From: Gemmatimonadaceae bacterium
GTDB lineage: Bacteria; Gemmatimonadota; Gemmatimonadetes; Gemmatimonadales; Gemmatimonadaceae
Assembly (NCBI GenBank): GCA_051859245.1
Contig: JBHYGA010000005.1
Location: 256,001-320,000, forward strand
Reading direction: 5' to 3'
Length of the DNA stretch: 64,000 nucleotides
A model generated the notes under the pieces. That model was not told where the DNA came from and ran no database searches. It worked only from the letters and a program-made list of their open reading frames with translations. Positions 1 through 64,000 of this stretch are shown here, in pieces (positions within the stretch are counted from its first letter, which is position 1; every line of letters starts with the position of its first letter). The translations under genes and the position numbers were made by a program.

Positions 1-3
1 CCG

Positions 4-762
4 ATGCCATTGCGTGTGCGCGTCTTCAGCACGATGAACGCGCCGGGACCGCTCGCACAATTTCTCACGGTGTCGTTGTTGATCGTGTTGGCGTTACGCA
101 CCAAGCTCAAGTGGCCCACGCTCGCCGCCGGGCTGCTGCTCTTGCTGATGACGTTGGCCCGTTCAGCGTGGCTGGGGTTTGCGATTGGCGTCGTGTTGCT
201 GATTGCGCTGGCCCCCAAACCGGCTCGACGCGGCGCCATCGGACTGGTGGCCGCGGTGGTGATCGCGTTGGTGTTCGCGGCGTCTGCGCCGCTGCCAACA
301 GAAATGGCGTCGATTCGCCACACCATCGCCTCTCGCCTCACCACGATTGGTGACTTGTCGTTGGACGACAGCTTTCGTGCCCGCCGCTATCTGATCCCTG
401 CGGTACTGGCCGACATTGGCGAGCAGCCGCTTGGCAGTGGGCTCGGTTCCACTCTGGTGGGCGGCGCGCGCGGGCGGGCGTCGGCGCGCCTCGCCGACCA
501 GGGACTCTATCTCGACAACGGAATCCTGGAAGTGCTTCTGGTCATGGGCTGGGTTGGCGGACTGCTCTTTCTCGGCAGTGCGGTAAGTGCCGCGTACCTC
601 GCGTGGCGCGGGACGCGTGGCCGACCCGAGGGATATGGTTATCTCGCCGGCGCGATGGCGCTGCTCGCGCAGCTGGTAGGGGCGACGGTTTTCACCGGCG
701 TTGGCGGCGCGATGCTTTGGCTGTCGCTGTCGATGGCGATGACGACGGAGGGTCAGACGTGA
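4..762 (+). CDS. O-antigen ligase / Wzy-like polysaccharide polymerase (5'-truncated by window edge)
   Basis: Multi-TM protein with RxxSTMNxPG, TLARSAWLG, PLGSGLGS and DNGILEVL..MGWVG motifs typical of the Wzy_C/WaaL family; stop overlaps the next GTG (GTGA, 759-762). Confidence 0.8.
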   Translation: MPLRVRVFSTMNAPGPLAQFLTVSLLIVLALRTKLKWPTLAAGLLLLLMTLARSAWLGFAIGVVLLIALAPKPARRGAIGLVAAVVIALVFAASAPLPTEMASIRHTIASRLTTIGDLSLDDSFRARRYLIPAVLADIGEQPLGSGLGSTLVGGARGRASARLADQGLYLDNGILEVLLVMGWVGGLLFLGSAVSAAYLAWRGTRGRPEGYGYLAGAMALLAQLVGATVFTGVGGAMLWLSLSMAMTTEGQT

Positions 763-1658
763 CGAAGCCGTCGCTCGTATCCAACGCGCGTACGCGCGTG
801 TCGGCCGTCATTCTCACGCGAAATGAGGAGGCGCTCATTGAGCGCTGTCTGCGCAGCCTTCGCAATGTTGTCGACGACATCATCGTAGTGGACAGCTGCA
901 GCACCGATCGCACCCGCGAGATTGCCGCACACATGGGCGCGCGCGTGGTGCAGCAGCCGTGGCTCGGTTGGATCAGGCAACGAGCGCTCGGCATCGAACG
1001 CGCGCAACACGACTGGGTACTGATACTCGAAGCGGATGAGATCGTGACGCCTCGCCTCGCCGCGTCCATTCGTGCGGCGCTGGCGTCGCAACCCAATCCG
1101 GCAAACGGTTTTTCGGTCGATCGCCGCGACGACTTTCTCGGCGTGCTGCTGCCGAGCATGCGACGCAGGAAAAAGCGCAAAAACTTTGTCAGGCTCTTCA
1201 ACCGAACGCGAAGCGCGTACGACTCGACGCTCATCATCCACGATGAGGTCCGCGTACCTGGACATATCGCTTCGCTCGCTGGCATTCTGATTCACTGGCG
1301 CGGCTTCACGATTGTGCAACAGGTCGCACGCTACACCAACTACGCGCCGCTCGAAGCTGATGTGATGGAGGCCCGAGGCGACCGCGTGAGTGTTGTGAGT
1401 CTCGCTTGGCGACCATTCCTGCGATTTGGCTGGTGCTACGTCATTTGCGGCGGCTTTCGACTCGGCGGTCGCGGTTTTGCGCACGCCCTCATGGTTGCTT
1501 CGTCGGAGTACCTGCGATTCGCTGCAGTCTGGGAGCGCCAGCATGCGCCGGCGACCCTGCACCCGTCCGCCGACGTGGAACGCGCCTACCTGAGCGAACC
1601 GGCGCCCGCGGAACGGCTCGCCTCCACATCTGCTCCCGTCTCCCGAGGCATCGCATGA
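759..1658 (+). CDS. Glycosyltransferase family 2
   Basis: SAVILTRNEE..IERCLRS, IIVVDSCSTDRT, WVLILEADE; GTG at 759 is coupled to the upstream stop. Confidence 0.9.
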   Translation: MTKPSLVSNARTRVSAVILTRNEEALIERCLRSLRNVVDDIIVVDSCSTDRTREIAAHMGARVVQQPWLGWIRQRALGIERAQHDWVLILEADEIVTPRLAASIRAALASQPNPANGFSVDRRDDFLGVLLPSMRRRKKRKNFVRLFNRTRSAYDSTLIIHDEVRVPGHIASLAGILIHWRGFTIVQQVARYTNYAPLEADVMEARGDRVSVVSLAWRPFLRFGWCYVICGGFRLGGRGFAHALMVASSEYLRFAAVWERQHAPATLHPSADVERAYLSEPAPAERLASTSAPVSRGIA

Positions 1659-2848
1659 CCGTGCGAACCCTGTATCTGAATCACTCCGCCACGATGGGAG
1701 GGGCTGAGCAAGGGATGTTTGACCTCGCTTGTCTCAGACGCGACAGCACGCTCGCCGTCCTGCTCGAGGATGGTCCCTTTCGCGAGCGACTGGAACAAGC
1801 TGGTGTGCCGGTGCGCGTGATCAACGCGGGCGCCATGCATGGCGTGCGGCGAGGCAGTCGCCTGCCCAGTACCGCTGCGCTGGCAAGTGTTTGGCGCGCG
1901 GCGCGCGAAGTCGCCGAGATCTCACGCGATTTCGATGTGATGCTCGCCAACTCGCAGAAGGCGTTGATCGTAGGCGCTCTGGCTACGTACCGCACCGACA
2001 CGCCGATGCTGTGGCATCTGCACGACATCATCGCCCCGCCGTATTTCAGTCGCCTCAACATCATGGCGGACGTCATGCTCGCCAACCGGCGCGCGGAACG
2101 CGTGATCGCGGTGTCGCAAGCGACCGCCAAGGCGTTTATCGCGCAGGGCGGAGATGCTGACAAAGTGCATGTCGTCTACAACGGCACGGATGCCGCCCCA
2201 TTGGAAGCGAGTGCAGCGCGTGCGGGCCGCGTGCGCGCCGAGCTTGGACTCAGCGAGGTTCCGCTGGTTGGGTGCTTCAGCAGAATCGCCGAGTGGAAAG
2301 GACAGCACGTACTGCTCGACGCGGTGGCCGAGCTGCCGGGTGTACACGTGCTGATCGTCGGCGGACCACTGTTCAACGAACACGCGTACGAGCAACAACT
2401 ACGCGATCGTGTGCGCGCGCTCGGCATGGAAGACCGCGTGCACTTTCTCGGACATCGCGCCGACGTAGCGGAGCTGCTGCGCAACGTGGACCTCGTGGTG
2501 CATCCGTCGACTGCACCCGAACCGTTTGCCCGCACGTTGATCGAATCGATCTTCGCCGGACACGCGCCAATCGCCTCTGCGTGCGGCGGCGTTCCGGAAC
2601 TGATCGACTCCGGACGTACAGGTTTTCTTTTTCCTCCCGGTGACTCAGAGGCGTTGCGCGCGCTGCTGCGACACCTGCTCGAGCGTCCCGATGTGGTGAT
2701 GCAAGTGGCGACGCGAGCACTCGCCCACGCGTACGAACACTTCGCGCTGCCTGCCTATGCCGCCTCCATGGGGGAGCATCTGCGTGCGGTCGCAGCGTCG
2801 CGTAGCGAAAGCGCCTCTCCACGCAGGCCGCAGGAAGTACTCTCTTGA
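1655..2848 (+). CDS. Glycosyltransferase family 4 (GT-B)
   Basis: GGAEQ, RIAEWKGQHVLL, PEPFARTLIES, GGVPELI motifs; ATGA overlap at 1655-1658. Confidence 0.9.
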   Translation: MTVRTLYLNHSATMGGAEQGMFDLACLRRDSTLAVLLEDGPFRERLEQAGVPVRVINAGAMHGVRRGSRLPSTAALASVWRAAREVAEISRDFDVMLANSQKALIVGALATYRTDTPMLWHLHDIIAPPYFSRLNIMADVMLANRRAERVIAVSQATAKAFIAQGGDADKVHVVYNGTDAAPLEASAARAGRVRAELGLSEVPLVGCFSRIAEWKGQHVLLDAVAELPGVHVLIVGGPLFNEHAYEQQLRDRVRALGMEDRVHFLGHRADVAELLRNVDLVVHPSTAPEPFARTLIESIFAGHAPIASACGGVPELIDSGRTGFLFPPGDSEALRALLRHLLERPDVVMQVATRALAHAYEHFALPAYAASMGEHLRAVAASRSESASPRRPQEVLS

Positions 2849-4044
2849 GAGTCGCTCTGGTGCACGACTATTTCTTCCAGGCCGGCGGCGCCGAGCGAGT
2901 GATGGAAGTGATGCACGAGATGTTTCCTGAAGCCCCGATCTTCACCACGATCGTCAGGCGCAATACGCTGTGGCCGCGCCTGCAGCAGGCCGACATTCGC
3001 ACAAGTTTTCTGCAACCGCTCGCCAATATCGGTGTGTCCGCGCGCGCGCTGCTCCCGTTGTATCCCACCGCAATCGAGTCGCTCGATCTCACGAGCTACG
3101 ATCTGGTCATCAGCAACAGTTCGGCATTCGCGAAGGGAGCACGCGTCCGCCCCGATGCGATGCACATCTGCTATTGTCATACGCCCATGCGCTTCGCCTG
3201 GAAGCAGGAGGCGTACATGCAGCGTGAACGCTTCGGTGCCATGACGCGTTCGGCGCTGCGACCGCTGTTGGCGTACATGCGGAGGTGGGATATGAAAACC
3301 CGCCACCGACCGAATGTCTACCTTGGCAATTCATCTGCGGTGGTCGATCGCATCCGGGACACGTACGGTGTGGAATCCCACCTCATGCACCCGCCGGTTG
3401 ACGTGACGCGCTGTCGTTTTTCAACAACGCGCGACGACTTCTATCTGGTCGTTTCGCGCCTCTCACCCTACAAACGAATCGATCTCGCGGTTGAGGCCTT
3501 CAATCTGCTCGGAAAGCGGCTGATCGTGGTGGGAAGCGGCCCCGATGCGAAGTCGCTGGCACAACTGGCCGGACCGACGGTCACGCTGCGAGGGCGGCTT
3601 TCCGACGACGAAGTCACTGACCTGTACTCTCGGGCGCGCGGCTTCATTCTGCCTGGCGAAGAAGATTTTGGCATCACAACGCTCGAAGCCAGCGCGTCGG
3701 GCGCCCCAGTCATCGCCTACGCGTCCGGCGGCGCGCTCGATACGGTCATCAACGGAAAAACGGGCGTGCATTTCAAGGAGCTCACCGCCAACTCGCTCGC
3801 GGAGGCCGTGCTCCGTGTTGAATCGATCGACTGGGACCGTGAGTTACTGCGTGAGCATGCGGAGAAATTCAGCGAGGCGTCCTTCAAGATCCGCATGGCG
3901 GGAGCGATCACACGCGCCCTCGAGCGAACGCCGTACGCTAGGTATTCGCCCGCCGCGCCAGACCAAAACGCAAGAGCTGGCGCAGTCGGTCACGAAACTG
4001 CCGGACAACAGCGAGCAGCAGCAGCGGCGGAAGCGCGGCGCTGA
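2845..4044 (+). CDS. Glycosyltransferase family 4 (mannosyltransferase-like)
   Basis: RVALVHDY..GGAERV, YCHTPMR, SRLSPYKRID, EEDFGITTLEA; TTG start overlaps the upstream stop. Confidence 0.9.
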   Translation: MRVALVHDYFFQAGGAERVMEVMHEMFPEAPIFTTIVRRNTLWPRLQQADIRTSFLQPLANIGVSARALLPLYPTAIESLDLTSYDLVISNSSAFAKGARVRPDAMHICYCHTPMRFAWKQEAYMQRERFGAMTRSALRPLLAYMRRWDMKTRHRPNVYLGNSSAVVDRIRDTYGVESHLMHPPVDVTRCRFSTTRDDFYLVVSRLSPYKRIDLAVEAFNLLGKRLIVVGSGPDAKSLAQLAGPTVTLRGRLSDDEVTDLYSRARGFILPGEEDFGITTLEASASGAPVIAYASGGALDTVINGKTGVHFKELTANSLAEAVLRVESIDWDRELLREHAEKFSEASFKIRMAGAITRALERTPYARYSPAAPDQNARAGAVGHETAGQQRAAAAAEARR

Positions 4045-5401
4045 CGATGAGCGGCGCATCCGCCAGTCGAAGCGCCAGGTACAGTGCGAGGCTGCAAGCG
4101 GTCGCGATGAACATTCGCAACACGTCATCGCTTCGCTCAGGACGTATGTCTTCCGTCGTCACCAAGCGAAGTGCGGCGATCGGTGCCACATACATGACGG
4201 CGACGGCAATGGCGAGGTCGGTCGATCCAACCGCGCGCAGCACGACGAAGCTGATCCAGCCACCCAAAAGCGCGACGCCTTGTTCTGCGATCGCAGCGGC
4301 GGCGCCGCGCGTGGCGATGGCCGCCGGTTGCATGGACGCCGACGCAACACCATACACTGCATAGGCCACGACGTACCATTGGGCGAGCGTGATCGCGTCG
4401 GTCCAGCGCGGCACGAAATGCGCGACCAACGGCAGGGCACAGATCGAAATCACTGCCATCGGCGCGGCCAATGATGCCGCGCCGACAAGGCACCGCGTGG
4501 ACAGCGTTTGCAGGCTGCGCACGTGGCCGGCAAGGCGGGCCGCCGCGGGCAGCGCTGCGTTGCGAAACCCGTCGAAGGTGACGTTGAGAACTTGCGCCAC
4601 GCGTTCGCCGAATGAATAGAGCCCCGCCACCGGAAGGCCAAACAGCGCGCCAATCAGCACCGGCGTGCCCTGCTCGCGCAGCACCTGGAACGTGGAGCCG
4701 GCAAGAAAGCCCGAGGACTCGCGCGCAATGCCGACGAGCGGGCGCAGGTTGAGCGACGGTCGCGGTCCCGGGGACCAGTAATGCAGCAGCACGTTGGCAC
4801 TGACGGTCGCGAACCCAAGCAGCACGAACACGCCGATCGAAAACTGATTGAGCAACGCGAATACTATGAGCCCAACGTTGAGGATGAGCACGTTGATGAC
4901 ATCAACAATCGCAAGTTTTTCGTAGGAGAGCGATCGCTCCAACCGCGTCTTCGCGCCGGTGCCAAAGGCCAGCGATGTCATCGTGGCGACGGTGCCGAGC
5001 ATGGCCAGGTGCCAGCGCTCGTCAATCGAACCAAAGCCAAGAATCGGGGCGGACCAAAAAGCGCCCAGCGCTACGACAAGCACGCCCACCAACAACTGCA
5101 GTCCGGCCAGTGCCGCGTACTCGGCGCGCGTCGGCTCCTGCGACCGACGGAGCATCGCCTTGCCAATGCCCAGTTCGGCGACGTACTGCAGCAGCGAGAA
5201 GGTGCCTCGCGCTACCGCCAGCAGCCCCAATTCCCTCGGCGATACCAGCGTCAGCAGTAGCAGGTTCGCGACGATACTGATGCCGCGCATCACGGCACCA
5301 CGTATCGTCATGAGCCGCGTGCCGACGCGAGCGCGTTCGAGAATGGTGTCCGAATCGAGCGCGGCGGCCACGGCGTTCGGGCGACCAGTCGTCACGTGCA
5401 T
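3938..5401 (-). CDS. Wzx-like oligosaccharide flippase
   Basis: Many TM segments, LVSPRELGLLA..ELGIGKAMLRR N-terminal motif; lies in the EPS locus. Confidence 0.8.
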   Translation of the reverse strand: MHVTTGRPNAVAAALDSDTILERARVGTRLMTIRGAVMRGISIVANLLLLTLVSPRELGLLAVARGTFSLLQYVAELGIGKAMLRRSQEPTRAEYAALAGLQLLVGVLVVALGAFWSAPILGFGSIDERWHLAMLGTVATMTSLAFGTGAKTRLERSLSYEKLAIVDVINVLILNVGLIVFALLNQFSIGVFVLLGFATVSANVLLHYWSPGPRPSLNLRPLVGIARESSGFLAGSTFQVLREQGTPVLIGALFGLPVAGLYSFGERVAQVLNVTFDGFRNAALPAAARLAGHVRSLQTLSTRCLVGAASLAAPMAVISICALPLVAHFVPRWTDAITLAQWYVVAYAVYGVASASMQPAAIATRGAAAAIAEQGVALLGGWISFVVLRAVGSTDLAIAVAVMYVAPIAALRLVTTEDIRPERSDDVLRMFIATACSLALYLALRLADAPLIVSAALPPLLLLAVVRQFRDRLRQLLRFGLARRANT

Positions 5402-5527
5402 GCAGCGTCAGGATGCGAGTCGGGGCATGCCGTGACAGCCGCACGGCCAACCGTATCCTATCAGCGGGCGCGCGATTTGTTCATTGCCCGAAGGGCCTAC
5501 GTGCTATGCCGGCGGCGGGCACTGTTC

Positions 5528-7555
5528 CTAGTTGACCACTTCCAGCACCAGGGGATGGTCGGGCACGCGTACTCGGATCGTGCGCGCAGCGCGATGCGTC
5601 TCAATCGCATTAGCGCCATCGAGTGGACGGTAGATAGATACCAACGATGGGGGCACGGCGAAGTGCACGTCAACGGCACGCGCAGCGACGGTCACATTCG
5701 TTCGTGTGGTCTCATCGTAGCTGCGGCTGTTCTGCCACAGCACGAGGTAGCGTCGTCCGTCCGCTTTCTCCACAAGCAGACGGTGCACGCCCGCGGTGTC
5801 GCCTGACACGCTGAGGCGGATCGTTCGGGGTGCGAACGCTGCCGCATTACGGTCGCCAAGCAGCGCGATGAGGTTGCGAAGCGCGGTGAAGGCCGGCTTT
5901 CTGCTTCCGTCAATTCGCACCAGGCCGAAGTGAAACTCCATGTCCGAGGGATCAGTCCCCTGGTCCATGAGTTCGTAGGCAAACGAGCGCTGCACCCCGG
6001 CATTGTAGAGCTCGAGGAACTGCCGGAGCGTGTACTTGGCCTGCGCCGCTTCGCTCACCGACCAATGCCACGGATTGCTCGATATCGGAGAGGTGTGATA
6101 ACCCACCTCGGTTGCGACGAGCGGGCGATCTCCCGTAATGGCGCGCACGCCGCTCATGTGAGCGGCGAGGTTCGAACCCGGAATCTTTCCGCCATCGTAC
6201 GGGTGAATCGTCCCGGCGTCCATGAAGTTGCTCAAATCGCCGAGCTTCGCTGCCGCCGCCGTAAAGGCCATCGATGGCCCGAGCACGCGATGGCGAGTCG
6301 ACAGGCTGGGATCGCCCTTCACCAGGCTGTAGAGCGCCCGTTGCAGCGTCGCGGCTTCCTCGCCAAAGTTGCTGCGGCCGGAGAGGTCGTGTTCGTTCAA
6401 TCCTTCCCACGCCACGATGTTTTCTGCGCCGATGCGGTCACGAAGATCGCGAACGTGTGACACGTCGCCATAGTTGGTGCCCGGACCCGAGTCAGTGCGG
6501 CGTGGACTGACAATGATCGTGTACTTCGCGCCGGTCGCCGAGGCAAGCTCGCGCCAGCGACCGTACACCTCGCGCATCCAGTCCTCGTTGGGCAGCGAGG
6601 TCCCTCCGTCGCGCAGGTGGCGGATGCCGAGTTCCTGAAGCCGAGGGATAATGAAGGTTCGAAACTCAGAACCGTAGACGCGGTCGAAGTAGCTGAGATG
6701 GATGTTGACGCCGATAGAAGACACGAAGTCTTCGGCTCGGCTTGGGACCATCGATTCAAAGCGTTGGTAGACAACGCGCAACTGCGTGGTGTCTGCAAGT
6801 CGCCCGAGCGAGGCGACAACGCGGGCAGTGCCTTCGGCGCGAGGAGAAATCCAACCGCCGTCTGCGATGCTGGCGATGTTGGGGTCGAGACTTTTCCAGA
6901 TGACGGCGTCGCGAACGGGCAGGCCGAGCCCGTTGCTGTAGCGCACTGTCGCGTCGAGCCGCGTGCTGTCGCCCGGCGAGAGCGCAGAGGCGTCGCGGCT
7001 CAGCTCAAGAGCCGTTGGGTGCACGCCCGCAAAGGCGATAGTCAGCCCAACGCATACCGCTCGTCCGGCCATTGTACCGATCACCCGGGTGCGACCACGG
7101 TCCAGCGGAATGATCAGATCTCCCTCCGTGCGGGCCACGAGGCTGTCTGCCACCTGCCAGGTGACGGTAGACGCGGCTGGCTCCTTCGACGTGAGCATCG
7201 ATGCCAGACGAACGCTATCCCCGATGATGACGGTGAGTTCCATCCGGGAGTAGGCGTTCGCATTGACAGTGTCGTGTCGACGGACGGCCGGAAGCGGACA
7301 CGCGGGATTGCTGCTCGCTCGCATAACGCTGCGCGGGTCAACGAGTGCGTCAACGACGCTACCGACGCGTGTGCCAACGGCCGCCTCGACCGGTATTGGA
7401 GGCGTGATGTCTGCACAGCCGATCAACAAGCTCGCGACTACGCTCGCGCACACACTCCCGGTGCCAGATCGAAGGATACGCGCCGAACTCCGTTGCTGCA
7501 CCCGCACTTGACACCATCCGCGAAGCGTTCGGTAGCCCGACCGGCATGGCACCAT
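5528..7555 (-). CDS. Lipoprotein with Ig-like (Big_2) repeats and a clan GH-A glycoside hydrolase domain
   Basis: Lipobox LLIGC, two Ig-like repeats (VTWQVADSLVA, VIWKSLDPNIASI), NE acid/base (WEGLNEHD) and TE nucleophile (ATEVGY), FGLVRIDGSRKPAF; start uncertain. Confidence 0.7.
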   Translation of the reverse strand: MVPCRSGYRTLRGWCQVRVQQRSSARILRSGTGSVCASVVASLLIGCADITPPIPVEAAVGTRVGSVVDALVDPRSVMRASSNPACPLPAVRRHDTVNANAYSRMELTVIIGDSVRLASMLTSKEPAASTVTWQVADSLVARTEGDLIIPLDRGRTRVIGTMAGRAVCVGLTIAFAGVHPTALELSRDASALSPGDSTRLDATVRYSNGLGLPVRDAVIWKSLDPNIASIADGGWISPRAEGTARVVASLGRLADTTQLRVVYQRFESMVPSRAEDFVSSIGVNIHLSYFDRVYGSEFRTFIIPRLQELGIRHLRDGGTSLPNEDWMREVYGRWRELASATGAKYTIIVSPRRTDSGPGTNYGDVSHVRDLRDRIGAENIVAWEGLNEHDLSGRSNFGEEAATLQRALYSLVKGDPSLSTRHRVLGPSMAFTAAAAKLGDLSNFMDAGTIHPYDGGKIPGSNLAAHMSGVRAITGDRPLVATEVGYHTSPISSNPWHWSVSEAAQAKYTLRQFLELYNAGVQRSFAYELMDQGTDPSDMEFHFGLVRIDGSRKPAFTALRNLIALLGDRNAAAFAPRTIRLSVSGDTAGVHRLLVEKADGRRYLVLWQNSRSYDETTRTNVTVAARAVDVHFAVPPSLVSIYRPLDGANAIETHRAARTIRVRVPDHPLVLEVVN

Positions 7556-7820
7556 GTCGGTGCGTTAGCCTCGAGGCTTTGCGTCGCCGGCTTTCGCCGA
7601 CTTTGCGTTTGTCGCGCTCGTCTGTGCGGTCTGTCGACCGCATCATGACAGCTCACTGTTGACGAGTGTGGAGATGTGCCGTAACCGGGGGCGTGTCGCG
7701 TTGCAGGTTATGTCTCGACAGGGCATCGCGCAGCGAAGTTGGCGTCTTGGAGGGTGAACGGCGCCGCCTGCGCATGTCCAAGGCTCCTGAAACCGCCATG
7801 AGCACCTCCCCGTACGCTCC

Positions 7821-7834
7821 TCTAGCCAGCTAGA
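7821..7834. promoter_or_regulatory. Palindrome TCTAGC-CA-GCTAGA upstream of padR; candidate PadR operator
   Basis: Perfect 6-bp inverted repeat ending about 25 bp upstream of the PadR ATG. Confidence 0.45.
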
Positions 7835-7859
7835 CGAGCCACGTCCCACCCCGCCATGC

Positions 7860-8195
7860 ATGTCCCCCCGCCCGCAGTCCGACGCCCTCCGCGGCTCGCT
7901 CGACCTCCTCGTGCTCAAAACGCTCTCTCTCGAACCCATGCACGGGTGGGGAATCGGTCAGCGCGTCGAGCAAATCTCCAATGGCGCGCTCGAGGTTAAC
8001 CAAGGATCGCTGTACCCCGCGCTCCAGCGACTCGAGAAGGAAGGGCTCATTACCAGCGAGTGGCGCGCGAGCGAAAACGGCCGTCGTGCGCGCTATTACC
8101 AGCTCACCGAGTCGGGGCATCGCGCGCTGGGCACAGAGCTTGAGAACTGGCGGCGATTCACTTCAGGGCTTGAAGCGGTTCTGAGGACCACGTGA
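7860..8195 (+). CDS. PadR-family transcriptional regulator (acidobacterial type)
   Basis: GSLDLLVLKTL..MHGWGI..NQGSLYPALQRLE..W..SENGRRARYY. Confidence 0.93.
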   Translation: MSPRPQSDALRGSLDLLVLKTLSLEPMHGWGIGQRVEQISNGALEVNQGSLYPALQRLEKEGLITSEWRASENGRRARYYQLTESGHRALGTELENWRRFTSGLEAVLRTT

Positions 8196-10924
8196 GCGCG
8201 TTCGACGGTCTGCGCGCGCGACTGGCATTTCTCGTGTCGCGCAGGCACTCCGATACGCGCTTTAGCGAAGAGATCGAGTTCCATATTGACATGGAAACCG
8301 CGCGACTCGAGCGCGACGAAGGCCTGCCGCCCGCCGAAGCACGGCGCCGCGCACTCGTGGCGTTTGGAGGCGTGGAGCAGCACAAAGCAGTACTGCGCCA
8401 CGGGCGAGGACTGCGCTGGCTCGGCAGCCTCACGCTCGACCTCAAGCTCGGCGGTCGCATGCTCATGAAGTACCCGGGCATTACGCTCTTCGGCGGGCTC
8501 GCCTTTGCGTTTGCCATCTGGGTGGCCGCGGGCGCGTTCGAGTTTGCCGGACAGGTGCTCTTCCCGCGTCTTCCGCTCCCAATCGCCGACCGCGTCGTGG
8601 CCCTCGAAACGTGGGACGCGGCCGCAGGGCGTGCGGAGCCACGCGTGCTGCATGACTTCACGGACTGGCGCGCCCAGCTCACGTCGTTCGCCGAACTCGG
8701 TGCGTACCGGCTCGCGGAGCGCAACCTGATCACGAGTGACGGCGAGTCGCGTCCGGTGGAAGTGGCCGAGATCAGCGCCTCGGCGTTTCGCGTGGCGCCC
8801 GACCGCGCGCTGCTTGGCCGCACACTGCAAAACGCCGACGAGCAACTCGGCGCACCGGCGGTGGCCGTGATCGGGTACGACGTGTGGCAGAGCCGCTTCG
8901 CGGGCGACTCGAACGTGGTGGGTCGCACGGTGCAGCTCGGGCGCACGCCCACCACCGTGGTGGGTGTGATGCGCGAGGGGTACGCGTTCCCACGGTCGCA
9001 GAGTCTCTGGGTGCCATTACGCCTGAATCCGGTGAACTACCCGCGAGGCGAGGGGCCGAATCTCACACTGTTTGGTCGCCTTGCGACCGGCGTGGAGCTC
9101 GAGGAGGCGCAGACGGAGCTTACCGCGTGGGGGCGCCGCGCTGCGGCTGACTATCCGAACACGCACCAGCATCTGCGACCGCGCGTGATGCCGTACGCCG
9201 AGTCGGTCGCCATCATTTCAGGGGCGGAGCTGTTCCTCGCGCGGTCGAGTTATGGCTTTTTCATCATGCTGGTCGTGTTGGTGTGCGGGAATGTGGCGCT
9301 GCTCATGTTTGCACGGGCGGCCACGCGTGAGCGCGAGCTCGTGGTGCGACACGCGCTCGGTGCGAGCCGCGAGCGGATCATTGTGCAGCTCTTCGCCGAG
9401 GCGCTCGTGCTGTGCGGTATAGCGGCGGCGGTGGGGCTTGGCGTGGCCGGCTTTGGGGTGCGTCTGCTCGTGAACGCCATCGAATCGAACGCGGGGCAGC
9501 GGCTTCCGTTCTGGTTCCACGCCGACCTGTCGCCGTACACGGTGCTCTACGCTGTGGGTCTTACCGTGCTCGGCGCCGCCGTGGCCGGTGTGCTGCCGGG
9601 ACTCAAGGTGACACGCGGGTTGGAGACGCGACTGCGACAAGCGGGCGCGGGGGCAGGGGGACTCAAGTTCGGCGGGATCTGGACGGCGGTGATCGTGGCG
9701 CAGATTGCGGTCACGCTCGGCTTTCCGGTGGTCGCCTTCAACGTCGCGCGTGACGCGAGGGACACTCGCGACATGGTGGCCGATTTTCCGGCGGGCGAGT
9801 TCCTGTCGGCGCGCGTTTCGCTCGACCGGGAGTCTTCTCCGGGGGCGGACACGTCGTTTGCGGCGTATGTCGTTCGTCAGCAAACGACTCTGCGCGAGCT
9901 GGAGCGACGGTTGCTCGCGGAGCCGGGCGTGGTGGGCGTGACGCTGGCCGAGCGTCTGCCGAGAATGGATCACCCGCCGCACATGATTGAAGTGGATTCT
10001 GGAGGCGCGGCGCCAGAGCACCCGGGGTTTCCCGGCGGCTACCGCACGAGTTCTGCGGCCGTGAGCGCGGACTACTTTGACGTGCTGGGCTCACCGGTGC
10101 TCGCGGGACGTGCGTTCCACGCTGGCGATCTCGCTTTTGGTGGTGACTCTCTGGGCGTCCGCACGCGCGTGGTCATTGTGAACGAGTCGTTCGTGCGGCT
10201 CGTGCTCGGTGGACGCAACGCGGTTGGTCGGCACCTTCGCTATCGATACGGTGTGAAGCAGCCGCTCTCGGGCGCCTGGGAGCCGGGCCCGTGGCATGAG
10301 ATTGTGGGCGTTGTGCCTGACCTTGGATTGTCAAAGGCCACGGACCCAAAGGTCGCGGGTTTCTACCGTCCGCTCGCGCCGGACTTTGATGGGGCCTTGC
10401 ACGTGGCTGTGCACGTGCGTGGCGGCGATGCGGCCGCATTCGCTCCGCGGCTGCGCGCTGTTGCGATGGAGGTGGACCCTACGCTGCGTGTGGACGCCGT
10501 GGCGCGCATGGACGCCCTGAGTGACCCCGCGATCCAGTTCATGAACTTCTGGGTGCGGCTCGTGGCCGTGGTGAGCGCGGTGGCGATGCTGCTATCGATG
10601 GCGGGGATCTACGCGGTGATGTCGTTCACCGTGGCGCGTCGCACGCGCGAGATCGGCATTCGCGTAGCGCTCGGCGCGAGCCACCGGCATGTGGTGGCTG
10701 CGGTGTTCAAGCGTCCGCTGGCACAGGTGGGGATTGGCATTGTCGCCGGGGGCGTGTTGACGATGCTGCTCAGCGGTGGTGTTGAGGAGGCGACGCCGCG
10801 TGCACTGCTGGGGACGGTGGTGTATATGGTGCTGATGCTGGGGGTGTGTTTGCTGGCGTGTATTGTGCCGACGCGGCGGGCGTTGAATGTGCAGCCGACG
10901 GAGGCGTTGCGGGCGGAGGGGTAG
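8192..10924 (+). CDS. ADOP-type duplicated ABC permease (MacB/FtsX family)
   Basis: EEIEFHIDME N-terminus, two FtsX repeats (RERELVVRHALGASR, RTREIGIRVALGAS), coupled to padR. Confidence 0.92.
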   Translation: MSAFDGLRARLAFLVSRRHSDTRFSEEIEFHIDMETARLERDEGLPPAEARRRALVAFGGVEQHKAVLRHGRGLRWLGSLTLDLKLGGRMLMKYPGITLFGGLAFAFAIWVAAGAFEFAGQVLFPRLPLPIADRVVALETWDAAAGRAEPRVLHDFTDWRAQLTSFAELGAYRLAERNLITSDGESRPVEVAEISASAFRVAPDRALLGRTLQNADEQLGAPAVAVIGYDVWQSRFAGDSNVVGRTVQLGRTPTTVVGVMREGYAFPRSQSLWVPLRLNPVNYPRGEGPNLTLFGRLATGVELEEAQTELTAWGRRAAADYPNTHQHLRPRVMPYAESVAIISGAELFLARSSYGFFIMLVVLVCGNVALLMFARAATRERELVVRHALGASRERIIVQLFAEALVLCGIAAAVGLGVAGFGVRLLVNAIESNAGQRLPFWFHADLSPYTVLYAVGLTVLGAAVAGVLPGLKVTRGLETRLRQAGAGAGGLKFGGIWTAVIVAQIAVTLGFPVVAFNVARDARDTRDMVADFPAGEFLSARVSLDRESSPGADTSFAAYVVRQQTTLRELERRLLAEPGVVGVTLAERLPRMDHPPHMIEVDSGGAAPEHPGFPGGYRTSSAAVSADYFDVLGSPVLAGRAFHAGDLAFGGDSLGVRTRVVIVNESFVRLVLGGRNAVGRHLRYRYGVKQPLSGAWEPGPWHEIVGVVPDLGLSKATDPKVAGFYRPLAPDFDGALHVAVHVRGGDAAAFAPRLRAVAMEVDPTLRVDAVARMDALSDPAIQFMNFWVRLVAVVSAVAMLLSMAGIYAVMSFTVARRTREIGIRVALGASHRHVVAAVFKRPLAQVGIGIVAGGVLTMLLSGGVEEATPRALLGTVVYMVLMLGVCLLACIVPTRRALNVQPTEALRAEG

Positions 10925-10977
10925 GTGAGGGCACGCGGCGTGCCCCCACCGCAAACTGAAGTTCCGCCTCGCTACCT

Positions 10978-12078
10978 TCAGGCCGCCTGACACTGAATGC
11001 TTCGGCCGTTCATCGAGATGTTGACCGGGTAGCGAACACCCTGAATGACCTGATCGTTCATACCGAACAACACAAAGCGAGTCTCGTTGACTGACAGGTA
11101 CGCCGTTGTTGTACGCGTCTCGGTTTGCAGCGCGCCGTTAAATGTGAACCGATAGGTACCGGTGACACTGCAGAACGCACGAACGTTTCCGGTGTTTCTC
11201 AGGTACACCCGGTACTCGTTGCCCAATGAACCGGTAGATGAGTTGTAGTAGCCTTCAGCGACAAGCTCGTAGCGAACAACCGGCGTCGGCGGCGTCGGAG
11301 GCGTGGGCGTTGGCGGCGCGGGATTGTTTCCACCACCCTGTAGTTCGAGTGTTCTGCATTCACCGTCGCGCAACGTCAATGTGGATGGGCCCCATGAACC
11401 TCCGCGACTGTCCGTTGCCTGCACTGTGTGCGGCCCCGCTGGCAGCGTGAGCGTGACGGCATCAGGTGCGCCGCAACTTGGTGCAGAGGTGTAGAAGCGA
11501 TTGATCACGCCTCGAACAACATTGTTGACAGTCACCGTGATTGCACCGCAGTTCGCGCACGACGACCACACCATCAGCCGCGTGGGCGATGCGGGCGGTG
11601 TTGGTGGAGTCGGCGGCGGGGCAGGTGGCGCCGGCGGTTGTGGCGGTGGAGCTGTGGGCGGGGGTGAAGTCGGCGGAGGTGTGGTTCCCATTTCCACGAT
11701 TACGATGTTCACAGAACCCGCTGAGCTGGCCACCACGCGAAACGCTTTTGACGACTGCAGCGCGTAAGAGTCCCACCGACACCCAGCCGGAGATCCGCAG
11801 TTCCACAACTCAACGACCAGCGAAGCACCAGCCGTCAGCGTGATCGTCTGGCCAGACTGCAACGCGCCGCCTGGTCGAAGCGTGATGGCACCGGAAAAGT
11901 CGTTGCGTATCGACAGCGTCTGTTGTGTCGGAGGTGCCGTGGGTGGCGGTGGTGTGGGTGACGGCGTTGGCGCTGGGCCCGTCTCAACGGGACCAGGATC
12001 GCCTGCGCAGGATACCGTCACAGCGACAGCTGCACACGCGAGGAGCATCCGAAATGCACGCTGTGTCTTTGCCATCAT
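10978..12078 (-). CDS. Proline-rich lipoprotein, hypothetical
   Basis: RBS AAGAGG then MMAKTQ; lipobox VTVSC; three beta-rich domains separated by PTPP linkers. Confidence 0.7.
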   Translation of the reverse strand: MMAKTQRAFRMLLACAAVAVTVSCAGDPGPVETGPAPTPSPTPPPPTAPPTQQTLSIRNDFSGAITLRPGGALQSGQTITLTAGASLVVELWNCGSPAGCRWDSYALQSSKAFRVVASSAGSVNIVIVEMGTTPPPTSPPPTAPPPQPPAPPAPPPTPPTPPASPTRLMVWSSCANCGAITVTVNNVVRGVINRFYTSAPSCGAPDAVTLTLPAGPHTVQATDSRGGSWGPSTLTLRDGECRTLELQGGGNNPAPPTPTPPTPPTPVVRYELVAEGYYNSSTGSLGNEYRVYLRNTGNVRAFCSVTGTYRFTFNGALQTETRTTTAYLSVNETRFVLFGMNDQVIQGVRYPVNISMNGRSIQCQAA

Positions 12079-12163
12079 CGTAATCCTCTTGAGGTAAGAC
12101 GCGAGATCGTTATCGAGTTGCACAATCGACCAGCTACGCCTGCGTTGTCACTGCGATGGCGTG

Positions 12164-13513
12164 CTAATTCGCGATCTTCTTGATCACTTCACTCACAAAC
12201 GTTCCTGCGTCTACGCTCAGTGCGATGGTTGGTCCCCATCGCCGTCGCGATTTGGTGCCGCACGCATCTGCCAGTCCACTCGATTGACAGAGCGCTGGGT
12301 TCTCGAGCACCTCGATCTTCTCTACGCGAGCAAGAACGAGCACGTCGAGCGGAAAGCCGGACGGAAGCCCACTGATCCATTCGCCAACGGAGAAGCCAAC
12401 GTACTGCGTCGTTCTCGGCGCAACGATGTCGGCCGCAAGCGCAACAGAGAGTCCACCGGTGCTAGGAATCGGAATCATCGCGCCCACAAGCGCGCCTGTA
12501 CCGCTACGCAGCGTATCGATCGCCGCTGTTGCGGCGCTGTCGTACGAAACTTTTGAACCGTCGGCGAGCACGCGTTCAACACGAATCCCCGGTGCGGTCC
12601 CGTTTCGACGAGTGATGTAGCTTTCGTGAACGAAAGCGGCCGCTCCTAATACGAACTGCGGAAGTCGCCGAGCTTTCACCTCGTACGTAATGCGAGGATT
12701 GACAAATCGATATCCGGCCGCGCTGAGTCCGGTTGCGACGAGTTGCTGCTTACCAGGCTGCGTGCCGAGCCGCCAGTCGGTAGACACAAAACACCCCGTC
12801 GCGCCTGATGCCACCGAACTGGCGTCTCCGGAACCGTACACGAATCCAACTGCCGTGTCCGGGCTGATCACCGCACCCGCACTGCGCGATGAAAAAGCCA
12901 CTCGAATGCTTGAGCATAGCTTGCGGTCAATAACGGCCGAGCGGCTGTCTACGCCTCCGGTGTCAGAAAAAAACAACGGAGACATCTTCTCCGCGTCTAC
13001 GCTACGCTCGGCTCGAACTTGCAGAACGATCTCGCTTCCTGTCGCTGTTGCGTAGCGTTGTTTTGAGGGCGATTGCACCTTCTCCAAGACCAGCGCTTGA
13101 TCGCGCGGACTCAGTCGGATGTACAGCAGCGAAGAGCCGGTACCGATTGGCAAGTCGACTGCGATGCCGACGTCGGACGAGCTGCCTGTCCGATACCACG
13201 ATGTGCGAACCACGCCGTCTTCGTCCGAGTAGACGGTGTCGCGAGTTAGCGCGCCGGCGTTGGCCTTGAATACCACGCGTCTACCTACGAGCGGCCTTGA
13301 AGTGAATCGCAACTGGATATCGAAAAGCTGCACCTGGTCACCGCTCGCAAGCGTGCCCACGCACACGCCGGGAGCATCGTGTTTCAGTTTTCCCTGACAC
13401 GCGACCAACGAGGAGGGATCGACACTAGCGCTACTCTGGGCCTCTGCAGTAAGTGGAACAAGCGTAGCTACCCCGCAAAGCAAAGCTGCGTGCAGCCTCC
13501 GCGACGTCGGCAT
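12164..13513 (-). CDS. Secreted hypothetical protein with Ig-like segments and a beta-strand-rich C-terminus
   Basis: Signal peptide ending AEA|QS; WRLGTQPGKQQLVAT resembles an Ig/invasin-like segment; alternative start 13558. Confidence 0.65.
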   Translation of the reverse strand: MPTSRRLHAALLCGVATLVPLTAEAQSSASVDPSSLVACQGKLKHDAPGVCVGTLASGDQVQLFDIQLRFTSRPLVGRRVVFKANAGALTRDTVYSDEDGVVRTSWYRTGSSSDVGIAVDLPIGTGSSLLYIRLSPRDQALVLEKVQSPSKQRYATATGSEIVLQVRAERSVDAEKMSPLFFSDTGGVDSRSAVIDRKLCSSIRVAFSSRSAGAVISPDTAVGFVYGSGDASSVASGATGCFVSTDWRLGTQPGKQQLVATGLSAAGYRFVNPRITYEVKARRLPQFVLGAAAFVHESYITRRNGTAPGIRVERVLADGSKVSYDSAATAAIDTLRSGTGALVGAMIPIPSTGGLSVALAADIVAPRTTQYVGFSVGEWISGLPSGFPLDVLVLARVEKIEVLENPALCQSSGLADACGTKSRRRWGPTIALSVDAGTFVSEVIKKIAN

Positions 13514-13545
13514 GGAGACAAGTCGCTGCGCTTGACGGTGTAACG

Positions 13546-13944
13546 TCACCATGGCCACCGGTCCCCATTCCTCAGGTTGACGGCATTCGCTTGTACGGTG
13601 GACGAAGGCGTGGCAACGAATACGTTGGCCGCGGCGTGAACGCGCACTCCATTGAGCGGCAACCCACTGCCCCAGTAGTTTGCGAGATCCACGTTTTCAA
13701 TCACGACATCCCCGCCGATAGGCATCAGCGTCCAGTGAACAATTCCAGTGGGGCGCTTCGCGATGAAATCGAGATCAAGTATGCCGTCAGCTGGTGGCTG
13801 GATGTAAACCCATGCCGTGAGCTGTGGCTCTGTCCACCCGGATGAGTTGACGACGCCCACTGCGTGCACCGCGAGCGCAGGGGGACGGATTTTTAAGAGT
13901 GCCGTAGTTACTTCCTTCACTTCGGCAACGCGCACATAAGGCAT
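13546..13944 (-). CDS. Hypothetical protein (132 aa, beta-rich)
   Basis: Protein-like ORF (SSGWTEPQL..YIQPPADGILDLDFIA) with a GGAG RBS; first gene of the leftward unit. Confidence 0.75.
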   Translation of the reverse strand: MPYVRVAEVKEVTTALLKIRPPALAVHAVGVVNSSGWTEPQLTAWVYIQPPADGILDLDFIAKRPTGIVHWTLMPIGGDVVIENVDLANYWGSGLPLNGVRVHAAANVFVATPSSTVQANAVNLRNGDRWPW

Positions 13945-13983
13945 TTGACGACTCCAGATGGCGTGATTGATGCGATCCCCGTA

Positions 13984-14012
13984 TTGAGATGGACAAGACA
14001 GCGTTTTTTCTC
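13984..14012 (-). promoter_or_regulatory. Candidate ECF promoter, motif A (GAGAAAA-N10-TGTCCATCTCAA)
   Basis: Same boxes and spacing as 19764-19792; points to the 13944 operon. Confidence 0.6.
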
Positions 14013-14087
14013 AGCAATCACGCTTCCGCCAGTCCCAATCGGCGAATAGCTTCGCGCAGACGCTCTTCCTGATCCGCCCCGCCCGCC

Positions 14088-14858
14088 GTGTCCGACGAAG
14101 CGAAATTCCTCGAGCTGCTGCCAACGATCGACAGCCTGACCGCCGCGCTTTGCCGACGACGTGGGTTGGATCGTATCGAGGCTGAGGAGTTTGGGGCCGA
14201 TGTGCGCGCCCGATTTGTCGAGTCGGATTACGCGCCCATTCGCCAGTTCCGAGGCGAGAGTTCGGTTGCGACGTATCTCGCGGTCGTAATCTCCAGTTGG
14301 CTTCGTGACTATATCGTCGCGCGTGACGGCCGCTGGCGTCCATCGGCGGCGGCACTTCGCGCTGGGCCAGTGGCCGTGCATCTCGAACGACTGGTGCAGA
14401 GGTCGGGACGTACTCGCGAGCAAGCGATTGCCGAAGTGCTCTTGGCGGGCGACCAACCGTATTCTGAACGTGAGCTGCGTGCGATCGCACTCTCATTGCC
14501 GTCTCGCGAGCCCCTGCGCTTGCGCAGGGTTTCCGAAAGTGACCGTGAGTTCGAAGCGTCGCCTTCTTCGCTCGCCGATGCGGATGTCTCAAGCGGCGAG
14601 CGAGACCTGGAAATCGAACGGGCGAGTCGGGCGCTGAACTCAGCGCTCGAAACGCTCGAGACTGAAGACCGTTTGCTCGTGTCGATGCGATTTCTCGAAG
14701 GGCACAGCGTCGCCGATATTGCGCGCACGCTGACACTCGACCAGAAGCCCCTCTATCGACGACTGGAGCGCAGTCTGTCTGCGTTGCGGCGTCATCTTGA
14801 ATCGGTGGGTATTACACCAGACACCGTTCGCGACCTGGTCGGAGGGGCGGAATCATGA
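14088..14858 (+). CDS. ECF-type sigma-70 factor (CHAT-associated)
   Basis: Region 2 (EAEEF..QFRGESSVATYLAVV..LRDY) and region 4 HTH (DRLLVSMRFLEGHSVADIARTL..KPLYRRL). Confidence 0.88.
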   Translation: MSDEAKFLELLPTIDSLTAALCRRRGLDRIEAEEFGADVRARFVESDYAPIRQFRGESSVATYLAVVISSWLRDYIVARDGRWRPSAAALRAGPVAVHLERLVQRSGRTREQAIAEVLLAGDQPYSERELRAIALSLPSREPLRLRRVSESDREFEASPSSLADADVSSGERDLEIERASRALNSALETLETEDRLLVSMRFLEGHSVADIARTLTLDQKPLYRRLERSLSALRRHLESVGITPDTVRDLVGGAES

Positions 14859-14865
14859 GCGGGAC

Positions 14866-14894
14866 GCGAACTTGGGCGGCACTGTCCTTCTATA
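14866..14894 (+). promoter_or_regulatory. Degenerate copy of motif A (GCGAACT-N10-TGTCCTTCTATA) upstream of anti-sigma
   Basis: TGTCCnTCT at the same spacing as the other two copies. Confidence 0.45.
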
Positions 14895-14939
14895 CCTGTG
14901 TGCCAACGACGCTCAACGGTGTGCAGCGGTGGAGGCGAT

Positions 14940-15782
14940 GTGGCTGAGTCCCCGCTCAATGCTGAGCAAGTTGCGGCGTTTCTCGACGGCCGGTTGTCAG
15001 ACGCTGAGCGCGCGGTGGTGCTGGCGCAACTTGCGGAATCACCAGAGTGGCAAGACATCGTGGTCGATGCCGCTGCCGTTCGCGACACGAACGCTTTGAT
15101 CACGCCCGCGCGCGCTACGAGCGCGCCACGCTTTCGATTCAAGCGCGGTCTGCTGCTCGCGGCTGCGGCCGGCTTTGTAGTGTTCGTGACTCTCTGGAAC
15201 AAGGGCAGAGCAGGCGTGAACGGTGAATCACCGGCGGTCACGCCAACCAACGCGCTGGCACTCGCTGTTGCAGACGGAACACTCCGTGAGCTTTCGACAG
15301 ACAGATGGTCGGTGGTGCGCTCGGCTTCCAATGATGTTGACGAACTGGCGCGTGCAGTACGACTGGGCGCGCTGTCGGTTGATGCCGTGCTGGATCGCAC
15401 TGGCGCAGGCGCAGTCGCACGAGAAGAGATGCTCGTGTTGCTGCAGGAGCTCAACGCGTCTGCGGCGCGGCAGCTCGTTGCGTCAGCGCGTGACTCGGCT
15501 TCGTTCGACGTGGCGTTTGCGTCGGTACGCGCACTCGTGAATACGGATGCGTATGACGCGGGTGTATGGCTGGAGCTGCTACGCGCGGGCAGCGTCGCGG
15601 CTCGCGAGAACACCAACATGATTCAGGTATTGCAGAGCGTTGCACGAACCAAACAGCTGTCGCCGGAGCGCGCTACGGAACTGTCGGCGCGCATCCGGCG
15701 ACTTGAAGACGTTTTGCCTTCCGCCGAGCCTTCACGTGTACGTGAAGCCGCGACGGATGTTATGAAGATCCTGGCGTCGTAA
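14940..15782 (+). CDS. Putative anti-sigma factor (zf-HC2-like N-terminus, one TM)
   Basis: GGAGG RBS, GTG 14940; EQVAAFLDGRLSDAERAVVLAQLAESPEW (zinc ligands lost), TM LLLAAAAGFVVFVTLW; follows the ECF gene. Confidence 0.75.
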   Translation: MAESPLNAEQVAAFLDGRLSDAERAVVLAQLAESPEWQDIVVDAAAVRDTNALITPARATSAPRFRFKRGLLLAAAAGFVVFVTLWNKGRAGVNGESPAVTPTNALALAVADGTLRELSTDRWSVVRSASNDVDELARAVRLGALSVDAVLDRTGAGAVAREEMLVLLQELNASAARQLVASARDSASFDVAFASVRALVNTDAYDAGVWLELLRAGSVAARENTNMIQVLQSVARTKQLSPERATELSARIRRLEDVLPSAEPSRVREAATDVMKILAS

Positions 15783-15809
15783 ACGCGATCAGAAAACGAT
15801 TCATTGCTA

Positions 15810-16571
15810 TCAGTTGTCGGGACAGTCGATGCAGTAAGCAGAAGGGCAGAGGCGGTATGGGTTCTCATAGCCCGCGCCGCGGACAATATTCGCCATCGTG
15901 CAAACTTTCTTCAGATCTGGCCCGAAATAACGAGGAACAGCCACTTGCATGTCGCAGAGTGCAAGGAGGTCGTCTGTTTCCTCCAGGTGTTCCCCCGACT
16001 TGGTCTCGCCACAATCCGGCGCCTGATCCTTGTCGGTTAGATTTTCGATCGTGACAAAAATGTTCGACACGCTAGTGTCCAAGTTTATCGGTGCTCCGCC
16101 GCTGAATGTTCCCTTGTCATTCAGCTCCAGTGATGCTGCACCGGCCGCATTGAGTCGTATGCTCGTGCCGTAATCCAATTGGTAGGACTCACCGTTGAAG
16201 CTGACGGGTCCAATGTTTCGAGCGCTCTTTCGCTCCAGCACCTGCAGAGGCAATCGCAGGGATGCGAACACGTCGCGGGAAAGTGCAGGATTCGCCGAGC
16301 CCGCAGCAGACGAGGCTCTCGCGCGCACTTTCAACATCCAAGGTGGTACCTGTGAGTCTGGTGCTGCGCCAGCGGTAAGTCCCTTTGTGGTCAGCGTGAA
16401 GTCCTGGAGCGTCTGACGAACTGGGTCAACAGCTTTCCCGTGCGTGTCGATCGTCAGATACGGACGGTGCTGCTGATTCGACCCAACAGCCTTCGGAAAC
16501 AAAACATCCCAGTGTTCCTTCCTGCGAATCCAAAGCGACAATCCTTCCACAGAGATCGTAACCGTCGTCAC
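15810..16571 (-). CDS. Hypothetical protein downstream of CHAT protease, Cys-rich C-terminus
   Basis: AAGGAG RBS overlapping the CHAT stop, GTG at 16571; ends CPSAYCIDCPDN. Confidence 0.7.
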   Translation of the reverse strand: MTTVTISVEGLSLWIRRKEHWDVLFPKAVGSNQQHRPYLTIDTHGKAVDPVRQTLQDFTLTTKGLTAGAAPDSQVPPWMLKVRARASSAAGSANPALSRDVFASLRLPLQVLERKSARNIGPVSFNGESYQLDYGTSIRLNAAGAASLELNDKGTFSGGAPINLDTSVSNIFVTIENLTDKDQAPDCGETKSGEHLEETDDLLALCDMQVAVPRYFGPDLKKVCTMANIVRGAGYENPYRLCPSAYCIDCPDN

Positions 16572-16585
16572 CTGACCATCACTCC

Positions 16586-19500
16586 TTAGCTCCCCAAGAG
16601 CTGGAAGGCGGCCCACACACGGGGAGAACGTCGTGTGGGATCCTGTGAACGAAGTCCCGCGAGTTGCGCCTCGCGCAGGGCGTGCGCCGGCGTCGCGCCG
16701 CCGCGCAATGCAACGTGCAACTGTTCCATGATCGCGGCGGTCGCTTGATCGTCGATTGCCCACGACGCGCCAATGACATGCTTTGCACCGGCCTCTCGAA
16801 AGGCACTCGCCAACGACAACATGCCGCCGCCAAAACGCGAGGTATTGTTCGATGCCCCGGCGCGCACGCCGCCGCGGGTATCGCACGCGGCGAGCACAAC
16901 AAGTGCCGTGCGCGGGAACGACGCCGCGGCCACTTGCACGCCCGTGATTCGAGTATCGCCGTTCGCAGGCAACTCCAGATATGATCGTTCGGGGCGCTCC
17001 GGATGCAGCACTGCGTGACCCGCAAAGTGCACAATCTCGTAGGCGGGCATTCTTGCCAGTGTCTGTGTTGCACCCTGCGCGGCGTCGAGCGCTTCACTTT
17101 GATTATCCCACACCGCGCTCAATCGCTGTACTTCGCTCTGCGCTCCGGGAAGTGCGCGTGATCCGGAACGCGGTGCGGCATCGATAACCAGAACACGCGC
17201 ACGATTCAGGCGTGTCTCATTTGTCAGGCGCTGCCCGATGTCGTTTGTGAGCCAGATCGCGGCTCGCTCGATAAGGAACCGATCGGCACTGGCATCGAAC
17301 AGCGCGGCCCAGGATACGTCAGACAGATCGCCGCGCGCGTCGATTCGTATTGCGCGCACCGCTCGGCTGGATGTGGCGAGTGCCGGCGCAACTAGCGCCG
17401 TGAAGAGCGTGGAAAGTTGAGAGGTCTCCAGCGTTCTGATGGCGCTGTGGACAGTTCGTGCCGGAAGGTACGATCTATGTACGCTCCAGCCGCCGCCGTT
17501 TCGTGACCACACGAATACCGTGTCACCAAGGCGGCGTGCGGCGAGATCAAGCCGAGTGGTATCGCTGTCCCACGTGGGCAGCCGGGCCGCCATGAACGGC
17601 CTCGCCGAGAGCGCGTACAAGAGCGCCTCGGCGTCGCCTCGTTTGCGCAGCAGCTCCGCGGCAGCTTCGCCGGCCGACACGGCGCTCTCCGAGAGTCGAA
17701 CTCGTTCAGACAACGAAGTGTTTTCGCCGCTGCGTGCTTCGAGTGATCGCAGCAGCGAGTCGAGCACTCGCAGCGCGGTCACCGTGTCGCCTTCCTGCGC
17801 GATTGCGCGGGCCAGAGACAATCGGGGGCGCAACTGGCGCGCGCTATTGGTATCGCTGGCCATTAATGCGATCGAAGAGTCCAGAAGTGCTCGCGCACCA
17901 CGCTGGCGAGTGAGGAGTTGATACTCACCTTTGATCCACGATCGTTCTGCACGATAGAAGCGTTGGTCGGATTCCGCCAACTGCGCATGCACGACAGAGT
18001 CGAGCGAGCCAATTACGCGCCTAAGTCCGGCACTGTCCCGTTGACGCGAGCGAGAGTGCGCACGCAGCACAAGTTCCTGCGCGACAAGATCCGGACGTGC
18101 GAGCTGTTGCGCAACGTGCACCGCTTCTTGATGGAGGAGATCCGAGAGTGTGTGGTGGCCGTAGATCTCTGCCGTTTGTCGCAGCACGGACAACAGGCTC
18201 CAGCGCGACGCACCAAGTGGTACAACACTCCGCTCGAGTGCACGCTGCGTGTTCTGTTCGCTGCGCTCATCATCACCGACCAGCGTTGCAATGCTCGCCG
18301 CCATAGCATAGGCCGACAGCGCACATTCGTTGCGGCCGATTGCACCACAACGTTCGGCTTGTAGTTCAACGCGTTGCAGGCCACTCACTTGCTCACCAAG
18401 TGCCATGAGCGCCAGGCCTTCATTGAACGCCAGTCGTCCGCCGAGCACTGTGGTTGGCGAGCGTTGCCCGGCACCGAGCGCCCGGTATGCTCGCAGCGCT
18501 TCGCGCGATCGGCCGCTGGTTAATAGGTTGTTCGTTCGATACATCGCGGCCCACAGTCGCAGCTCGTCTGAAGCACGCGTAAGTGTGGCGACCGAATCAA
18601 ACATCGCGTCGGCGGTGAGTGCTCCGTGCACACGTGTCTTTCGTCGAGCCTGTGCGTACAGGTCCGCGGCGCGAACAAGCGAGCGCTGTCGTTCCGAGCC
18701 GGCGCGGGCTTGTGAGATCGACGAGATTGCGTGTCCAATGCTCGAATCCGCCAACTGCGATTGCAGGTTCTGATGAATGTGGAGTAGATCGCGGCGCAGC
18801 GTAGTCTCACGGAGGCTATCGCCGCTTGCGAACCGTTGCGCCCACTCGGGGAGCAGCTGTGTGGTCGCATAGTCCCACGCGGCGTCAGGCCATTGGCCAC
18901 TCAGGGCAATGGCGCGTTCGTCGGTGCCCAGAGGTGGGCTGTTATCAATGATCACCGGAAGTTTGCACTGCAGACGGGCGCATGACCTCTCACAGTGGTC
19001 GCGTGTACGTGCGATCTGCTGGCGTAGCGAAAGCCAGGCGAGGGAGACGATCGCGTTCCAGCAGGATAGACGGTCCGGGTTGTCGCGATTCACAAAAGTC
19101 GACGCGAGTTCCGCCGCCTGCAGGAGATCCGGCAGCCTGCGATTCACGCTGTATCGAAGCAGCAGTGTTGCGGCGAGGTCATTGCTGAACTGCGCTCGCG
19201 CCGGGGCAGCGAGGACAGCCTCAGTGAGCAGTGCAATCGCGCGGTCGACGCCCACAGAGTCCGCTGCAGCGACGAGTTGCACGAGCGCGAGTTGGTGAGC
19301 CGACTCTGGTGTCGGGCTGCTGGTATGCCTCGCGGCGAGCGAGCTTTCGATTGCGGCAAGTTCTTGCAGGTCGCTCGGCGCGGCGACACGTGTGGACGAC
19401 GTGCAAGACGGCTGTGGTGCTGCGAGGTATATCGTGTCGCAGGTGTGTCCGGGTAGCGCCGAGAGCGCGGCGGCGAATCGCCAGTTCTTCGCGAACGGTG

Positions 19501-19660
19501 CGACTTCAATTATTAACGCTGACTGCTCACTTCGATTGCACGCGCAGAGTGCGAAGCCGAGGGCGAGCAGCGCGCCGCGCCATGATTTCGCCGTGACTCG
19601 CAACGTTCGGATTGATTCGGGCATGAACGTCTGCAGTACAGGCAAAAGGGTGGGCAACAT
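16586..19660 (-). CDS. TPR-CHAT domain caspase-clan protease, probable lipoprotein
   Basis: CHAT motifs LPGAQSEV, IVHFAGHA (His 17015-17017), VVLAACDT (Cys 16883-16885), ALREAQL, WAAFQLLG; N-terminal ALLALGFALCAC lipobox-like; alternative start 19624. Confidence 0.9.
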   Translation of the reverse strand: MLPTLLPVLQTFMPESIRTLRVTAKSWRGALLALGFALCACNRSEQSALIIEVAPFAKNWRFAAALSALPGHTCDTIYLAAPQPSCTSSTRVAAPSDLQELAAIESSLAARHTSSPTPESAHQLALVQLVAAADSVGVDRAIALLTEAVLAAPARAQFSNDLAATLLLRYSVNRRLPDLLQAAELASTFVNRDNPDRLSCWNAIVSLAWLSLRQQIARTRDHCERSCARLQCKLPVIIDNSPPLGTDERAIALSGQWPDAAWDYATTQLLPEWAQRFASGDSLRETTLRRDLLHIHQNLQSQLADSSIGHAISSISQARAGSERQRSLVRAADLYAQARRKTRVHGALTADAMFDSVATLTRASDELRLWAAMYRTNNLLTSGRSREALRAYRALGAGQRSPTTVLGGRLAFNEGLALMALGEQVSGLQRVELQAERCGAIGRNECALSAYAMAASIATLVGDDERSEQNTQRALERSVVPLGASRWSLLSVLRQTAEIYGHHTLSDLLHQEAVHVAQQLARPDLVAQELVLRAHSRSRQRDSAGLRRVIGSLDSVVHAQLAESDQRFYRAERSWIKGEYQLLTRQRGARALLDSSIALMASDTNSARQLRPRLSLARAIAQEGDTVTALRVLDSLLRSLEARSGENTSLSERVRLSESAVSAGEAAAELLRKRGDAEALLYALSARPFMAARLPTWDSDTTRLDLAARRLGDTVFVWSRNGGGWSVHRSYLPARTVHSAIRTLETSQLSTLFTALVAPALATSSRAVRAIRIDARGDLSDVSWAALFDASADRFLIERAAIWLTNDIGQRLTNETRLNRARVLVIDAAPRSGSRALPGAQSEVQRLSAVWDNQSEALDAAQGATQTLARMPAYEIVHFAGHAVLHPERPERSYLELPANGDTRITGVQVAAASFPRTALVVLAACDTRGGVRAGASNNTSRFGGGMLSLASAFREAGAKHVIGASWAIDDQATAAIMEQLHVALRGGATPAHALREAQLAGLRSQDPTRRSPRVWAAFQLLGS

Positions 19661-19763
19661 CGCCGCCCAATTGTCTGCTCTTTGAAGACATTGTCAAGCA
19701 GCCGTCTCGGGGTGAAGGTCTCGTAGCGGCGAGTTAGCGAGCTCTGCTATTGGCAAGCGTGTC

Positions 19764-19792
19764 GAGAAAACTGCGTGCCGTGTCCGTCTAAA
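19764..19792 (+). promoter_or_regulatory. Candidate ECF promoter, motif A (GAGAAAA-N10-TGTCCGTCTAAA)
   Basis: Same boxes and spacing as 13984-14012; upstream of the PEP-CTERM gene. Confidence 0.6.
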
Positions 19793-19899
19793 CCGAAAGC
19801 GGCAGCTCCCATGACGACATGAGATTTCGTGCCATCGTCAAGAGCTGATCTCCACGCAGACGCCCACAAGCCCACACGCCCAAACGCGAGAGGTCCAAC

Positions 19900-20973
19900 A
19901 TGAAAACCATCACTGTGCGCAGCGGACAAGCAACATCGCCCAATCGTGAGTCGATGGGAGCCACGGACTTCCTCAGGCACACGCTGCTCGTCGCGCTTTC
20001 TTTGATTGCAATTGGACCGCTCGACGCGCAGTCTGTGTTCACGCGGTCCCGCGTGGACGCTGATGTAATCCCGAGCTACTATTTCGCAGCGCAGCCGAGC
20101 ACTGCGGGCTGTCAACAGATCGGTTCAGGCGCAGGCTCGGCCAGCTCGGGCGTATCATGCATCCCAGGTTCGGGCGTGAGCGGTGAGGCCTCTGCAAGCC
20201 TCCAGAATGGCGTGTTGCGGTCGCGCGCTCGTCTCAGCGCGAGCAACGGTAGTTTTGCACCGGCCGGATCGAGTGGCGCGGACTTCATGGCAGTGTCTCG
20301 CGTTGACTACTCCGATCGCATCACGTTTTCGGTGCCAATCGGCGTGACGCTCACATCGTACCGGTTTCTGATTGATTGGGGCGGCCAGATGGTGGAGCCA
20401 ACGGCCAGCGTCGCCGGGCTTTCAACATTCTCGCTCGGCGCACTCTACTTCATTGGCAGCGGTGGACCATTCTCGCCGTTCGGCTGGGTCGGCATCACGC
20501 GTTCGTTCTCCGGACTGCCGTCTGACAATCTGGTCGTGCAGGAGTTTGAAGGCTCCTTCGACGGAACGGCCACGCGCGCGCCCGATGCGTTCGGCAGTAC
20601 GGTTACGACGATCAACGGTGTCTCGGCGTTTGACGGACTGCTGACATCAAACACATTGGACTTTACCTTCGCGCACACCAGTGAAGTTCAATGGCGCAAC
20701 CTGTCCTCGAACGTCGTGTCAGGCGTTTCACAGGAGCTCTATTCCGACTTCTCAAACTCAGCGCGCATTGCCGGGCTCCGATTGTTCGATGGCGACCGTG
20801 ATGTCACTGACCGCGTGGGTGTGAGCTTTGCGTCCGGCTTTCAGCTACCGGTTGAGGTGCCTGAACCGTCGAGCGCGCTCCTGACGATTGTTGGCGTGCT
20901 GGGATTGCTCGCGCATCGAATTCGGTGTGCGGGGCGTCGTGCACACCGACAGCGATTGGTCGCCAGCAGATAA
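19900..20973 (+). CDS. PEP-CTERM sorting domain surface protein
   Basis: Signal peptide, C-terminal VPEPSSALLTIVGVLGLL plus basic tail. Confidence 0.88.
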   Translation: MKTITVRSGQATSPNRESMGATDFLRHTLLVALSLIAIGPLDAQSVFTRSRVDADVIPSYYFAAQPSTAGCQQIGSGAGSASSGVSCIPGSGVSGEASASLQNGVLRSRARLSASNGSFAPAGSSGADFMAVSRVDYSDRITFSVPIGVTLTSYRFLIDWGGQMVEPTASVAGLSTFSLGALYFIGSGGPFSPFGWVGITRSFSGLPSDNLVVQEFEGSFDGTATRAPDAFGSTVTTINGVSAFDGLLTSNTLDFTFAHTSEVQWRNLSSNVVSGVSQELYSDFSNSARIAGLRLFDGDRDVTDRVGVSFASGFQLPVEVPEPSSALLTIVGVLGLLAHRIRCAGRRAHRQRLVASR

Positions 20974-21026
20974 GCATGTAGGCGCAAGCAACGACATCCT
21001 CGACGATTTAGCATTATGCGCCCCGT

Positions 21027-24000
21027 TTACTCCGGTGACGATACTTCTGCGAGAGTTCGTTCGACGTCCCACCGCATCAGCCGGCCCGCACGGTCCACGC
21101 CGTACAATGACTTACCATCCGGCGAAAACTCGACGCCTTGGATTTCAGAGCTCGAGGCGACTAGACGGGCCAGCCGCCGGCCGCTCTTGAGCTCGAAGAC
21201 GCGAACAAATGCTCGCTCGTTCGATGTCCCAAACGTCGCGGCAAGTCGGCCATCTGGAGAGACGGCGACTCGTGCGGAAGCATACTCCTGTAGTCTTTCG
21301 GGCGGCACGCTGTCAGCGCCGCTCCAGCTGGCGATCTGGAGCTCTCTGGTCTCTCTCGTAGAGAGGAGCATGCCGCAGCACTCTGGCAGCGGCGTCAGCG
21401 CCCTCACCTCGATTGGTGAACGTGAGCGCGCGACAACACTGCCGGTCGCAGTCTCGAGCCGCAGCAAGGTAGCATCTTCGGCTGCAACAACGAGAAACCG
21501 TTCGTCAGCGGTGAACGACAGCGCCGTGACAGTTGCTCCGCTCTCACGCAGCCGCAACTTCTCTACGCCTGTGTTGGCGTCAAGCAGTCTCACAACGCCA
21601 TCTCGATCACCGACCGCCACCAGCGCTCCCCCTGCCGAAACTGCCACGGATGTGAAGACGTCGGAAGGATCTTGCCACTCCCATATCGTTTCATTCGTTC
21701 GCAAGTCTTCAACCCTGAGGTGTGGAAAGAAGCCGTTGATAACGGCGACACGGTCGGTCTCGGGGATGCCGACCGCCATTTGGATCGACGAACTCTGCTC
21801 CGACTTACGCCGACCGATGATCTTGCCACTTGGGATCTCAACAAACAGTAACTCGCCTGAATGGGCTCCCAGCACGAGTGCGTTGCGGCGCCCTGAAAGA
21901 CCTACTGCCCGTATCCAAGCCGACAGACCGAAGTTTGCCGTTTCAACGGCATCGTAGTCGCGCTCGCGAAAAACAACTTCGCGAGCTGCCGTGCCTGCAA
22001 CGCTTTCATCGGCACCAGCCAGCCGCGCCATCTCGGTATTTCCTACTGATTCATCGAACGCCTCAAAACGTGGCGACACCGAGAAATCGAAAAACGCGGG
22101 CCGCTGAAACCTCTCCTGTTTTCCCTTGCGAGCCCCGGAAAAGCCAAAGCCGCGATTGGCAGGTTTGAACTCGCCAGTTACCACCTCGCGGTGTAGCGCT
22201 GGCACCCGCGCGGCTCCGAAGGCCAGCCACTCCGATAGCTGAATTGATCCGTCGGTCGGCTTAAAGTCAGCCAAGCCCTGACGTAATCCTTCCTCCAGTA
22301 GGACATAGCTGAGGAGCCCTTGCCGCAGTTTTCCGCTCTCCAGAGCCACGTCTGCCGCCTGACTGGCGGTAAGCACGAGCATCTGCTTGTCGTAAGCAAG
22401 CTGACCGAGTGCCGGGCTGGCGAAAGGTCCTGGCCGAAAATCCGAACCCTCCACGCTTGCAGCGGAGTGACACGCGTCGAGGATCAGCGTGATTTCGGAA
22501 TCCACGGGTCGTAACCACTGCGCCAGCTCAGTACTCGAAATCGCCCTCGAAAGAAGCGACTCGTCAAACACTGAGCCTCCGTTTCGAGCTGGTCCGACGT
22601 CTTCCGGAAGAAAGTAGAAGATCCCATTTGGGGCGGTGTAGCCATGTGTTGAGATACTGATCACAACCAGATCTCTCGGTCCGACTTTTTGCAGCTTATC
22701 CGCCGATGGGATTTGCGCGCGTAGCGCCGGTTCGATTTCGGCTCCCGCAAGCAACGCCAGGATTCCTCGGAGTACTGCTTTCGTCGCGAGTGTTCGATCT
22801 GCAGCACCACGCTCGGCAATGAGCGGTACGGCGACCACGGCGTCAAAGTCGTTCGTTGCCGTGATTGTGCTCCAGAGCGTCTGCTGAAACAGGCGTGCAT
22901 CGCGCGCGGCATAGGAAAGATTCCAGTATGGATCGCTGTAGTCATTAACGCCCATCGAAATGACGTACGCTCTGCGATTCTCTGGGGCGTTCCAGCTGTC
23001 GGATCCCGGGCGTGCTGGCACAGACAAGGTTCGGGACGCGACCACGCCGCGAACGCCATCGTCGCTGAAGGCCGCTGCCGTAAAGGTCACCTCGCGTTGA
23101 GCGTTTCCCGATGGTAGCAGAATGTTCGGCCACGTCACCCTGGTACTTCCGTCCTTGTCCAGATCCAGTCGCTCCGCTTGCGAGGCGACAAGTCGTCCGT
23201 TTCGGAATAACTGAAGATCACGAGCACCGCTCGCCATCGCGCCGCGCCGTTCCTCACGAACTTCGACGGAGACGGAGACCGACTGGAAATCCGGAGCAAC
23301 CTTAAAGGCTGCAATTTTGGACGATGGGCGGAGAATCGCTTGGTTGGGGCGAGGACTCAACTGGGGCATTGAATCGCCAGCGGCGACGATGGCAACGAGC
23401 CGAGGTTGAAAGCGATCGCGCATAACGCTCTCGAGCGGAATTGGCTCTGCCCGATTCTCACCTTCAACCAAGCCGAGCCCGTCGAGGGCACGCAGATCGC
23501 CTGCATCGAACCTTCCCTCAGGCGTCACGACTACCCAGCGATTTCGTTCGTCTGCCACAAACGTCAGAGTGGCGAGGGTTCGCAGATCTACGAGGTCCAT
23601 CAAATCAATAGTGCCGCTGTTGCTGCCCGCGGCGACAAGCCGCCCTTCCGAAACGATCGCGAGCGCTCGAAGGTCCTTCACAAAAGTGCGGTGGCTGACA
23701 CGCTGGCCGGTTTCGTACTCGAACCGAGAGACGTGCGACACGTCTTCGAAACCGTTTGTCGCCACTATTACGCTGCGATCGTCCGCCGACGGCACGATTG
23801 CCGTAACTCCACCCTCCACCGACCATCGGCGAATCTCTTTCCCGCTGTCCAACTCGCGGAGTGAGAGCCAACCGTACCCGCCTGTCAGTAGTCGGTCTCC
23901 GCGCTTGGTGGGCGCTATTACCGCGCGACTGGAGGACGCGTCAAGATCTGCGGGCCGAGTCGCGAAACGGCTCACCATACGTCCGCTTCGATCCCACACC

Positions 24001-24962
24001 TCGATTGAATCCGACGTCTGGATGACAACTCGGTCAGGCGTAAGGGCAACCGACAATATCTTGTTCGTCGTCTCGAACCGCACGCGATCGGAACCGTCGC
24101 TGTACAGCACCGCAACTGCCGTATCGACGACGAGCACTTTCTCTTCTCTCGATGCGACCGCGACACGGCGACCCGAATTCCACAACTTGGTAGCGAGAGC
24201 GTCAAGCGTATCCTGTGCCTGCCACGAGTCAACGCTTCTCACCACCGTTCGTTGCGCGCTGAGCGGCCCCTGCGTCATGTCGTCCGTTACTGCGAACTCG
24301 CCATCCGGCAGCAGCACCGCTTCCGTAGCCCTGTTACCACCCCACCGTACGTCGGCGGTGCTGAGATCCCAGAGTACGGTATTCCCGGAAGCCAGAACGG
24401 CAATTAGTCGACGTCCCAGAGTGTCTGAGGACAGAGTACGAACGCCACTGTCCCATTTTGGATCACCCGATGTGACGACTAGCTGTGCGTCAGTTATGGC
24501 GTCCAGTGCGTACGCACCACCCTTCTTGGGGATTAAACTGCTCGGGTGAATTGCGGTGATTCTGGTGAGTCGAACAGGACCATTCTGCGTCTTCGCGGAG
24601 ACGGAGTACTCTCCGGTGTTTCTCGCATGCGACGCGGTCACTACCACCACCCAGGTGCCTCCCTCTGTCGCAGTTGTGGTGATCCTTGAGTGTTTTTCCG
24701 ATCCTTCGTGGTCGTCGTTCTCAATGGATTCCCTCAAGGGCGACGCGAGTACTAAATGTGGGTCAAAGGCCGTTGAGCGAAGATCGACTACAAGTTGATC
24801 CCCGATGTTGACCTCGAGCTGATACAGGTGAAAGGGCTCACCACTTGAGTATCGCCGATCGGAAGACAGGAGTAGGCCCGATGCCGTTGACTGCGCGGAA
24901 GTCTTGCCTGGTGGCAAGGTGACAAGACACAGCAACAGCAAGAGAAGCGAATGCCGATTCAT
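21027..24962 (-). CDS. Secreted peptidase C14 (caspase family) with PPC-like domain and WD40 propellers
   Basis: Signal peptide; PPC-like (DLRSTAFDPHLVL..ENDD); WD40 repeats on both sides; ISMGVNDY, LSYAARDA, ISTHG (His 22644-22646), LDACHS (Cys 22470-22472). Confidence 0.9.
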   Translation of the reverse strand: MNRHSLLLLLLCLVTLPPGKTSAQSTASGLLLSSDRRYSSGEPFHLYQLEVNIGDQLVVDLRSTAFDPHLVLASPLRESIENDDHEGSEKHSRITTTATEGGTWVVVVTASHARNTGEYSVSAKTQNGPVRLTRITAIHPSSLIPKKGGAYALDAITDAQLVVTSGDPKWDSGVRTLSSDTLGRRLIAVLASGNTVLWDLSTADVRWGGNRATEAVLLPDGEFAVTDDMTQGPLSAQRTVVRSVDSWQAQDTLDALATKLWNSGRRVAVASREEKVLVVDTAVAVLYSDGSDRVRFETTNKILSVALTPDRVVIQTSDSIEVWDRSGRMVSRFATRPADLDASSSRAVIAPTKRGDRLLTGGYGWLSLRELDSGKEIRRWSVEGGVTAIVPSADDRSVIVATNGFEDVSHVSRFEYETGQRVSHRTFVKDLRALAIVSEGRLVAAGSNSGTIDLMDLVDLRTLATLTFVADERNRWVVVTPEGRFDAGDLRALDGLGLVEGENRAEPIPLESVMRDRFQPRLVAIVAAGDSMPQLSPRPNQAILRPSSKIAAFKVAPDFQSVSVSVEVREERRGAMASGARDLQLFRNGRLVASQAERLDLDKDGSTRVTWPNILLPSGNAQREVTFTAAAFSDDGVRGVVASRTLSVPARPGSDSWNAPENRRAYVISMGVNDYSDPYWNLSYAARDARLFQQTLWSTITATNDFDAVVAVPLIAERGAADRTLATKAVLRGILALLAGAEIEPALRAQIPSADKLQKVGPRDLVVISISTHGYTAPNGIFYFLPEDVGPARNGGSVFDESLLSRAISSTELAQWLRPVDSEITLILDACHSAASVEGSDFRPGPFASPALGQLAYDKQMLVLTASQAADVALESGKLRQGLLSYVLLEEGLRQGLADFKPTDGSIQLSEWLAFGAARVPALHREVVTGEFKPANRGFGFSGARKGKQERFQRPAFFDFSVSPRFEAFDESVGNTEMARLAGADESVAGTAAREVVFRERDYDAVETANFGLSAWIRAVGLSGRRNALVLGAHSGELLFVEIPSGKIIGRRKSEQSSSIQMAVGIPETDRVAVINGFFPHLRVEDLRTNETIWEWQDPSDVFTSVAVSAGGALVAVGDRDGVVRLLDANTGVEKLRLRESGATVTALSFTADERFLVVAAEDATLLRLETATGSVVARSRSPIEVRALTPLPECCGMLLSTRETRELQIASWSGADSVPPERLQEYASARVAVSPDGRLAATFGTSNERAFVRVFELKSGRRLARLVASSSEIQGVEFSPDGKSLYGVDRAGRLMRWDVERTLAEVSSPE

Positions 24963-25167
24963 CCCTGTAAATCCTTCGGTGATCAGTTATACGAGCGAGA
25001 AACCGATGCGCCGGTACCCCGGCGCGCACCATTCAACGGCACTACTGGTCGGGCTGCTGCGTGACTCGTTCAGTCTATGCTTCAGGCAGAAACGCATGCA
25101 TGGAAACCGACGACAAGGGAGGGGCTCTTTCGAAATTCCGTTTACGCCTTCCGTTCCCGCTTCTTCA

Positions 25168-25680
25168 CTAGGTGATCAACCGAATTCCCAGTTTTGTCGT
25201 TTCCCCTTCGCCTCCAGGTGACGCAGTGGTCTCGCCGAGCGTGGCACTCTGTTCGGCGAGCACCCGCAACGTCGTACGAACGCCAGCCGCCGCTGCGATC
25301 GCCGACGTGATGATATCATGCGGCGTCTCATCCCAGATGAGCGGCCAGCCTTCCAGTCGCTCGGCCCAGCTCGTGGACAACGCACACGCCAGGCGAACTT
25401 CTTCCTGAAGAATCGCCGACGCGAACGGCGAACCGCGGCCGGGCAGGGTCCGGCACGCGTGCGCGTTCTGCTCGACCCAATAAACGGCCTGTCGAATCTC
25501 GGACGCCTTCTCGCGAGCGAGACGGGTGTATCGAAGGTGCTCATCGGCCGCCGATAAGACGGACTGCACGGAGATCGCGTCCGTCAGCTGTGTCAGCAGG
25601 AAAAACATCGCGTCCTCCAGCGCCTGCGCCAGGATGAGACGAAGCTTCACGTCTTCTGTATGGGATTTGGTATCGGACAT
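25168..25680 (-). CDS. Hypothetical helical protein
   Basis: 170-aa ORF with protein-like composition and a motif-B promoter upstream. Confidence 0.55.
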   Translation of the reverse strand: MSDTKSHTEDVKLRLILAQALEDAMFFLLTQLTDAISVQSVLSAADEHLRYTRLAREKASEIRQAVYWVEQNAHACRTLPGRGSPFASAILQEEVRLACALSTSWAERLEGWPLIWDETPHDIITSAIAAAAGVRTTLRVLAEQSATLGETTASPGGEGETTKLGIRLIT

Positions 25681-25724
25681 GCAAATCACAGACGGGAGGT
25701 GAGGGCGCACGACATGCGTAACAC

Positions 25725-25749
25725 ATGACGCTCGTGGTTCGGATCGTCA
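25725..25749 (-). promoter_or_regulatory. Candidate ECF promoter, motif B (TGAC-N15-CGTCAT)
   Basis: One of 7 copies in 25.7-40 kb. Confidence 0.6.
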
Positions 25750-25812
25750 CCCCAGGCCGATGCAGGCGGCGGTGGGCGTAGCAGCCGGAACGATGAGGCG
25801 ATTGAGCGCCGT

Positions 25813-25837
25813 TGACGAATCAGCGGTTTACCGGCAT
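25813..25837 (+). promoter_or_regulatory. Candidate ECF promoter, motif B (TGAC-N15-CGGCAT)
   Basis: Upstream of the M48 gene; closely matches the copy at 37520. Confidence 0.65.
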
Positions 25838-25926
25838 TTGTCCATCAGATACGCTCCACCCCAATTGGCGAGCGTGCTGCAGGGCCACACGTTGCTCTCC
25901 TTCCCTCATACTTGCGTCCGTATTCC

Positions 25927-27807
25927 ATGATCTCTCCACGATGTGCAGCGCTGGTGGTCGCGTTTCTGCTCGGCAGCACACCTGCCACGGGAGAGGCGCA
26001 AGCAAACTTCAATCCGAGTTCGCCCGAAGAGCTGCGAGCCCTCGGTCGCTCCATACTTGCAGAAGAGGTCAGCAGCTCCGGTCGTGACCTCAATCCCGTG
26101 TGGCGGAAAGACGTGTCGATGATCATCGACAGTGTGCATAAAGCGGCGGCGTACCGGGCACATCCGGTGCGATGGGAAATCATCGGCGACTCGTCAATCA
26201 ACGCGAGCGCACTCCCGGGTGGCGTGATGATCATCAATGTGGGCCTCCCGGTGTTTTGCACCGATGTCGGAGAGCACAAGTTCCCAAGGGATGCCGCGAA
26301 GGCGCGTCGCGAATACATTGGCTGCCTCGCGGCAGTCATCGGGCACGAGTTCGGTCATCTGGCGCTTGGCCATAGCGACTCCGTCGCAGCAACCACGAAG
26401 CGTCGCCGCGAGATCGCCAGACGCAGTGATGCCGCACGTGGAATCGTTGGCGCGGTACGCGACACCGCACTGATGGGCGGACTACGTCTGGAGCGCGCGC
26501 GCGAGTTGGAAGCAGACGAAGCCGGCGCGCTCTACTTGCTCCGTTCCGGCTGGGAAGTACAGGACGCAATCAACTTGCACATGTCTCTGGACTCAGTGAG
26601 TCGCGAGGAAGGGGACTCGCAGGGGCAGCTGACATGGCTTGAGGGACATCCGCGATCGTCTGAGCGGGCGGCATTGCTCGAGGGGCGGCGCGCTCGGATC
26701 AAGCTGTTGCAGCGCGATCTTGATGATGCGCTCTCGTTGATTCGTCACGACGTGCTGCCCGATAGCGCGTTGGCCATGCTCAATCGCGTCCTCACCGATC
26801 TGCCGTACCTTGCCGCGGCGAAACATGCGCGCGCGGTATTGCTGGCGCGGCGCTGGCTGGCCACGGCGAGTGTGAGTGATCTCAAAGTGCGTCCGACCAT
26901 GTCGGTATACGACGCGCAGTTCATGGCCTCGATCCGTGGCGGCGACGCGAACGCGCTGCGGTTGGCGCGCGAGGCGTTTCGTTCTGCGCTGACGTCGAAT
27001 GAACATCCGTATACGTTGGCCAACCTCGCTGTGCTTGACGCGTACGCCGGTGACTCAGCCCTGGCGCGTCGGCGCGCCGAAACCGCAGCCGCGCGTATGC
27101 CGAACGATGCGGAGGTGCAGAATAATCTGGGCGTGGTGCATTTCGTGGCAGGCCGCATACGCCAGGCACGCGCGGCATTTGATCGGGCCGAAACACTGCT
27201 CGACGAAGACCTGACGCCGGCCGTCGCATTCAATGTCGCGCGTGCAGCGCTCGCGGCTGGTGACCGCGCCACCGCCATTCCGCTGCTCGAGCAATACGCC
27301 GCCTATGACGAGTCGACGGCATGGGGCAAGCACGCCGCGCAGCTTGCCAGAGACGCTGCGGGAACTCGCACGCCAAAGACGACTGAGCAAGTGCCGACAG
27401 CGTCCAGCGGATCGACACCAAACCTTCCATTGGCCCGCGCTCCGCTGGTAGCAGGCATCGCGCTCGGAACGCCAGCCGCGCAGTTGTATCGAGCACTCGG
27501 CGCTCCTGGCGAACGGGACACCCTCGAGTACGGCGTGATGTGGCAGTACCCGAAGCAGGGCGTGTACTACATCGTTGGCGAAGAGGGCGGGGTGCTTGTC
27601 GCGTGCCTGTACACCGCAGCGGCGGGCAGCATTGCCGGAGTGCGCGTCGGCGACGGGTTAGCGGCCGCGCTTCGGATTCTCGGACCGATTACGGAACGTG
27701 AGCGCGATGGCAATGAACAAACGTTGTCATTTGATCGCGGTGAGTGGCAGATCGTTGTACATGCGGTGGACGGTGTCGTCGATCAGATTGGGTTGCGAAC
27801 ATCGTGA
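25927..27807 (+). CDS. Secreted M48 metallopeptidase with TPR repeats
   Basis: Signal peptide, INASALPGG, HEFGH (26344-26358), ELEADEAG, HPRSSER; TPR (EVQNNLGVVHF). Confidence 0.9.
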   Translation: MISPRCAALVVAFLLGSTPATGEAQANFNPSSPEELRALGRSILAEEVSSSGRDLNPVWRKDVSMIIDSVHKAAAYRAHPVRWEIIGDSSINASALPGGVMIINVGLPVFCTDVGEHKFPRDAAKARREYIGCLAAVIGHEFGHLALGHSDSVAATTKRRREIARRSDAARGIVGAVRDTALMGGLRLERARELEADEAGALYLLRSGWEVQDAINLHMSLDSVSREEGDSQGQLTWLEGHPRSSERAALLEGRRARIKLLQRDLDDALSLIRHDVLPDSALAMLNRVLTDLPYLAAAKHARAVLLARRWLATASVSDLKVRPTMSVYDAQFMASIRGGDANALRLAREAFRSALTSNEHPYTLANLAVLDAYAGDSALARRRAETAAARMPNDAEVQNNLGVVHFVAGRIRQARAAFDRAETLLDEDLTPAVAFNVARAALAAGDRATAIPLLEQYAAYDESTAWGKHAAQLARDAAGTRTPKTTEQVPTASSGSTPNLPLARAPLVAGIALGTPAAQLYRALGAPGERDTLEYGVMWQYPKQGVYYIVGEEGGVLVACLYTAAAGSIAGVRVGDGLAAALRILGPITERERDGNEQTLSFDRGEWQIVVHAVDGVVDQIGLRTS

Positions 27808-27815
27808 CGCGTTGA

Positions 27816-29054
27816 TCACGGTCTCACAATGTTTCCTCTGCCATCGTAGTTCGTAGTTGTCTCACTGGTCGGCGTTTTCTTTCGAATGCGCACTGGGTTT
27901 TCGCAGCACTCGCTGTAAAACCGTTCCGTCAGCGTGTCGCCTTCTTCTAGCAGGTGGCGCCACGTAAACCGACGACCGTCTTCAGTTGTGCGAATCTCCC
28001 ACTCGGCGCGTGAACGCTTAGTGACACTGATGCTGTCACGTTCGGTCACGCGCGTGCCGTACAGATCATCGTCGCCGTAATACTCGTATTCAGTCCACGT
28101 ACCGTCCCGATTGATGACTCGCGTGGCGTAGTTGGAAACGGGATCGTAGGTGATTGAGCGGAATGTCCCGTCTTCGTAATCAATGCGGGTCAAGTTGTGC
28201 AGGTCGTCAAAGGTGTAGCGATAACGATTGCCGTCTGCATCGGTGCTCTCGATGATGTCGCCGCGTGCATCGTGCTTGTACGATGCTGTTTTGACTGTTC
28301 CGCTTTGATTAGTCGCGACCACGCTGGTCAGGAAGCCTTGGTCGCTAACAGAAAAAACCGCCGTCGCGCCAGTGACTTTGCTGCGAACGCTGGCAATCCG
28401 TCCACGTTGGTCGTAGGACATCACGAGCGTTTCGGAGTTGCCGCCGGTTCGCGTGAGCCGACCTTCTTCATCAAACTCCAGCGTGTCGCTGTCGGTTCGA
28501 TTGAGGATGTAGCCGTCCCCTACCCGCAGCAGTTTTTCGCCGTCGCCGGACGACATCCAGCGTGTTCCCATTGGATGTCTCGCGGCTCGCAGCTTTGACG
28601 AATCCGATAGCAGTCGTGACCAGTAGGATCGTATTTCGAGATTCTCTCGCAGCTCGGCGCGAAACGCAGCGGCTTCGTCCGGATCGGCTTTCCATCCCAT
28701 GGCCACTCGTCCAGCAACGATCTCACGAACTGCGTTTCCGATTGCGGCCTCACTCGGAAAGGGCGCGGGGAAGAATGACGTCAAGCCGCCGCCCCAGTAG
28801 ATCACCGTGACTCCACCGTCAGCAAGCGGAAGCAGGCGACTCCCTCCAATCCAGCCCCAGCCGTATCCGAAAATGCTGGTGGTCGTAGCTTTCGAGTTAT
28901 AGGCCCGTTGGATCTCCAATCCTTCAAGTCTGAGGTCGGTATACGACACACTGTAGTTGCCATTCTTCCAGTTGACCTGCGATCGAGCAGTGCACGGAAT
29001 CACAAGAAGTACGGCGGCTGTAGATAAAGCCCGAATTGCGGCGGACACGTTCAT
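27816..29054 (-). CDS. Secreted YD/RHS-repeat protein (DUF6531-like N-terminus), no toxin tip
   Basis: VNWKNGNYSVSYTDL..LEIQRAYNS..FGYGW, YDQRGRI, YTFDDLHNLTRI repeats; ATGA overlap with the caspase-TPR gene. Confidence 0.85.
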   Translation of the reverse strand: MNVSAAIRALSTAAVLLVIPCTARSQVNWKNGNYSVSYTDLRLEGLEIQRAYNSKATTTSIFGYGWGWIGGSRLLPLADGGVTVIYWGGGLTSFFPAPFPSEAAIGNAVREIVAGRVAMGWKADPDEAAAFRAELRENLEIRSYWSRLLSDSSKLRAARHPMGTRWMSSGDGEKLLRVGDGYILNRTDSDTLEFDEEGRLTRTGGNSETLVMSYDQRGRIASVRSKVTGATAVFSVSDQGFLTSVVATNQSGTVKTASYKHDARGDIIESTDADGNRYRYTFDDLHNLTRIDYEDGTFRSITYDPVSNYATRVINRDGTWTEYEYYGDDDLYGTRVTERDSISVTKRSRAEWEIRTTEDGRRFTWRHLLEEGDTLTERFYSECCENPVRIRKKTPTSETTTNYDGRGNIVRP

Positions 29055-32000
29055 TGCTGTACCGACCGATCCGAAGGTGAAGCTACCGACAACTTCAACG
29101 CTTCAAAATGTCGGGCGGCCGCGGCGTTGAATGGAACCGCCGGTCGCTGCTCCCTCGCCTCGCGCAGCATCTCGCGTGCCGTCTCGCGATCGCCGGCCAT
29201 CCAAAGCACCAGCGCACGCGTTGTACGATCGGGGGTTGTTCGCAACGAGTCTGCTTCGTCAAGGCGCGCGAGCGCGCTCTTGGCATCGCCGAGATCCAGC
29301 TGCACGAGTACCTGCAGCGAGAGCAGCGATGCTCGGGCCGCGCTCTCATCCGTGCCAGCACGAGCGAACGCTGCGCTGAGATGCTCCTGAGCGCTGTCCA
29401 TATTGCCAAGTGTGTACGCGATGCGTGCGAGACCAAGGAGCGGCCGCATGCGATCGGGCGCAAGATCGCGCGCAGCCTGCCAAAGTGCGCTGGCAAGGGC
29501 GAGGTTGCCATCAAACTCCTGGGCCGCTGCCCGAGTCTCAAAGCGAAGGCTGACCTCGGATGAAGGATAGCGCCATGAGTTGCTGCGCATCGCATCACGA
29601 TACAGTCGAACCGCGTCCGCCACGCGCCCTTGTTCTGCGCGCAACTCGGCAAGCTCAGCAAGTGCACGAACATGCAGCGGGTCCATCAGCGCGACGCGCT
29701 CGTACGCGGCAGCGGCACGATCATACTCCCCGGAAGCATACAGATATCGAGCGTAGTGCAGCGCAGGGATCGGGTTCCCGTTGAATAGTCCGATCGCCTC
29801 TTCAAACAACGACGCGGCCTCAGCAGCTCGACGCTGTTCTCCAAGCAGCTCCGCGAGTCCGATACGCGCCCAATAGTGACGAGAATCGCGCTGAATGGCC
29901 TCGCGGTACCATCGCTCCGCATCCGACGTGCGGTCGCTGTTCTCGTAGAAAACAGCAAGCTGATACGCAGGCTCACCCAGCGTGTGCATCGCAGAGTCGG
30001 CTGCGATCAGAAGTCGCTCGCCTTCACGCTCGCGGCCAGTTGACCGCAAAAGTTCAGCAAGGTTCCAGTATGCATCGCTGTTCAGTGGGTCGAGCGCAAT
30101 CGCACTACGAAAGTCTCGCTCTGCGCGCTCGGCGTTCGTGTTCACCCAGATTTCGCCAAGATCGTTGCGCGTTCGAGAGTCAAACGGATCCAACTGCGCC
30201 GCGCGTTCGAGGGACTCGGTAGCGCCCGCGCCGTCTTTGCGCTCGAGCAGTGCGAGACCCCGTTGATAGTGCGTCACAGGGTTTGTTGAGTCCATTCCAA
30301 GTGCTAACGTCAACAAAGAATCTGCTTCGTTGAGCCGTTCCTGATTGATCGCAACGGCGGCCAGGTTTGTCAGGTAGAGTGGGTTCTGTAGCCGCTCCCA
30401 CGCGCTTGCGAAGTCGCGCCGCGCGTCCGTGTACCGGTCCATTTCCATGAAGAGAACGCCGCGATTGTTGTACGCCGCGCCACTGCCCGGGTGCAGCGTC
30501 AGCAGCTGTGCGTAAGCGTCAAGCGCTTCCTGCTGCAAGCCCTGATCTCGAAACAAATCTGCGCGTAGCTTGTGCGCATACTCCCATCGAGGCGCCAGCT
30601 CCAACGCCCTGTCGGAGGAACGCTGCGCCGACGCGTAATCCCCTTTTGCCGCAAAGAGTGCAGCGAGTGCGGCGTGTATCGGAGCGGCGCCTGAATCTGC
30701 TTTGAGCGATTCGTTCAGCATTCGCTCGGCTTCGTCAAAGCGGCTCAAGTCCCGTTCGCGAACAATCGCAAACGCCTTCATGAACTGCTCACGCGCCACG
30801 AGGTCATCAAAAACAACGCGCTCACTTCCACGCAATCGTCGTGCGAACTCAAGCGCCCGGCCTGCTGCGCGAAACTCGGAGGCCTGCGGGTAGTCGCTCA
30901 CGCCGCGAAGGAAACGACGTGCCGGTTCCTCGGCGGACTCCCGAAGCGCAACAGCCAAGGTTCCGCGTACGCGACGGACTAGTGCTGCATCATTCACGTT
31001 TGTCGAGTCCAAACGCATGACGATTTGCTCTTGAAGCACCCACGCACTCGGCTCAGCGATGCTGCCGAGCTCCGGCTCCAGCAAGCGAGTCTGAGCGATG
31101 GCACTCTGGAACTCGTTCAGAAGTCGATTGACGGCGGTGTCACGGACAACCGATGGCAAAGTGACCGAGTCGGTGCTCCGCCCACCTAGGTCTACCGTCT
31201 CGGTGTTTCGCGAACGCATCGCTCGCACGGCCAGCAGGGCTTCCGCGCGAGGGCGCGAGACCGAAAAAAGCACTGCTCTCGGCCTCGATGAGAATGCCAG
31301 AGGAGTTTGGTAGGCGTTTGGGTATGCGCGCTCAGTCGATGCACTGACGGAGTCCATCACGTAGCGATTTACTTCATCGAAAGTCACTGAAGCACTCGAA
31401 TCAACGTCGGCAAGCCCGTGAAGTGCCTCGATCAGGTAGTATGTGAACGCCCCGTGACCCCCGCCCCATATCGCATTTTCGTAAGAAAGCTGCTCTCCCG
31501 TGCTGGAAAGCATCTTGTTGACTTCCGGCCACTGACCCAAACGCGTTAGAGTGGCTTGAGCTCCCTCGCGAGTGTCGGCTACAGCGCCAGCCCGACACGC
31601 ATCAATCATGATGATGAGTTCGCCCCCACCATTCTGCTTTAAATACAGTTCCGCTTCTTGCGCGAGGAGCCTGGGATTTATCGCGTCATTCGAAAAGCTA
31701 TAGATGCCCCGAGTCGCTTGCGTCAGCAACAGGTACGCGTCGCTGATATCACCCGAAGCGCCAATGCGTTGGACGTCTCCGTGCCCCGCAAAGTAAAAGA
31801 AAAGCCGGTCCCCAGGTTTTGTTTGACTCGCTCTGGTCATCAACGCTTGCCCAACCGTGTCTCGCCTTGCTTTCTCGTTGAGAAAGAGATCTACATTCGC
31901 AGGGTCGAGACCTCCGCCCTTAGGGCTAACTAGGAACTCGTGCAACGCCTCGGCATCATTGTCTGCGAATTGCAGAGACGCGAGACTCGTATACTTGGAG

Positions 32001-32152
32001 ACACCAACGATTACAGCTCGCGAAGTGCCTTTGTTGCTCGCTGTCGTCGGGGTGCCGAGACCACGAGTCCCCTTTTGTGCTTCGGCGTTCGACATGGCCA
32101 CGGCCAGGCCGAGTGAACACAAAGTAACGGTTTCAAACAATCTGCTTCGCAT
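29051..32152 (-). CDS. Secreted peptidase C14 (caspase family) with C-terminal TPR array
   Basis: AVIVGVSKY, LQFADNDA, YFAGHG (His 31781-31783), IDACRAG (Cys 31595-31597), GHGAFTYYL; many TPRs. Confidence 0.92.
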   Translation of the reverse strand: MRSRLFETVTLCSLGLAVAMSNAEAQKGTRGLGTPTTASNKGTSRAVIVGVSKYTSLASLQFADNDAEALHEFLVSPKGGGLDPANVDLFLNEKARRDTVGQALMTRASQTKPGDRLFFYFAGHGDVQRIGASGDISDAYLLLTQATRGIYSFSNDAINPRLLAQEAELYLKQNGGGELIIMIDACRAGAVADTREGAQATLTRLGQWPEVNKMLSSTGEQLSYENAIWGGGHGAFTYYLIEALHGLADVDSSASVTFDEVNRYVMDSVSASTERAYPNAYQTPLAFSSRPRAVLFSVSRPRAEALLAVRAMRSRNTETVDLGGRSTDSVTLPSVVRDTAVNRLLNEFQSAIAQTRLLEPELGSIAEPSAWVLQEQIVMRLDSTNVNDAALVRRVRGTLAVALRESAEEPARRFLRGVSDYPQASEFRAAGRALEFARRLRGSERVVFDDLVAREQFMKAFAIVRERDLSRFDEAERMLNESLKADSGAAPIHAALAALFAAKGDYASAQRSSDRALELAPRWEYAHKLRADLFRDQGLQQEALDAYAQLLTLHPGSGAAYNNRGVLFMEMDRYTDARRDFASAWERLQNPLYLTNLAAVAINQERLNEADSLLTLALGMDSTNPVTHYQRGLALLERKDGAGATESLERAAQLDPFDSRTRNDLGEIWVNTNAERAERDFRSAIALDPLNSDAYWNLAELLRSTGREREGERLLIAADSAMHTLGEPAYQLAVFYENSDRTSDAERWYREAIQRDSRHYWARIGLAELLGEQRRAAEAASLFEEAIGLFNGNPIPALHYARYLYASGEYDRAAAAYERVALMDPLHVRALAELAELRAEQGRVADAVRLYRDAMRSNSWRYPSSEVSLRFETRAAAQEFDGNLALASALWQAARDLAPDRMRPLLGLARIAYTLGNMDSAQEHLSAAFARAGTDESAARASLLSLQVLVQLDLGDAKSALARLDEADSLRTTPDRTTRALVLWMAGDRETAREMLREAREQRPAVPFNAAAARHFEALKLSVASPSDRSVQQ

Positions 32153-32189
32153 CAGGGCTCTCTTCTTCTGCTGTGCAAGCTATGTGATC

Positions 32190-32214
32190 GCAACGTGCGA
32201 CCGCCGCACGTTGC
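32190..32214. terminator. 10-bp perfect hairpin between the two caspase genes
   Basis: GCAACGTGCG-ACCGC-CGCACGTTGC; no clear poly-U tail. Confidence 0.45.
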
Positions 32215-32224
32215 GTACAACAAA

Positions 32225-34318
32225 CTATTTCCGCTTCGGCACAGTATCGAGAATATCAATGCGGTGCGATAGCGTAGTCCAACCGACAATAGGCTTGGGA
32301 TTTGAACGCCACTTGCCGCTATCATTTGGGCCTTTGTCGTTAGGACCGCGCGCGCCGTCGCAGGCGCCGAACGACTCGACGAGCGGCTGGAAGCTGAACT
32401 GATCAGAGTTCACAACCATCTTCAGCATTTCACTGCCGACCGGTTCCAGCATTGGAATCGACTCACCGACAAGTATCCATTTGTTCATCTCGATCGGAGA
32501 ATGTGGAATACCTGCCGGAGGCCACAGCACAGCTGGATCGGAGGTGTAGCCGCCGATCGCGATGGTCATGTACAACGACGAGATTTCGGCTTGCTGCAGC
32601 TGTGCGTCTGCCCGAGCGTACACATCGTAACTTTTGCCCAGGAGAACTGAGTCGGGTATTCCCGCAGGGCGCAGACCACGCGGTGCCCCTGCTCCCGCAG
32701 GCACTAAACGTATGTCCAACGTGAGACCTGTTGGCGGTGTTGGATTCTCGATGCTATTGAGCGACGTGATCGAAAGCGCGCGAATCAGCGGGCGGCACAG
32801 CGCGTTGCCACGATAGCCCACGATAGAATCCACTCGCACTGCCTCGTCTGGCTGCGGGGCCAGGGCGACGCCGTTTACAAAGACCCGCGCAACGCCGAGA
32901 CTCTGAGCAACGATGGCGTCTGCAGACGCGGAATCCACGATCACAAAGCGGCTCGAGTCTCGGCGTACTTCCGTCGCTAACGCCATGGCGCTCTTGTCGA
33001 AGTACACTTTCAATCGATCAACGCGATTCGCGCCGAGCGGAACACGCGACAGGACGGCGCGTGCACTGACCGGCAGCGTCGGTTTGGTGAACGAACTTCC
33101 GGCGGCGCCGAGCACGCTGCCTTGCTCATCGACGTACACGGCGAAAGCTCGTTCGGCAACCACAGAGTCAACGCGTACTCGCGCAATGGGAGCCGAGGAA
33201 AACTGCACCTCGCCAGAGCGATACACGTCGTAGTTCGCGGTCTTTCGCACACCGTGAATAGCGCCGGCGTCGAGGACCAGCCGACCACCCACTTCTCGCG
33301 CCGTGACGAACGGCTGTGCTGCCACGCCTTCGTTGGATTTGAAAATCAGAGCCGTCTGATCACCTTCGAGCTGCGGCACCTGCGGCAGCATTGCGCCGCG
33401 CACGTTCGATCGCAAACGCTGAATGAGCTCGTCGTACCGCAGTCCACGTGTTCCCGCGGCACCGTCAAGGGCGCGCGTCAGATGATACGTCATCGCGCCA
33501 ATCCACACACGCGTTCCGTCTTCATCATACGGAAGCTCCTGCGCCGTTTGGTCACTGCGCGCCGCGGTGATCAACGTGTGTCCACGCGCTTCGGTGAAGT
33601 CCGCGAGGCCGCCCGTATCTGGCAGCGCGATCGTGTCTGGTTTGGGGCCCTTGTCCCGCCCGACGGCATCACCATCTCCACGCGTCACGGTGCCAGAATA
33701 GCACGCATCAATAATGATCGTGACGTTCTCGGTGCCGAGCGCTTTCAGATACGCTCGAATGTCATCATCAAGCACCAGCTGCGACGGATTGTGCGCGTCC
33801 TCCGCATCAAACGGTACAAGTCCCTCGTCACGTCCGTCCGGCTCATCTTTGTCCACACCATCGGGCGCGTGCGATCCGTGACCAGAAAAGTAGATCACCA
33901 CCGCGTCATCTTTGGTCAGCGCGCGCTCAGCCAACCACTTGAATCCAGCCGCGATCCCGGCCTTGGTCGCCGAGGAGCCGAGCAATACGCGCGTGTCTTC
34001 GGTGGCGCCAAAGCCCCAGCGATTCAGGCTGACCTGCAGGCGTTTTACATCGTTCTCCGGGCCCTGCAAATCGGACAGCGGCTTTGTCCCCGCTCCAAAA
34101 TGCTGGTAGTCCGCAATGCCGATCAGCAGCGAAATCTTGCGAGGAGCACGCGTAACCTTCGTTCCGACGACATCCGCCGCGTGGAGACGCATCTCGGCGC
34201 TCGAGGCGCTGGCGAGAGCAACTGGGAGGGGACGCGACCACCCCAGGGAGATGGAAGCGCTTGCCAAGATGGTGGCGACGGAAGCCGTGCGGACAACCTG
34301 TTTGCGCGATGGGCGCAT
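32225..34318 (-). CDS. Secreted peptidase C14 (caspase/metacaspase family) with C-terminal DUF4384-like domain
   Basis: LLIGIADY, LQGPENDV, YFSGHG (His 33878-33880), IDACYSGTVTRG (Cys 33701-33703), QVPQLEG, LDAGAIHGV. Confidence 0.92.
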   Translation of the reverse strand: MRPSRKQVVRTASVATILASASISLGWSRPLPVALASASSAEMRLHAADVVGTKVTRAPRKISLLIGIADYQHFGAGTKPLSDLQGPENDVKRLQVSLNRWGFGATEDTRVLLGSSATKAGIAAGFKWLAERALTKDDAVVIYFSGHGSHAPDGVDKDEPDGRDEGLVPFDAEDAHNPSQLVLDDDIRAYLKALGTENVTIIIDACYSGTVTRGDGDAVGRDKGPKPDTIALPDTGGLADFTEARGHTLITAARSDQTAQELPYDEDGTRVWIGAMTYHLTRALDGAAGTRGLRYDELIQRLRSNVRGAMLPQVPQLEGDQTALIFKSNEGVAAQPFVTAREVGGRLVLDAGAIHGVRKTANYDVYRSGEVQFSSAPIARVRVDSVVAERAFAVYVDEQGSVLGAAGSSFTKPTLPVSARAVLSRVPLGANRVDRLKVYFDKSAMALATEVRRDSSRFVIVDSASADAIVAQSLGVARVFVNGVALAPQPDEAVRVDSIVGYRGNALCRPLIRALSITSLNSIENPTPPTGLTLDIRLVPAGAGAPRGLRPAGIPDSVLLGKSYDVYARADAQLQQAEISSLYMTIAIGGYTSDPAVLWPPAGIPHSPIEMNKWILVGESIPMLEPVGSEMLKMVVNSDQFSFQPLVESFGACDGARGPNDKGPNDSGKWRSNPKPIVGWTTLSHRIDILDTVPKRK

Positions 34319-34441
34319 TGGTGAGCCTCAAGAGGTGACAAGGTGCAGCGGTAGGCGACCCTCGCGGAAGGGCCAGAGCGCTCCCTCGGCGGGACGAACG
34401 GTGCTCAACAGCACCGACCGCCCTTCGGATCCCACCAGCTG

Positions 34442-34466
34442 ATATCGGTTCGTCCCGTACTTGTCA
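34442..34466 (-). promoter_or_regulatory. Candidate ECF promoter, motif B variant (TGAC-N15-CGATAT)
   Basis: Upstream of the caspase-caspase-YD unit. Confidence 0.5.
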
Positions 34467-34534
34467 TTGTCCTTCACCGGCAGCAGAATAGGCGATCCCA
34501 AACGCCCAGGCGCTCGGTCGACGCGAGTGCTCGA

Positions 34535-34559
34535 TGGCATTTTCTCCCGGCACCGGCAT
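34535..34559 (+). promoter_or_regulatory. Candidate autoregulatory ECF promoter, motif B variant (TGGC-N15-CGGCAT)
   Basis: -10 box ends 7 nt before the sigma ATG at 34567. Confidence 0.55.
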
Positions 34560-34566
34560 CTCCTGC

Positions 34567-35214
34567 ATGGATGAACGCTCGTTGAGCGAATTGCTCGTTA
34601 CTCTGCGCGATGGCTACGAGCACGAGCGCGACGTTGCATGGGCGGCTTGCTACAGTCAGTTTCGCGATTTGGTGTGGACCCGGGTGTTTTATGTTATCCG
34701 TACCATTCCGTGGCTCCCGGAGCCGCGCGAGGTCGTGGAAGAAATCACAAGCGATGTCTTCGTCGGGTTGCCGACGGCGGTGCGCGCGTATCGTGACAAT
34801 GGGAAAGGGGAGCAGTGGCTCAAGCAGGTGGCCGTGCGGACAGCGTTGCGGGCGCGGGAGCGTATTACAGGTGATTGGAAAAGACGCGATCCTTCTGCGT
34901 TGTCGGCCTCGCTCGATCGGCCTGGCCGCATCTACTCTTCGTTCGACCATCATGCGAATGACATCGTTGACGCGCTGGATGCGATCAAACGCGACGAGCT
35001 CCTGGAGCTCGAACGTCGGATCGACGTGATGCGAAGCAGTGCCGATCCGCGGCAGCAGCGGTGGGCAACATTTCTCGATTTGTATCGGGAAGGCTTCGGC
35101 TTTGCAGAGATCGGCCAGCGCATGGGGTTAACCGAGGGAACAGCTCGTAACTGGCTCGTGGAAATCAGGCGGCAGCTGGCAACACCGCCCGCCGAGGTGC
35201 GTCTGCATGGCTGA
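34567..35214 (+). CDS. ECF-type sigma factor
   Basis: AWAACYSQF..EEITSDVFV..QWLKQVAVRTAL region 2; EGFGFAEIGQRMGLTEGTARNWL region 4 HTH. Confidence 0.85.
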   Translation: MDERSLSELLVTLRDGYEHERDVAWAACYSQFRDLVWTRVFYVIRTIPWLPEPREVVEEITSDVFVGLPTAVRAYRDNGKGEQWLKQVAVRTALRARERITGDWKRRDPSALSASLDRPGRIYSSFDHHANDIVDALDAIKRDELLELERRIDVMRSSADPRQQRWATFLDLYREGFGFAEIGQRMGLTEGTARNWLVEIRRQLATPPAEVRLHG

Positions 35215-35953
35215 GCGTCACAGCAGCACGTCGGATCCCGACGATGACCCGTTGCGTCCGCTTCATGCGCCGGATGACGAGGACACGCAGCGTGTAGAAG
35301 CGATGCTCAGCTTGTCGAGTCGCGCGCCCGTTTCACTCGATGCCCGCGTCGCTTCTCGGCGTGAAGCCGGAGACCACGTACTGCTTCCGGTGCCGGAAAC
35401 TGAGCCCACGTCCACGCGCGAACATCGCTCTCCGGCGCGGCGATTCATTCTGCCCGCCGGCATCGCGGCCGCGGCTGTGCTCTCGTACTTCCTGTTCCCC
35501 CAGACGGAGAAGAGTTCGGCCGGTGATCAGCGATTGGCACAGAGCGATTCGAGTGTGCCCGCGAGCGCTTCCGACTCGGTCCACGAACCGGCGTCTCACC
35601 GCGACTCGTCGTCATCCCGCGCGGACCGACTGCCGAGCACCACGCCCGAACGCGGCGATGTTGCGCTGGGTTACCGTGGCGCGGGAACGGCGATCTTCAC
35701 GGCACGAATGCGCGACTTTCGCGAGACGACGGTGGATTCGGTAGCCGACGCCACACTGCGCGACACGACGTACAACATCATCATCTCGCATCCGACGGGT
35801 AACGCCGAACTCGCCGCGCTGGCCAAACGGATTGGGCAGGCGCTGACAGGTCGTGGTGTGAAGTTGTCAGCCGTGCACATTGACGAGGGCGGAGCCGCCG
35901 CTTCCATCGGCGCAGTAACCATTGAGGTTCGATCGGCAGATCGGATCCCCTGA
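35207..35953 (+). CDS. Putative anti-sigma factor, single TM
   Basis: Overlaps the sigma stop; TM FILPAGIAAAAVLSYFLF, Ser-rich linker, small C-terminal domain. Confidence 0.65.
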   Translation: MAERHSSTSDPDDDPLRPLHAPDDEDTQRVEAMLSLSSRAPVSLDARVASRREAGDHVLLPVPETEPTSTREHRSPARRFILPAGIAAAAVLSYFLFPQTEKSSAGDQRLAQSDSSVPASASDSVHEPASHRDSSSSRADRLPSTTPERGDVALGYRGAGTAIFTARMRDFRETTVDSVADATLRDTTYNIIISHPTGNAELAALAKRIGQALTGRGVKLSAVHIDEGGAAASIGAVTIEVRSADRIP

Positions 35954-35997
35954 CCGATCCACGCGCCGCGCACCTTCTCCACGAAAGTTGACGCTGA

Positions 35998-37431
35998 CTA
36001 TCGACCGGGAATCCGGTCCGCAAACGGTGCCCAATCGAACACCGAGAGCGCGAAGTACAACTTCGGTTTTCCATACCCGTCAACAATGCGCACCTGCGAC
36101 GCATCGGCCACAACGTCACCAACGCGCGCGCCCACGAGCGATTGCTGCCGCATCCACATTGCGCCAGCGCTGACCTTCAGAAAACCGAGCGACACCGCAG
36201 TACCAATGCCGGCTCCGGTCACATCACCTGCGGCAACAACAACCTCAGGTAGCCACACCGCAAGGCCACTGCCGTCGCGGCGATCGAGGCCCCTCCAGGT
36301 GAAGCCCAGTGTGCCGCCGAGTCCAAAGCGACGGTCCGTCCGTCCGCTTTCATAAACGCGTGCTCCGCCATCCACATCCTCGGTCGCGTACGTCGGAAAC
36401 CGTCCGCCCGGTGCAGCGATGCCAGCAATCGCCACCGCCGGTCGAATGAACGGCTGGGGCTGCACAATGACCGTGTACTCGGCCACCTCACGACTTGCAA
36501 TGCGAGCCAGTTCGGCCTCGGTGCGCGGCTCTACGCGGATCGTGACGGACCGTCCGCTCGTGCGGCTCCCTTTCGCAACACCTGCGCTCCATTTCGAGCA
36601 GGAGTTCGCAACAATGCCAACGAGTCGTTCCGCACGATAGGCGCTGGCCAGCAGCGATTCAAAGTCTGCCAAGGCAGACTGCGCACGCACATCGAGCACG
36701 CGCACCGAATCGCGCAGCGCTTGCCATCGCGCGTCTTCGTACGATTGCCCGAGTGTGGCGACTCGCATGTTCTCCGTGGCACCACTCAGGGCAACCAGAG
36801 ACGAGAGCAACGACTCCGCCGTCGGCAGACGCACCGGCTCTTGTGCTCCGCATGACTGCCCCACACTGAGCCGGCGACGCAGCGGTTCCGCTGCCACTTC
36901 CGGTGCAACGTTGCGTCGCATCTGTTCAAGCGCGAGCAGTGTGGTTGTGATCGTTGGCTGCAACCCGCGCTCACCAAACACCGCTTCGTCGATTTGCATC
37001 AGGCTTCGCTCCGCCGTGCCCAGCGCGAGCGCGAGTGCCAGGCGCGCGTCAGCGACATTCTGTGCGGGCTCGATGAAGCCTGCGCCACGCGAACCCGAAA
37101 GTGCGGACCGTAGCTCGGGCACATACGGCGTGAGTCGGCTCGCGAAACCCGACAGCGCCTGCGCCTCCGGCAGTGGGACCGACGCGCTGGTCCGACTGAA
37201 GTTGTACAGCGCCGTGTTGGTGTTCACCACGTCGATCTCCACCGGTACATTATGCGGCAATCGGACCACCGCGTGACTTCCGAGCGCACTGGTGTCCGCC
37301 CGTACGCCGCGCTGTACAATCAGTCGCAGTGCTCCGGTCCCGTGATCGATTTCAACGCGCGCGCGCTGCGCGCGTGCATCAGTGGCGACGAGAGCAATCA
37401 GGACGAGGAGTATGACGGATCGCAAGCGCAT
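35998..37431 (-). CDS. Secreted hypothetical protein (paralog of 37636-39114)
   Basis: Signal peptide ending ARA|Q; beta domain, helical middle, beta-rich C-terminus. Confidence 0.75.
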   Translation of the reverse strand: MRLRSVILLVLIALVATDARAQRARVEIDHGTGALRLIVQRGVRADTSALGSHAVVRLPHNVPVEIDVVNTNTALYNFSRTSASVPLPEAQALSGFASRLTPYVPELRSALSGSRGAGFIEPAQNVADARLALALALGTAERSLMQIDEAVFGERGLQPTITTTLLALEQMRRNVAPEVAAEPLRRRLSVGQSCGAQEPVRLPTAESLLSSLVALSGATENMRVATLGQSYEDARWQALRDSVRVLDVRAQSALADFESLLASAYRAERLVGIVANSCSKWSAGVAKGSRTSGRSVTIRVEPRTEAELARIASREVAEYTVIVQPQPFIRPAVAIAGIAAPGGRFPTYATEDVDGGARVYESGRTDRRFGLGGTLGFTWRGLDRRDGSGLAVWLPEVVVAAGDVTGAGIGTAVSLGFLKVSAGAMWMRQQSLVGARVGDVVADASQVRIVDGYGKPKLYFALSVFDWAPFADRIPGR

Positions 37432-37471
37432 GATGCTGGTTGGTTGGTGGGAACAAGGAGCCAGGCACAGA

Positions 37472-37497
37472 ATGCCGGTGACGGTCATTCCGTGTCA
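37472..37497 (-). promoter_or_regulatory. Candidate ECF promoter, motif B (TGAC-N16-CGGCAT)
   Basis: Back-to-back with the copy at 37520. Confidence 0.55.
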
Positions 37498-37519
37498 TTG
37501 CGCGCATCGCGTCAAACGG

Positions 37520-37544
37520 TGACGTTCCAGAGGTTTAGCGGCAT
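37520..37544 (+). promoter_or_regulatory. Candidate ECF promoter, motif B (TGAC-N15-CGGCAT)
   Basis: Upstream of 37636. Confidence 0.65.
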
Positions 37545-37635
37545 TCAAAGTACAACGTGGTCAGACGCGAGTCCCGCAGCACCGAAGGGTCGCTTTGGGA
37601 TGCCAGACGAAGACACACACTATCACCGACACCAG

Positions 37636-39114
37636 ATGTCGCTTTCCCGCAAGCTTCTCACGGCGATGTTTCTCGCGACGGCGCTGCCAACACTGGCCCC
37701 CGCGCAGCCAACCACGGCTACCCGCGCGGCGGCAGTCGACACGTCGCGCGCTCGCACGCGACCCGCCCGCGTGGTGTCGTCCCGAGATCCGTGGACGGTT
37801 GTCTATGATCACGTTACAGAAACGATGAAAGTGAGCGACCATCGAGGTCGCATCCAGTCATCTTTTGCTGGCGCATCGTTGATTGATGGTCCGGTGGTCC
37901 GCATTCCACCCGACCGTCCGGTGGAAGTACGCATCACCAATGCGAACCCCATGTTGTACCGGTACGATGTTACAGGTCCGGTGGTACAGGAGCGTCGAGC
38001 GCGAAGCTGTCGTTCGGTGCTCGGGACATTTGCGCAAGCGGGCCTTCAGTTCAGCGCCGCGAACATTGCTGGCGTGCAAACCAAGTGGACCACCGACACG
38101 CTGATGCGCAGGGTGTTCTCGGCGTCTGACCTCGCACGGCTTGGTGGGACCGCCGTGCGCGGTGAACCGCTCAGCGACGCTGATCGTGCGCGTACGATTA
38201 GCCTCGTGCAAGAGCGTGTGGAGTCGTACGAATCACGGGCCGAAGCAATCGGTGATTTTGCCTCCACCATCGATGACTCGCTGGCACGAATCGCTGAACT
38301 CTCCGATGCGACGCCCTCTGGTACGATGCTCGACGGCCTCGCGGGTACGATTCGCAAATTCCTGCCCAGTGCAAACCGCTCTGTTGATGTTCCGCTGTCA
38401 CTTCGCGCACTCGAACAAGAGGCGCAGCAACCGGCTACGGTGCTGATGCAGCTTGCTGCGACCGGCGACAGTGATGTACGACCGCTTCGCATTCGTTTCG
38501 ATAGCGCGTTAACGCAGATCGCTGCAAGCTACCGAAAGCTGCAAGCGCAGCTGTATCAGATCGAACAATATCAACTTGGCGTTGATCAGCGTTGGACGCT
38601 TGACCCGAGCGCCGACTACCGCGCGGTACGCATTCGCATGGAGGCGACGTCAGGCTTTGCCGAGATTCCGCGCTTTAAAGCGGGAACAGTGGAGGCCTTG
38701 ATCAACCCGATCAGTCGAGTGGCGTGTAGTCTGGCTCCCGGCTTGACGATCGCGAACGCGCCACGTGCGTTTGCCCTCCGGAACGACACCATCGTGAGTG
38801 CCAATAAATCAGATCAGCGTGCGGCACCGGCCCTGCAGTTGCACCTCGACATCGTGGATTTTCCATTGCCGGTCGGCGTGCTCGCCGGAGTGGGACTGGG
38901 CGTGAATCAGCGACCGGATTGGTATCTCGGTGGGAGCTTTCGACTGACTGACATTGTGCGCCTGAATGCCGGTACGCTCTGGCAACGGGAAGAACAACTT
39001 GGCAGTGGTCGCGAGCTCGGTTCCATAGTGCCACCGGCGCAGCGCCCCGCATTTGATGCGAGGACGCAGAAGTTTGCGCCGGCGTTTTTCTGGGGAATCA
39101 GTTTGGTGCCGTGA
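37636..39114 (+). CDS. Secreted hypothetical protein (paralog of 35998-37431)
   Basis: Signal peptide ending APA|Q; VVRIPPDRPVEVRITNANPMLYRY matches the paralog. Confidence 0.75.
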   Translation: MSLSRKLLTAMFLATALPTLAPAQPTTATRAAAVDTSRARTRPARVVSSRDPWTVVYDHVTETMKVSDHRGRIQSSFAGASLIDGPVVRIPPDRPVEVRITNANPMLYRYDVTGPVVQERRARSCRSVLGTFAQAGLQFSAANIAGVQTKWTTDTLMRRVFSASDLARLGGTAVRGEPLSDADRARTISLVQERVESYESRAEAIGDFASTIDDSLARIAELSDATPSGTMLDGLAGTIRKFLPSANRSVDVPLSLRALEQEAQQPATVLMQLAATGDSDVRPLRIRFDSALTQIAASYRKLQAQLYQIEQYQLGVDQRWTLDPSADYRAVRIRMEATSGFAEIPRFKAGTVEALINPISRVACSLAPGLTIANAPRAFALRNDTIVSANKSDQRAAPALQLHLDIVDFPLPVGVLAGVGLGVNQRPDWYLGGSFRLTDIVRLNAGTLWQREEQLGSGRELGSIVPPAQRPAFDARTQKFAPAFFWGISLVP

Positions 39115-39151
39115 CTTTCGAACTGACGTGAGCCTCTTGTGCACCGAAGTA

Positions 39152-39901
39152 TCAGTTTGTTGTCAGCCGATATCGATTGTAGTACACGTCGTCCCAGTTC
39201 TTGATGACCAGCCTGTGCGTGCTCGTGGTCCTCGGATACCAGTCCAATACGCAGAAGTCAGTATCGTCAACATCGCGTGCAACGACTCGGCCGTTCTGGT
39301 CATACACCCAGCAGTCAAGGTCTGTATCTCCGTCGCCATTCACGCGAATTGATGCCAGTACACCACCCTCAAACGCAATGCGAAACGTGTCCGTGCTGTT
39401 GGCGTCGACATCAAAGACACCTGATTTCGGTCCGTTGACGGCACCGCGTGATCCCGATGCGTTACGCTGCTGCAGCTGCGCCACCACCAAGGTGAGATTG
39501 GCATTGTCACGACCAGCTGCCTGAGCGGATGCCAGGAGTTGGCCGACGTCGAGAGAAGCCTGAGCTCCAGCCTTCTGAGGCCTCGGACCCGGCGCGCCCG
39601 CCTTGTCCGATTCAGGAACAAGGGAAAGCGGCCGCGTAGGGTTGTCGAGGAGGAGCTGCGCGGCGGCAGCGAGTGCCAATCCAGAGTTAGTGCGCTGACC
39701 ATAGTCCGCGAGCTGCGCGGCGAGCGAGACTGCTTCCACAGCGTTCTGCGTCTGGGGTGTACTCGCAGGCCTCGGACGAGCAGTGGCGCTTTCCTTTGAC
39801 GAAGGTATGCCTCCGGAAGTGGTGGCGCAGCCAGCTGCAGCGGCCGATAGCAGTACCAACGTTGAGTTGCGAGCAAAGCGGGTAGAAAACGAGTGCATCA
39901 T
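39152..39901 (-). CDS. Lipoprotein with helical N-domain and C-terminal PPC-like domain
   Basis: Lipobox AAAGC; GDGDTDLDCWVYDQNG is a pre-peptidase C-terminal-like motif. Confidence 0.8.
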   Translation of the reverse strand: MMHSFSTRFARNSTLVLLSAAAAGCATTSGGIPSSKESATARPRPASTPQTQNAVEAVSLAAQLADYGQRTNSGLALAAAAQLLLDNPTRPLSLVPESDKAGAPGPRPQKAGAQASLDVGQLLASAQAAGRDNANLTLVVAQLQQRNASGSRGAVNGPKSGVFDVDANSTDTFRIAFEGGVLASIRVNGDGDTDLDCWVYDQNGRVVARDVDDTDFCVLDWYPRTTSTHRLVIKNWDDVYYNRYRLTTN

Positions 39902-39956
39902 GCGCCTCAGAATGTGTGTGGAGCGTCAAAACATGCGCGCTGTGAACTGGTTACTT

Positions 39957-39981
39957 ATGGCGGCTCGCAGTCGCGATGTCA
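39957..39981 (-). promoter_or_regulatory. Candidate ECF promoter, motif B (TGAC-N15-CGCCAT)
   Basis: Upstream of the lipoprotein start at 39901. Confidence 0.6.
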
Positions 39982-40146
39982 TTGGCCTCGGCTTGGGGCA
40001 CCACCGCGTTGACAACAGCTGCGGCATCGCGGTCCGTTCCGGCCGCGAATGAGCTTCGCAGCAAGCAGTACCATTTGCACTTTCGACGGCGTCGCACGCG
40101 CGCAGGAAACCTTTCCGGCGCGTGTCGATCGAGCTGCAGACTTTCG

Positions 40147-42405
40147 CTATCGCTTTATGGTATCGTTCCCGATACGTGCTCTGGGCGAACTCCTGAGACC
40201 GAGCGCAGACCACGCAGCCATAATCTCCTTGTAGCCTTGTGCATTAACAGGCGCGCCTTCGTTACTATTTCTCACCAGTTGAGACGCTCCGGCCGAGTCG
40301 CTCGCGAGTGCGCGCAACGCGGATTTCGTCGCGATGCGCGTTTCTGAATCGTACGCACTGTTCGGTGCGTCGATCAGTGCCATAGCCTCTCGATGATCTC
40401 CCGCGCGAGAACGAGAGAGCGCTGCCAGCGTACGCGTCATCACGTTCTGTGGCTCCAGCGCTAACGCTCGCGCGTGCAGCACGCGGGCGTCGTCAACGCG
40501 TCCCGCCAGATCGAGCGCGTGCGCATACGCCGATATTCCGTCTGCAGAGAATGAATCTGCGGCATACGCCCGACGCCCCGACGATACGGCTTCATCAATG
40601 CGCCCCGACGCAACGAGCATTTCCGAATACCAACGAAGTGTTGTGGGTGATGCGGAATCAAGTTGAATCGCTTGACGGAACTCGGCGTCCGAACGAGCAA
40701 GCTGCCCGCTTTGACGATACAAGAGCGCGAGTGCAGCGTGAGGTTCGGCGTTGAGGCTGTCGAGACGGAGCGCGCGGGAGGCTGCAGTGCGCGACGCTTC
40801 ATACACCGAGTCCAGCGAAGTACCCGACCAGAGAGGCAGCTGCGCCAACGTTGTCGACAGCGCCGCCCACGCGCGTCCAAAACTCGAATCACGCCGCACC
40901 GCTTCGTTAAACAGGGCTGCGGCCTCCGCAAGACCATCGTAGCCGCGTGACCGAGCGTGCAAGCCGCGAAGAAACGCGTCATACGCAGCGATGTCGGCGG
41001 CGCCGTATTGCACGGCTTTATAGTCACCGTTCGCGAGTTGTATGCGCAGCGCTCCCACGATGTCGCGAGTGATGTCGTCCTGCAGCTCAAACACGTCACG
41101 CATCTGCCGCTCAAACTGATCGGCCCACAATACGTGATCATCAGCGGTGCGGGTGAGCTCCATCGTGACACGCAGTCGGTCCCCGCTTCGGCGCAGCGTT
41201 CCGGAGAGCACGGTGGCAACGCCGAGGCGTTTCCCGGCATCACGTCCGCTGAGGCCATCGGTGAGCATGCGCGACGCCGCAGCGCGCGCAGCCACGCGCA
41301 ACCCAGGCACTTTCCTGAGCGCGACCGTGAGCTCTTCAGACAATCCGACGCCAAGAAAGATGCTGGCGGAGTCAGCGGCGAGTGTCTCAAGTGGGAGCAC
41401 GGCGACCGAAGGATCGATCTTTACATCGCCGTCTGACAGCACCTTCCACGTGGCTCCGACTGCTGCGACAACGAGTGCGGCGACTGCGAGCCAGCGGCGT
41501 TTGGTTGACCGCTCCGAAACCTGGGATGCCACACCATGCTCGCGTGACACCGGGATATTGTCCAGCAATCGAAGCACGTCCAGCGCCTGTGGTGGACGCG
41601 CTGCAGGATCCTTTTCAAGACACTGCATCACAAGTGCGTCGAGCAGCGGCGGAACGTCCGGCCGTAGCTCAATCAGCGCGCGCGGCCGCTCCACCACGTG
41701 TGCGGCGATCAGCGCTGCGGTCGTCGAGCGCGTGAACGGCGGCATGCCCGTGAGCATCTCGTAGGCCGTGCAACCGAGCGCGTAAATATCGATACGATGA
41801 TCGGCTGTTGGGTCAGCTGTCGCCTGCTCGGGCGCCAGATATTGCGGTGTGCCCACCACAACGCCAACGCCGGTTCGCTGTGATGCATCGCTGTCGTCAC
41901 CAAGTGTCGCCGCTGCGAGTGCGCGGGCGATGCCAAAGTCGCTCACGGCAGCACTGCCGCCAGAAATCAGAATATTGTCGGGCTTGATGTCGCGGTGAAC
42001 AATGCCCTGCGCGTGCGCCGCACTGAGCGCGCGCGCGACGTCGCGAAGAATCGATACCGCTTCGCTCACCGAAAAGCGATCGCCGCGGGCGATGCGCCCG
42101 CGGAGCGATTCTCCCGGCACAAACGGCATCGTGTAATACGCGACGTCTTCCACAACACCCGACGAGATCACGGTCACCACGTGCGGGTGCGATAGACTCG
42201 CAGCTATGCGCGCTTCGCGGGCGAATCGTTCCGCATTCATCCCACTGGCCAACTCGGCGGGCAACGCTTTGACAACGATGTCGCGCGCAAGCGCCGTGTC
42301 TCGGGCGACGAACACCCGTGACATTCCGCCACCGCCCAGTTCCCGTCCGAGCACACATGACGGGCCGAGCGCAGATTGAAGTTGATCGCGGAGGGTGTCT
42401 CTCAT
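40147..42405 (-). CDS. Ser/Thr protein kinase with TM, TolB-like and TPR domains
   Basis: GGGGMSRV, HRDIKPDN, DFGIA, GTPQYLAPE; SVAVLPL TolB-like; TPRs; C-terminus may be clipped. Confidence 0.92.
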   Translation of the reverse strand: MRDTLRDQLQSALGPSCVLGRELGGGGMSRVFVARDTALARDIVVKALPAELASGMNAERFAREARIAASLSHPHVVTVISSGVVEDVAYYTMPFVPGESLRGRIARGDRFSVSEAVSILRDVARALSAAHAQGIVHRDIKPDNILISGGSAAVSDFGIARALAAATLGDDSDASQRTGVGVVVGTPQYLAPEQATADPTADHRIDIYALGCTAYEMLTGMPPFTRSTTAALIAAHVVERPRALIELRPDVPPLLDALVMQCLEKDPAARPPQALDVLRLLDNIPVSREHGVASQVSERSTKRRWLAVAALVVAAVGATWKVLSDGDVKIDPSVAVLPLETLAADSASIFLGVGLSEELTVALRKVPGLRVAARAAASRMLTDGLSGRDAGKRLGVATVLSGTLRRSGDRLRVTMELTRTADDHVLWADQFERQMRDVFELQDDITRDIVGALRIQLANGDYKAVQYGAADIAAYDAFLRGLHARSRGYDGLAEAAALFNEAVRRDSSFGRAWAALSTTLAQLPLWSGTSLDSVYEASRTAASRALRLDSLNAEPHAALALLYRQSGQLARSDAEFRQAIQLDSASPTTLRWYSEMLVASGRIDEAVSSGRRAYAADSFSADGISAYAHALDLAGRVDDARVLHARALALEPQNVMTRTLAALSRSRAGDHREAMALIDAPNSAYDSETRIATKSALRALASDSAGASQLVRNSNEGAPVNAQGYKEIMAAWSALGLRSSPRARIGNDTIKR

Positions 42406-42511
42406 TTGCCAAGGGTAGTCAACCGGCGCAATATAGCGCTGGGCGAGTGTACAGCACCGCCTGCGCCACACACTCTCTTGCCAACATATGACTTCAGGAC
42501 CGCCGGATGTC

Positions 42512-43039
42512 ATGCACAGCTACTCCCTGATCCTCCAGGAAATCCTCCGCAGCTACACAATCCCCCGGAACGGCTACCACGGCGTAGTCCACTGGGCTCG
42601 TGTGCTCGAAAACGGCCTGCGCATTGCCGAGTCCAACGGCGCTGACACCGAAGTCGTCACGCTGTTTGCACTGTTTCACGATTCGCGTCGCATCAACGAA
42701 CACCGCGATCACGGCCACGGTCAACGCGGCGGTGAGTTCGCGCGCTCGCTGCGCGGCACGCTCGTACATCTCGACGACTCGCGCTTTGATTTGCTCTACA
42801 CCGCGTGCGAGTTGCACACCGACGGGCACACCACCGGCGATCCAACAATCCTCGCCTGCTGGGACGCTGATCGGCTGGACCTTGGGCGCGTGGGCATCAC
42901 GCCGAGGCCCAATCGACTCTGCACGGACACCGCGCGCGATCTGCTGGATTGGGCGCACTTCCGTGCGACAACGGCGCACGTACCAACGGCCGTGCTGGAG
43001 TCGTGGAACATGTCGCCCAAACTTGCCCCACTCAGGTAG
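42512..43039 (+). CDS. HD-domain phosphohydrolase
   Basis: HGVVHWARV, LFHDSRR, HGQRG, CWDADRLDLGRVG; alternative start 42488. Confidence 0.85.
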   Translation: MHSYSLILQEILRSYTIPRNGYHGVVHWARVLENGLRIAESNGADTEVVTLFALFHDSRRINEHRDHGHGQRGGEFARSLRGTLVHLDDSRFDLLYTACELHTDGHTTGDPTILACWDADRLDLGRVGITPRPNRLCTDTARDLLDWAHFRATTAHVPTAVLESWNMSPKLAPLR

Positions 43040-43114
43040 GCAATCAATCAGTTCTGTTGCGTCACGGGGATGTTATGGCGGGGGATAAGATGCGTCGGTA
43101 TAAGATCGACTGAC

Positions 43115-43153
43115 TTGACAAGGCTGGCATTCATGCCATACCTATAGCCATAC
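43115..43153 (+). promoter_or_regulatory. TA promoter/operator: TTGACA, TGGCAT-TC-ATGCCA palindrome, GCCATAC direct repeat
   Basis: Seen directly upstream of the antitoxin gene. Confidence 0.55.
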
Positions 43154-43211
43154 ATTTTGAACTGCTGCGAAACCTGATTCGCCAGCAGTACCGTCGACCA
43201 GAAGACAGAGA

Positions 43212-43532
43212 GTGCCCATGGGAACAGCCGCCGCTCCTCGTGCACCGCTCCGGCGACGGTCCACGCAGTCGGACCCGCTCAAAAAGGTGACCCTTCGTCT
43301 GCGCACCCGCGTGGCCGAGGCAGTTCGCGCCATTGTCGACGCGGGCGACGCGCCAAGTTCAGACGCCTTTATCGAAGACGCGGTGATTGCCGCGCTGCGT
43401 GAGCGCCGCCGTGTGCACCTCTACGCTGCCTATGCGGAAGCGGCACAGGACCCGGCATTTCAGATCGACATGGACGAGACAGCGCGCGCCTTCGATGTGA
43501 CGCTGCGCGACGGCGATCAAGCGGCTCGGTAG
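43212..43532 (+). CDS. Putative antitoxin (RHH-like)
   Basis: KKVTLRL..SSDAFIEDAVIAAL..AYAEAAQDPAF; upstream of a PemK toxin. Confidence 0.7.
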   Translation: MPMGTAAAPRAPLRRRSTQSDPLKKVTLRLRTRVAEAVRAIVDAGDAPSSDAFIEDAVIAALRERRRVHLYAAYAEAAQDPAFQIDMDETARAFDVTLRDGDQAAR

Positions 43533-43538
43533 CCAAAG

Positions 43539-43934
43539 GTGGCCTACAACGGACCGGTGCGCCGATGGGATCTGTTCTGGGTTGATCTCGAACCGCGCGT
43601 TGGACGTAAGCAGGGCGGAGATCGGAGACCGGCCGTCATCGTTTCCAATGACGGCGTCAACGCGCAGCTCGCAGTGGTCACGATGTTGTCGATAACAAAA
43701 GCTGACGGCAAGAAGCGAAAGCCGTACCCGTTCGAAGTGCTGTTGCCGGTTGATACGATTACCGCGGAGCACGCGAGCATCGTCATGCCGCAACAGATCC
43801 GAACGATTTCGAAAATGCGATTGCTGGAAAAGATCGGTCAGCTGACCGACCCATCTCAGCAAGCCGAGATCGAGAGCCGTATGCTCGAGCATCTCGGGAT
43901 CCAGTTCGAGGCTGAAGGGCTCGACGATTTGTGA
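43539..43934 (+). CDS. PemK/MazF family toxin
   Basis: RRWDLFWVDLEPRVG..RPAVIVSND..QQIRTISKMRL. Confidence 0.9.
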   Translation: MAYNGPVRRWDLFWVDLEPRVGRKQGGDRRPAVIVSNDGVNAQLAVVTMLSITKADGKKRKPYPFEVLLPVDTITAEHASIVMPQQIRTISKMRLLEKIGQLTDPSQQAEIESRMLEHLGIQFEAEGLDDL

Positions 43935-43963
43935 TGATCGCGGCGCGGGGATACTTTCGCCCC

Positions 43964-45589
43964 ATGACTATCCCTCGCGTCCTTATTGCTGCCTCGCTCG
44001 CCTCCGCGCTGCTCGCCCCAGCGCCCCTCCGCGCCCAATCGTTCGACATCATGGAAGCCACCGTGTCGAGCGTGCACGACGCGCTCGACAACAAACGGCT
44101 CACCTGCCGAGCACTCGTGCAGCAGTATCTGGATCGCATTGCCGCGTACGACAAAACCGGGCCCACGCTCAACTCGATTCAGCATGTGAATGCGCGGGCG
44201 CTCACCATCGCCGACTCGCTCGACGCCGTGCAACAGAGCGGTGCGAAACGAGGCCCGCTGCACTGCGTGCCCGTGCTGCTCAAGGATCAGGTGGAAACGA
44301 GCGACATGCCCACTACCTACGGCTCCATCCTCTTTAAGGATTTCATACCGCAGCGCGACGCCACCATCGTCAACAAAATGAAGGCGGCCGGCGCGATCAT
44401 TCTCGCGAAAACCACCATGGGCGAGTTTGCATCGCGGTACGTAGGCTCGGCGTTCGGCATTGTGCGCAACGCCTATGATCCCACGCGAAACCCCAGCGGC
44501 TCTTCCGGCGGTTCGGCGAGCGCGGTTGCCGCCAACATGGGACTCGTCGCAATCGGCGAAGACACCGGCGGCTCCATTCGTGGTCCTGCCGCAGTGAGCA
44601 GTCTCGTGGGCCTGCGACCCACGCTGCAACTCGTGAGCCGCTTCGGCATGATGCCGGCCAACCCAACACAAGACGTACTCGGCCCGATCACGCGTACCGT
44701 GACCGATGCTGCGCGTGTGCTCGACGTGCTTGCAGGCTACGATCCCAACGATCCGATCACTGCCGTAGGTGTTGGTCGCATTCCTGCGTCATACGCTGAC
44801 TCGCTCAATGCGAACGCACTGCGCGGCGCACGCATTGGCGTGATCCGCGCACGTCGCGACACATCTACGAAGCCGCCCGTACGTCCATCAACAATCCCGG
44901 CTGACTCCGCCGCGAAACTGGACTCCGCGCAGGTTTATCGCGCGCGAGAGTTTGCAAAGGCTCTGCCGGTGATTGATCGCGCGATCGCGCAACTGCGCGC
45001 CCAGGGCGCAGAGATTGTGGATTCGATCGTGATTCCCACCGTACCAGGCCGCCGTATTGGCAACGACTTCGAGACGGAGCGCGCGACGGACGAATATCTG
45101 GCGCAACATCCAAACGCACCGGTGAAAACGCTCAAGGAGATTCTGCTTGCGGGTTCGGTGAATCCGTGGCGTGCGCGCGGGCTGATGAGTTACGTGGGCA
45201 AAACGCCGGATGACGATGACTTCGCAGCGCTCATGCTGCAGCGTGACGCGCAGCGGGTCGCGGTCCTCAAACTGATGGCTGACTATAAGCTTGATGCGAT
45301 CGTGTACGCCACGTACGACGCGGGTCCGACGCCGATTGCGGCCGACGTGCTCACCAATCCACGTCCCAATGATGACTACGGACTCGGTGACAATCGTGGC
45401 CTGAGTCCTACGCTTGGTTTTCCCGCGATCACTGTGCCGGCTGGATTTACGAGCGACAACTTACCGATCGGTTTGGAGTTCCTTGGCCGACCGTTTTCAG
45501 AGCGCGAGTTGCTCGGCTTCGCGTTTGCGTTTGAGCAGAGCACAAAGCATCGCAGGCCGCCGGCGAGTGCGCCGAGGCTGGCGCGGTAG
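43964..45589 (+). CDS. Secreted amidase-signature family protein
   Basis: GPLHCVPVLLKD, GSSGGSA, GEDTGGSIRGPA; signal peptide. Confidence 0.92.
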   Translation: MTIPRVLIAASLASALLAPAPLRAQSFDIMEATVSSVHDALDNKRLTCRALVQQYLDRIAAYDKTGPTLNSIQHVNARALTIADSLDAVQQSGAKRGPLHCVPVLLKDQVETSDMPTTYGSILFKDFIPQRDATIVNKMKAAGAIILAKTTMGEFASRYVGSAFGIVRNAYDPTRNPSGSSGGSASAVAANMGLVAIGEDTGGSIRGPAAVSSLVGLRPTLQLVSRFGMMPANPTQDVLGPITRTVTDAARVLDVLAGYDPNDPITAVGVGRIPASYADSLNANALRGARIGVIRARRDTSTKPPVRPSTIPADSAAKLDSAQVYRAREFAKALPVIDRAIAQLRAQGAEIVDSIVIPTVPGRRIGNDFETERATDEYLAQHPNAPVKTLKEILLAGSVNPWRARGLMSYVGKTPDDDDFAALMLQRDAQRVAVLKLMADYKLDAIVYATYDAGPTPIAADVLTNPRPNDDYGLGDNRGLSPTLGFPAITVPAGFTSDNLPIGLEFLGRPFSERELLGFAFAFEQSTKHRRPPASAPRLAR

Positions 45590-45643
45590 CTCGCCGCGTG
45601 CAACGCACATCAAAATGCCGACTCGTGACCCAACAGGGTTATG

Positions 45644-45673
45644 CTTGACCAATCTGGTCAAGTTGGCTAGCTT
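45644..45673 (+). promoter_or_regulatory. Sigma70 promoter TTGACC-N17-TAGCTT overlapped by inverted repeat CTTGACCA-ATC-TGGTCAAG
   Basis: Perfect 8-bp inverted repeat 45644-45662; -10 box ends 5 nt before ATG 45679. Confidence 0.65.
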
Positions 45674-45678
45674 GCACC

Positions 45679-45945
45679 ATGTCTCGCAAACCCTCCAGGA
45701 ATGTCGTGCGCGAACCGGTTGCGCTCTACGACGCGAAAACGCATCTGTCGTCTCTCGTGGATCGTGCGGCCGCAGGCGAAGAGTTTGTGATCACCAAATC
45801 CGGACAGCCGCTCGCGCGTCTCATGCCGCTTGAACAGGTGCCGGCGGAGCGTGTTCCGGGGCAGGGCAAGGGTCGCTGGCGTGTGTCAAAAGATTTTGAC
45901 AGTCCGCTACCTGATGACATACTCGACGCGTTTGAAGGTCGGTAG
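45679..45945 (+). CDS. Phd/YefM family antitoxin
   Basis: YDAKTHLSSLVDRAAAGEEFVITKSGQPLARL, DFDSPLPDDIL. Confidence 0.92.
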   Translation: MSRKPSRNVVREPVALYDAKTHLSSLVDRAAAGEEFVITKSGQPLARLMPLEQVPAERVPGQGKGRWRVSKDFDSPLPDDILDAFEGR

Positions 45946-46316
45946 TGCGACTACTGCTCGACACGCACGTCGCCATCTGGTGGGACACGGGTGCACCACT
46001 CGCAGCGGCGGCGCACCGGGCCATTCGCGAAGCGGACGAGGTGTTTGTCAGCGCGGCGTCCGCATGGGAAATCGCCATCAAGGCTGCCCTTGGCAAAATC
46101 AAGTCTGATCGAACACTCGCCGAGCTGTGTGTTGACTCGGGATTTATCGAACTGCCCGTACTGATGCGGCATACCGAGGCGCTGCCAGCGCTCGAAGCGT
46201 TGCATCGCGATCCCTTCGATCGGCTGCTTGTTGCGCAGGCGATGCAGGAACAACTGGTGTTGGTCACGCGAGACGATACGATCACGCGCTACCCGGTTGC
46301 AACACTCCGCGCCTAA
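45945..46316 (+). CDS. vapC: VapC PIN-domain toxin
   Basis: LLLDTHVAIW, SAASAWEIAIK, HRDPFDRLLVAQA. Confidence 0.92.
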   Translation: MRLLLDTHVAIWWDTGAPLAAAAHRAIREADEVFVSAASAWEIAIKAALGKIKSDRTLAELCVDSGFIELPVLMRHTEALPALEALHRDPFDRLLVAQAMQEQLVLVTRDDTITRYPVATLRA

Positions 46317-48361
46317 CGCCCCCCGTTGTTCAACACCTCGCGCACCTTGCGAGCCAGTGATCGCGGTGTGTACGGCTTCTGCAAAAACGCGACGTCGTCA
46401 CGCAGAATGCCGTGCCGGATCACCGCGTCGTAGGTGTAGCCGCTCAAAAAGAGCACCTTGAGATGCGCGTGACGTGTCGCGAGTTCTTCCGCGAGCACAC
46501 GTCCGCTCATGCCCGGCATCACCACATCGGTGACCAGCAAATGCACGTGGCCTGGCGACATCGTCAGCAACTCGAGCGCCTGCGCGCCACTTGAGGCCTG
46601 CCACACCGTATATCCCTGATCGGTGAGTGCACGCAGCGCGATGGCGCGCACGGCATCGTCGTCTTCCACGAGCAGGATCGTCTCGTTCCCACCAATGTTG
46701 GTGGCTTCCGTACGCGCAGCCGAAGCTTCACTGACCACCACATCGACCGTGGGAAGGTAGATCGAAAACGTGGTGCCGATGCCCACTTCGGAATACACGT
46801 GCAGACTGCCACCGCTCTGCTTCACGATGCCATGCACGGTGGCGAGGCCGAGTCCCGTGCCTTTGCCTACATCTTTCGTGGTGAAAAACGGCTCAAATAC
46901 CCGCGCGCGCACTGCCGGCGACATGCCAAATCCATTGTCGCTGACATCGAGCTTGAGGTGCTGGCCTGGTCGAAAGTCGGCGTGTTGTTCGGCGTACTCT
47001 TCATCCAGCAGCACCATCGACGTTTGAATGGTCAGCTTACCACCGGCGGGCATCGCATCTCGCGCGTTGACTGCCAGATTGATCAGCACCTGTCCAAACT
47101 GCCCCGCATCAATGTTCACTCGGCGCAGCTCGGCGCCAAGCACGGTGGCGAGCAGAATATCTTCGCCGAGCATGCGGCGCAGCAGCAGTTCGGCGTCTCG
47201 CACCACATCATTGATATCGGTAACGCGCGTTTCCAGCACTGTCTGTCGGCTGAAGGCCAACAACTGACGCGTCAGTCCGGCGGCTCGCTCTCCGGCTTCG
47301 CTGATCGCCTTGACTGCTTCGGTGGTGGGATCATTGTGAGGTAGCAGCATCAACAGCATTTCGCTGTAGCCGGAGATTACCGTGAGCAGATTGTTGAAAT
47401 CATGCGCAACGCCGCCCGCGAGCTGTCCGACCGCTTCCATCTTTTGCGCCTGCCGGAACTGTTGCTCCAGTAGTCTGAGCGACGACACGTCAGATAGCAC
47501 GCCCACAAAGTGCGTGACTTTGTCAGTGAGATCGCGAATTGGCGAAATGCTCATCGCGTTCCAGAAATGCGTGCCGTCTTTCCGATAGTTGATCATTTCA
47601 ACTGACACTGCACGCTGCGACGCAAAAGCCTCGCGCAACCGTTTCACAGCGTCCACCGAGGTGTCGGGCCCCTGCATGAACCGCGCGTTCCGGCCAATGC
47701 ACTCGTCGCGCGTATAGCCGCTGATTTGCAGAAACGCGTCGTTCACATAGCTGATCGGATTGTCGGGTAATGCGCAATCGGTAATGCACACGCCTTGTGA
47801 GAGCGATGCCAGCGCACGCTCGCGAATGTGCAGCGCCTCACCCGACTTCCGCTGCGCCGTGAGGTCTCGCGTGACGTTCGCGTAGCCGAGATGCGTTCCG
47901 TGCTCGTCCTCAATGCGCGTAATGACTACCGACGCCATATAGGGTGCCGCGTTCTTGCGCAGGCGAAGGCCTTCTTCTTCGAATCGCCCATCGCGTAGTG
48001 CGTCATGCAGTCCGCGCTCAGGCTTTCCGGCTGCCACATCGTCGGCCGTGTAGAGCATTGAGATGTGCTGCCCGATGACTTCCACAGACGTGTACCCGTT
48101 CGACTTTTCAGCGCCTGGATTCCAGCTGAACACCAGACCGTCGGGATCGATCATGAAGATCCCGTAGTCGTGCACAGCTGCAACCAATACTCGAAATCGA
48201 TCATCCACAGCGGCGCTCAGCGATTCCGGCGCTCGTGCTGCCGCGCCGCGTTCCGCTGGTGGACGGATCACGAGGCGTAAGGCGTGACATGATATTTCAT
48301 TTCGAATGCTAGCGCACGCGGTTTCGCCCAACCATCCGCCGTTTGGATGAGACGCTGGCAT
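46313..48361 (-). CDS. Hybrid histidine kinase: PAS + LOV-like PAS + HisKA/HATPase + receiver
   Basis: WNPGAE..GY, GRNARFMQG, AHDFNNLL, PFFTTK..GTGLGL, TDVVMPGMSG; start 48361 or 48271 (the ORF-track extension overlaps the toxin gene). Confidence 0.9.
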   Translation of the reverse strand: MPASHPNGGWLGETACASIRNEISCHALRLVIRPPAERGAAARAPESLSAAVDDRFRVLVAAVHDYGIFMIDPDGLVFSWNPGAEKSNGYTSVEVIGQHISMLYTADDVAAGKPERGLHDALRDGRFEEEGLRLRKNAAPYMASVVITRIEDEHGTHLGYANVTRDLTAQRKSGEALHIRERALASLSQGVCITDCALPDNPISYVNDAFLQISGYTRDECIGRNARFMQGPDTSVDAVKRLREAFASQRAVSVEMINYRKDGTHFWNAMSISPIRDLTDKVTHFVGVLSDVSSLRLLEQQFRQAQKMEAVGQLAGGVAHDFNNLLTVISGYSEMLLMLLPHNDPTTEAVKAISEAGERAAGLTRQLLAFSRQTVLETRVTDINDVVRDAELLLRRMLGEDILLATVLGAELRRVNIDAGQFGQVLINLAVNARDAMPAGGKLTIQTSMVLLDEEYAEQHADFRPGQHLKLDVSDNGFGMSPAVRARVFEPFFTTKDVGKGTGLGLATVHGIVKQSGGSLHVYSEVGIGTTFSIYLPTVDVVVSEASAARTEATNIGGNETILLVEDDDAVRAIALRALTDQGYTVWQASSGAQALELLTMSPGHVHLLVTDVVMPGMSGRVLAEELATRHAHLKVLFLSGYTYDAVIRHGILRDDVAFLQKPYTPRSLARKVREVLNNGGR

Positions 48362-48401
48362 CGCAGCGGTGAATGTCAGCGACTTACTGCGGCTCGAATG
48401 G

Positions 48402-48734
48402 CTAGAGTGATACTGGCTGCCGGGCTCGGCAGGTCGCGCGGTCACGGGTCGATAGTGCGCCAACTCGTCGCAACACGAGCGAATTGTCAAGCGTAAACAA
48501 CTTCCAGCGCACAATCGAGGGCGCAGGTAGTCCCGTTTTCTCAAGATCGCGAATAGGCACGTCACCCGGCCACTTGGTGTGCGCCGCCGTTGTGATCATC
48601 GCCAGCACGAGGTGCCGCGACGCGGTGTTGAATGCAGCGCTCGAGCACACAAGGGCGGGGCGACGCTTTGTGGCGTGTTGATCGGAGAACGGAAAGGGCA
48701 CGACCACTACGTCGCCGGGCTTATAGGCTGGCAT
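48402..48734 (-). CDS. PemK/MazF family toxin
   Basis: GDVVVVPFPFSD..KRRPALVCS..AMITTA..GLPAPSIVR. Confidence 0.9.
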   Translation of the reverse strand: MPAYKPGDVVVVPFPFSDQHATKRRPALVCSSAAFNTASRHLVLAMITTAAHTKWPGDVPIRDLEKTGLPAPSIVRWKLFTLDNSLVLRRVGALSTRDRATCRARQPVSL

Positions 48735-48945
48735 ATCCCGCATCATCTTGCGATGAGTCCCATTCCGGTGCCAGTGTGGCCTCGAGCGCCTGCAGTTCGC
48801 CGCTTTCCGGACGTGCTCGGCGTACCCGAATGCCGTCCGGTTCAATGGTGAACTCAATGCGGTCGCCTGCAGTCAGCGCGAGCGCGTCGCGAATCGCACG
48901 GGGAATCGTGGCCTGATACTTCGTGGTCAAGGTGGACACGTGCAT
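48721..48945 (-). CDS. AbrB/MazE family antitoxin
   Basis: STLTTKYQATIPRAIRDALALTAGDRIEF, EWDSSQDDAGYASL. Confidence 0.9.
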   Translation of the reverse strand: MHVSTLTTKYQATIPRAIRDALALTAGDRIEFTIEPDGIRVRRARPESGELQALEATLAPEWDSSQDDAGYASL

Positions 48946-48956
48946 GCAACTCCCCC

Positions 48957-48992
48957 GTAATAAGGTATCGAGTAATACGTATTACGGTAATA
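48957..48992. promoter_or_regulatory. Candidate TA operator: 14-bp palindrome GTAATACGTATTAC and GTAATA boxes every 15 bp
   Basis: Boxes at 48957, 48972 and 48987 upstream of the antitoxin start. Confidence 0.6.
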
Positions 48993-49149
48993 GTGTGATC
49001 CAGCCGTTTCAAGCTCCGATGGGCTAGCTTAGGCGCAAGCGCCACCATACGTGTCATCGTTTCTTGGCCGGCGACGCCATTTTTTTACATGCAACTCACA
49101 TGGCACACACCGCGTATTAACCGCATCCCTCTCATCACGGAGTGAAGGC

Positions 49150-49902
49150 TTGTCCGCTGCTGATCCCTTCCTGTCCGTTTCGAACGTCCGCAAACAGTAC
49201 GCCACCGTACTAGCCGTCAACGACATCTCCTTCCACGTGTCACGCGGCGAAATCGTCGCACTGCTCGGACCCAATGGCGCCGGTAAAACGACACTGCTGC
49301 GCATGCTGGTGCGCATCACGCGACCAGATTCGGGCACGATCAAATGGGACGGCGCCGATGCGCCAATCTCACCAATGGCGCTCGGCTACCTGCCCGAAGA
49401 CCGTGGTCTGTATCAGGACATTCCCATACGAAAGACACTCTCGTACTTCGCACGACTGCGCGGGGTGCCCGCTCCGCAGGCGACACAGCGCGCCGACGAA
49501 TGGCTGGAGCGACTCGTTCTGGCTGACCGCGCGAACGAAAAGCTCGGCGCGCTCTCCAAGGGGAATCAACAGAAAGTGCAGTTCGCCGCGGCGGTGTTGC
49601 ACGGCCCGCGCATTGCCATTCTCGATGAACCGTTCAGCGGACTCGATCCGGTGAATCAGGAAGCATTCCTCGATATTGTGCGGGAGCTGCGTGACGCGGG
49701 CACGACCATTCTGCTCAGCGCACATCAGATGTCGCTGGTGGAGCGTGTCGCCGATCGCGTGTTCGTGATGCATCGCGGACGGGAACTGTTGCACGCACCA
49801 ACCGCCGAGCTGCTCACAGGTGGCTCGTTGCACGACTTGTATGTGGAACGTGTACGCGCCGCCGATACGGCGTGGGCGGCGGCACAAGGAGTGGCCGCAT
49901 GA
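49150..49902 (+). CDS. ABC-2 transporter ATP-binding protein
   Basis: GPNGAGKTT, LSKGNQQKV, ILDEPFSGLDP; probable TTG start. Confidence 0.92.
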   Translation: MSAADPFLSVSNVRKQYATVLAVNDISFHVSRGEIVALLGPNGAGKTTLLRMLVRITRPDSGTIKWDGADAPISPMALGYLPEDRGLYQDIPIRKTLSYFARLRGVPAPQATQRADEWLERLVLADRANEKLGALSKGNQQKVQFAAAVLHGPRIAILDEPFSGLDPVNQEAFLDIVRELRDAGTTILLSAHQMSLVERVADRVFVMHRGRELLHAPTAELLTGGSLHDLYVERVRAADTAWAAAQGVAA

Positions 49903-51095
49903 CACGCGCCCAGCAGACTCTCGAAGTGGCCAAGTGGGAGTTCAATCGTTTTGTGAAGTGGCGTCAGCAGTTCATCGGATTGATTGTGATGGCGGTGTTC
50001 GCAATAGGTGGCGCACTCATCGGCAAGGCGGTCAAGGGGAGCAAATCAAAAGAAGCCCTGGTCGCGGTGGTCGGCTCTGAAAATCTCGGCTTTCCGCTAC
50101 CGGCAGTTGCCAGTGTGCGTTGGGATTCCACACAAGTCTGGAGCGTGGAGCGCGCGCGAGCGGCACTTACCAACGGCGACTTGAATGGCGTACTCATCGT
50201 GTCGTCGCCACGCGAGGCCTCAATACTGGTGCCCAAGCGCAGCGCCTGGACCGAGCCCCTCGGTGTCGCGCTGAACGGTGCGCGTCAGCAAGCCGCGATG
50301 CAGCAGTTGGTCATGACACCCGAACAACGCGAGGCAGTATTTACGCCGCTGTCCGTGACCACAGATTTCCTCACGGCCGGTGGAGCCGCCGTGGCCAAAT
50401 CCACGCGCATCTTTGTGTTCGCAATCCTCGGACTCGGGCTGCTCATGCTCTTCTCGGGCTTCGGCACCATGTTCATTGGCATTACCAGCGAAAAGACGCA
50501 GCGTGTAACCGAGCAGATTGTCGCGATGGTACCACCGCAGACGTGGATGGATGGCAAGATTCTCGGGCTCGCGAGTTCCGCGATGGTTGGGTCGCTGATC
50601 TTCGCGCTCGGCTCTATCGTGATCGTGCTGGTGTTGCCCAAGCTCATGGGCACCAGCAGCATCAGCATTCCACCGATCGCGTCCGACTACGGCACCCTGT
50701 TGCTGATTGTGCTCATCACATTGCTCGGCGTGGCCATGTGGTTCTCGGTGATGGCGGCCATCGCGGCAACCATTGATGACCCGAACAGCTCAACACGTTC
50801 GATTCTGCTCTTCCTGCCCATGCTGCCCAGCGGTCTCGCGCTCATGCTGGTGTCGAAAGCAGAAACGAATCTCGCGCAGATCTTCTCCATGTTTCCGCTC
50901 ACGGCCATGAGCGTACTCCCCATGCGACTCATGCTCACCACGGTTCCGTGGTGGGAAGTGGTTGTCGCGCTGGGTGGGCTTGTGCTTGCTGTCTGGATGT
51001 TCAGACTGCTGGCCGGAAAGATCTTCTCGGCGGCAATCCTCATGCATGGCAAGGAACCAGGTGTGCGCGAGTTGTGGCGCTGGATGCGGGCCTGA
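49899..51095 (+). CDS. ABC-2 transporter permease (NatB-like)
   Basis: SEKTQRVTE..GKILG, six TMs; ATGA overlap. Confidence 0.88.
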   Translation: MTRAQQTLEVAKWEFNRFVKWRQQFIGLIVMAVFAIGGALIGKAVKGSKSKEALVAVVGSENLGFPLPAVASVRWDSTQVWSVERARAALTNGDLNGVLIVSSPREASILVPKRSAWTEPLGVALNGARQQAAMQQLVMTPEQREAVFTPLSVTTDFLTAGGAAVAKSTRIFVFAILGLGLLMLFSGFGTMFIGITSEKTQRVTEQIVAMVPPQTWMDGKILGLASSAMVGSLIFALGSIVIVLVLPKLMGTSSISIPPIASDYGTLLLIVLITLLGVAMWFSVMAAIAATIDDPNSSTRSILLFLPMLPSGLALMLVSKAETNLAQIFSMFPLTAMSVLPMRLMLTTVPWWEVVVALGGLVLAVWMFRLLAGKIFSAAILMHGKEPGVRELWRWMRA

Positions 51096-51132
51096 AGGTG
51101 CTGCCGAACCTACGGGGCAGCGCACGAGCCGA

Positions 51133-51951
51133 TCAGCCCGTGTAGAGCCCCGCCGCGGCCTTCGACGATACGACAATGCCTTTAATCATGGCCGAGCTGA
51201 GCCCTTGATGCTCCATCTCGTTCAGCCCGGCGATGGTGCACCCACGCGGCGTGGTCACGCGATCAATCTCACGCTCGGGGTGCGCGCCGCTCTGTAACGC
51301 CAGCGCGGCCGCACCCTTGGCGGTCTGCGCGGCAAGCAGTGCGGCATCTTCGGGATGAAATCCGATTTCAATGCCGCCTTGCATGGCGGCGCGTACCGTG
51401 CGTAGGAAAAACGCAATGCCGCACGCACACAGTGCCGTTGCCGGCACGATCATTTCTTCTTCGATGACGAGCGTGCGACCCACGAGATCAAACAGCGTGA
51501 TCGCAGACGTGAGCGCACCACCGTCCCGCGCGTGACCGGCAATGCAGGTCATCGATTCGCCAATGCTCACGGCGGTATTTGGCATGGCGCGCACAATGTC
51601 GACGTGATCGCCGAGCACGCGCTGCATGTCGGCGATTGAGGCGCCGGATACCACCGAGATCACATGGTGTCGCGTGGTGTTGATCACAGGCGCGATCTCG
51701 GCCAGCAAGGCTGGCAACTGACGCGGCTGCACCGCCAGAACGACAATCGCGGCCTCCGACACCGCGCGTGCATTGTCTGCATGCACGGCGATGCCGTCTG
51801 CCGCGAGAGCGCTGAGTTTATCAACCTGTCTCCGCGTCACGGTGACCTGCGACGGAAGAAAACGACCCGCGCGCACCCATCCCCGCGCGAGCGCGACGCC
51901 AAGGTTTCCGCCACCGAGAATGGCGATCTGTTCAGAACTTGGCGTCGTCAT
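51133..51951 (-). CDS. proC: Pyrroline-5-carboxylate reductase
   Basis: ILGGGNLG, LAVQP, VRAMPNT, VTTPRGCTIAGL. Confidence 0.95.
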   Translation of the reverse strand: MTTPSSEQIAILGGGNLGVALARGWVRAGRFLPSQVTVTRRQVDKLSALAADGIAVHADNARAVSEAAIVVLAVQPRQLPALLAEIAPVINTTRHHVISVVSGASIADMQRVLGDHVDIVRAMPNTAVSIGESMTCIAGHARDGGALTSAITLFDLVGRTLVIEEEMIVPATALCACGIAFFLRTVRAAMQGGIEIGFHPEDAALLAAQTAKGAAALALQSGAHPEREIDRVTTPRGCTIAGLNEMEHQGLSSAMIKGIVVSSKAAAGLYTG

Positions 51952-51974
51952 CTGCTACTCCTTTTGGGGAAGGC

Positions 51975-52103
51975 TTACGGCCCGAACCCCGGCGGCGCTT
52001 TCTCCTCCGCCGGGCTCGTCATCACCTTGTAGAAACACCAGAACGTGCCCACCCACACAAGCGTGAGCGACGAAATCATGAAGATCCAGCCAAGCGTAGT
52101 CAT
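51975..52103 (-). CDS. 42-aa single-TM protein, putative small partner of the NSS transporter (not in ORF track)
   Basis: AAGGAG RBS; MTTLGWIFMISSLTLVWVGTFWCFYKVMTSPAEEKAPPGFGP; fills the gap between the transporter and proC. Confidence 0.8.
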   Translation of the reverse strand: MTTLGWIFMISSLTLVWVGTFWCFYKVMTSPAEEKAPPGFGP

Positions 52104-52115
52104 GGTGCGCGCTCC

Positions 52116-53714
52116 TTAGTCCGCAGGATTGTTGTCATCAATATCTACACCGGCCGCACGCAGACGCTTCTCGCCCACCATGGTGACGACCACGAGATAC
52201 ACCAGAATGCCAGCGATGGTGAGCATGCCCACGCGCGAACCCGTGTTGGCCCACGACGCCTGCAATGACGCGCTGAAGTTCTGAATGGTGAAGCCCACGA
52301 ATACAATGATCAGATACGCCGGGGCCACGAATTTCATGACGAACTTGAAGATGCTCGGCACCTGAATCGACGCGCCCTGATGCAGTTCGCGCCAGCCGCG
52401 ATCAATGCCGAACACCCACGCGAAGTAGATGATCTGCACCATGGCCAGCACAAAGATCAGATACGTACCCACCCAGAAGTCCACCGTGCTCCAGAACGCG
52501 CCGCCAGCGGTGAACCACAGCGTGAGAATCGCACCGAGCGTACCAATGATCGCGATCACGCTGGTTGCTTTGCCGTGCGTCCAGTTGGTGGCTTCCTTGA
52601 GGTGCGCAATCGCCGGCTGATACATGGACAGCGAGCTGGTGATTGCCGCCAGCCACAGCATGAAGAACCACACCGCACCGATGATGTTTTCAAACGCGCC
52701 CATCTGTGCGAAGACCACGGGCAGCGTGTTAAAGCCAAGGCCGAACGAGCCTGTCGCAACAGCCGCTGTCGTGCCGCTCAGTCCCAGGAAGACAAACGCG
52801 GCCGTGAGCGTGATCATGCCGCCAAAGCCCACTTCAAACAACTCGTTCGTTGCGCTGGCCGTGAGTCCCGAGAGCGCCACGTCATCTTTCTTGCGCATGT
52901 ACGACGCGTAGTTGATGATCACGCCGAATCCAACCGACAACGAGAAGAAGATCTGCGAGGCGGCAGCAAGCCAGGTCTTGAAGTTGCCGAGCGCCGCGAA
53001 GTCTGGGTTCCACATGTAACCCAGTCCGTTGATCACATTCTGTTCGGGCAACGCAGGGTCGGGTGTGCCGAGCGTGAGTACGCGAATGAGTACAACGAGC
53101 GCACACACGGCCATAATCGGCATCGCAAACGAGACAAACTTCTCGATGCCCTTGGACAGTCCGCGAAACACGAAGAAGATATTGATCGCAAAAACGACCA
53201 CCCAGCTGATGACCGTGTACTTCGAGTCACCGGTGAACAACACGCCGTCGCCCGATGCGCCGGTGATCGAGGAGTAAAAGCTTGCAGACGCGGCGGTCTG
53301 CTCGGCAATCGGTGTGCCCTGCACAATACCGATACCGCCAGCGAGATACTTCAGGAAGTACGCAAACGTCCACGTTTCAATGAACACGTAGTACGTAGAC
53401 ACACCGAGCGGGATGAGTACGCCGAGCACGCCGAAGTAGCGGGCGAGACGACCCTTACCAATTGCGCCCATGATCATCGGAGCGCCGTGCAATCCCTTCT
53501 TGCCGCCGTAGCGGCCCATCGTCCACTCGGCCCATCCGATCGGAATACCGAGCAGAAAGAGCGCGCAGAAATACGGAATAAGGAATGCACCACCGCCGTT
53601 TTCGGCGGCCTGTCCTGGGAAGCGGAGGAAGTTGCCCAGTCCGACGGCGGAACCGGCCACGGCGAGAATCACGCCGAGTTTTGAGCCCCACTCTTCTTTG
53701 CGTTCTGACGACAT
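52116..53714 (-). CDS. Sodium-dependent transporter, SNF/NSS family
   Basis: WGSKLGVILAVAGSAVGLGNFLRFP, AASQIFFSLS, AAITSSLSM. Confidence 0.95.
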   Translation of the reverse strand: MSSERKEEWGSKLGVILAVAGSAVGLGNFLRFPGQAAENGGGAFLIPYFCALFLLGIPIGWAEWTMGRYGGKKGLHGAPMIMGAIGKGRLARYFGVLGVLIPLGVSTYYVFIETWTFAYFLKYLAGGIGIVQGTPIAEQTAASASFYSSITGASGDGVLFTGDSKYTVISWVVVFAINIFFVFRGLSKGIEKFVSFAMPIMAVCALVVLIRVLTLGTPDPALPEQNVINGLGYMWNPDFAALGNFKTWLAAASQIFFSLSVGFGVIINYASYMRKKDDVALSGLTASATNELFEVGFGGMITLTAAFVFLGLSGTTAAVATGSFGLGFNTLPVVFAQMGAFENIIGAVWFFMLWLAAITSSLSMYQPAIAHLKEATNWTHGKATSVIAIIGTLGAILTLWFTAGGAFWSTVDFWVGTYLIFVLAMVQIIYFAWVFGIDRGWRELHQGASIQVPSIFKFVMKFVAPAYLIIVFVGFTIQNFSASLQASWANTGSRVGMLTIAGILVYLVVVTMVGEKRLRAAGVDIDDNNPAD

Positions 53715-53871
53715 GTTGCGTGGTGTCAGTGAAATAGATGATCACGTGCACGTGCCTTGTTGGCATTCAACAAACACGGTGCATCGCGCGGCCGCTGCAT
53801 TGCGACCGGTAAAACAAGGGAACTGCCTGGCCAGACGTTCGCCGCCTCAAAGCTCAACGGCGTGAGAAGGA

Positions 53872-54372
53872 TCAGCGTTGCGGCGGCGGCGTGGCGAAGC
53901 CGAGCAGCATGGCACCGCCAAGCCGGCGGCACTGCACCACGTCACTCCAACGCAACGCACTCTTGTGGTGGCCGTTCGCGGGTGCCCGTTCTGCGCTGGG
54001 GCCCGCGGTTGGTGCGCGGACCACACTGCGCATTTCGACCGATACCATTTCCACCTGCTCGCCGGTCTTCAGGCGGTTGGCGGGCAGCTCGCCATGCGAC
54101 TCGATCGTGGGCTGTTCGAGACGAACCGACGGTTGCGAGTCCGGTGTCTGCGCGTGCAGGACCTGTGCGGCTGCGCCGAGCGCGGTCAGCGCCAACCCTC
54201 CGACGACCAGGAGCGCTCGTCCGAGCGCGGCGACGCGATGGAGCAACACGGAGGGGCGGGAGGTGGGGCGGGCGCAGGAAACGGTAACGGTGCAATCTTG
54301 GAGGGCGGTGCACAGGGCGCAAGCGGGAGGGCCCACAGGCGAGGCGCCGAGGCGCCAGCGGCGGGTCGGCAC
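53872..54372 (-). CDS. Hypothetical protein with a signal/TM segment
   Basis: Hydrophobic LLVVGGLALTALGAAA segment; start uncertain. Confidence 0.4.
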   Translation of the reverse strand: MPTRRWRLGASPVGPPACALCTALQDCTVTVSCARPTSRPSVLLHRVAALGRALLVVGGLALTALGAAAQVLHAQTPDSQPSVRLEQPTIESHGELPANRLKTGEQVEMVSVEMRSVVRAPTAGPSAERAPANGHHKSALRWSDVVQCRRLGGAMLLGFATPPPQR

Positions 54373-54401
54373 TCCGGTCGTTGCGGGCGCGTTTGCCCGC
54401 C

Positions 54402-55916
54402 GTGTCCCTCCAACTCGTCTGGTTTAAACGCGACCTCCGCCTGTATGACCACGCGCCGCTCTCGACGGCCGCGCGCCATGGTCCGGTACTCGGCGTGTAC
54501 GTGTTCGAGCCCGACGTCTTCGGTGCGCCCGACGCCGATGCGCAGCACTTCGCGTTTGTCGTGGAATGTCTGCGTGAGCTCAGGGCACGCCTGCGGACGC
54601 GCGGCAGTGAACTGCTGCTGCGCACCGGCCGCGCGGAGGAGCAGTTGGATCGCCTTGTGAACGCGTTGCCCGTGGCGGCGATATGGGCGCACGAAGAAAC
54701 GGGGAATGCAATCACGTACGCGCGTGATCGCCGGGTGCGCGCGTGGGCCAGACAGCGCGGGCTTCCGTTTCACGAACTGCAAGCCGGCGGTGTTGTGCGT
54801 CGGCTTGGATCGCGCGATGGATGGGCCGAGCAGTGGGAACAGGTGATGCGCGCGCCCAGAGCGCGTGCACCGGAGCGATTTGTGATGCTGCCGTGGGCCG
54901 AGGCGGCGTCGAACGCTGACGCGCCACTTCCCGGCGATCCGCCAACGCACACTGAAATGCCGGTGAAAAGTCACGCCACGCGTGTGCACCGTGTACGCGG
55001 AGGTGAACGTGCGGCGCACGAGACGCTGGCGTCGTTTCTCGCATCACGCGGTGTGGACTATCGGCGTGCCATGTCGTCACCGCTCACGGCGTTTGACGAA
55101 TGTTCGCGCATCAGTCCGCACTTGGCGTTTGGCACGCTCTCCGGGCGACAGGCGTGGCAAGCGGCGCAGCGTCGCGCAGCAGAATTGAAGTCGTTGCCAG
55201 AGGCGGATCCGCGTTGGCGCGGTGCCATTACATCATTTACGGCGCGTCTTGCGTGGCGTGATCACTTCATGCAGAAGCTGGAGAGTGAACCACGCATTGA
55301 ATACGAGCCATTTGCTCGAGCGTACGCAACGCTGCGTCCGCGCGAGGCCGATCCAGAGCGTCTCGCCGCATGGATTGAAGGACGCACTGGCTATCCGTTT
55401 GTTGACGCCTGCATGCGTGCGCTGCGTGCAGAAGGTTGGATCAACTTTCGCATGCGCGCAATGCTCGTGTCATTCGCGAGTTATCACTTGTGGCTGCCGT
55501 GGCAAGCAACCGCGAAAGCGCTGGCGCCGCATTTTCTGGACTACGAGCCCGGCATTCACTATTCGCAGTTCCAAATGCAGTCCGGCACGACCGGCATCAA
55601 CACGGTGCGCATTTACAATCCATACAAGCAGGGACGCGATCAGGATCCTGCCGGAGTCTTCATCAAGCGCTGGGTACCCGAGTTGGCCGATGTCTCAGTC
55701 GACGACGTGCACGCACCGCACGAAATGCCGGCGCTGTTCGCACAAATGTCAGGATTGAGACTCGGTCGTGACTATCCGCATCCCGTCGTTGATCACGCAA
55801 CCGCGTATCGCGAGGCGAAGGAAAAGATGTTCGCGTTGCGGGACACGGCGGCGGCGCGCAAACAGGCGGCGGTGGTGCTTGAGCGGCATGGGTCGCGGCG
55901 GGCGAGGCGCGAGTAA
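54402..55916 (+). CDS. Deoxyribodipyrimidine photolyase/cryptochrome family protein
   Basis: LVWFKRDLRLYDH, SRISPHLAFG, GRTGYPFVDACMR, WINFRMRAM, RIYNPYKQ..DP.GVFIKRWVPEL. Confidence 0.93.
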   Translation: MSLQLVWFKRDLRLYDHAPLSTAARHGPVLGVYVFEPDVFGAPDADAQHFAFVVECLRELRARLRTRGSELLLRTGRAEEQLDRLVNALPVAAIWAHEETGNAITYARDRRVRAWARQRGLPFHELQAGGVVRRLGSRDGWAEQWEQVMRAPRARAPERFVMLPWAEAASNADAPLPGDPPTHTEMPVKSHATRVHRVRGGERAAHETLASFLASRGVDYRRAMSSPLTAFDECSRISPHLAFGTLSGRQAWQAAQRRAAELKSLPEADPRWRGAITSFTARLAWRDHFMQKLESEPRIEYEPFARAYATLRPREADPERLAAWIEGRTGYPFVDACMRALRAEGWINFRMRAMLVSFASYHLWLPWQATAKALAPHFLDYEPGIHYSQFQMQSGTTGINTVRIYNPYKQGRDQDPAGVFIKRWVPELADVSVDDVHAPHEMPALFAQMSGLRLGRDYPHPVVDHATAYREAKEKMFALRDTAAARKQAAVVLERHGSRRARRE

Positions 55917-55925
55917 GGCGTTCGC

Positions 55926-56195
55926 CTAGCGACGACCAACCCGCGGATCCGGCGTCTCACCGGTAAGCGTGCGATAGAGAAAGTACACCAGTAGCCCCAC
56001 GAGTCCGCCCATGCGCGCGCACCAGAATGCGACGCCCATGGCAATCGACCAGGGCATGCGCGTGGGATGACCCGCCTCCGTGGTCGGAATTGATCCCGGC
56101 AGAAACGCGAGAAATCCTACCGCCGCGCCAATGAGCGCACCGATGATCACAAACTGGACACCCTTGAGCACCACCCGCCAGGAAGGCTTCATCAA
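55926..56195 (-). CDS. Small two-TM membrane protein
   Basis: Two hydrophobic helices, follows the STK gene. Confidence 0.6.
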   Translation of the reverse strand: MMKPSWRVVLKGVQFVIIGALIGAAVGFLAFLPGSIPTTEAGHPTRMPWSIAMGVAFWCARMGGLVGLLVYFLYRTLTGETPDPRVGRR

Positions 56196-56234
56196 CCAGA
56201 CGCTACCACTCCCGAACCGCGGTGTCGAGAGGCG

Positions 56235-58589
56235 CTACAAACAAACCCGCGCCGCTTCCTCCGCCGTGCGGCGCATTGGCTCGGCATAGCCTTGCTTGCC
56301 CCGAATGATCTGATCCTGTTCGCGCAGCATCTGGCACGCGGATTCCCGATCACCACGTGCGTATCGCAGGGTGCCAAGCGCCCGCAGCGTGGCGGCCAGA
56401 CTCGAGCTGCGAGACGGGCCACGTCGCTGAATCTCAAGCGCGTGCAGCAGCAAGGATTCTGCCGGCGCCCACTGCTGTGATTCCATGAGCAGTCTGGCGT
56501 AGTGCACTTCATCTTCCGCGACGTCGTCATGATCGCGGCCGAGCAAGCGATAGCGCAAGTCGAGTCCGTTACGCACGAGTGTGCGTGCCGAATCGACATC
56601 TCCGAGCCCGTGCATGGTCAGGCCGAGGTTGATGTAGCCGTTGCCCACTTCCGGGTTATCCTCGCCAACGCGTTCGCGCAGAATGGCCAGCGCTTGCTCG
56701 TACTGGTATTTCGCTTGCGTGTACGCACCTCGTGCACGCAGCGTGTGTCCGAGGTTGCGACGGCTCTGCGCAAGGGACATGCTTTGTGTTGGACGATACA
56801 ACGAATCCATGAAGAGTGCCGAGCGAATCAGACTGTCGGCCTCGAGCGCGTAACCGCGTCGCACAAGATGTACGCCCAGAGCGTTGAGGCCACGCGCCGT
56901 GCTGCTCGCCGTGTCACCTTTGAGGCGCCGAACCAGATCGAGACTCTGCCGCAACTCCTGCTCACCGTCGTTGCCACTGCCGGCGTAACTCAACAAGAGT
57001 CCCAGGTTTTGCAGATGTGCGGCGATTGTGAGCGAGTCTGGACGATCGCTTTTGCTATCGTACGCAAGTGCAAGTCGAGCAGCGTGCACCGCGCCGCCAA
57101 AATCACCCACGCCAAAATACGCGGAGCTGATCTGTGACAGCAGCCGCGCGGCGTCGATTGGAGCACCCACAAAGTCCCGTTCGATCCGCGCGACGGCACT
57201 GTCGAGCATGCGGCTTGGCGTTGGCAAACCGCCCGTTGTCGCGTACGGATACAGCGAGCTAAACATGCTCATCAAAAATCCGTTCACGCGTTCGGCACGG
57301 TCACTTTGCGCAATCGCGATCATGGCTTCGGACCGGATACGTCGTGACTGCACTGCCGTGATCGTGGTGAACGACAGCAGCACAACCGATGCGACTGCGC
57401 CGAGCACCACGGCGCTCCGATGTCGCGTCCAGAATCGTGTCAGGCGATAACCAAGCGTTGCCGGCCGTGCGCGCACCGGTCGATTCGCGAGAAAGCGTTC
57501 GATATCGCTCGCCAGGGCGTCGACCGTACGGTAGCGGCCCGTTGGCGCAAATCGCAGCGCCGTGCTCAGGATCGCATCCAGATCCTCCGAGACGCGCAAT
57601 CCAGAATCACGTACTTGCGACGCGGGCGGGATGTCCTCGCGCTCGAGCACATCGAGCCAACGATGCGGCGGCACATTGCCGAGATCAACCGGCCGACGAC
57701 CGGTGAGCAGTTCATACAGCATGACACCGAGTGAATACACATCGCTCGCCGTAGACACTGATTCACCACGCAGCTGCTCAGGACTCGCGTACGCCGGTGT
57801 GATCAACATCGTTGGTGGACCGTCTGCTGCAACGATCGCGGCATTCGCGCTGTTGTCCGCATCGGCGAGCACTTTGGCCACACCAAAGTCGAGCAGTTTG
57901 ACATTGCCACCGGCGGTTACCAGCACATTCGACGGCTTGATGTCACGATGAATCACCAGATTTTCGTGCGCGTATTGCACCGCGGCGCACGTTTGCAGAA
58001 AGAGTTGCAGGCGCGCCGTCAGCGACAGCTTGCGCGCCGTCGCATGCTCCACCAGCGGGAGTCCCTGCACGTACTCCATCGCGAAGTAGGGACGTCCATC
58101 CTGCGCCACACCGCCGTCGAGGAGCCGCGCAATGTTGGGGTGCACAAGGCGCGCCAGTGTTTGCCGCTCACTCAGAAAGCGCTGGGCAAAGCTGAGGTTC
58201 GCACGTGTGTTCTGCCGGACCACTTTGAGTGCCACTGGCATGTCGAACTGCCCGTCGGCACGTTCGGCATAATACACCACGCCCATGCCACCATCGCCGA
58301 TGCGGCGCGCAATGCGGTACGGGCCCACCAGCGATCCGGCGTCGAGCAACTCGCCATTGCCCTGCTCGGCGAACACGGGCAACAGTGGAGCGGCCAGATC
58401 AAAAGCCGTGCCGGAAAAAATCTGATCGTCATCCCTGAGCATGCGCTGAACGGCGACATGCAACTCCGGATCTTCGCGCGCGCAGCGTGACAGCCACACG
58501 TCTCGTTCGGCGCCGGTGAGTTCGAGCACCGTGTCGAGCGCCGGTTCGAGACGAGCCCAGAGATCTGACGACTCCAGCGGATGACTCAT
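56235..58589 (-). CDS. ECF-associated Ser/Thr kinase with TM and TPR repeats
   Basis: GDGGMGVVY.AERADGQF, HRDIKPSN, DFGVAK, TPAYASPE; kinesin-light-chain-like TPRs. Confidence 0.92.
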   Translation of the reverse strand: MSHPLESSDLWARLEPALDTVLELTGAERDVWLSRCAREDPELHVAVQRMLRDDDQIFSGTAFDLAAPLLPVFAEQGNGELLDAGSLVGPYRIARRIGDGGMGVVYYAERADGQFDMPVALKVVRQNTRANLSFAQRFLSERQTLARLVHPNIARLLDGGVAQDGRPYFAMEYVQGLPLVEHATARKLSLTARLQLFLQTCAAVQYAHENLVIHRDIKPSNVLVTAGGNVKLLDFGVAKVLADADNSANAAIVAADGPPTMLITPAYASPEQLRGESVSTASDVYSLGVMLYELLTGRRPVDLGNVPPHRWLDVLEREDIPPASQVRDSGLRVSEDLDAILSTALRFAPTGRYRTVDALASDIERFLANRPVRARPATLGYRLTRFWTRHRSAVVLGAVASVVLLSFTTITAVQSRRIRSEAMIAIAQSDRAERVNGFLMSMFSSLYPYATTGGLPTPSRMLDSAVARIERDFVGAPIDAARLLSQISSAYFGVGDFGGAVHAARLALAYDSKSDRPDSLTIAAHLQNLGLLLSYAGSGNDGEQELRQSLDLVRRLKGDTASSTARGLNALGVHLVRRGYALEADSLIRSALFMDSLYRPTQSMSLAQSRRNLGHTLRARGAYTQAKYQYEQALAILRERVGEDNPEVGNGYINLGLTMHGLGDVDSARTLVRNGLDLRYRLLGRDHDDVAEDEVHYARLLMESQQWAPAESLLLHALEIQRRGPSRSSSLAATLRALGTLRYARGDRESACQMLREQDQIIRGKQGYAEPMRRTAEEAARVCL

Positions 58590-58636
58590 GTGGTCAAGGC
58601 GAGGTGGCGTGAAAATTCGGTGGAGCGTTCCTGCCG

Positions 58637-59218
58637 TTAAGGCGTCGAGTCGGGTACGTCTCCGGACATCACGGCCGCGAGCCACGCCTTGGCCTTGATC
58701 CAGTCGCGGCGCACAGTGCGTGCGGTCACACCAAGCGCCGCCGCAGTTTCCTCTTCTGTCATCCCAATAAAAAATCGACACTCCACGACCTGCACCAATC
58801 GTGGCGAGAGCGCGCCAAGTCGCGTAAGCGCGTCGTCAAGTGCGATCAAGGTGTCGGCCGACTCATCGACAGACACCGGGAGCTGGTCGAGATTGACAGC
58901 GATCGGAGTCTGACCACGCTTGAGTGCATGTCGTCGACGTGCGTGGTCCACCAGAATGTGCCGCATGGCCGTGGCCGCCACGGCGAGAAAGCGGCTCCGA
59001 TCCTCCCACGGGATACGCGTGGAATCCACGAGGCGAAGATACGCCTCGTGGACGAGTGCGGTCGTGTCGAGGGTGTGTCCCGTTCGTTCGCTGCTAAGCG
59101 CATGTCGCGCGATACGCCGGAGCTCGTCGTACACGAGTGGAAACACGACCTGCGCCAGCGCCGGATCGACGCCGAGTGCCAGCACCTGCTCGGTCAGGTC
59201 GTCGGGAGAATCGGTCAT
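58637..59218 (-). CDS. ECF sigma factor (Sig-70_X6 / TIGR02999-like)
   Basis: PLVYDELRRIA..GHTLDTTALVHEAYLRL..MRHILVDHARRR..VECRFF.G..TVRRDW.KAKAWL. Confidence 0.93.
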   Translation of the reverse strand: MTDSPDDLTEQVLALGVDPALAQVVFPLVYDELRRIARHALSSERTGHTLDTTALVHEAYLRLVDSTRIPWEDRSRFLAVAATAMRHILVDHARRRHALKRGQTPIAVNLDQLPVSVDESADTLIALDDALTRLGALSPRLVQVVECRFFIGMTEEETAAALGVTARTVRRDWIKAKAWLAAVMSGDVPDSTP

Positions 59219-59368
59219 GCGGGTGGCGCGGAGGGCATGCTGGGAAGGTTGGGCGCTGAGCTCGACTACCGGGCGCCACGGAATGTACGGGCGACCATGG
59301 AGCGAGCTCAACCGTGCCACGCCAACGGTTCATGCCTGCGCTTGCCAACCGCTGTACGCGCCCGCCTC

Positions 59369-60304
59369 TTACAGCGCGTTTTGTACGCCGCGCCGCCGCA
59401 CCCAACCGGCCGCGACGATGCCTGCGGCGAGTAGATACAGGGCAGACGGCTCGGGTACTGCTGGTGGTGGCTCAACTGGAGCGGAGGCACCACACACGTC
59501 CCCAAAGTTCGTGAACGTGCCGTCAGCGTCACCAAAACTGGTGTTGGTATCAAGGTAGCGATCGCAAAATGCGGCCACGCCAAAGTCAGCGCCGCTGAAC
59601 TGCGCATAGGTGGTGACACCCACCGTGTTGACCTCATTCACGTCGAACCACGCTTCCGTGAACGTGGAAAAGCGATACAGTCCGTCGCCACACGTCCACA
59701 CTTCGGTTGCGAAGATTGCGTCAATGCTCCCGCTGGCCGCGCCCACCCCACAGCCACCGATGTACTGCGTCGTGGTCAGCGCGGTCGCGTCGTCGTACAC
59801 GCCGAGCACGTTGATGAACGACAGAAAATTGTTGCTGGAGGAGCTGGTGCTGCTCTGCGCCGAGTGCCGCCAGCCGTCGCTGTAGATCGGATCGGGCGCC
59901 GGATAGCTGCTCACGTAGAAGAGCGGCGCGAGCAGTTGCGCGTCGTCGATCACGTCAACGGCACCGACGTTCCCGATCTCCGCGCCAGCGTACGAAAAAA
60001 AGAAGCCGGTGAGCGCGCTTCGGAGCGCCGCGTCAGCGGTCGTGCCCTCATTGTGCCGCACATCTATATCAACGCCGGTCCCAATGCGCGCGCCGCCGTC
60101 ATTGAACAGGGCCGTGGTGGTGAGCTCCAGCCACGTGCACGACTGGACGCCCACCGTGAAGCAGCTTTGAAAACTTCGCGTCTGGGCCTGCGCCGATGCG
60201 GCCGAAACCAGCATTGCAATCGCCAGGCCCAGGCACCGTGCCCATGCGGGCACGTGCATCGATCGGGTCTGCCCGCAATCCGCGGGGTGAGTGGTCGAAG
60301 ACAT
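59369..60304 (-). CDS. PEP-CTERM sorting domain surface protein
   Basis: Signal peptide; VPEPSALYLLAAGIVAAGWVRRR. Confidence 0.88.
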   Translation of the reverse strand: MSSTTHPADCGQTRSMHVPAWARCLGLAIAMLVSAASAQAQTRSFQSCFTVGVQSCTWLELTTTALFNDGGARIGTGVDIDVRHNEGTTADAALRSALTGFFFSYAGAEIGNVGAVDVIDDAQLLAPLFYVSSYPAPDPIYSDGWRHSAQSSTSSSSNNFLSFINVLGVYDDATALTTTQYIGGCGVGAASGSIDAIFATEVWTCGDGLYRFSTFTEAWFDVNEVNTVGVTTYAQFSGADFGVAAFCDRYLDTNTSFGDADGTFTNFGDVCGASAPVEPPPAVPEPSALYLLAAGIVAAGWVRRRGVQNAL

Positions 60305-60774
60305 CAGCGACCGTCCGTGGGCGACAGATGCTGTCGGACGACCTGAAGGTGCAGCGCCAGCGCGCCCCGATCGGCTTCGTCAATGAGTAATGCACTTTGC
60401 GAGTACTGGAGGGCGAGCTCAGCGTCATACACGGCTGCGGCCAGCGTCTCGCGCGTGCCGTGCTGCAGCGCACGGTGCAGCACGGTGAAGGCCACGGCAA
60501 CGGGCGCGTCGGCCGGAGTGTCGCCGAGTACGCGCGTGCGCGCGTCGCCAATCAGATCCGACAACACGCCGCGTTGCATTGTGAGCAGCGGCAGCTGAGC
60601 CGATACCTCGGCGAGCGGTTCGGGCGCCACCGGTGACGTGTCGGTGCAGGCACCCAGCCCACCTGCGAGCAGGGCGAACGAGAGCGCGAGTCGGCGCGCC
60701 GACACGTGATGAGACACGGCCGCTGACGCCGAATCGACCGGCGGAAGTGGAGCGGGCAATAGTGAAGCAGACAT
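60304..60774 (-). CDS. Small lipoprotein, hypothetical
   Basis: AGGA RBS; lipobox GLGAC. Confidence 0.65.
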   Translation of the reverse strand: MSASLLPAPLPPVDSASAAVSHHVSARRLALSFALLAGGLGACTDTSPVAPEPLAEVSAQLPLLTMQRGVLSDLIGDARTRVLGDTPADAPVAVAFTVLHRALQHGTRETLAAAVYDAELALQYSQSALLIDEADRGALALHLQVVRQHLSPTDGR

Positions 60775-61006
60775 GGGATTCCTGGATAGGGAGTGACGCG
60801 CGTGCGGCCGTGTACACGAACGGCCAGAGGGACGCGGACAAGGTCGTGCGCGCCATCGCCGCCGCGTCACCTGATTCTCACTCCGCTCTCATCCGGAGGA
60901 AAAACAAGCTGGTGATAGGCAGGAGAAGGGCTCGGCGAGCTTGTTGTCCGTTCGCCCGGGCCACTTCCGGCCAGCTCGTTATCACCACTCGTTCAAGGAC
61001 TTCCGT

Positions 61007-62545
61007 ATGTCTTCCAACAGCTCGAAGCAGAGCACGCGATGGTTGTTCGCTCTTTCCGCGTCGGTACTTGGCGCGATGCTGCCGACCGCTCCGGTGTCGG
61101 CTCAGGCCGTGCTCACCGCCTGTTACGTGCCGGCTTCCGGTACCGTCTATCGCATCAAGGTCACGAACACCCCGACCAAATGTTTGCAGCCCACGCATGT
61201 GGAGTTCAGCTGGACCGACGGCGCGGAAGCCGCCGCGTCGCTGCAGAACGCGGTCAAAAAGACAGACGTGGCGGCCGGTGATGTCACGGGTGTGTTCAGT
61301 AACCTCACGGTTGGCAAGTTGCTGGGCCGGACGCTGGCCACGACGCCGCCCACTGATGGGCAGATGTTGGTGTGGAATGCCAGTGCGTCCGCGTGGGAGC
61401 CGAAGACGGTTGCGGCCGGTGGTGGTGGTGGTACGTCAGACCATGGTGCGCTCACCGGACTCGCCGACGACGACCACGCACAGTACCTGCTGAGCAACGG
61501 GGTGAGACAGAGCAGCGGTTTTGCGGTGCGGTCGGAGTTTGGCGATGGGCTTCCCGTGATTGACGGCACGGGCACAGGATCGGGATTCCTGTGGTATGGC
61601 GACAAAGGCGCGTTGCGCGCAGGAGTTTCGGGGGTTAACCCCTGGAGTGCCGCGCTCATTGGAAGGTCGTCGACGTCGTTCGGAGAGTCGAACCTGGCGT
61701 CGGGAGAGGCCTCGGTGACTATTGGTCTGGGCTCGACGGCTACCTCCTTCGCGAGCGTGGCACTGGGTAACAACGCCAACGCAACGGCCGCGAATGCGGT
61801 AGCGATCGGTCGCGCCGCAGCAGCCTCAGGCGAAGAGGCCATCGCGCTGTCGCGCGGTACGGCCAGCGGCTATAGCTCGCTCGCGTGGGGTGACTTTGGT
61901 GTCGCCACCAGCGCTGGGGCGCTGGCGTTTAACGGAAGGGCCACAGGTGCAAGCAGCATGGCGTTCGGATATCGCTCGGACACGGATGGAAAGACGGGCA
62001 GCGTGGTGTTTGCGGTAGCAGGTGGCTTGAACTCATCAATCCGGCCCGCGACTGCCGGCCAGTTCGTAATCTCCGCGCCGCACATTTTTCTCGGTCATAA
62101 CGCCGACCCCGTCGCCACACTTGATCGCTTCATCGAAACCGGCCCCGGCGCATATCTCACCTCGGGTGGCGTGTGGACGAACGTGTCCGACTCAACCAAA
62201 AAGACCGCGTTCCGCGCGGTGAACGGCGAGCAAGTGCTCACCAAGCTGGCCACGCTCCCGGTCTACACGTGGCAGTACGCGGCCGAGTCGGATTCCGTAC
62301 GTCACATGGGCCCCACGGCGCAGGCGTTCCGCAAAGCATTCGGTTTGGGCGACAGCGAGCGCGCCATCAGCACTGTCGACATTGACGGTGTGGCCATTGC
62401 CGGCGTACAGGCGCTCGAGCAGCGTACGCGCGCCTCGCACGCTCGCATCGCAACACTCGAGCGGGAGAACGCCGAACTCGCGGCCCGCCTTGCACAGCTG
62501 GAAGCGCTCGTGGCCAACATGGTCGGCTCCTCCACTCGGCGATAG
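61007..62545 (+). CDS. Secreted trimeric fibre/adhesin with YadA-like head repeats and a peptidase S74 chaperone domain
   Basis: Signal peptide; ASGEASVTIG/ATSFASVALG repeats; NVSDSTKK, WQY..HMGPTAQAF..FGLG..DIDGVAIAGVQAL; coiled coil. Confidence 0.85.
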   Translation: MSSNSSKQSTRWLFALSASVLGAMLPTAPVSAQAVLTACYVPASGTVYRIKVTNTPTKCLQPTHVEFSWTDGAEAAASLQNAVKKTDVAAGDVTGVFSNLTVGKLLGRTLATTPPTDGQMLVWNASASAWEPKTVAAGGGGGTSDHGALTGLADDDHAQYLLSNGVRQSSGFAVRSEFGDGLPVIDGTGTGSGFLWYGDKGALRAGVSGVNPWSAALIGRSSTSFGESNLASGEASVTIGLGSTATSFASVALGNNANATAANAVAIGRAAAASGEEAIALSRGTASGYSSLAWGDFGVATSAGALAFNGRATGASSMAFGYRSDTDGKTGSVVFAVAGGLNSSIRPATAGQFVISAPHIFLGHNADPVATLDRFIETGPGAYLTSGGVWTNVSDSTKKTAFRAVNGEQVLTKLATLPVYTWQYAAESDSVRHMGPTAQAFRKAFGLGDSERAISTVDIDGVAIAGVQALEQRTRASHARIATLERENAELAARLAQLEALVANMVGSSTRR

Positions 62546-62551
62546 TCGCTC

Positions 62552-62983
62552 ATGACCGCTGACCAGATCGCGACGATTCGCTCCACCTGGTCGTTGATCG
62601 GCGCCACCACCGACTCGGTGGCGCCACTTTTCTACGACCGGCTGTTCACGAATGCGCCAGAGTTACGCGCGCTCTTCATACACGCGGATATCGCGTCGCA
62701 GGGCGAGAAGTTGCGTCAGACCATTGCCGTGGTGGTGCACAGCCTCGACGACTTGTCGCGCATCCTGCCAGCCGTCGAAGCGCTTGGTCGCAGACACGGC
62801 GGCTACGGTGTGCGCGACGAACACTACGCAATTGTTGCGACGGCGCTGCTCGATACGTTTGCCGATGTGCTCGGTGACGCGTTCTCCGAGCCGGCGCGTG
62901 AGTCGTGGACGCTCGCCCTCAACACGCTCGCTGGTGTCATGCAGCACGCCACGCACCGCGTCGATATTCCGGTCGTGTCGTGA
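62552..62983 (+). CDS. Single-domain globin (flavohemoglobin-like globin domain)
   Basis: LFYDRLF..P..RALF, QGEKL, LGRRH..YGV..HY..V..ALL. Confidence 0.92.
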   Translation: MTADQIATIRSTWSLIGATTDSVAPLFYDRLFTNAPELRALFIHADIASQGEKLRQTIAVVVHSLDDLSRILPAVEALGRRHGGYGVRDEHYAIVATALLDTFADVLGDAFSEPARESWTLALNTLAGVMQHATHRVDIPVVS

Positions 62984-63393
62984 GCGCCGTCGAAGAACAC
63001 GCGGCGCTTGCCCTGGTTTGTGACGCAGCGGAACAGTTGCGGAACAGCATGACGAGCGCCTGGACTGTTCGGCTCGCGACGCTGCTGCAGTCGCACTCGT
63101 CGGTCATTCCCGTACCGCGTGTGGAGGCGCTCGCCGATGAATGGATGGCGCTCTTGCTGGCAATTCTGCGTCAGCCGTCTGACCACCCGATCGTCGTGGC
63201 TCGCATCACGGAGCTGTTCATGTGGGGGCGTTCGCATGAGATCCCCTCGGGCGTGCACGCGCCGGCCGTACAAGCCCTGGCGTGGGCCTTTCGAGACGTA
63301 CTGCTCGACCGATTCCCGGCCGTTGCGGCCGCGGCCATGCACCACCACGAATCGCTCATCGCGCGGCTGGCCAGTCGCGTGACGCCGCCGTGA
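62980..63393 (+). CDS. Divergent globin-fold-like protein
   Basis: GTGA overlap; C-terminal half aligns ungapped to the upstream globin. Confidence 0.6.
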   Translation: MSAVEEHAALALVCDAAEQLRNSMTSAWTVRLATLLQSHSSVIPVPRVEALADEWMALLLAILRQPSDHPIVVARITELFMWGRSHEIPSGVHAPAVQALAWAFRDVLLDRFPAVAAAAMHHHESLIARLASRVTPP

Positions 63394-63505
63394 CCTGCCC
63401 CCTGCACTCAGGCCGGCGGCGTGACTTTCGCCAAGCCGCGCATGAGGTCATGATGTTGTGGCGCCAGAGCATCCGAGCGCGCATTCGACCCGATCACTCG
63501 TGTAC

Positions 63506-64000
63506 ATGAATCGGCTGGTCACGTTCGGCGGCTGTGCCGTCGTCTCTACAACCGGTGAAGTCAAGGGCGCGGCCACGCAGCAGCGTCGTTTGGCGATTCT
63601 CGCGGTGCTGGCGCGCGCGGGTGAACGTGGTGTCTCGCGTTCAACCTTGTTGTCCCTGTTCTGGCCCGATGAGCCGGATGAAGAGCGCGGGCGCAAGGCG
63701 CTGTCGCAGGCCACGTACGCGCTGCGACGCGATCTGGGCGATGAGCGCGTCATTGTCGGGACGCACGAACTTCGGTTGGACACGGAGTACTTGCAAACCG
63801 ATGTGGGAGAGTTTGCGGCGCATATGCGTAGTGGGCGATTCGCTGACGCCGTCGCGCTGTACGATGGTCCGTTCCTCGATGGGTTTCATCTGGTGGGTGC
63901 GCCAGCGTTCGAACGTTGGGCCGAAGAAGAACGGCGCGTACTGGAGCGCGACTTCGGCAAAGCGCTCGAGAAGCTCGCGAACGAGGCCGAGCAACAGGGT
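63506..64000 (+). CDS. SARP/BTAD transcriptional activator domain protein (runs off window)
   Basis: MNRLVTFGG..RRLAILAVLA..SRSTLLSLFWPD..ALSQATYALRRDLG..LYDGPFLDGF..FERW. Confidence 0.88.
   Translation, partial: MNRLVTFGGCAVVSTTGEVKGAATQQRRLAILAVLARAGERGVSRSTLLSLFWPDEPDEERGRKALSQATYALRRDLGDERVIVGTHELRLDTEYLQTDVGEFAAHMRSGRFADAVALYDGPFLDGFHLVGAPAFERWAEEERRVLERDFGKALEKLANEAEQQG

Follow-up and report, generated by a model that had tools for sequence, protein, structure and literature searches.

A conserved ECF sigma factor and TPR-CHAT protease module adjoins a strain-specific island of predicted exported proteases in a Gemmatimonadaceae bacterium

Do several caspase-clan proteases encoded together with two ECF sigma factors constitute one signalling system? 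The question is raised by positions 10978-39981 of a 64,000-nucleotide stretch of a Gemmatimonadaceae genome (the window), which a sequence-only reading had interpreted as a single extracytoplasmic cascade, with four sensor-bearing caspases that cut both anti-sigmas and effectors and with sigma factors that amplify expression of the cluster. We found the region to be composite, and of the proposed 29-kb cascade only one portion belongs to a conserved system, since a CHAT-sigma module adjoins a strain-specific island of predicted exported proteases. The module (14.0-21.0 kb, with its four genes at 14.0-19.7 kb) contains ECF1, a class-I anti-sigma factor (anti1), a TPR-CHAT protease and orphD, which belongs to the dsX family. 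These four genes are flanked on both sides by variable cargo, and the island (21.0-42.5 kb), which contains three C14 proteases, an M48 protease, a YD-repeat protein, orphans, a second pair (ECF2/anti2) and a kinase, takes up one of these variable positions.

ECF1 (14088-14858, + strand) is an ECF-type sigma factor (TIGR02937, 46.8 bits, cut-off 42.9; PF08281, 26.0 bits, cut-off 25.7), with a long conserved sigma2-sigma4 linker that bears a GRWRPS motif in the family alignment, and its family has 1768 cluster representatives at E<=1e-30. It is followed by anti1 (14898-15782, + strand, likely start 14940), a predicted single-pass class-I anti-sigma whose zf-HC2 match is weak (20.6 bits, under the 22.2 cut-off; 22.7 bits for the L001 orthologue), whose cytoplasmic ASD has no HxxxCxxC zinc motif and whose transmembrane helix corresponds to residues 70-86. 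According to the predicted topology, the periplasmic helical domain of anti1 displays a conserved RWSVVR↓S motif (the arrow marks the candidate cut) 41 residues past this helix. In the alignment of 14 anti-sigmas the candidate site has an arginine in 12, followed by glycine, serine or alanine in all 14, and is situated 34-49 residues past the membrane.

The TPR-CHAT protease (16586-19660, - strand, probable start M13 at 19624) matches PF12770 with 150 bits (cut-off 24, E=1.2e-43) and is composed of an N-terminal lipobox-like signal/anchor, a Cys-rich N-domain, helical repeats and a C-terminal CHAT domain, which holds the motifs VHFAGHAV and VVLAACDT and the dyad H878/C926. Eight cysteines are invariant in the aligned N-domains of its subfamily, and three full-length relatives were retrieved among 5.8e9 protein clusters. 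Directly 3' of it, with a GTG start 14 bases past the CHAT stop codon, orphD (15810-16571, - strand) codes for a novel all-beta protein of ~250 aa (AF2 model, pLDDT 74.5, pTM 0.79), for which we obtained no PDB match of the fold and no Pfam, NCBIfam or PADLOC family; it is recognized by the dsX HMM (E=6.5e-9).

A CHAT-anchored scan yielded 79 loci from Gemmatimonadota and Acidobacteriota. The His/Cys dyad is kept in 77/78 of the CHAT loci and in 16/17 of those linked to ECF1, and the CHAT proteins carry an N-terminal anchor or lipobox. An ECF1-family sigma factor is present in 17 of the 79 loci, and never more than 2.7 kb away from the CHAT gene although the flanks reach 10 kb; of 6573 ORFs compared with the family HMM, these 17 score at least 232 bits and the next best 20 and 13 bits. 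The set of ECF1, anti-sigma, orphD and TPR-CHAT is maintained in relatives (ECF1 identity of 86% in L001 and 62% in L003), and both of these retain the window order, ECF and anti-sigma and then convergent orphD and CHAT; orphD orthologues were identified in L001, L003, L004 and L005. The order ECF, anti-sigma, CHAT is observed in L015, L018, L021, L024, L026, L032 and L078, with dsX after CHAT in six of these seven (L021 excepted), and a dsX-family member adjoins CHAT in 39/79 loci.

Protease and anti-sigma are joined in L060, where a 1111-aa ORF, adjoined by an ECF1-family sigma gene, has zf-HC2 (1.4e-7), TPR and CHAT (3.6e-42) fused; residues 12-313 of this ORF cover the anti-sigma profile in full (hhalign, probability 99.4, E=6.7e-22). 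Similarity to the periplasmic domain of the anti-sigmas is also seen in the N-terminus of the L021 CHAT protein (62-244; probability 96.4, E=1e-9), whereas for the window's CHAT subfamily it is not significant (probability 12, E=0.0024). This fusion and this homology argue for a direct physical coupling. With a conserved gene set, the L060 fusion and a search of the window that found neither a CRISPR array nor a tandem array, the CRISPR-independent link between protease and ECF factor proposed earlier is supported.

The fusion of anti-sigma, TPR and CHAT in one chain is also the arrangement of DdvA, the fused anti-sigma of Myxococcus xanthus, whose sigma factor is DdvS; in the window module the corresponding parts are split. 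The CHAT family profile finds DdvA (8ROT, E=2e-20), the sole solved CHAT structure among the 60 matches listed. In DdvA, residues V129-P140 form the loop closest to the dyad, 37-48 residues past the end of the transmembrane helix (L92); the candidate cut in the anti-sigmas described here lies at 34-49 residues. Even for DdvA itself, CHAT autoproteolysis has been proposed rather than demonstrated. ECF1 is not detectably DdvS-like, with sigma4 matches only in a PDB search, and the CHAT link may thus be of independent origin.

We hypothesize that ECF1 would be held at the membrane by anti1, whose periplasmic domain, putatively homologous to the membrane-proximal part of CHAT proteins, may pair with the CHAT protein much like two DdvA protomers. 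The TPR-CHAT protein would be a membrane- or lipid-anchored periplasmic protease and, upon a periplasmic signal, its His/Cys site would act in trans on anti1, cutting it some 40 residues beyond the membrane within the conserved motif aromatic-x-x-x-Arg↓Gly/Ser/Ala. A site-2 protease could then complete the cleavage, and the freed ECF1 would transcribe from GGGAAA-N12-GTCCGTC promoters, its predicted targets here being orphC-B-A and a PEP-CTERM protein, with orphF as a probable and anti1 itself as a weak further target. Observed are the gene set and its conservation, the fusion, the promoter motif and the catalytic dyads, whereas topology, pairing, cut site, sequence of steps and signal are inferred. 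It counts against this explanation that orphD and most dsX proteins have no signal peptide, which leaves their place in a periplasmic scheme unexplained.

The conserved ECF-type promoter stands before secreted cargo genes and not before the caspase genes of the window. The PWM was built from seven non-window sites, selected by a pattern first noticed when the window was compared with itself and with L001, and scores in 40 Markov-1 random windows reached a maximum of 17.7. A site at 13984-14015 (- strand, GGGAAA-like -35, N12, GTCCATC -10, PWM 19.8) is directly upstream of orphC (13546-13944, no signal), orphB (12164-13513, signal-like N-terminus) and orphA (10978-12078, lipobox-like signal), three orphans on the - strand that would form an ECF1-dependent cargo operon headed by orphC; no Pfam, NCBIfam or PADLOC family and no relative in the 79 CHAT loci were found for them. 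The best site of the window (19761-19792, + strand, PWM 23.3) faces the predicted target coding for a PEP-CTERM-type secreted protein (19900-20973, + strand; NF038129, E=4.4e-5; TIGR02595, 17.1 bits, cut-off 16), and the orthologous site before the PEP-CTERM gene of L001 scores 22.3, the protein there being 75-85% identical and matching PF07589. A weak site, GCGAAC-N12-GTCCTTC, is located at the ECF1/anti-sigma junction (14863-14894, + strand, PWM 4.9; 12.8 and 5.1 at the same position in L001 and L003), and strong ones occupy this junction in L012, L018, L019, L021, L030 and L060. The sequence-only reading had assigned each half of the region its own repeated motif; the pair 13984-14015/19761-19792 is indeed real and conserved in other genomes, but the second pair (25813-25837/37520-37544) spans both halves, and chance estimates for either pair are circular, the patterns being derived from the matches themselves.

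The accessory island (20974-42487, ~21.5 kb) is missing at this position in the close relative L001, whose flanking genes are 85-94% identical in amino acids to those of the window: by tblastx, L001 8051-8587 corresponds to window 42503-43039 (89%) and the abutting L001 8795-9505 to window 20164-20874 (85%). No flanking direct repeat >9 bp was found at its edges and no tRNA at the island, and 10/12 island genes have no relative in the 79 CHAT loci, the exceptions being the C14 domain and the kinase. Two clear-cut C14 proteases are encoded on the - strand, C14-TPR (29051-32152; PF00656, 60.7 bits, cut-off 21.4; signal-like N-terminus) and a 697-aa C14 with an unknown C-domain (32225-34318; PF00656, 80 bits, same cut-off; 35 relatives in the protein collection, 33 near full length), both with His/Cys motifs. 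Together with a small DUF6531 and RHS/YD-repeat protein (27816-29054, - strand, signal-like N-terminus) they form an operon-like three-gene run (27816-34318, - strand). The fourth proposed caspase, a predicted exported protein of 1311 aa (21027-24962, - strand) with a signal peptide, a PPC-like domain, a beta-propeller, a caspase-like domain and a WD40 propeller, is divergent: no Pfam C14 match was obtained, even when residues 640-1000 were scanned alone, and its caspase matches are weak (NF047832, 3.2e-4, 20 bits, cut-off 140; PADLOC caspase model, 1.7e-4), but its ISTHG and LDACHS motifs (H~772, C~830) align with the C14-TPR dyad, and 91 relatives include some with PF00656 or with the name caspase family protein. 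The dyad motifs announced for the four caspase-clan proteases are thus present, that of the fourth by this alignment, and their export was judged from N-terminal hydrophobic stretches alone, without a dedicated predictor; all four have such a stretch, which is weakest in the 697-aa C14. The M48 metalloprotease with TPR (25912-27807, + strand; PF01435, 1.1e-13; export-like N-terminus) was confirmed, as was the YD-repeat protein. The remaining genes code for orphE (25168-25710, - strand, an orphan of 180 aa that lacks a signal peptide), the predicted exported orphans orphF (35998-37488, - strand) and orphG (37636-39114, + strand), divergent and weakly paralogous (BLASTP, E=5e-6), the lipoprotein orphan lipoH (39152-39901, - strand) and a Ser/Thr kinase with TPR (40147-42513, - strand).

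The single cascade across 10978-39981 is, on this evidence, very improbable. All its parts are present, mostly with export-like N-termini, C14 caspases are also encoded in 12/79 CHAT loci (13 ORFs, six alongside the ECF1 family) and an ECF1-type site faces orphF inside the island (37620-37651, - strand, PWM 19.0). Nevertheless, the 21.5-kb part with three caspases, M48, YD and ECF2/anti2 shows no co-conservation, the property by which the sequence-only reading had itself proposed to judge the system, being missing in L001 between conserved flanks and found in 0/79 loci; the R-G/S linker motifs said to be shared are at chance level (134 R[GS] dipeptides against 157.6 expected from composition shuffles of 21 proteins); and there is no sign that the freed sigma amplifies caspase gene expression, since the PWM scan placed an ECF1-type promoter before none of the four window protease genes and the predicted targets are secreted orphans. 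Furthermore, the two sigma factors are unrelated, with no detectable similarity between ECF2 and ECF1. Both ECF and single-TM pairs exist as described, but ECF2 (34534-35214, + strand) scores under the TIGR02937 cut-off (36.7 against 42.9 bits; PF07638, 25.9 bits, cut-off 21.1), and anti2 (35207-35953, + strand), a one-TM protein, matches no Pfam or NCBIfam family, anti-sigma families included. We consider it possible, if tentatively, that the island forms a second system of its own, independent of ECF1-CHAT, in which ECF2/anti2 would control the C14, C14-TPR and YD operon as output or as signalling partners. ECF2 is divergent from this operon at a distance of 215 bp and overlaps anti2 by 8 bases, and a divergent layout of an ECF1-family sigma and C14, with the promoter facing the caspase, is observed in L012, L014, L019 and L030. 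Against it stand the lack of an anti-sigma family match for anti2, the exact inverted GGGACGAAC copies at 34391 and 34448, which are not above chance, and the absence of any fusion to an anti-sigma (zf-HC2) domain among the 35 relatives retrieved for the 697-aa C14.

For the conserved module itself, ECF1/anti1 could be an ordinary envelope-stress-type pair with another input, with TPR-CHAT, dsX and, elsewhere, C14, astacin and subtilase proteases as its regulon; the proteases, secreted or induced, would then have different substrates and might serve envelope remodelling, nutrition or attack, and the sensor domain of the L060/DdvA fusion would be CHAT-like by coincidence. ECF1-type promoters do recur in other loci before anti-sigma and dsX genes and divergent cargo, including anti-sigma-CHAT operons and C14, astacin and PEP-CTERM genes, so that CHAT, dsX and caspases are transcriptional targets there. 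Among the 31 loci with adequate flanks, just 14 have the sigma factor, so that CHAT-dsX also functions where no ECF lies nearby (17/31); the sigma-less pairs of L008, L010 and L011 even keep the promoter before dsX. A weak point of the DdvA-like explanation is that, in the window as in L001, no ECF1-type promoter precedes the CHAT-orphD operon, which is convergent to ECF1-anti1; co-regulation with ECF1 is suggested here by adjacency alone. We regard this alternative as rather unlikely, because the anti-sigma domain is fused to TPR-CHAT in one polypeptide and the anti-sigma sensor domain is homologous to CHAT N-termini. Anti-sigmas usually belong to their own regulon, and being a target does not exclude a role as sensor.

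On balance, then, we slightly favour the module being a split, trans-acting relative of DdvA-DdvS, placed beside an accessory protease island that is outside the conserved system. The conserved gene set and the fusion support a functional link, independent of CRISPR, that couples a predicted periplasmic protease of the caspase clan to an ECF sigma factor and its anti-sigma.

We built the gene order of the window from an ORF listing, codon-position base composition and family scans. Three family-less genes (orphA, orphB and orphC, 10978-13944, minus strand) are followed by the sigma factor ECF1 (14088-14858, plus) and its single-TM anti-sigma, anti1 (14898-15782, plus), by orphD (15810-16571, minus), which lies directly after the TPR-CHAT gene (16586-19660, minus), and by a PEP-CTERM protein (19900-20973, plus). 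Beyond it are encoded a 1311-aa protein with PPC, propeller, caspase-like and WD40 regions (21027-24962, minus), the family-less orphE (25168-25710, minus), an M48-TPR protein (25912-27807, plus), a DUF6531/YD protein (27816-29054, minus), a C14-TPR protein (29051-32152, minus), a 697-aa C14 protein (32225-34318, minus) and a second sigma/anti-sigma pair, ECF2 (34534-35214, plus) and anti2 (35207-35953, plus). The stretch closes with three further family-less genes, orphF (35998-37488, minus), orphG (plus, ending at 39114, with its start placed at 37636 and not at the long-ORF start, 37252) and lipoH (39152-39901, minus), and with a Ser/Thr kinase with TPR (40147-42513, minus). OrphF and orphG, for which there is no family match, are divergent, signal-bearing weak paralogues of about 490 aa (BLASTP E=5e-6).

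Genes at 11-42 kb have GC3 values of 0.61-0.72, against 0.72-0.80 for the listed flanking genes; the flatter codon-position GC covers the whole 11000-42500 stretch and so includes the conserved module described below, not the island alone. Elsewhere in the window we noticed a c-di-GMP-I riboswitch (RF01051, 7528-7617, minus; 74.2 bits vs 35) that covers the 5' end, and a short stretch upstream, of a glycosyl-hydrolase-39-like ORF (5531-7555, minus), whose listed start it overlaps by 28 bases, in surroundings of polysaccharide synthesis (Wzy_C, GT1/GT4 and flippase-like genes at 4-5401). Window 56238-62542 encodes a further TPR-bearing Ser/Thr kinase (56238-58781, minus), one more PEP-CTERM protein (59372-60304, minus) and, on the plus strand, a protein that combines a YadA head with a Peptidase_S74 chaperone domain (60941-62542).

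The window CHAT protein has three full-length relatives among 28 other proteins at E<=0.001 (8000 candidates scored), and the alignment of these four sequences (A4) served as query for a scan of species-representative genomes, in which 268 pattern matches gave 116 confirmed and 80 kept, with 79 CHAT-anchored loci returned (handles L001 and following). When 21 window proteins were compared with these loci by tblastn, ECF1 was matched in 17/79, anti1 in four (L001, L003, L014 and L024), orphD in four and the PEP-CTERM protein in one, with no match for orphA, orphB, orphC, orphE, orphF, orphG, lipoH, the 1311-aa protein, M48, YD, ECF2 or anti2. An HMM of the ECF1 relatives, run against 6573 ORFs, retrieved 17 at 232-367 bits and the next best at only 20 and 13 bits, which indicates one specific sigma family and not ECFs at large. 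Its carriers are ten Gemmatimonadota, six Acidobacteriota and one unclassified genome, and the family is large, 1768 representatives (clusters at 50% identity) out of 1.84e9 reaching E<=1e-30.

A gene order like that of the window is present in L001, L003, L005, L012, L014, L019 and L030. The alternative order is co-directional and runs from the ECF through an anti-sigma (~280-330 aa) to a TPR-CHAT protein (~1020-1150 aa, with an N-terminal anchor), usually followed by a member of the dsX family, to which orphD belongs. Fifty loci were tabulated, the 29 with neither sigma nor dsX, apparently mostly from Melainabacteria/Obscuribacterales, being left out; among the 31 of these 50 with at least 3 kb upstream and at least 4.5 kb downstream of CHAT, sigma is present in 14 and dsX in 25.

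The genes beyond the PEP-CTERM protein make up an accessory island. In a tblastx comparison of L001 with the window, the orthologue of 42503-43039 (89% aa) directly adjoins the PEP-CTERM orthologue (85%), and next in L001 come orthologues from window 44.0-49.9 kb, amidase (94%) and ABC (89%). Since these flanks abut in L001, window 20974-42487 is either an insertion in the window or a deletion in L001; in L003 the amidase likewise lies about 4 kb from CHAT. No flanking direct repeat longer than 9 bp, no tRNA and no integrase were found. Extra caspases do recur, with 13 C14 ORFs in 12/79 CHAT loci, and the large ones (678-800 aa) have signal peptides, as has the 697-aa protein of the window.

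The sequence-only reading had described 29 kb of this region as one exported caspase-to-ECF cascade with four caspase-clan proteases and two sigma/anti-sigma pairs. Most of the listed parts are present. The TPR-CHAT protein, a clan CD cysteine protease, matches PF12770 over residues 749-1024 (150.1 bits, cut-off 24), with a dyad, H878 and C926, that is invariant in A4 and a His/Cys pair preserved in 77/78 CHAT ORFs of the loci, and the 1033-aa and 697-aa C14 proteins, in which the His/Cys motifs are visible, match PF00656 (60.7 and 80 bits, cut-off 21.4). The fourth caspase is less certain: residues 640-1000 of the 1311-aa protein, searched alone, have no Pfam match at E<=10, PF00656 included, and the protein falls below the NF047832 cut-off (20.2 bits vs 140). 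A PADLOC caspase model (1.7e-4) and a dyad-aligned BLASTP match (E=0.045), both weak, together with 91 relatives, some of which contain PF00656 or are annotated as caspase family proteins, suggest that its domain may work like a caspase fold, and we regard the protein as a candidate C14 member. ECF1 matches TIGR02937 (46.8 bits, cut-off 42.9), ECF2 is above the cut-off of PF07638 (25.9 vs 21.1 bits) and below that of TIGR02937 (36.7 vs 42.9), and anti2 has, in an ESM Atlas run, a single 0.88 match, to an unnamed cluster. Export was called from N-terminal hydrophobic segments alone. R-G/S linker motifs, said to be shared by the proteins, are not enriched (134 observed vs 157.6 expected), and the picture of four caspases acting as one system derives from the accessory island beside the module.

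Anti1 scores just under the zf-HC2 cut-off (20.6 vs 22.2 bits) and is encoded next to ECF1; the HxxxCxxC motif is absent from it and present in the family members of L015, L017, L026, L060 and L078. In L060, an Acidobacteriota MAG, an ORF (7430-10762, plus) adjoining an ECF1-family sigma encodes zf-HC2, TM and TPR-CHAT as one polypeptide, whose first 313 residues align with the entire anti-sigma family profile (probability 99.4). This is the only such fusion among the loci, the window having two genes on opposite strands. In L021 the CHAT protein is separate, and its N-terminal periplasmic part shares homology with the periplasmic domain of the anti-sigmas (probability 96.4); the CHAT subfamily of the window shows no significant similarity of this kind (probability 12). 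One TM is present in each of the 14 aligned anti-sigmas, and 34-49 residues past it comes a conserved aromatic-x-x-x-R-[GSA] motif, in which the Arg is present in 12/14.

The dsX family was defined by an iterated HMM built on the gene that comes after CHAT; orphD matches this HMM at E=6.5e-9. A member follows CHAT immediately in 39/79 loci, 14 of which also have the sigma. In the dsX alignment (A5), Gly10 and His35 are invariant and a Cys lying 6-12 residues before the C-terminus is nearly so, and most members are signal-less, with Sec, lipoprotein or Tat-like signals in a few (L034, L020 and L015). OrphD matches no family of PADLOC, Pfam or NCBIfam, its model, which is of sufficient confidence (pTM 0.79), has no fold match in the PDB (best E=6.6e-3, TM 0.11), and the ESM Atlas gave no usable match. 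Bacterial gasdermin operons have a gasdermin-family gene adjoining a caspase-like protease. We considered orphD as a gasdermin-like substrate and dropped the idea on account of these negative family and fold searches; in the window, where orphD was the gene examined, no gasdermin-family gene lies beside a protease.

Whole-window k-mer counts for repeated motifs gave GC-rich noise only. The intergenic regions ECF1/orphC and CHAT/PEP-CTERM have in common a similar stretch of 28 bases, which recurs upstream of ECF1-family genes elsewhere. Its reading as GAYGGACA-N12-TTTCC, directed toward ECF1 and CHAT, was rejected because in other loci the sites would fire antisense into sigma and CHAT genes; the opposite orientation was taken because the sites then show the canonical -35/-10 form of ECF promoters, always with a downstream gene. 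So read, the motif is CGGGAAAt-N12-GTCCGTCTAAt. It precedes anti-sigma genes (L012, L013, L018, L019, L021, L030 and L060), dsX genes (L008, L010, L011, L012, L018, L019, L020, L030 and L032), divergent C14 caspase genes (L012, L014, L019 and L030) and other divergent cargo, namely an astacin gene (L024), a PEP-CTERM gene (L001) and surface-protein genes (L003). With a matrix made from seven non-window sites, three window sites score 23.3, 19.8 and 19.0, and none of 40 Markov-1 random windows exceeds 17.7. These three sites face the PEP-CTERM gene, orphC-B-A and orphF, a weak conserved site is found at the ECF1/anti1 junction, and none was found in the window before CHAT, orphD, the three C14-type genes, M48, ECF2, orphE, orphG or lipoH.

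In the main rival explanation, CHAT and dsX would be switched on by the sigma as its outputs and would not trigger it. These promoter data fit such a reading; they also fit the one in which CHAT acts as the trigger. In L008 (12915-12946), L010 (12465-12496) and L011 (5760-5791) the motif precedes dsX with no ECF1-family sigma within 10 kb, which points to a sigma from another part of the genome acting on it in trans. Small, signal-less C14 caspases are divergent from ECF1-family genes in L012 (14742-15935), L014 (5112-6209), L019 (14531-15664) and L030 (13663-14667 and 14695-15642), and an ECF1-type promoter faces the caspase gene in the first three and the first gene in L030; they may be what an envelope signal switches on inside the cell.

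A second shared motif, of 25 bases (ATGCCGnTAAACCnCTGnnnCGTCA), occurs at 25813-25837 and 37520-37544, both on the minus strand, in the divergent intergenic regions orphE/M48 and orphF/orphG, with 22/28 bases matching. It has two copies only and a spacing that does not suit a sigma-70-family promoter, and may be an operator or leader element. As an ECF2 promoter element we considered GGGACGAAC, for which 13 matches at <=1 mismatch were found vs 21 expected, so that it is not evidence for such an element. Each half of the region had been proposed to have its own repeated promoter motif; two shared pairs do exist, but they do not partition by half.

Among described systems, the closest is DdvA-DdvS (PDB 8ROT/8RW5), in which, according to the part of PMC11506125 available, the anti-sigma combines a TM and a periplasmic TPR-CHAT; its authors consider the autoproteolysis step unproven, and the fused proteins are reported there only from Myxococcota and one Comamonas, a narrow distribution. 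The L060 fusion falls outside the range stated in that part of the paper. PDB searches with CHAT, as a single sequence or as the four-sequence alignment, gave no match, whereas a 21-sequence CHAT profile reaches DdvA (E=2e-20), the sole CHAT structure among the best 60 PDB matches. A DdvA-like protein is further marked by a CHAT fold that lacks the three-helix motif and by a dimer in which each active site faces the linker of the partner. The two systems share an ECF sigma, one TM, a probable anti-sigma domain at the N-terminus and, on the periplasmic side, a TPR-CHAT with a His/Cys dyad, and, in L060, the fused form beside an ECF1-family sigma; moreover, the juxtamembrane motif of the anti-sigmas is as far from the TM as the active-site-facing loop of DdvA, as far as the latter is described in the available part of its account. 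They differ in that separate genes encode the anchored CHAT and the window anti-sigma, a 280-aa protein with a helical periplasmic domain of its own, in that dsX is added as a fourth conserved partner, in that ECF1 is not detectably DdvS-like and anti1 lacks the zinc motif, and in the predicted targets, which are secreted proteins and, in other loci, caspases.

The type III-E craspase consists of Cas7-11 and the TPR-CHAT protein Csx29, whose cleavage of Csx30 frees an ECF-type sigma; the type is defined by Cas7-11/gRAMP, by a CRISPR array and by Csx30 and Csx31 as partners. The likeness to the module is that of a TPR-CHAT protease placed upstream of an ECF-type sigma through proteolysis of a sigma-binding protein, but craspase is cytoplasmic and RNA-guided, while the protease of the module has a predicted export signal or anchor. 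Among 20 region proteins PADLOC detected neither CBASS nor CRISPR genes, nor any Cas protein or relative of Csx30/31, and the window contains no tandem or CRISPR repeat family; by CRISPR repeats and Cas models, it does not classify as a type III-E craspase.

ECF54, as far as the available portions of its descriptions go, is 100% actinobacterial, has no anti-sigma and a predicted promoter GTATCAG / CTCC (PMC7826278), and is conserved beside a TPR-CHAT protein, subtilases and CarboxypepD_reg-like proteins (PMC7826278; PMC8999054). A sigma beside TPR-CHAT is common to both, and subtilase and CarboxypepD_reg genes are also present in L021 and L003. The module of the window is, in contrast, found in Gemmatimonadota and Acidobacteriota, has a class-I anti-sigma and carries the promoter motif GGGAAA-N12-GTCCGTC, and so departs from those portions of the ECF54 description in phylum, in having an anti-sigma and in promoter; ECF1 is set apart by this description, and a later ECF group may match its family. 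RseA-type anti-sigmas, which follow the DegS/RseP paradigm of regulated intramembrane proteolysis (summarised in the available part of PMC11506125), are likewise single-pass, and a site-1 clip of their periplasmic domain precedes the site-2 protease; here the site-1 candidate is a locus-encoded clan-CD CHAT protease and not a PDZ serine protease. Full-text literature searches gave no account of a split ECF/anti-sigma/TPR-CHAT module or of dsX, DdvA, craspase and ECF54 being nearest.

The region most likely holds a relative of DdvA-DdvS that is split and acts in trans, with ECF-dependent cargo that varies, beside an accessory island of exported proteases, which most likely has its own sigma pair; cleavage, pairing and signal in the split DdvA-like module are what we infer. 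We regard as possible, though on the doubtful side, the larger proposal of a widespread, undescribed envelope device of Gemmatimonadota and Acidobacteriota, in which the anchored CHAT would serve as trans site-1 protease of the anti-sigma and the freed sigma would induce secreted cargo or caspases. CHAT would cut its dedicated anti-sigma in trans at the conserved P1-Arg motif, the novel-fold dsX may be a co-factor, inhibitor or substrate, and the freed sigma would turn on lineage-specific secreted cargo and, in Longimicrobium, also signal-less C14 caspases. An outside-in route would thus lead from a periplasmic protein cue, possibly of a phage or a competitor, to intracellular caspases.

The key question is whether an ECF sigma is set free through a site-1 cut made by a caspase-fold protease, and the separation of protease and anti-sigma makes it directly testable. 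The promoter motif, the predicted regulons, the candidate cleavage motif and a conserved CHAT partner without known fold, dsX (39/79 loci), are at hand for this family. The module extends DdvA-type logic to two further phyla, with protease and anti-sigma as separate proteins, and, if the device is real, it would be a natural split form in which the DdvA autoproteolysis hypothesis becomes testable.

Follow-up and report, generated by a model that had tools for sequence, protein, structure and literature searches.

The window analysed here is a stretch of 64,000 nucleotides from the 4.7-Mb genome of a Gemmatimonadota soil bacterium, whose three strong C14 caspase-like genes all lie within it, together with the one CHAT gene that a narrow profile found in this genome, an M48 peptidase gene and two ECF sigma/anti-sigma pairs. 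The C14 and CHAT proteins appear to be exported, judging from N-termini read by eye and not from a signal-peptide predictor. Parts of this arrangement recur elsewhere. The M48, TPR-caspase and third-caspase genes are contiguous in genome G073, homologs of the C14, CHAT, M48, paralog 1 and lipoprotein genes cluster together in G155, G116 and G328, and G073, G155 and G328 all show linkage of the M48 gene with C14 or CHAT genes. PADLOC returned as defence genes only generic caspase matches and one HEAT-ARM_XIII match to the WD40 repeats, and neither CRISPR nor CBASS is found here.

An ECF-type sigma factor (sigma 1; 14088-14858, forward strand; NCBIfam sigma70-ECF, 46.8 bits with a cut-off of 42.9; Pfam Sigma70_r4_2) precedes anti-sigma factor 1 (14898-15782, forward), which has a weakly zf-HC2-like N-terminus (Pfam E 4.9e-4, below the cut-off; no zinc ligands by inspection), one hydrophobic segment and a helical outer domain. 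The reverse strand then carries a gene that we call the CHAT partner (15810-16547; start uncertain, with its ORF overlapping the CHAT stop), for which Pfam, NCBIfam and Atlas gave no family, and the CHAT-domain protein (16586-19660). The latter has a lipoprotein-type N-terminus by inspection, about 750 residues that are not recognisably TPR and a CHAT domain at residues 749-1024 (Pfam E 1.2e-43), in which H882 and C926 are invariant in four sequences. The partner gene lies downstream of CHAT in four loci, and sigma 1 adjoins anti-sigma 1 in four further loci with partner and CHAT genes as well as in two partial loci.

The three C14 enzymes are encoded on the reverse strand. An exported WD40 protein with a central C14 domain (the WD40-caspase; 21027-24962) was recognised by profile-profile comparison of its family with that of the TPR-caspase (probability 99.5%, E 1.4e-22), and a custom HMM of the TPR-caspase domain matches it at 1.2e-13. 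The exported TPR-caspase itself (29051-32152) has its C14 domain at residues 45-282 (Pfam Peptidase_C14 E 2.2e-16), followed by TPR; MALT1, AtMC9, GSU0716 and Yca1 are the best Foldseek matches of its structure model (mean pLDDT 83.7). The third caspase (32225-34318) combines a C14 domain at residues 60-320 (Pfam Peptidase_C14 E 2.7e-22) with a C-terminal region assigned to no known family, and its family profile matches AtMC4 at 9.6e-20, Yca1 at 4.2e-16 and also TbMCA2. In all three families the His-Cys dyad and the equivalents of both metacaspase S1 aspartates, Asp95 and Asp211 in TbMCA2 (PMC4357240, excerpt), are invariant or nearly so: H773, C831, D688 and D829 of the WD40-caspase are each present in 120 of 120 sequences, and the TPR-caspase family has H124, C186 and D184 without exception and D66 with a conservation of at least 90%. 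Because the enzymes are thus of the metacaspase/paracaspase type, we infer from sequence that all three would cut after Arg or Lys. The WD40-caspase of G000 has five near-invariant residues near the active site altered, for example R850 to P, and may be impaired.

The remaining genes comprise an exported M48 metallopeptidase with a TPR region (25912-27807, forward; Pfam Peptidase_M48 E 1.1e-13, TPR); the ECF-type sigma factor 2 (34534-35214, forward; Pfam Sigma70_ECF, r2), which is divergent from the third caspase and whose ortholog, 58% identical, stands beside a third-caspase ortholog in G116; and a putative anti-sigma 2 (35207-35953, forward), so called for its position and one hydrophobic segment only, with no family found and only weak partial homologs in 301 genomes. 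Two exported proteins follow, paralog 1 (35998-37488, reverse) and paralog 2 (37582-39114, forward; start uncertain, the ORF opening at 37252), which are weakly related to each other (BLASTP E 6e-6 over 60 residues), and then a lipoprotein, by inspection (39152-39901, reverse).

A sequence-only reading of this locus had proposed that a recurring xR(G/S) motif, in linkers or next to active sites, is a shared Arg-specific cleavage code. Its 12 peptide strings are all encoded at the coordinates it gave and on the genes it named, although several ranges span only part of the peptide: CDTRG at 16871-16885, NRGF at 22146-22157, TRGL at 32057-32068, YRG at 35672-35680 and AVRG at 38152-38163. The motif does not recur above chance. 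The 16 locus proteins contain 121 R[GS] dipeptides versus 130.9 +/- 10.2 in 2000 composition-preserving shuffles per protein, a fraction of 0.85 of the shuffles reaching the observed count, and the genome-wide observed/expected ratio over 2338 long ORFs is 0.89 for RG and 0.95 for RS. Since the counts are not above chance, the 12 sites are a selection from about 120 look-alikes. Nor is the idea of a shared code supported: the pattern is unenriched and the sites have nothing in common beyond [RK] followed by a small residue.

One could conclude from these counts, which match the shuffles and give genome-wide ratios below 1, that RG and RS simply abound in a proteome rich in Arg and Gly and that the list is meaningless. 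We consider this highly improbable, given how the listed sites behave among homologs. A site was called conserved when at least 85% of 33-119 aligned homologs had R/K, or when every homolog did where only 2-7 were available, the latter being the weaker of the two criteria; few homologs, related to one another, were available for anti-sigma 1 (7), the lipoprotein (5), paralog 2 (3) and CHAT (2-3). Arg/Lys is kept at 8 of the 11 listed sites with usable homologs, whereas 1.57 would be expected for random arginines from the same proteins (P 8.4e-6), and without two active-site motifs the figures are 6 of 9 and 1.09 (P 1.2e-4). Among the 71 R[GS] sites that could be aligned to homologs, 14 are conserved as R/K, namely 8 of the 11 listed and 6 of the 60 unlisted (Fisher one-sided P = 3.6e-5). 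Chance is contradicted for the conserved subset and holds for the pattern as a whole.

The anticipated Arg conserved within a variable linker was found in the TPR-caspase (R30), the WD40-caspase (R937), the M48 peptidase (R342), anti-sigma 1, the lipoprotein and paralog 2. The clearest features emerged when every aligned position was scanned for basic islands, that is, an R/K share of 85% or more and a flank conservation under 0.45: the TPR-caspase has R30 only (420 positions), the third caspase K223 only (697 positions), and the WD40-caspase R937 and a borderline R664 (381 positions), each adjoining length-variable sequence. R30-G31 (32060-32065, reverse) sits between the signal peptide and strand 1, 14 residues before the latter in the model. 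Its column has R in 46 and K in 6 of 60 sequences (6 gaps), followed by G in 37, with L16 V14 F6 at P2' and a flank conservation of 0.21, and it is the sole position with at least 85% R/K among the 420. Independently of any alignment, 49 of 112 sequences have an [RK]G at a distance of 6-30 residues ahead of strand 1, with 21.0 expected. In the predicted model R30 is not buried but lies in a low-confidence, unstructured segment (pLDDT 54-56, no secondary structure). Since AlphaFold docks it nowhere with confidence, the model lends no support to its occupying the S1 pocket.

In the WD40-caspase, R937-G938 (22149-22154, reverse) lies in an insertion of about 24 residues between the last helix and the last strand of the C14 domain. 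Its column has R87 and K20 among 120 sequences (G next in 59 of 120; flank conservation 0.19), 10 of the 13 sequences lacking R/K there have one within four residues, and R937 is the only one of the 29 Arg in its region that is conserved within variable context. The third caspase contributes a site that had not been listed, K223-G224 (33647-33652, reverse; K24 R10, G in 34/34), within a linker (215-246) that follows the catalytic Cys and varies in composition and length. Each C14 family has one conserved basic residue in a flexible, otherwise variable segment adjoining its catalytic domain; the next residue is usually Gly, and a hydrophobic one often comes after it.

Two other conserved sites are instead explained by the catalytic-Cys motifs that contain them. 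R929-G930 of the CHAT protein (AACDTRG, 16871-16885, reverse) is invariant and comes immediately after the catalytic Cys. In the third caspase, R213-G214 (33677-33682, reverse; R in 34/34, G in 31/34) stands seven residues after C206 in the motif DACYSGTVTRG, where it aligns with the Asp of the metacaspase CHSGxxxD in AtMC4 and, counting from the printed Yca1 block, also with the Yca1 Asp; this position provides the fourth Ca ligand, Asp220, in TbMCA2 (PMC4357240, excerpt).

The M48 site R342-G343 (26935-26940, forward) is basic in 38 of 39 sequences (R34 K4 M1), with G33 S3 T2 A1 after it and I29 V8 L2 before it. It lies 6-8 residues ahead of the first TPR match, a variable-length insert follows, and its flank conservation (0.42) is the lowest among nine conserved basic positions. 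The lipoprotein site R152-G153 (39443-39448, reverse) belongs to an [RK]-G-A-[VA]-x-G-P block kept in 6/6 sequences, two of them at 30-32% identity (base rate 2/18). In paralog 2, R193-G194 (38158-38163, forward) is found in 4/4 sequences with the query, the three homologs, at 25-31% identity, having RG, RG and RA (base rate 4/51). The WSVVRS peptide of anti-sigma 1 (15306-15323, forward; R141) represents a W-x3-R-[SAG] motif whose W and R are invariant in the query and its seven aligned homologs (VVRS four times, VQRA, RVRA, TMRG and ASRG), 5 of its 29 Arg being conserved in all homologs; it is the first conserved element after the variable juxtamembrane linker. At M48 R342, in the lipoprotein RGAVGGP block and around W-x3-R, neighbouring residues are conserved too, as in structural motifs. 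Conservation is absent at three listed sites: the partner VRG (15876-15884, reverse; 0/3 orthologs), R657-G658 of the third caspase (GARGP, 32345-32350, reverse; R in 18/34 and G in 14/34, not above the flanks) and R134-G135 of paralog 1 (37084-37089, reverse; 1/6 homologs by column, with GGRGG in the two closest, R-A in one and nothing comparable in three). The YRG of the putative anti-sigma 2 (35672-35680, forward) is missing from the single alignment made, itself unreliable.

Conservation alone cannot tell a cleavage site from a salt bridge with a structural role or from a binding motif. The conserved Arg could be structural or ligand-binding, in salt bridges, turn motifs or domain-junction caps, and the sequence-only reading would then have picked motif-like contexts. 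This is a possible account, in our view the less probable one: it suits R213, at a metacaspase metal-ligand position (PMC4357240, excerpt), and R929, next after the CHAT Cys, both plainly structural or catalytic, as well as the blockwise conservation of M48 [IV]-R-G, lipoprotein R-G-A-V-G-G-P and anti-sigma W-x3-R, and the 10-20% of arginines in these proteins that are conserved anyway, but it sits poorly with R30, R937 and K223, which are isolated in sequence variable in composition and length. A low-confidence unstructured segment, as around R30, would be unusual for a structural residue, and the islands lie where clan CD peptidases carry self-inhibitory or self-cleaved segments (PMC4357240 and PMC10235996, excerpts).

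We favour, with moderate confidence, a reading without a statistical code, in which individually conserved basic residues are self-inhibitory or self-processing sites and possibly also trans-substrates. The flagged copies are mostly strongly conserved Arg in floppy linkers, which makes them plausible places at which the proteases may cut themselves and perhaps also neighbouring proteins. R30, K223 and R937 would be sites of the type II metacaspase kind, the basic side chain occupying its own enzyme's S1 pocket and being cut upon activation. Much less certain is the trans-substrate step, for which the [RK]-G at domain junctions of the M48 peptidase, the lipoprotein and paralog 2, and the anti-sigma 1 W-x3-R, are candidates. 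The analysis shows that the sites are present and which are conserved, the folds and families of the proteins and the linkage of their genes; P1 specificity, cleavage and the pairing of enzymes with substrates are what we infer here. The earlier observation is partly confirmed and its interpretation partly supported.

The sites could also be genuine cleavage or recognition sites for CHAT, M48 or a housekeeping envelope protease instead of the C14 enzymes. We regard this as unlikely, even though separase, one of the CHAT relatives, cleaves after Arg (PMC11506125, excerpt), anti-sigma 1 is tied to CHAT and not to C14 in the four other complete loci, and in Haliangium a caspase-like protease is activated when a CHAT protease cleaves it (bioRxiv 10.1101/2023.06.23.546230, excerpt). 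The R30 and R937 islands accompany their C14 domains across phyla, as seen from sequence names. We know of no CHAT or M48 neighbour for these cross-phylum homologs.

Several described systems resemble parts of this locus; each is cited from excerpts. The SAVED-CHAT to PCaspase cascade of Haliangium (type III-B CRISPR) also brings together genes for CHAT, a caspase-like protease, a sigma factor and a Ser/Thr kinase, and in it one protease activates the other, which cuts a sigma-factor protein. It is cytoplasmic and triggered by CRISPR cyclic oligoadenylate, whereas the window lacks CRISPR and CBASS and its proteases are apparently exported (bioRxiv 10.1101/2023.06.23.546230). DdvA/DdvS of Myxococcus xanthus combines an ECF sigma factor with a membrane anti-sigma factor and a CHAT domain that lies in the periplasm and carries a His-Cys dyad. 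For DdvA, juxtamembrane cleavage of the anti-sigma followed by RseP has been proposed; the counterpart of this system here would be the conserved module of genes for sigma 1, anti-sigma 1, the partner and CHAT. Unlike in DdvA, the protease and the anti-sigma are encoded separately, the anti-sigma 1 N-terminus is without zinc ligands and the pre-CHAT region is not recognisably TPR (PMC11506125).

The Microcystis orthocaspase MaOC1 is likewise a C14 enzyme of prokaryotic origin and cleaves behind basic residues; it autoprocesses, as its activity requires, and does so without calcium. It is cytoplasmic and p20-only, while the window's C14 proteins have N-terminal export signals (by inspection) and TPR, WD40 or uncharacterised C-terminal domains (PMC5756287). 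MALT1, whose chains rank first among the Foldseek matches to the TPR-caspase model, is strict for P1 Arg and has Gly at P1' (consensus LxP/SR|G); it is a eukaryotic enzyme activated by dimerisation, and its preference for P4 Leu and P2 Ser/Pro is not visible at the sites here (PMC4659944). The S1 pocket of the MARTX CPD holds a P1 residue located 30 positions ahead of strand 1. In both this enzyme and TbMCA2, with its gatekeeper, the active site is occupied or blocked by a residue that precedes strand 1 and is also where autoprocessing first takes place. R30, which the model places 14 residues ahead of its own strand 1, resembles this arrangement, although the MARTX P1 is Leu and the TPR-caspase tail would run only about five residues to R30 after signal-peptide removal (PMC4357240).

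Finally, the type II metacaspases carry an autoinhibitory motif (AIM), ITSR|ALP in AtMCA-IIf (Arg183) and AKDK|SLP in AtMCA-IIa (Lys225), which is buried in S1 and cut on activation. The islands described here differ in occurring at three places (N-terminal tail, post-Cys linker and loop before the last strand) and in exported bacterial multidomain proteins, where S1 burial and cleavage are putative (PMC10235996). In these C14B enzymes, as here, the S1 pocket is acidic; the AIM has one basic residue, then a small and a hydrophobic one (R|AL, K|SL), in the post-Cys linker, a placement matched by K223-G-P in the corresponding linker of the third caspase (PMC10235996).

The sequence-only reading of the cluster had singled out twelve xR(G/S) strings and had proposed that they form a recurring motif, a shared code for Arg-specific cleavage and autoactivation. 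All twelve strings are present at the sites it named, apart from slight shifts of the quoted peptides relative to their coordinates, but the pattern itself is not enriched: R[GS] occurs 121 times in the 16 proteins of the cluster, against 130.9 +/- 10.2 in shuffled sequences, and the observed/expected ratios across the genome are 0.89 for RG and 0.95 for RS. Twelve strings chosen from about 120 look-alikes make the recurring motif no finding by itself, and the shuffle counts and genome-wide ratios led us to drop the idea of motif enrichment. What survives of the proposal is a subset of sites, real and conserved, without the shared motif.

That subset is larger than expected. We scored a site as conserved when at least 85% of sequences carry R/K (families with 33-119 homologs), or when every homolog does (2-7 homologs available), and took as base rate the share of each protein's own arginines passing the same criterion, which ranged from 1/35 to 35/109. 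Eight of the 11 testable sites are conserved, against 1.57 expected by chance (Poisson-binomial P 8.4e-6), a figure to be read knowing that the criterion is laxer for proteins with few homologs and that the homologs are akin to one another. Without the two active-site motifs the count is 6/9 against 1.09 expected (P 1.2e-4), and within the same alignments 8/11 listed R[GS] sites are conserved versus 6/60 unlisted ones (P 3.6e-5). It could also be that the sequence-only reading, drawing on implicit familiarity with protein families, chose conserved contexts, in which case cleavage need not be involved.

The genes concerned were read from 14.0 to 42.5 kb of the window (G+C 59-66%), in a genome of 4.7 Mb on 11 contigs. 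ECF sigma 1 (14088-14858) and anti-sigma 1 (14898-15782, 294 aa), both on the forward strand, are followed on the reverse strand by a small 'partner' ORF (about 15810-16547) and a CHAT protein of 1024 aa (16586-19660; CHAT domain E 1.2e-43). Beyond a PEP-CTERM-like protein (19900-20973, forward) lie a WD40 protein of 1311 aa, the WD40-caspase (21027-24962, reverse), an M48-TPR peptidase (25912-27807, forward), an RHS/YD-repeat protein (27816-29054, reverse), a TPR-caspase (29051-32152, reverse; C14 E 2.2e-16) and a third caspase (32225-34318, reverse; C14 E 2.7e-22). ECF sigma 2 (34534-35214) and a putative anti-sigma 2 (35207-35953), both forward, precede paralog 1 (35998-37488, reverse) and paralog 2 (37582-39114, forward), neither belonging to a known family, then a lipoprotein (39152-39901, reverse) and a Ser/Thr kinase with TPR (40147-42513, reverse). 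Judged by eye, signal-peptide- or lipobox-like N-termini are lacking in the two sigma factors, the partner and the kinase and present in all other proteins of the cluster. Pfam at E up to 1, applied to six proteins of unexplained nature and to the third caspase's C-terminal region, returned nothing above cut-off, an Atlas search with the partner gave no usable match, and the Atlas matches of paralog 1 were unnamed clusters only. Among all ORFs of the genome, our own HMMs found the window's three C14 genes and one weak match on contig 4 (E 3e-8), while a narrow CHAT profile, built from 4 close orthologs, found the window's CHAT gene only.

Several of these genes deserve separate mention. The product of 19900-20973 is a 357-aa exported-type protein whose tail weakly resembles PEP-CTERM (Pfam E 0.052; NCBIfam PEP_NF038129 E 4.4e-5, under the cut-off), and a 75%-identical ortholog comes after the CHAT gene in G002, a genome of the same genus. 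The short RHS/YD-repeat protein has a DUF6531 and a signal-peptide-like start; its gene, placed here between those of M48 and the TPR-caspase, is missing at that spot in genome G073, where M48 adjoins the TPR-caspase. The partner has a Cys-rich C-terminus and no visible signal peptide. By eye, two domains resemble the pre-peptidase C-terminal (PPC) type, one at the C-terminus of the lipoprotein (GDGDTDLDC...) and one at the N-terminus of the WD40 protein; Pfam finds PPC domains in C14 neighbours of two other genomes, G155 and G116, and none on the window's lipoprotein.

Fold, catalytic dyad and acidic S1 pocket place the three caspase-like enzymes in peptidase C14B, the metacaspase/paracaspase/orthocaspase type. 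The predicted model of the TPR-caspase (mean pLDDT 83.7) has the caspase-haemoglobinase fold, its best Foldseek match being MALT1 (5.9e-10), followed by AtMC9, Geobacter GSU0716 and Yca1. The family profile of the third caspase finds matches among plant, yeast and trypanosome metacaspases, with AtMC4 at 9.6e-20 and Yca1 at 4.2e-16. In the WD40 protein the central domain is C14-like by homology only (hhalign to the TPR-caspase family, 99.5%, E 1.4e-22); Pfam gave no match and a PDB sequence search no significant one. All three families have the His-Cys dyad: H124/C186 in the TPR-caspase, H147/C206 in the third caspase and H773/C831, in 120/120 sequences, in the WD40-caspase. Asp95 and Asp211 line the S1 pocket of TbMCA2 (PMC4357240), and from our alignments together with that source we equate them with the Asp of the 'ND' after strand 1 and the Asp two residues before the catalytic Cys. 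These are invariant in the third caspase (D90/D204), present in 120/120 WD40-caspases (D688/D829) and, in the TPR-caspase, invariant at D184 and kept in at least 90% at D66. Because the dyad and both S1 aspartates are kept in all three families, Arg/Lys specificity can reasonably be predicted for them by homology; the same constancy makes covariation between the S1 aspartates and the basic sites described below uninformative. According to PMC5756287, just one bacterial orthocaspase had been biochemically characterised by 2017.

At five positions within residues 847-860, just after the catalytic Cys, the window's own WD40-caspase has lost a residue that is nearly invariant in its family (M847F, G848A, R850P, G851A and G860Q), with the dyad intact. 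Position 850, Pro here, is R in 111 and K in 6 of the 120 family members. This copy may be an impaired or re-specialised enzyme.

In each C14 family one conserved basic residue stands clearly isolated. Every aligned position was scanned for at least 85% R/K combined with flank conservation below 0.45. This left K223 alone among 697 positions of the third caspase, R30 alone among 420 of the TPR-caspase, and, among 381 of the WD40-caspase, R937 together with R664, a borderline case immediately upstream of strand 1. Sequence of variable length flanks all of these islands. R30, the Arg of GTRGL, is indeed conserved in a variable linker (R46 K6 and 6 gaps, flank conservation 0.21, in an alignment of 60 out of the 120 sequences listed from 246 found) and is followed by G in 37 sequences, with L16 V14 F6 at P2'; it is the sole position at least 85% basic among the 35 arginines of the query as well as among the 420 positions. 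Independently of any alignment, [RK]G lies 6-30 residues before strand 1 in 49/112 sequences versus 21.0 expected, and 46/51 such occurrences are 16-21 residues upstream of the strand. The predicted model puts R30 past the signal-peptide helix (4-21) and ahead of strand 1 (44-50), within a block modelled without secondary structure at pLDDT 54-56.

The WD40-caspase site ANRGF proved likewise to be a conserved basic residue in a variable context: column 937 is R87 K20 in the 120 sequences listed of 163 found, with flank conservation of 0.19, and the next column is G59 A15 V14 D13. Ten of the 13 sequences that have no R/K at 937 carry one within four residues. R937 sits in an insertion of about 24 residues, after a helix aligned to helix 258-276 of the TPR-caspase and before the last strand (Q-x-P), a place that we take to correspond to loop L4 of caspases, next to the groove for the substrate. 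In the third caspase, GARGP (R657) is not conserved (R 18/34), and the island is a residue that had not been listed: K223 (K24 R10), followed by G224 in 34/34 sequences and mostly by Pro at P2', 17 residues past the catalytic Cys. It lies inside linker 215-246, which is variable and is found upstream of a conserved HTLITAA block.

At such locations clan CD peptidases are known to have segments that inhibit the enzyme itself or that it cleaves in itself. In type II metacaspases a linker motif (ITSR|ALP, AKDK|SLP) is described as buried in S1 (PMC10235996); TbMCA2 has an N-terminal gatekeeper and MARTX-CPD a P1 residue 30 residues before strand 1 (PMC4357240); the orthocaspase MaOC1 autoprocesses (PMC5756287); and the consensus of the paracaspase MALT1 is Arg followed by Gly (PMC4659944). 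The K/R223-G224 of the third caspase, found in 34/34 sequences, resembles the type II autoinhibitory motif in being basic and in the variable post-Cys linker, whereas the islands of the TPR-caspase and the WD40-caspase sit outside that linker. Self-inhibition or self-processing thus appears the most likely role of the three islands, a reading to which we give roughly an even chance. Of the titles listed by literature searches outside subscription journals, none addresses conserved basic sites of exported TPR- or WD40-caspases.

The other conserved site of the third caspase calls for a different explanation. R213, the Arg of the TRG string (R 34/34, G214 31/34), lines up with the CHSGxxxD Asp of AtMC4 and, by offset, with that of Yca1. 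TbMCA2 binds calcium through Asp173, Asp189, Asp190 and Asp220 (PMC4357240); the third-caspase family retains the DD pair of this site (D184, D185) and has Arg at the Asp220 position in 34/34 sequences, so that the four-Asp site is incomplete. In AtMC9, which does not depend on calcium, one of these four aspartates is missing (PMC10235996). Given the alignment with a calcium-ligand Asp and the conserved, fixed-length sequence that precedes it, R213 probably has a structural role, and the idea that it is the autoprocessing site was set aside as less likely. Within this stretch of the third caspase (33647-33682), R213 would possibly be a built-in positive charge that replaces calcium.

In the neighbouring proteins the picture is mixed. 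In anti-sigma 1 a variable juxtamembrane region gives way to a first conserved block at WSVVRS, whose W and R are invariant in 8/8 sequences including the query; the residue after R is S, A or G. The seven homologs come from three genomes of the same genus, one further MAG and three metagenome contigs, and searches of genome_contigs and metagenome_contigs found only 4 and 3 loci, respectively, which makes this a narrow family, with the 8/8 count built on few, related sequences. SIRGG of the M48 peptidase (R342) keeps its Arg in 3/3 orthologs from genome searches; among 38 relatives of at least 560 aa, taken from the 45 best matches of a representative search, the column reads R34 K4 M1, then G33 S3 T2 A1, and a variable-length insert follows. 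A PDB sequence search with this protein returned TPR matches only. The Arg of AVRGE in paralog 2 (R193) is present in 3/3 homologs at 25-31% identity, the three usable ones among 300 genomes, with none in five chosen genomes, and GSRGA of the lipoprotein (R152) belongs to a stretch [RK]-G-A-[VA]-x-G-P found in 6/6 sequences. ACDTRGG of the CHAT protein has an invariant R-G in four sequences, directly after the catalytic Cys and within the active-site motif; the ortholog from G002, interrupted by an internal TAG, was omitted from this alignment. Elsewhere the proposed sites failed: VRG of the partner is kept in 0/3 orthologs, and GSRGA of paralog 1 has an Arg in the loop of 3/6 homologs and, by column, in 1/6. 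Anti-sigma 2 gave weak N-terminal matches only, in 4/300 other genomes and 1/5 chosen genomes, and no usable homolog. The candidate sites in M48, the lipoprotein, paralog 2 and anti-sigma 1 may be cut in trans, which we consider possible but on the unlikely side.

Whether or not they cut one another, the proteins are encoded together repeatedly. In G073, genes for M48, a TPR-caspase and an ortholog of the third caspase are contiguous; G155 carries, within 30 kb, a pair of C14 genes along with M48, a homolog of paralog 1 and a gene for TPR-CHAT; in G116, three C14 genes are accompanied by orthologs of sigma 2 (58% identity) and the lipoprotein; in G328, M48 lies between TPR-CHAT genes and a lipoprotein-like domain adjoins a C14 gene; and in G154 a paralog 2 homolog is about 3 kb from a C14 gene. 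These clusters show that the genes travel together in changing order, which supports a functional connection without indicating which proteins would be cutting partners. The sigma 1/anti-sigma 1/partner/CHAT module (14088-19660) is kept in three same-genus genomes (G002, G007 and G009) and one further MAG, and is partly present on a metagenome contig. For 21000-40900, DNA-level synteny with 14 other genomes of the genus amounted to two 30-40-base matches in one of them, and orthologs were therefore sought protein by protein. The caspase/M48 part thus appears to be accessory gene content that varies, although 3/14 same-genus genomes have protein-level orthologs of the sigma 1-CHAT module at its flank.

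These observations bear on what keeps the exported TPR- and WD40-caspases of soil bacteria, which form very large families, silent and on what they cut. They offer one precise, testable residue per family (R30, K223 and R937) and four candidate substrate junctions in adjoining genes. If trans-cleavage is true, caspase-like proteolysis outside the cytoplasm would be linked to ECF sigma signalling; if it is false, the case is a caution that a recurrent-looking short motif can be at chance level and that per-site conservation alone is informative.

It is tempting to speculate that the cluster is an extracytoplasmic proteolytic relay feeding ECF sigma-dependent transcription, although we regard this as improbable. 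In such a relay, exported Arg/Lys-specific caspase-like enzymes would each be restrained by a basic 'bait' at a differing position of the fold; once released, they would cut the conserved [RK]-G junctions of M48, the lipoprotein and paralog 2, while the CHAT lipoprotein would cut anti-sigma 1 at W-x3-R, and envelope proteolysis would in this way be converted to ECF sigma-dependent transcription. On the CHAT side, the His-Cys dyad is invariant and export is suggested by a lipobox-like N-terminus seen by eye. Anti-sigma 1 scores 20.6 bits against zf-HC2 (cut-off 22.2), its aligned N-terminus having no visible His/Cys ligands.

Two known systems are close to this arrangement. In DdvA of Myxococcus an anti-sigma is fused to a periplasmic TPR-CHAT, and juxtamembrane self-cleavage is described as a proposal (PMC11506125). 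The sigma 1-CHAT module resembles a two-protein version of DdvA, from which it differs in that anti-sigma 1 and the CHAT protein are separate genes in 5/5 four-gene loci, the window's included. Profile comparison with a TPR-CHAT neighbour of G328 detected no TPR in the CHAT protein's first 750 residues, and a PDB sequence search with that protein gave no match. In Haliangium, a CHAT protease activates a caspase-like protease and the latter cuts a sigma-factor protein; the gene set also includes a Ser/Thr kinase (bioRxiv 10.1101/2023.06.23.546230). The window has two Ser/Thr kinases with C-terminal TPR, one directly adjoining the cluster (40147-42513) and one at 56235-58781, and a kinase also stands beside the CHAT/caspase/sigma set in G328, as in the Haliangium system. 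Unlike both DdvA and the Haliangium cascade, the present cluster has separate protease and anti-sigma genes, their products all apparently exported, and PADLOC finds no defence system on the window. If the relay were true, it would be a periplasmic counterpart of the CRISPR-linked cascades that lead from CHAT to caspase to sigma.

Follow-up and report, generated by a model that had tools for sequence, protein, structure and literature searches.

Seven Promoter-Like Sites in a Caspase and Peptidase Gene Block of a Gemmatimonadaceae Bacterium, Probably Read by the Block's Own ECF-Type Sigma Factor

Genes and Features of the Locus

The window is a stretch of 64,000 nucleotides from a Gemmatimonadaceae contig (JBHYGA010000005.1, positions 256,001 to 320,000), containing a block of genes for caspase-family proteins, an M48 peptidase, a sigma factor with a candidate anti-sigma factor and several proteins without a known family (Table 1). 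Gene calls were crude, being longest open reading frames combined with a codon score, and most of the proteins assigned to the regulon are predicted to be exported. The 697-aa caspase has orthologs with 38-41% identity in three other loci (L021, L024 and L037), and His147 and Cys206 are invariant; the caspase match of the 1311-aa WD40 protein has an E value of 1.7e-4. The 477-aa and 504-aa proteins are paralogous, and orthologs of the latter lie between a caspase gene and the sigma gene in L022 and L025. Orthologs of the lipoprotein occur in L023 and L028; C-terminal matches exist in L026 and L035, where they too stand behind the element described below. A protein-atlas look-up of the lipoprotein returned only unnamed clusters. 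The membrane kinase has a periplasmic domain with homology to a sigma-controlled membrane protein of sister loci. Comparison of 17 block proteins with Pfam gave no Cas-related match, PADLOC found only caspase and kinase models in the block, and Rfam had no match between 15000 and 44000. The caspase operon has a 123-nt leader whose predicted fold is no more stable than those of shuffled sequences (z -1.3).

Table 1. Predicted genes and promoter-like sites of the block, in window coordinates (bit scores from a weight matrix built on sites of other genomes).
Feature	Position	Strand	Remarks
Weak additional candidate	19810..19834	-	10.2 bits with a 14-nt spacer; precedes CHAT protease gene 16586-19660(-); not included as a member
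Exported 1311-aa protein, WD40 repeats, weak caspase match	21027..24962	-	no site of its own
170-aa protein, no known family	25168..25680	-	behind site 1
Site 1	25725..25749	-	before 170/180-aa gene at 25680/25710; 19.0 bits, genome rank 12
Site 2	25813..25837	+	before M48-TPR peptidase gene; 19.5 bits, genome rank 9
Exported M48 peptidase with TPR	25927..27807	+	behind site 2; orthologs in L035, L037, L026
RHS-repeat/DUF6531 protein, 412 aa	27816..29054	-	last gene of site 3 operon; 4-nt overlap with previous gene
Exported caspase-TPR protein, 1033 aa	29051..32152	-	same operon as 697-aa caspase (site 3)
Exported caspase (Peptidase_C14), 697 aa	32225..34318	-	first gene behind site 3
Site 3	34442..34466	-	before operon caspase (697 aa)-caspase-TPR-RHS; 14.5 bits, weakest copy
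Site 4	34535..34559	+	ends 7 nt 5' of sigma ATG (34567); 22.4 bits, genome rank 1
Divergent ECF-type sigma, 215 aa	34567..35214	+	weak Pfam matches, homologs, AlphaFold, Foldseek
Single-pass membrane anti-sigma candidate	35207..35953	+	homology to zf-HC2 anti-sigmas; transmembrane segment
Exported 477-aa protein, no known family	35998..37431	-	behind site 5
Site 5	37472..37497	-	before exported 477-aa protein; 16-nt spacer; 15.2 bits
Site 6	37520..37544	+	before exported 504-aa protein; 17.8 bits, genome rank 26
Exported 504-aa protein, no known family	37600..39114	+	behind site 6
249-aa lipoprotein-like protein	39152..39901	-	behind site 7
Site 7	39957..39981	-	before 249-aa lipoprotein gene, between same-direction genes; 16.3 bits
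Membrane Ser/Thr kinase with TPR	40147..42513	-	conserved neighbor of sigma family; no convincing site

Sigma Factor and Anti-Sigma Candidate

The protein encoded at 34567 is assigned to the ECF (group 4) sigma-70 family by Pfam, by its structural model and by fold matches. Its Pfam matches are PF07638 (E 1.1e-5) and, weakly and below the curated cut-offs, PF04542 and PF08281, the PF04542 matches being stronger in its orthologs; 95 homologs were found at E <=4.5e-28. The AlphaFold model (pLDDT 87) has two helical domains, and the best Foldseek matches are the ECF sigmas SigE, SigW, AlgU and sigma-E, with the sigma-2 domain superposing on 4lup_A at a TM score of 0.76 and 2.7 A, whereas the best sequence match in the PDB has an E value of 1.6e-4. 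Among the loci compared, this sigma is the only conserved DNA-binding protein.

The sigma and anti-sigma genes overlap by 8 nt at their stop and start, and the product of the latter, with a transmembrane segment at residues 79-97, presumably binds the co-encoded sigma. The zf-HC2 domain (PF13490) is matched by 6 of 10 position-equivalent proteins; the window copy has neither this match nor the zinc-finger motif, but it aligns with those proteins over the helix following the zinc motif and over the membrane helix. No CHAT or TPR match was found in it at E values up to 0.5, and its outer part comprises about 150 residues.

The Promoter-Like Element

The element is composed of two blocks, (A)TGAC(A/G)A at -35 and CG(G/T)CAT at -10, separated by 15 or occasionally 16 nt. 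On direct reading of the window, all seven copies described in the earlier note are present, each pointing to the nearest start codon, and the three pairs do stand back to back in divergent gaps. The consensus TGAC-N15-CGNCAT is fitted exactly by sites 1, 2, 6 and 7, while three of the seven deviate: the spacer of site 5 has 16 nt, site 3 reads CGATAT and site 4 begins with TGGC. The description of every copy as intergenic holds with the most likely start codons but not with the longest possible reading frames, whose starts (34534, 37488 and 37252) place sites 4, 5 and 6 inside genes; the sigma start at 34567 comes from the alignment of homologs, and those of the 477-aa and 504-aa genes (37431 and 37600) were placed by signal peptides. 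The 1311-aa gene at 24962 was said to lack a copy, and no site is indeed present in 24963-25167; no terminator-like hairpin was found there either. This gene may possibly be read through from site 1.

Before the sigma gene, CG(G/T)CAT follows TGGC after 15 nt and ends 7 nt before the ATG, which is the layout of a cognate two-block promoter at the sequence level; with such a distance, the sigma mRNA is probably leaderless or carries a very short leader. An AAC motif in the -35 region is typical of many ECF promoters, although ECF groups differ in this block, and here a (G)GAAC or AAC-type block is absent, as (A)TGAC(A/G)A or TGGCA has only AC in common with it. In ECF promoters as described in PMC6061681, the -10 block is of the CGT type and the spacer is 14-17 nt long, to which the CG(T/G)C block and the spacing found here conform.

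Since reverse-complementing one half reveals a core, ATGxC, common to both, the element could instead be the operator of a dimeric transcription factor recognizing the inverted repeat ATGACG-N13-CGTCAT and either repressing or activating the block, the true promoters lying elsewhere. Such a reading draws on palindromes, perfect or nearly so, with scores on both strands (L022 6684+/6707-, L037 6486+/6509- and 3847+/3870-) and on the near-palindromic site 1, with 19.0 bits on its own strand and 14.6 bits on the + strand. However, over 27 sites the halves differ consistently at three of the 10 compared positions, positions 5, 6 and 8 being A/A/T in the left half but G/G/G in the right half, and only 2 of the 27 sites are near-symmetric (at least 6 of 7 half-site positions matching). 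All seven aligned sigma-proximal loci have TGGC as the left block, whereas in the right block either T or G occurs, and all seven sites located between same-direction genes point with those genes. Moreover, the loci have no conserved transcription factor besides the sigma, and there is hardly any sigma-70-like promoter to be regulated, with one found between 24 and 43 kb against 4.0 expected. Half-site centers about 19-20 bp apart would also be unusual for a dimeric helix-turn-helix protein. The operator is thus very unlikely, and the directional features argue for promoters.

Motif Frequency in the Window and the Genome

Counting within the window is weak evidence by itself, and the loose pattern alone is unconvincing. 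The expression TGAC-N15/16-CGNCAT has 6 matches in the window, one of them (29551) inside a gene, against 2.02 expected; this is about a three-fold enrichment, and 2 of 100 shuffles reach the same count. Its N15 form occurs 81 times in the genome, not more commonly than other spacings, and an exact enumeration of 4+4-mer dyads in the 1519 nt of intergenic DNA of the block did not single out the motif, the shuffles giving higher counts. Together with the three sites that depart from the consensus, these results could be taken to mean that the seven matches are chance similarities picked by the reader from GC-rich intergenic DNA.

The comparative evidence stands against this. A weight matrix was built from 18 sites, all of them in other genomes and picked with a relaxed form of the expression, and therefore it is independent of the sequence of this genome but not of the idea of the motif. 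When the 4.70-Mb genome was scanned, site 4, the one preceding the sigma gene, ranked first among 573 matches, with block sites at ranks 1, 9, 12, 26 and 54; of the 103 matches in promoter position, the top three all belong to the block. At 14.4 bits or more, 8 of 115 genome matches fall in the 14.3-kb block against 0.33 expected (Poisson P 2e-9), one of these eight being the opposite-strand reading of site 1. Likewise, a site of at least 14.4 bits in promoter position precedes 6 of 9 crudely called block genes and 28 of 3468 others (Fisher P 4.5e-11). The element is thus rare before unrelated genes, rather than equally frequent in unrelated intergenic DNA, the outcome that the earlier note had named as speaking against it. 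With matrices from other genomes recovering the sites at P values of about 1e-9 to 1e-11, with the reverse search working as well and with both blocks conserved across orthologous loci (see below), a chance origin is hardly credible.

Elsewhere in the genome, the match at C5:128251, upstream of a ribonucleotide reductase gene, was taken as chance, as it lies antisense in what by eye appears to be a small reading frame. At C6:274161, the match stands before an asparaginase-family gene but with CGGCAAT in the position of the second block. The regulon seems to be practically limited to the block.

Conservation of the Element with the Sigma Family

In six orthologous loci on other Gemmatimonadaceae contigs (L021, L023, L024, L028, L032 and L033), the sigma gene is preceded by the same two blocks with little or no change, whereas their spacer sequence differs, and a second site stands back to back on the other strand; site 3 has its counterpart at the equivalent place in orthologous loci. 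For the reverse search, a matrix derived only from the seven window sites was used; upstream of 14 of 20 sigma orthologs, it found a site that scored no lower than the 95th percentile of random controls and ended about 6-12 nt before an ATG. Applied to 144 kb of orthologous loci, the same matrix gave 20 top matches that were nearly all in promoter position. Orthologs of the 697-aa caspase, the M48-TPR peptidase, the lipoprotein, the 504-aa protein and the kinase recur beside sigma orthologs in differing gene orders, and they or their operons are preceded by the element, in agreement with the expectation that orthologous genes would carry it; it was not found before the housekeeping neighbors in these loci.

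For six of the 20 sigma orthologs, no high-scoring site stands immediately before the gene. In two of these (L022 and L025), the sigma gene lies behind a caspase gene that carries a site, and in L026, L036, L038 and L046 the upstream scores are lower. In the most divergent clade (L040-L042), the -35 block is changed to GTGAGAAA. In genome G069, a loose IUPAC pattern has 98 matches, none near its sigma gene, whereas the matrix finds a variant there with CCGTCTTT as the -10 block; in G046 and G201, too, the pattern gave only background among the matches listed. Of 301 sampled genomes of the taxonomic family, 8 carry the sigma family, and it was absent from all other genomes sampled in the genus. 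The block is accessory and patchily distributed.

Assignment of the Sites to the Block's Sigma

Every comparative test that was run supports the proposal that these sites form the regulon of the sigma at 34567, and the best site of the genome is the one before its gene. We infer from these comparisons both the reading by this sigma and the positions of transcription start. Assigning promoters to a sigma from sequence is never proof, and further sigma-70-family paralogs are present in the genome (weak matches at C4:627553 and C1:909155), so that the sites might be genuine ECF-type promoters read by another sigma, with the local one merely among its targets. This seems improbable, as the element travels with the sigma family across genera, though the family is patchy, as the sigma's own site is the strongest in the genome, and as the -35 shift in the divergent clade is what would be expected if sigma and site co-evolve. 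The seven sites are accordingly viewed as very probable promoters of the block's own sigma, encoded at 34567-35214, in which case the block would be one self-activating sigma/anti-sigma regulon.

Relation to Known Sigma and Protease Systems

The arrangement resembles that of sigma-E/RseA of E. coli and SigW/RsiW of B. subtilis in having a two-domain sigma with a promoter of its own type before its gene, an anti-sigma directly downstream with overlapping stop and start and one membrane helix, a zinc-finger anti-sigma domain (in most orthologs here, not in the window copy), a CGTC-kind -10 block with a 14-17-nt spacer and a regulon of envelope or exported proteins. Meanwhile, the sigma is very divergent in sequence and its mRNA is probably leaderless, the -35 block is ATGAC(A/G)A and not of the AAC type, and the regulon forms one compact block with caspase-family and M48 proteases.

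Another comparable system is DdvS/DdvA of Myxococcus xanthus, where, according to PMC6061681 and PMC11506125, an ECF sigma and a transmembrane zinc-binding anti-sigma control a local island of several operons, with a caspase-family (TPR-CHAT) module belonging to the system on the periplasmic side. In DdvA, this TPR-CHAT part is fused to the anti-sigma; here the outer part of the anti-sigma, only about 150 residues long, has no CHAT or TPR match, and exported caspase and CHAT proteins occur on their own, most of them as predicted targets of the sigma. The DdvS regulon comprises CBASS and CRISPR-Cas, neither of which was found in this block. A further link between a caspase-like CHAT protease and an ECF-type sigma is given by CASP-sigma, Csx30 and Csx29 of type III-E CRISPR, with CASP-sigma binding motifs within its own locus, which the authors read as positive autoregulation (PMC10028731). 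Cas7-11, Csx29, Csx30 and Csx31 were not found in the block by Pfam and PADLOC, and the presumed inhibitor here is a classical membrane anti-sigma. Because the block proteases carry signal peptides, any cleavage would occur outside the cytoplasm, unlike in the CASP-sigma system.

Caspase neighborhoods with an ECF sigma factor were reported by Kaur, Iyer, Burroughs and Aravind in 2021, among them an EACC2-caspase with a DUF1822 TPR partner (PMC8195603), a partner not found in this block. The supplement of the ECF re-classification (PMC7826278) describes ECF54 as restricted to Actinobacteria, with the predicted motif GTATCAG / CTCC, peptidases in its neighborhood and no obvious anti-sigma. With these cases the present block shares a neighborhood in which an ECF sigma is associated with caspase or CHAT-TPR proteins; phylum and motif set the present sigma apart from ECF54. 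The kinase-linked groups ECF43, ECF59-62, ECF217, ECF267 and ECF283 share with it a conserved Ser/Thr kinase neighbor but are described in that paper as typically without an anti-sigma, whereas this sigma family has one. The main text of the re-classification makes no mention of Gemmatimonadetes, caspase, CHAT, peptidase or M48, and the available portions of its supplement none of caspase, Peptidase_C14 or Peptidase_M48. The promoter element is given neither in the corresponding portions of PMC8195603 nor in those of this supplement, from which TGACA, TGACG, ATGAC and CGGCA are absent.

Proposed Mechanism and Significance

The anti-sigma, made together with the sigma, would presumably keep it inactive. 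Once released, the sigma may transcribe its own operon, resulting in positive feedback, along with six neighboring units encoding mostly exported proteins: the two caspases with the RHS protein, the M48-TPR peptidase, the two paralogous proteins without a known family, the lipoprotein and the small 170-aa protein, the last perhaps transcribed along with the WD40/caspase-like giant downstream.

Beyond this, the block may be conceived as a protease-gated, self-amplifying switch, a split relative of DdvA governing a drastic envelope program, although we consider this rather unlikely. An exported caspase or the M48 peptidase would then cut the periplasmic part of the anti-sigma, freeing more sigma and leading to an all-or-none induction, with the membrane kinase as a second input. 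If so, the cell would be committed to cell death, to self-lysis or to an attack on its neighbors through the RHS protein.

That an ECF sigma can regulate itself along with a local set of genes is a textbook principle, and the gain is therefore a new and well-supported case rather than a new mechanism. The control of bacterial caspase homologs is largely unknown; in this block, three or four such homologs become assignable to one sigma with a readable promoter, as do an M48 peptidase and several exported proteins without a known family. This also offers a handle, as overproducing the sigma or removing the anti-sigma should switch on the whole set. Thus, a divergent Gemmatimonadaceae sigma family and its predicted promoter would be added to the ECF-type systems linked with caspase-like proteases.

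Elements and genes of the caspase block

The seven promoter-like strings reported by the earlier note as copies of TGAC-N15-CGnCAT are all present in the window as given, four of them fitting this form (Table). Every site faces the start codon closest to it, and divergent gaps contain three pairs arranged back to back. The claim that each copy is intergenic depends on the gene starts: it holds for all seven sites under the likeliest ones, 34567 for sigma (by homologue alignment) and 37431 and 37600 for the neighbouring genes (by signal peptides), and is lost for three sites if the longest possible ORFs are taken. The sole sigma-70-like match in the 24-43 kb region lies upstream of the sigma gene, overlapping site 3 of the opposite strand at its -35 block, and could provide basal sigma expression.

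Regarding the genes, whose order was obtained with Pfam and PADLOC, nearly all block proteins except sigma, the 170-aa protein and the kinase carry a signal-peptide-like N-terminal segment, and the catalytic dyad His and Cys of the 697-aa caspase is retained across orthologues. The two divergent genes for exported proteins encode weak paralogues, with 35% identity along a 60-residue stretch (E 9e-5). Residues 356-548 of the kinase, beyond the membrane helix, share about 30% identity with separate 266-290-aa membrane proteins; in the closest loci, the genes of these proteins precede that of the lipoprotein orthologue and are divergent from sigma. At its 5' end, the kinase gene is overlapped on the opposite strand by a 183-aa ORF, which starts 26 nt within it and matches the HD domain weakly (E 0.006); probably one of the two starts is wrong.

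Table. Genes of the window in block order, promoter-like sites and kinase-related genes in other fetched loci (L)
Feature	Position	Strand	Remark
CHAT protease	16586-19660	-	
Gene of no assigned family			follows CHAT protease
WD40 protein, 1311 aa			weak caspase match
170-aa protein			no assigned family
M48-TPR peptidase			
RHS-repeat protein			
Caspase-TPR			
697-aa caspase			
Sigma	34567-35214	+	weak Pfam match
Membrane protein, anti-sigma candidate	35207-35953	+	overlaps sigma stop
Paralogue, no assigned family	35998-37431	-	exported
Paralogue, no assigned family	37600-39114	+	exported
Lipoprotein			
Ser/Thr kinase with TPR	40147-42513	-	
183-aa ORF	42488-43039	+	
Site 1	25725	-	fits TGAC-N15-CGNCAT
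Site 2	25813	+	fits TGAC-N15-CGNCAT
Site 3	34442	-	second block CGATAT
Site 4	34535	+	first block TGGC
Site 5	37472	-	16-nt spacer
Site 6	37520	+	fits TGAC-N15-CGNCAT
Site 7	39957	-	fits TGAC-N15-CGNCAT
Sigma-70-like match	34461-34489	+	TTGTCA-17-CAGAAT
Homologue of kinase outer part	L021:3668-4537		
Homologue of kinase outer part	L023:1154-1954		
Homologue of kinase outer part	L024:5767-6639		
Homologue of kinase outer part	L028:8922-9794		

Distribution of the motif in the genome

Taken alone, the loose consensus is unimpressive against chance: the window has 6 matches for 2.0 expected, a number equalled by 2 of 100 shuffles, the N15 form occurs 81 times in the whole 4.70-Mb genome and is not commoner than other spacings, and an exact-word dyad count over the 1519 nt of block intergenic DNA gave nothing special. 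An independent test of the motif was needed. A weight matrix was built from 18 sites of other genomes only, chosen with a relaxed form of the earlier note's pattern, and scanned over the entire genome containing the window. The best match genome-wide is the sigma's own site, the block sites rank 1, 9, 12, 26 and 54 among 573 matches, and the best three matches in promoter position are all within the block. Of the 115 matches that reach 14.4 bits, 8 fall in the 14.3-kb block, compared to 0.33 expected; any other 15-kb stretch holds at most 4 matches to this matrix. Against the genome background, by crude gene calls, such a site precedes 6 of the 9 block genes and 28 of 3468 genes elsewhere.

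The regulon looks local: of the two best outside matches, one is probably due to chance, and membership of the second is doubtful. In the same scan, the one site before the CHAT gene was weak and had a 14-nt spacer, and no site was found for the Ser/Thr kinase gene. The 1311-aa gene may be reached by read-through, although this is unsupported. Elsewhere in this genome, a long untranslated stretch (G000 C5:128200-128800; 6200-6800 in locus L048) precedes a ribonucleotide reductase gene (ATP-cone, RNR barrel) and looks, by eye, like a riboswitch leader.

Conservation at sigma orthologues

Among 26 fetched loci encoding sigma relatives, the six of the closest clade (L021, L023, L024, L028, L032 and L033) have DNA just before the sigma ATG that can be aligned with the window, the two blocks being invariant or nearly so and the spacer variable. 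In this clade, a second site lies on the opposite strand, back to back with the sigma-proximal one. A more distant clade (L040-L042, L046) retains CGGCAT, with GTGAGAAA as the first block. In the reverse test, with a matrix of the seven window sites, 14 of 20 sigma orthologues were preceded by a site scoring higher than the 95th percentile of random controls, and the top 20 matches in 144 kb of orthologous loci were almost all in promoter position. Within the leader of the gene for the 289-aa membrane protein, on the downstream side of the divergent promoter, the six loci of the closest clade also conserve about 35 nt that the window lacks (L021 4580-4640; columns ~45-85 of alignment A2).

As seen by BLAST, orthologues of the 697-aa caspase, M48-TPR peptidase, lipoprotein, 504-aa protein and kinase adjoin sigma in other loci, with differing order and orientation, and Pfam also places further caspases, CHAT-TPR, WD40 and PPC-domain proteins in sigma loci. 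The element is found upstream of genes or operons for caspases (L022, L025, L021), M48 and kinase (L037) and lipoprotein relatives (L026, L035), while element scores of housekeeping neighbours in sigma loci equal the background. In L022 (10611-13310) and L025 (7265-11943), the sigma/anti-sigma pair precedes genes for a PycTM-domain protein and a SIR2-TIR protein, L025 also having one for an nSTAND1 NTPase; such genes are typical of anti-phage defence systems. The promoter element was not found before the SIR2-TIR genes of these two loci.

Promoter or operator

The core ATGxC is common to the first block and, when reverse-complemented, to the second, so some copies are palindromic and score as a promoter on both strands; site 1 (25724-25751) reaches 19.0 bits on the minus strand and 14.6 bits on the plus strand. 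This shared core, together with a few true palindromes, would suit an operator with two-fold symmetry instead of a promoter, and the halves were therefore compared in 27 non-redundant sites. They differ consistently at three further positions, with 2 of the 27 sites near-symmetric, and the sites between same-direction genes are co-directional with them (7/7). In addition, sigma is the only regulator that the loci conserve, and the block has few sigma-70-like promoters. We thus favour a directional two-block promoter over the operator. Palindromic single elements in the divergent gaps of L022 (6684-6709) and L037 (6485-6511) might fire in both directions.

The second block of this putative promoter ends 6-12 nt upstream of the sigma start codon in the window (34559-34569) and in L021, L023, L028, L032, L035, L037 and L040-L043, which suggests a sigma mRNA with no leader or almost none. 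Some database proteins have an N-terminal 'extension' (MA...TGI...) that is probably translated promoter.

Sigma and its anti-sigma candidate

No sigma orthologue was found among 40 sampled relatives, a tally including the unpublished genome G021, the best other match having 48% identity over 48 residues. In a sample of 301 genomes of its taxonomic family, sigma is present in 8 genomes and 4 of 77 genera, a single genus accounting for 5 of the 8; the 8 further sampled genomes of its own genus all lack it. Public protein sets hold 95 homologues at E <=4.5e-28, from Gemmatimonadaceae wherever labelled. The profile of 46 of them (A1) matches solved ECF sigmas weakly in sequence, and the best structural matches of the AlphaFold model (pLDDT 87) are ECF sigmas.

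The gene downstream of sigma aligns with proteins bearing the H-x3-C-x2-C anti-sigma zinc finger (A3), 6 of the 10 aligned proteins matching PF13490. The zinc motif has been lost from the window protein, which still has the helix that comes next and the membrane segment (residues 79-97). In L026, L035 and L037, the zinc-finger domain occurs twice in tandem in the anti-sigma counterparts.

Proposed regulation and related systems

The system would consist of an ECF-type sigma paired with a membrane anti-sigma, the same principle as in sigma-E/RseA-type systems. After its release, sigma would transcribe, besides its own operon, six units nearby, the products of which are mostly exported proteases and envelope proteins of no assigned family.

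The described arrangements closest to it are as follows. In DdvS/DdvA of Myxococcus, the anti-sigma has a fused periplasmic TPR-CHAT module and a defence island is controlled (PMC6061681; PMC11506125), while the inhibitor of CASP-sigma, from type III-E CRISPR loci, is cleaved by a CHAT protease, the locus itself containing the sigma's motifs (PMC10028731). Kaur et al. catalogued caspase neighbourhoods with ECF sigma (PMC8195603), and ECF54 of Actinobacteria has CHAT-TPR neighbours, although its predicted motif, as given in the supplement, differs from the window element (PMC7826278). The defining features of DdvS/DdvA and CASP-sigma were looked for in the window's system and are absent, placing it outside both families, though its mechanism may be a related one.

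The earlier note's observation is confirmed and, as far as comparative sequence analysis allows, its reading of the sites as the regulon of the sigma at 34567 is supported with good confidence. What the finding chiefly offers is a way into how bacterial caspase homologues are regulated.
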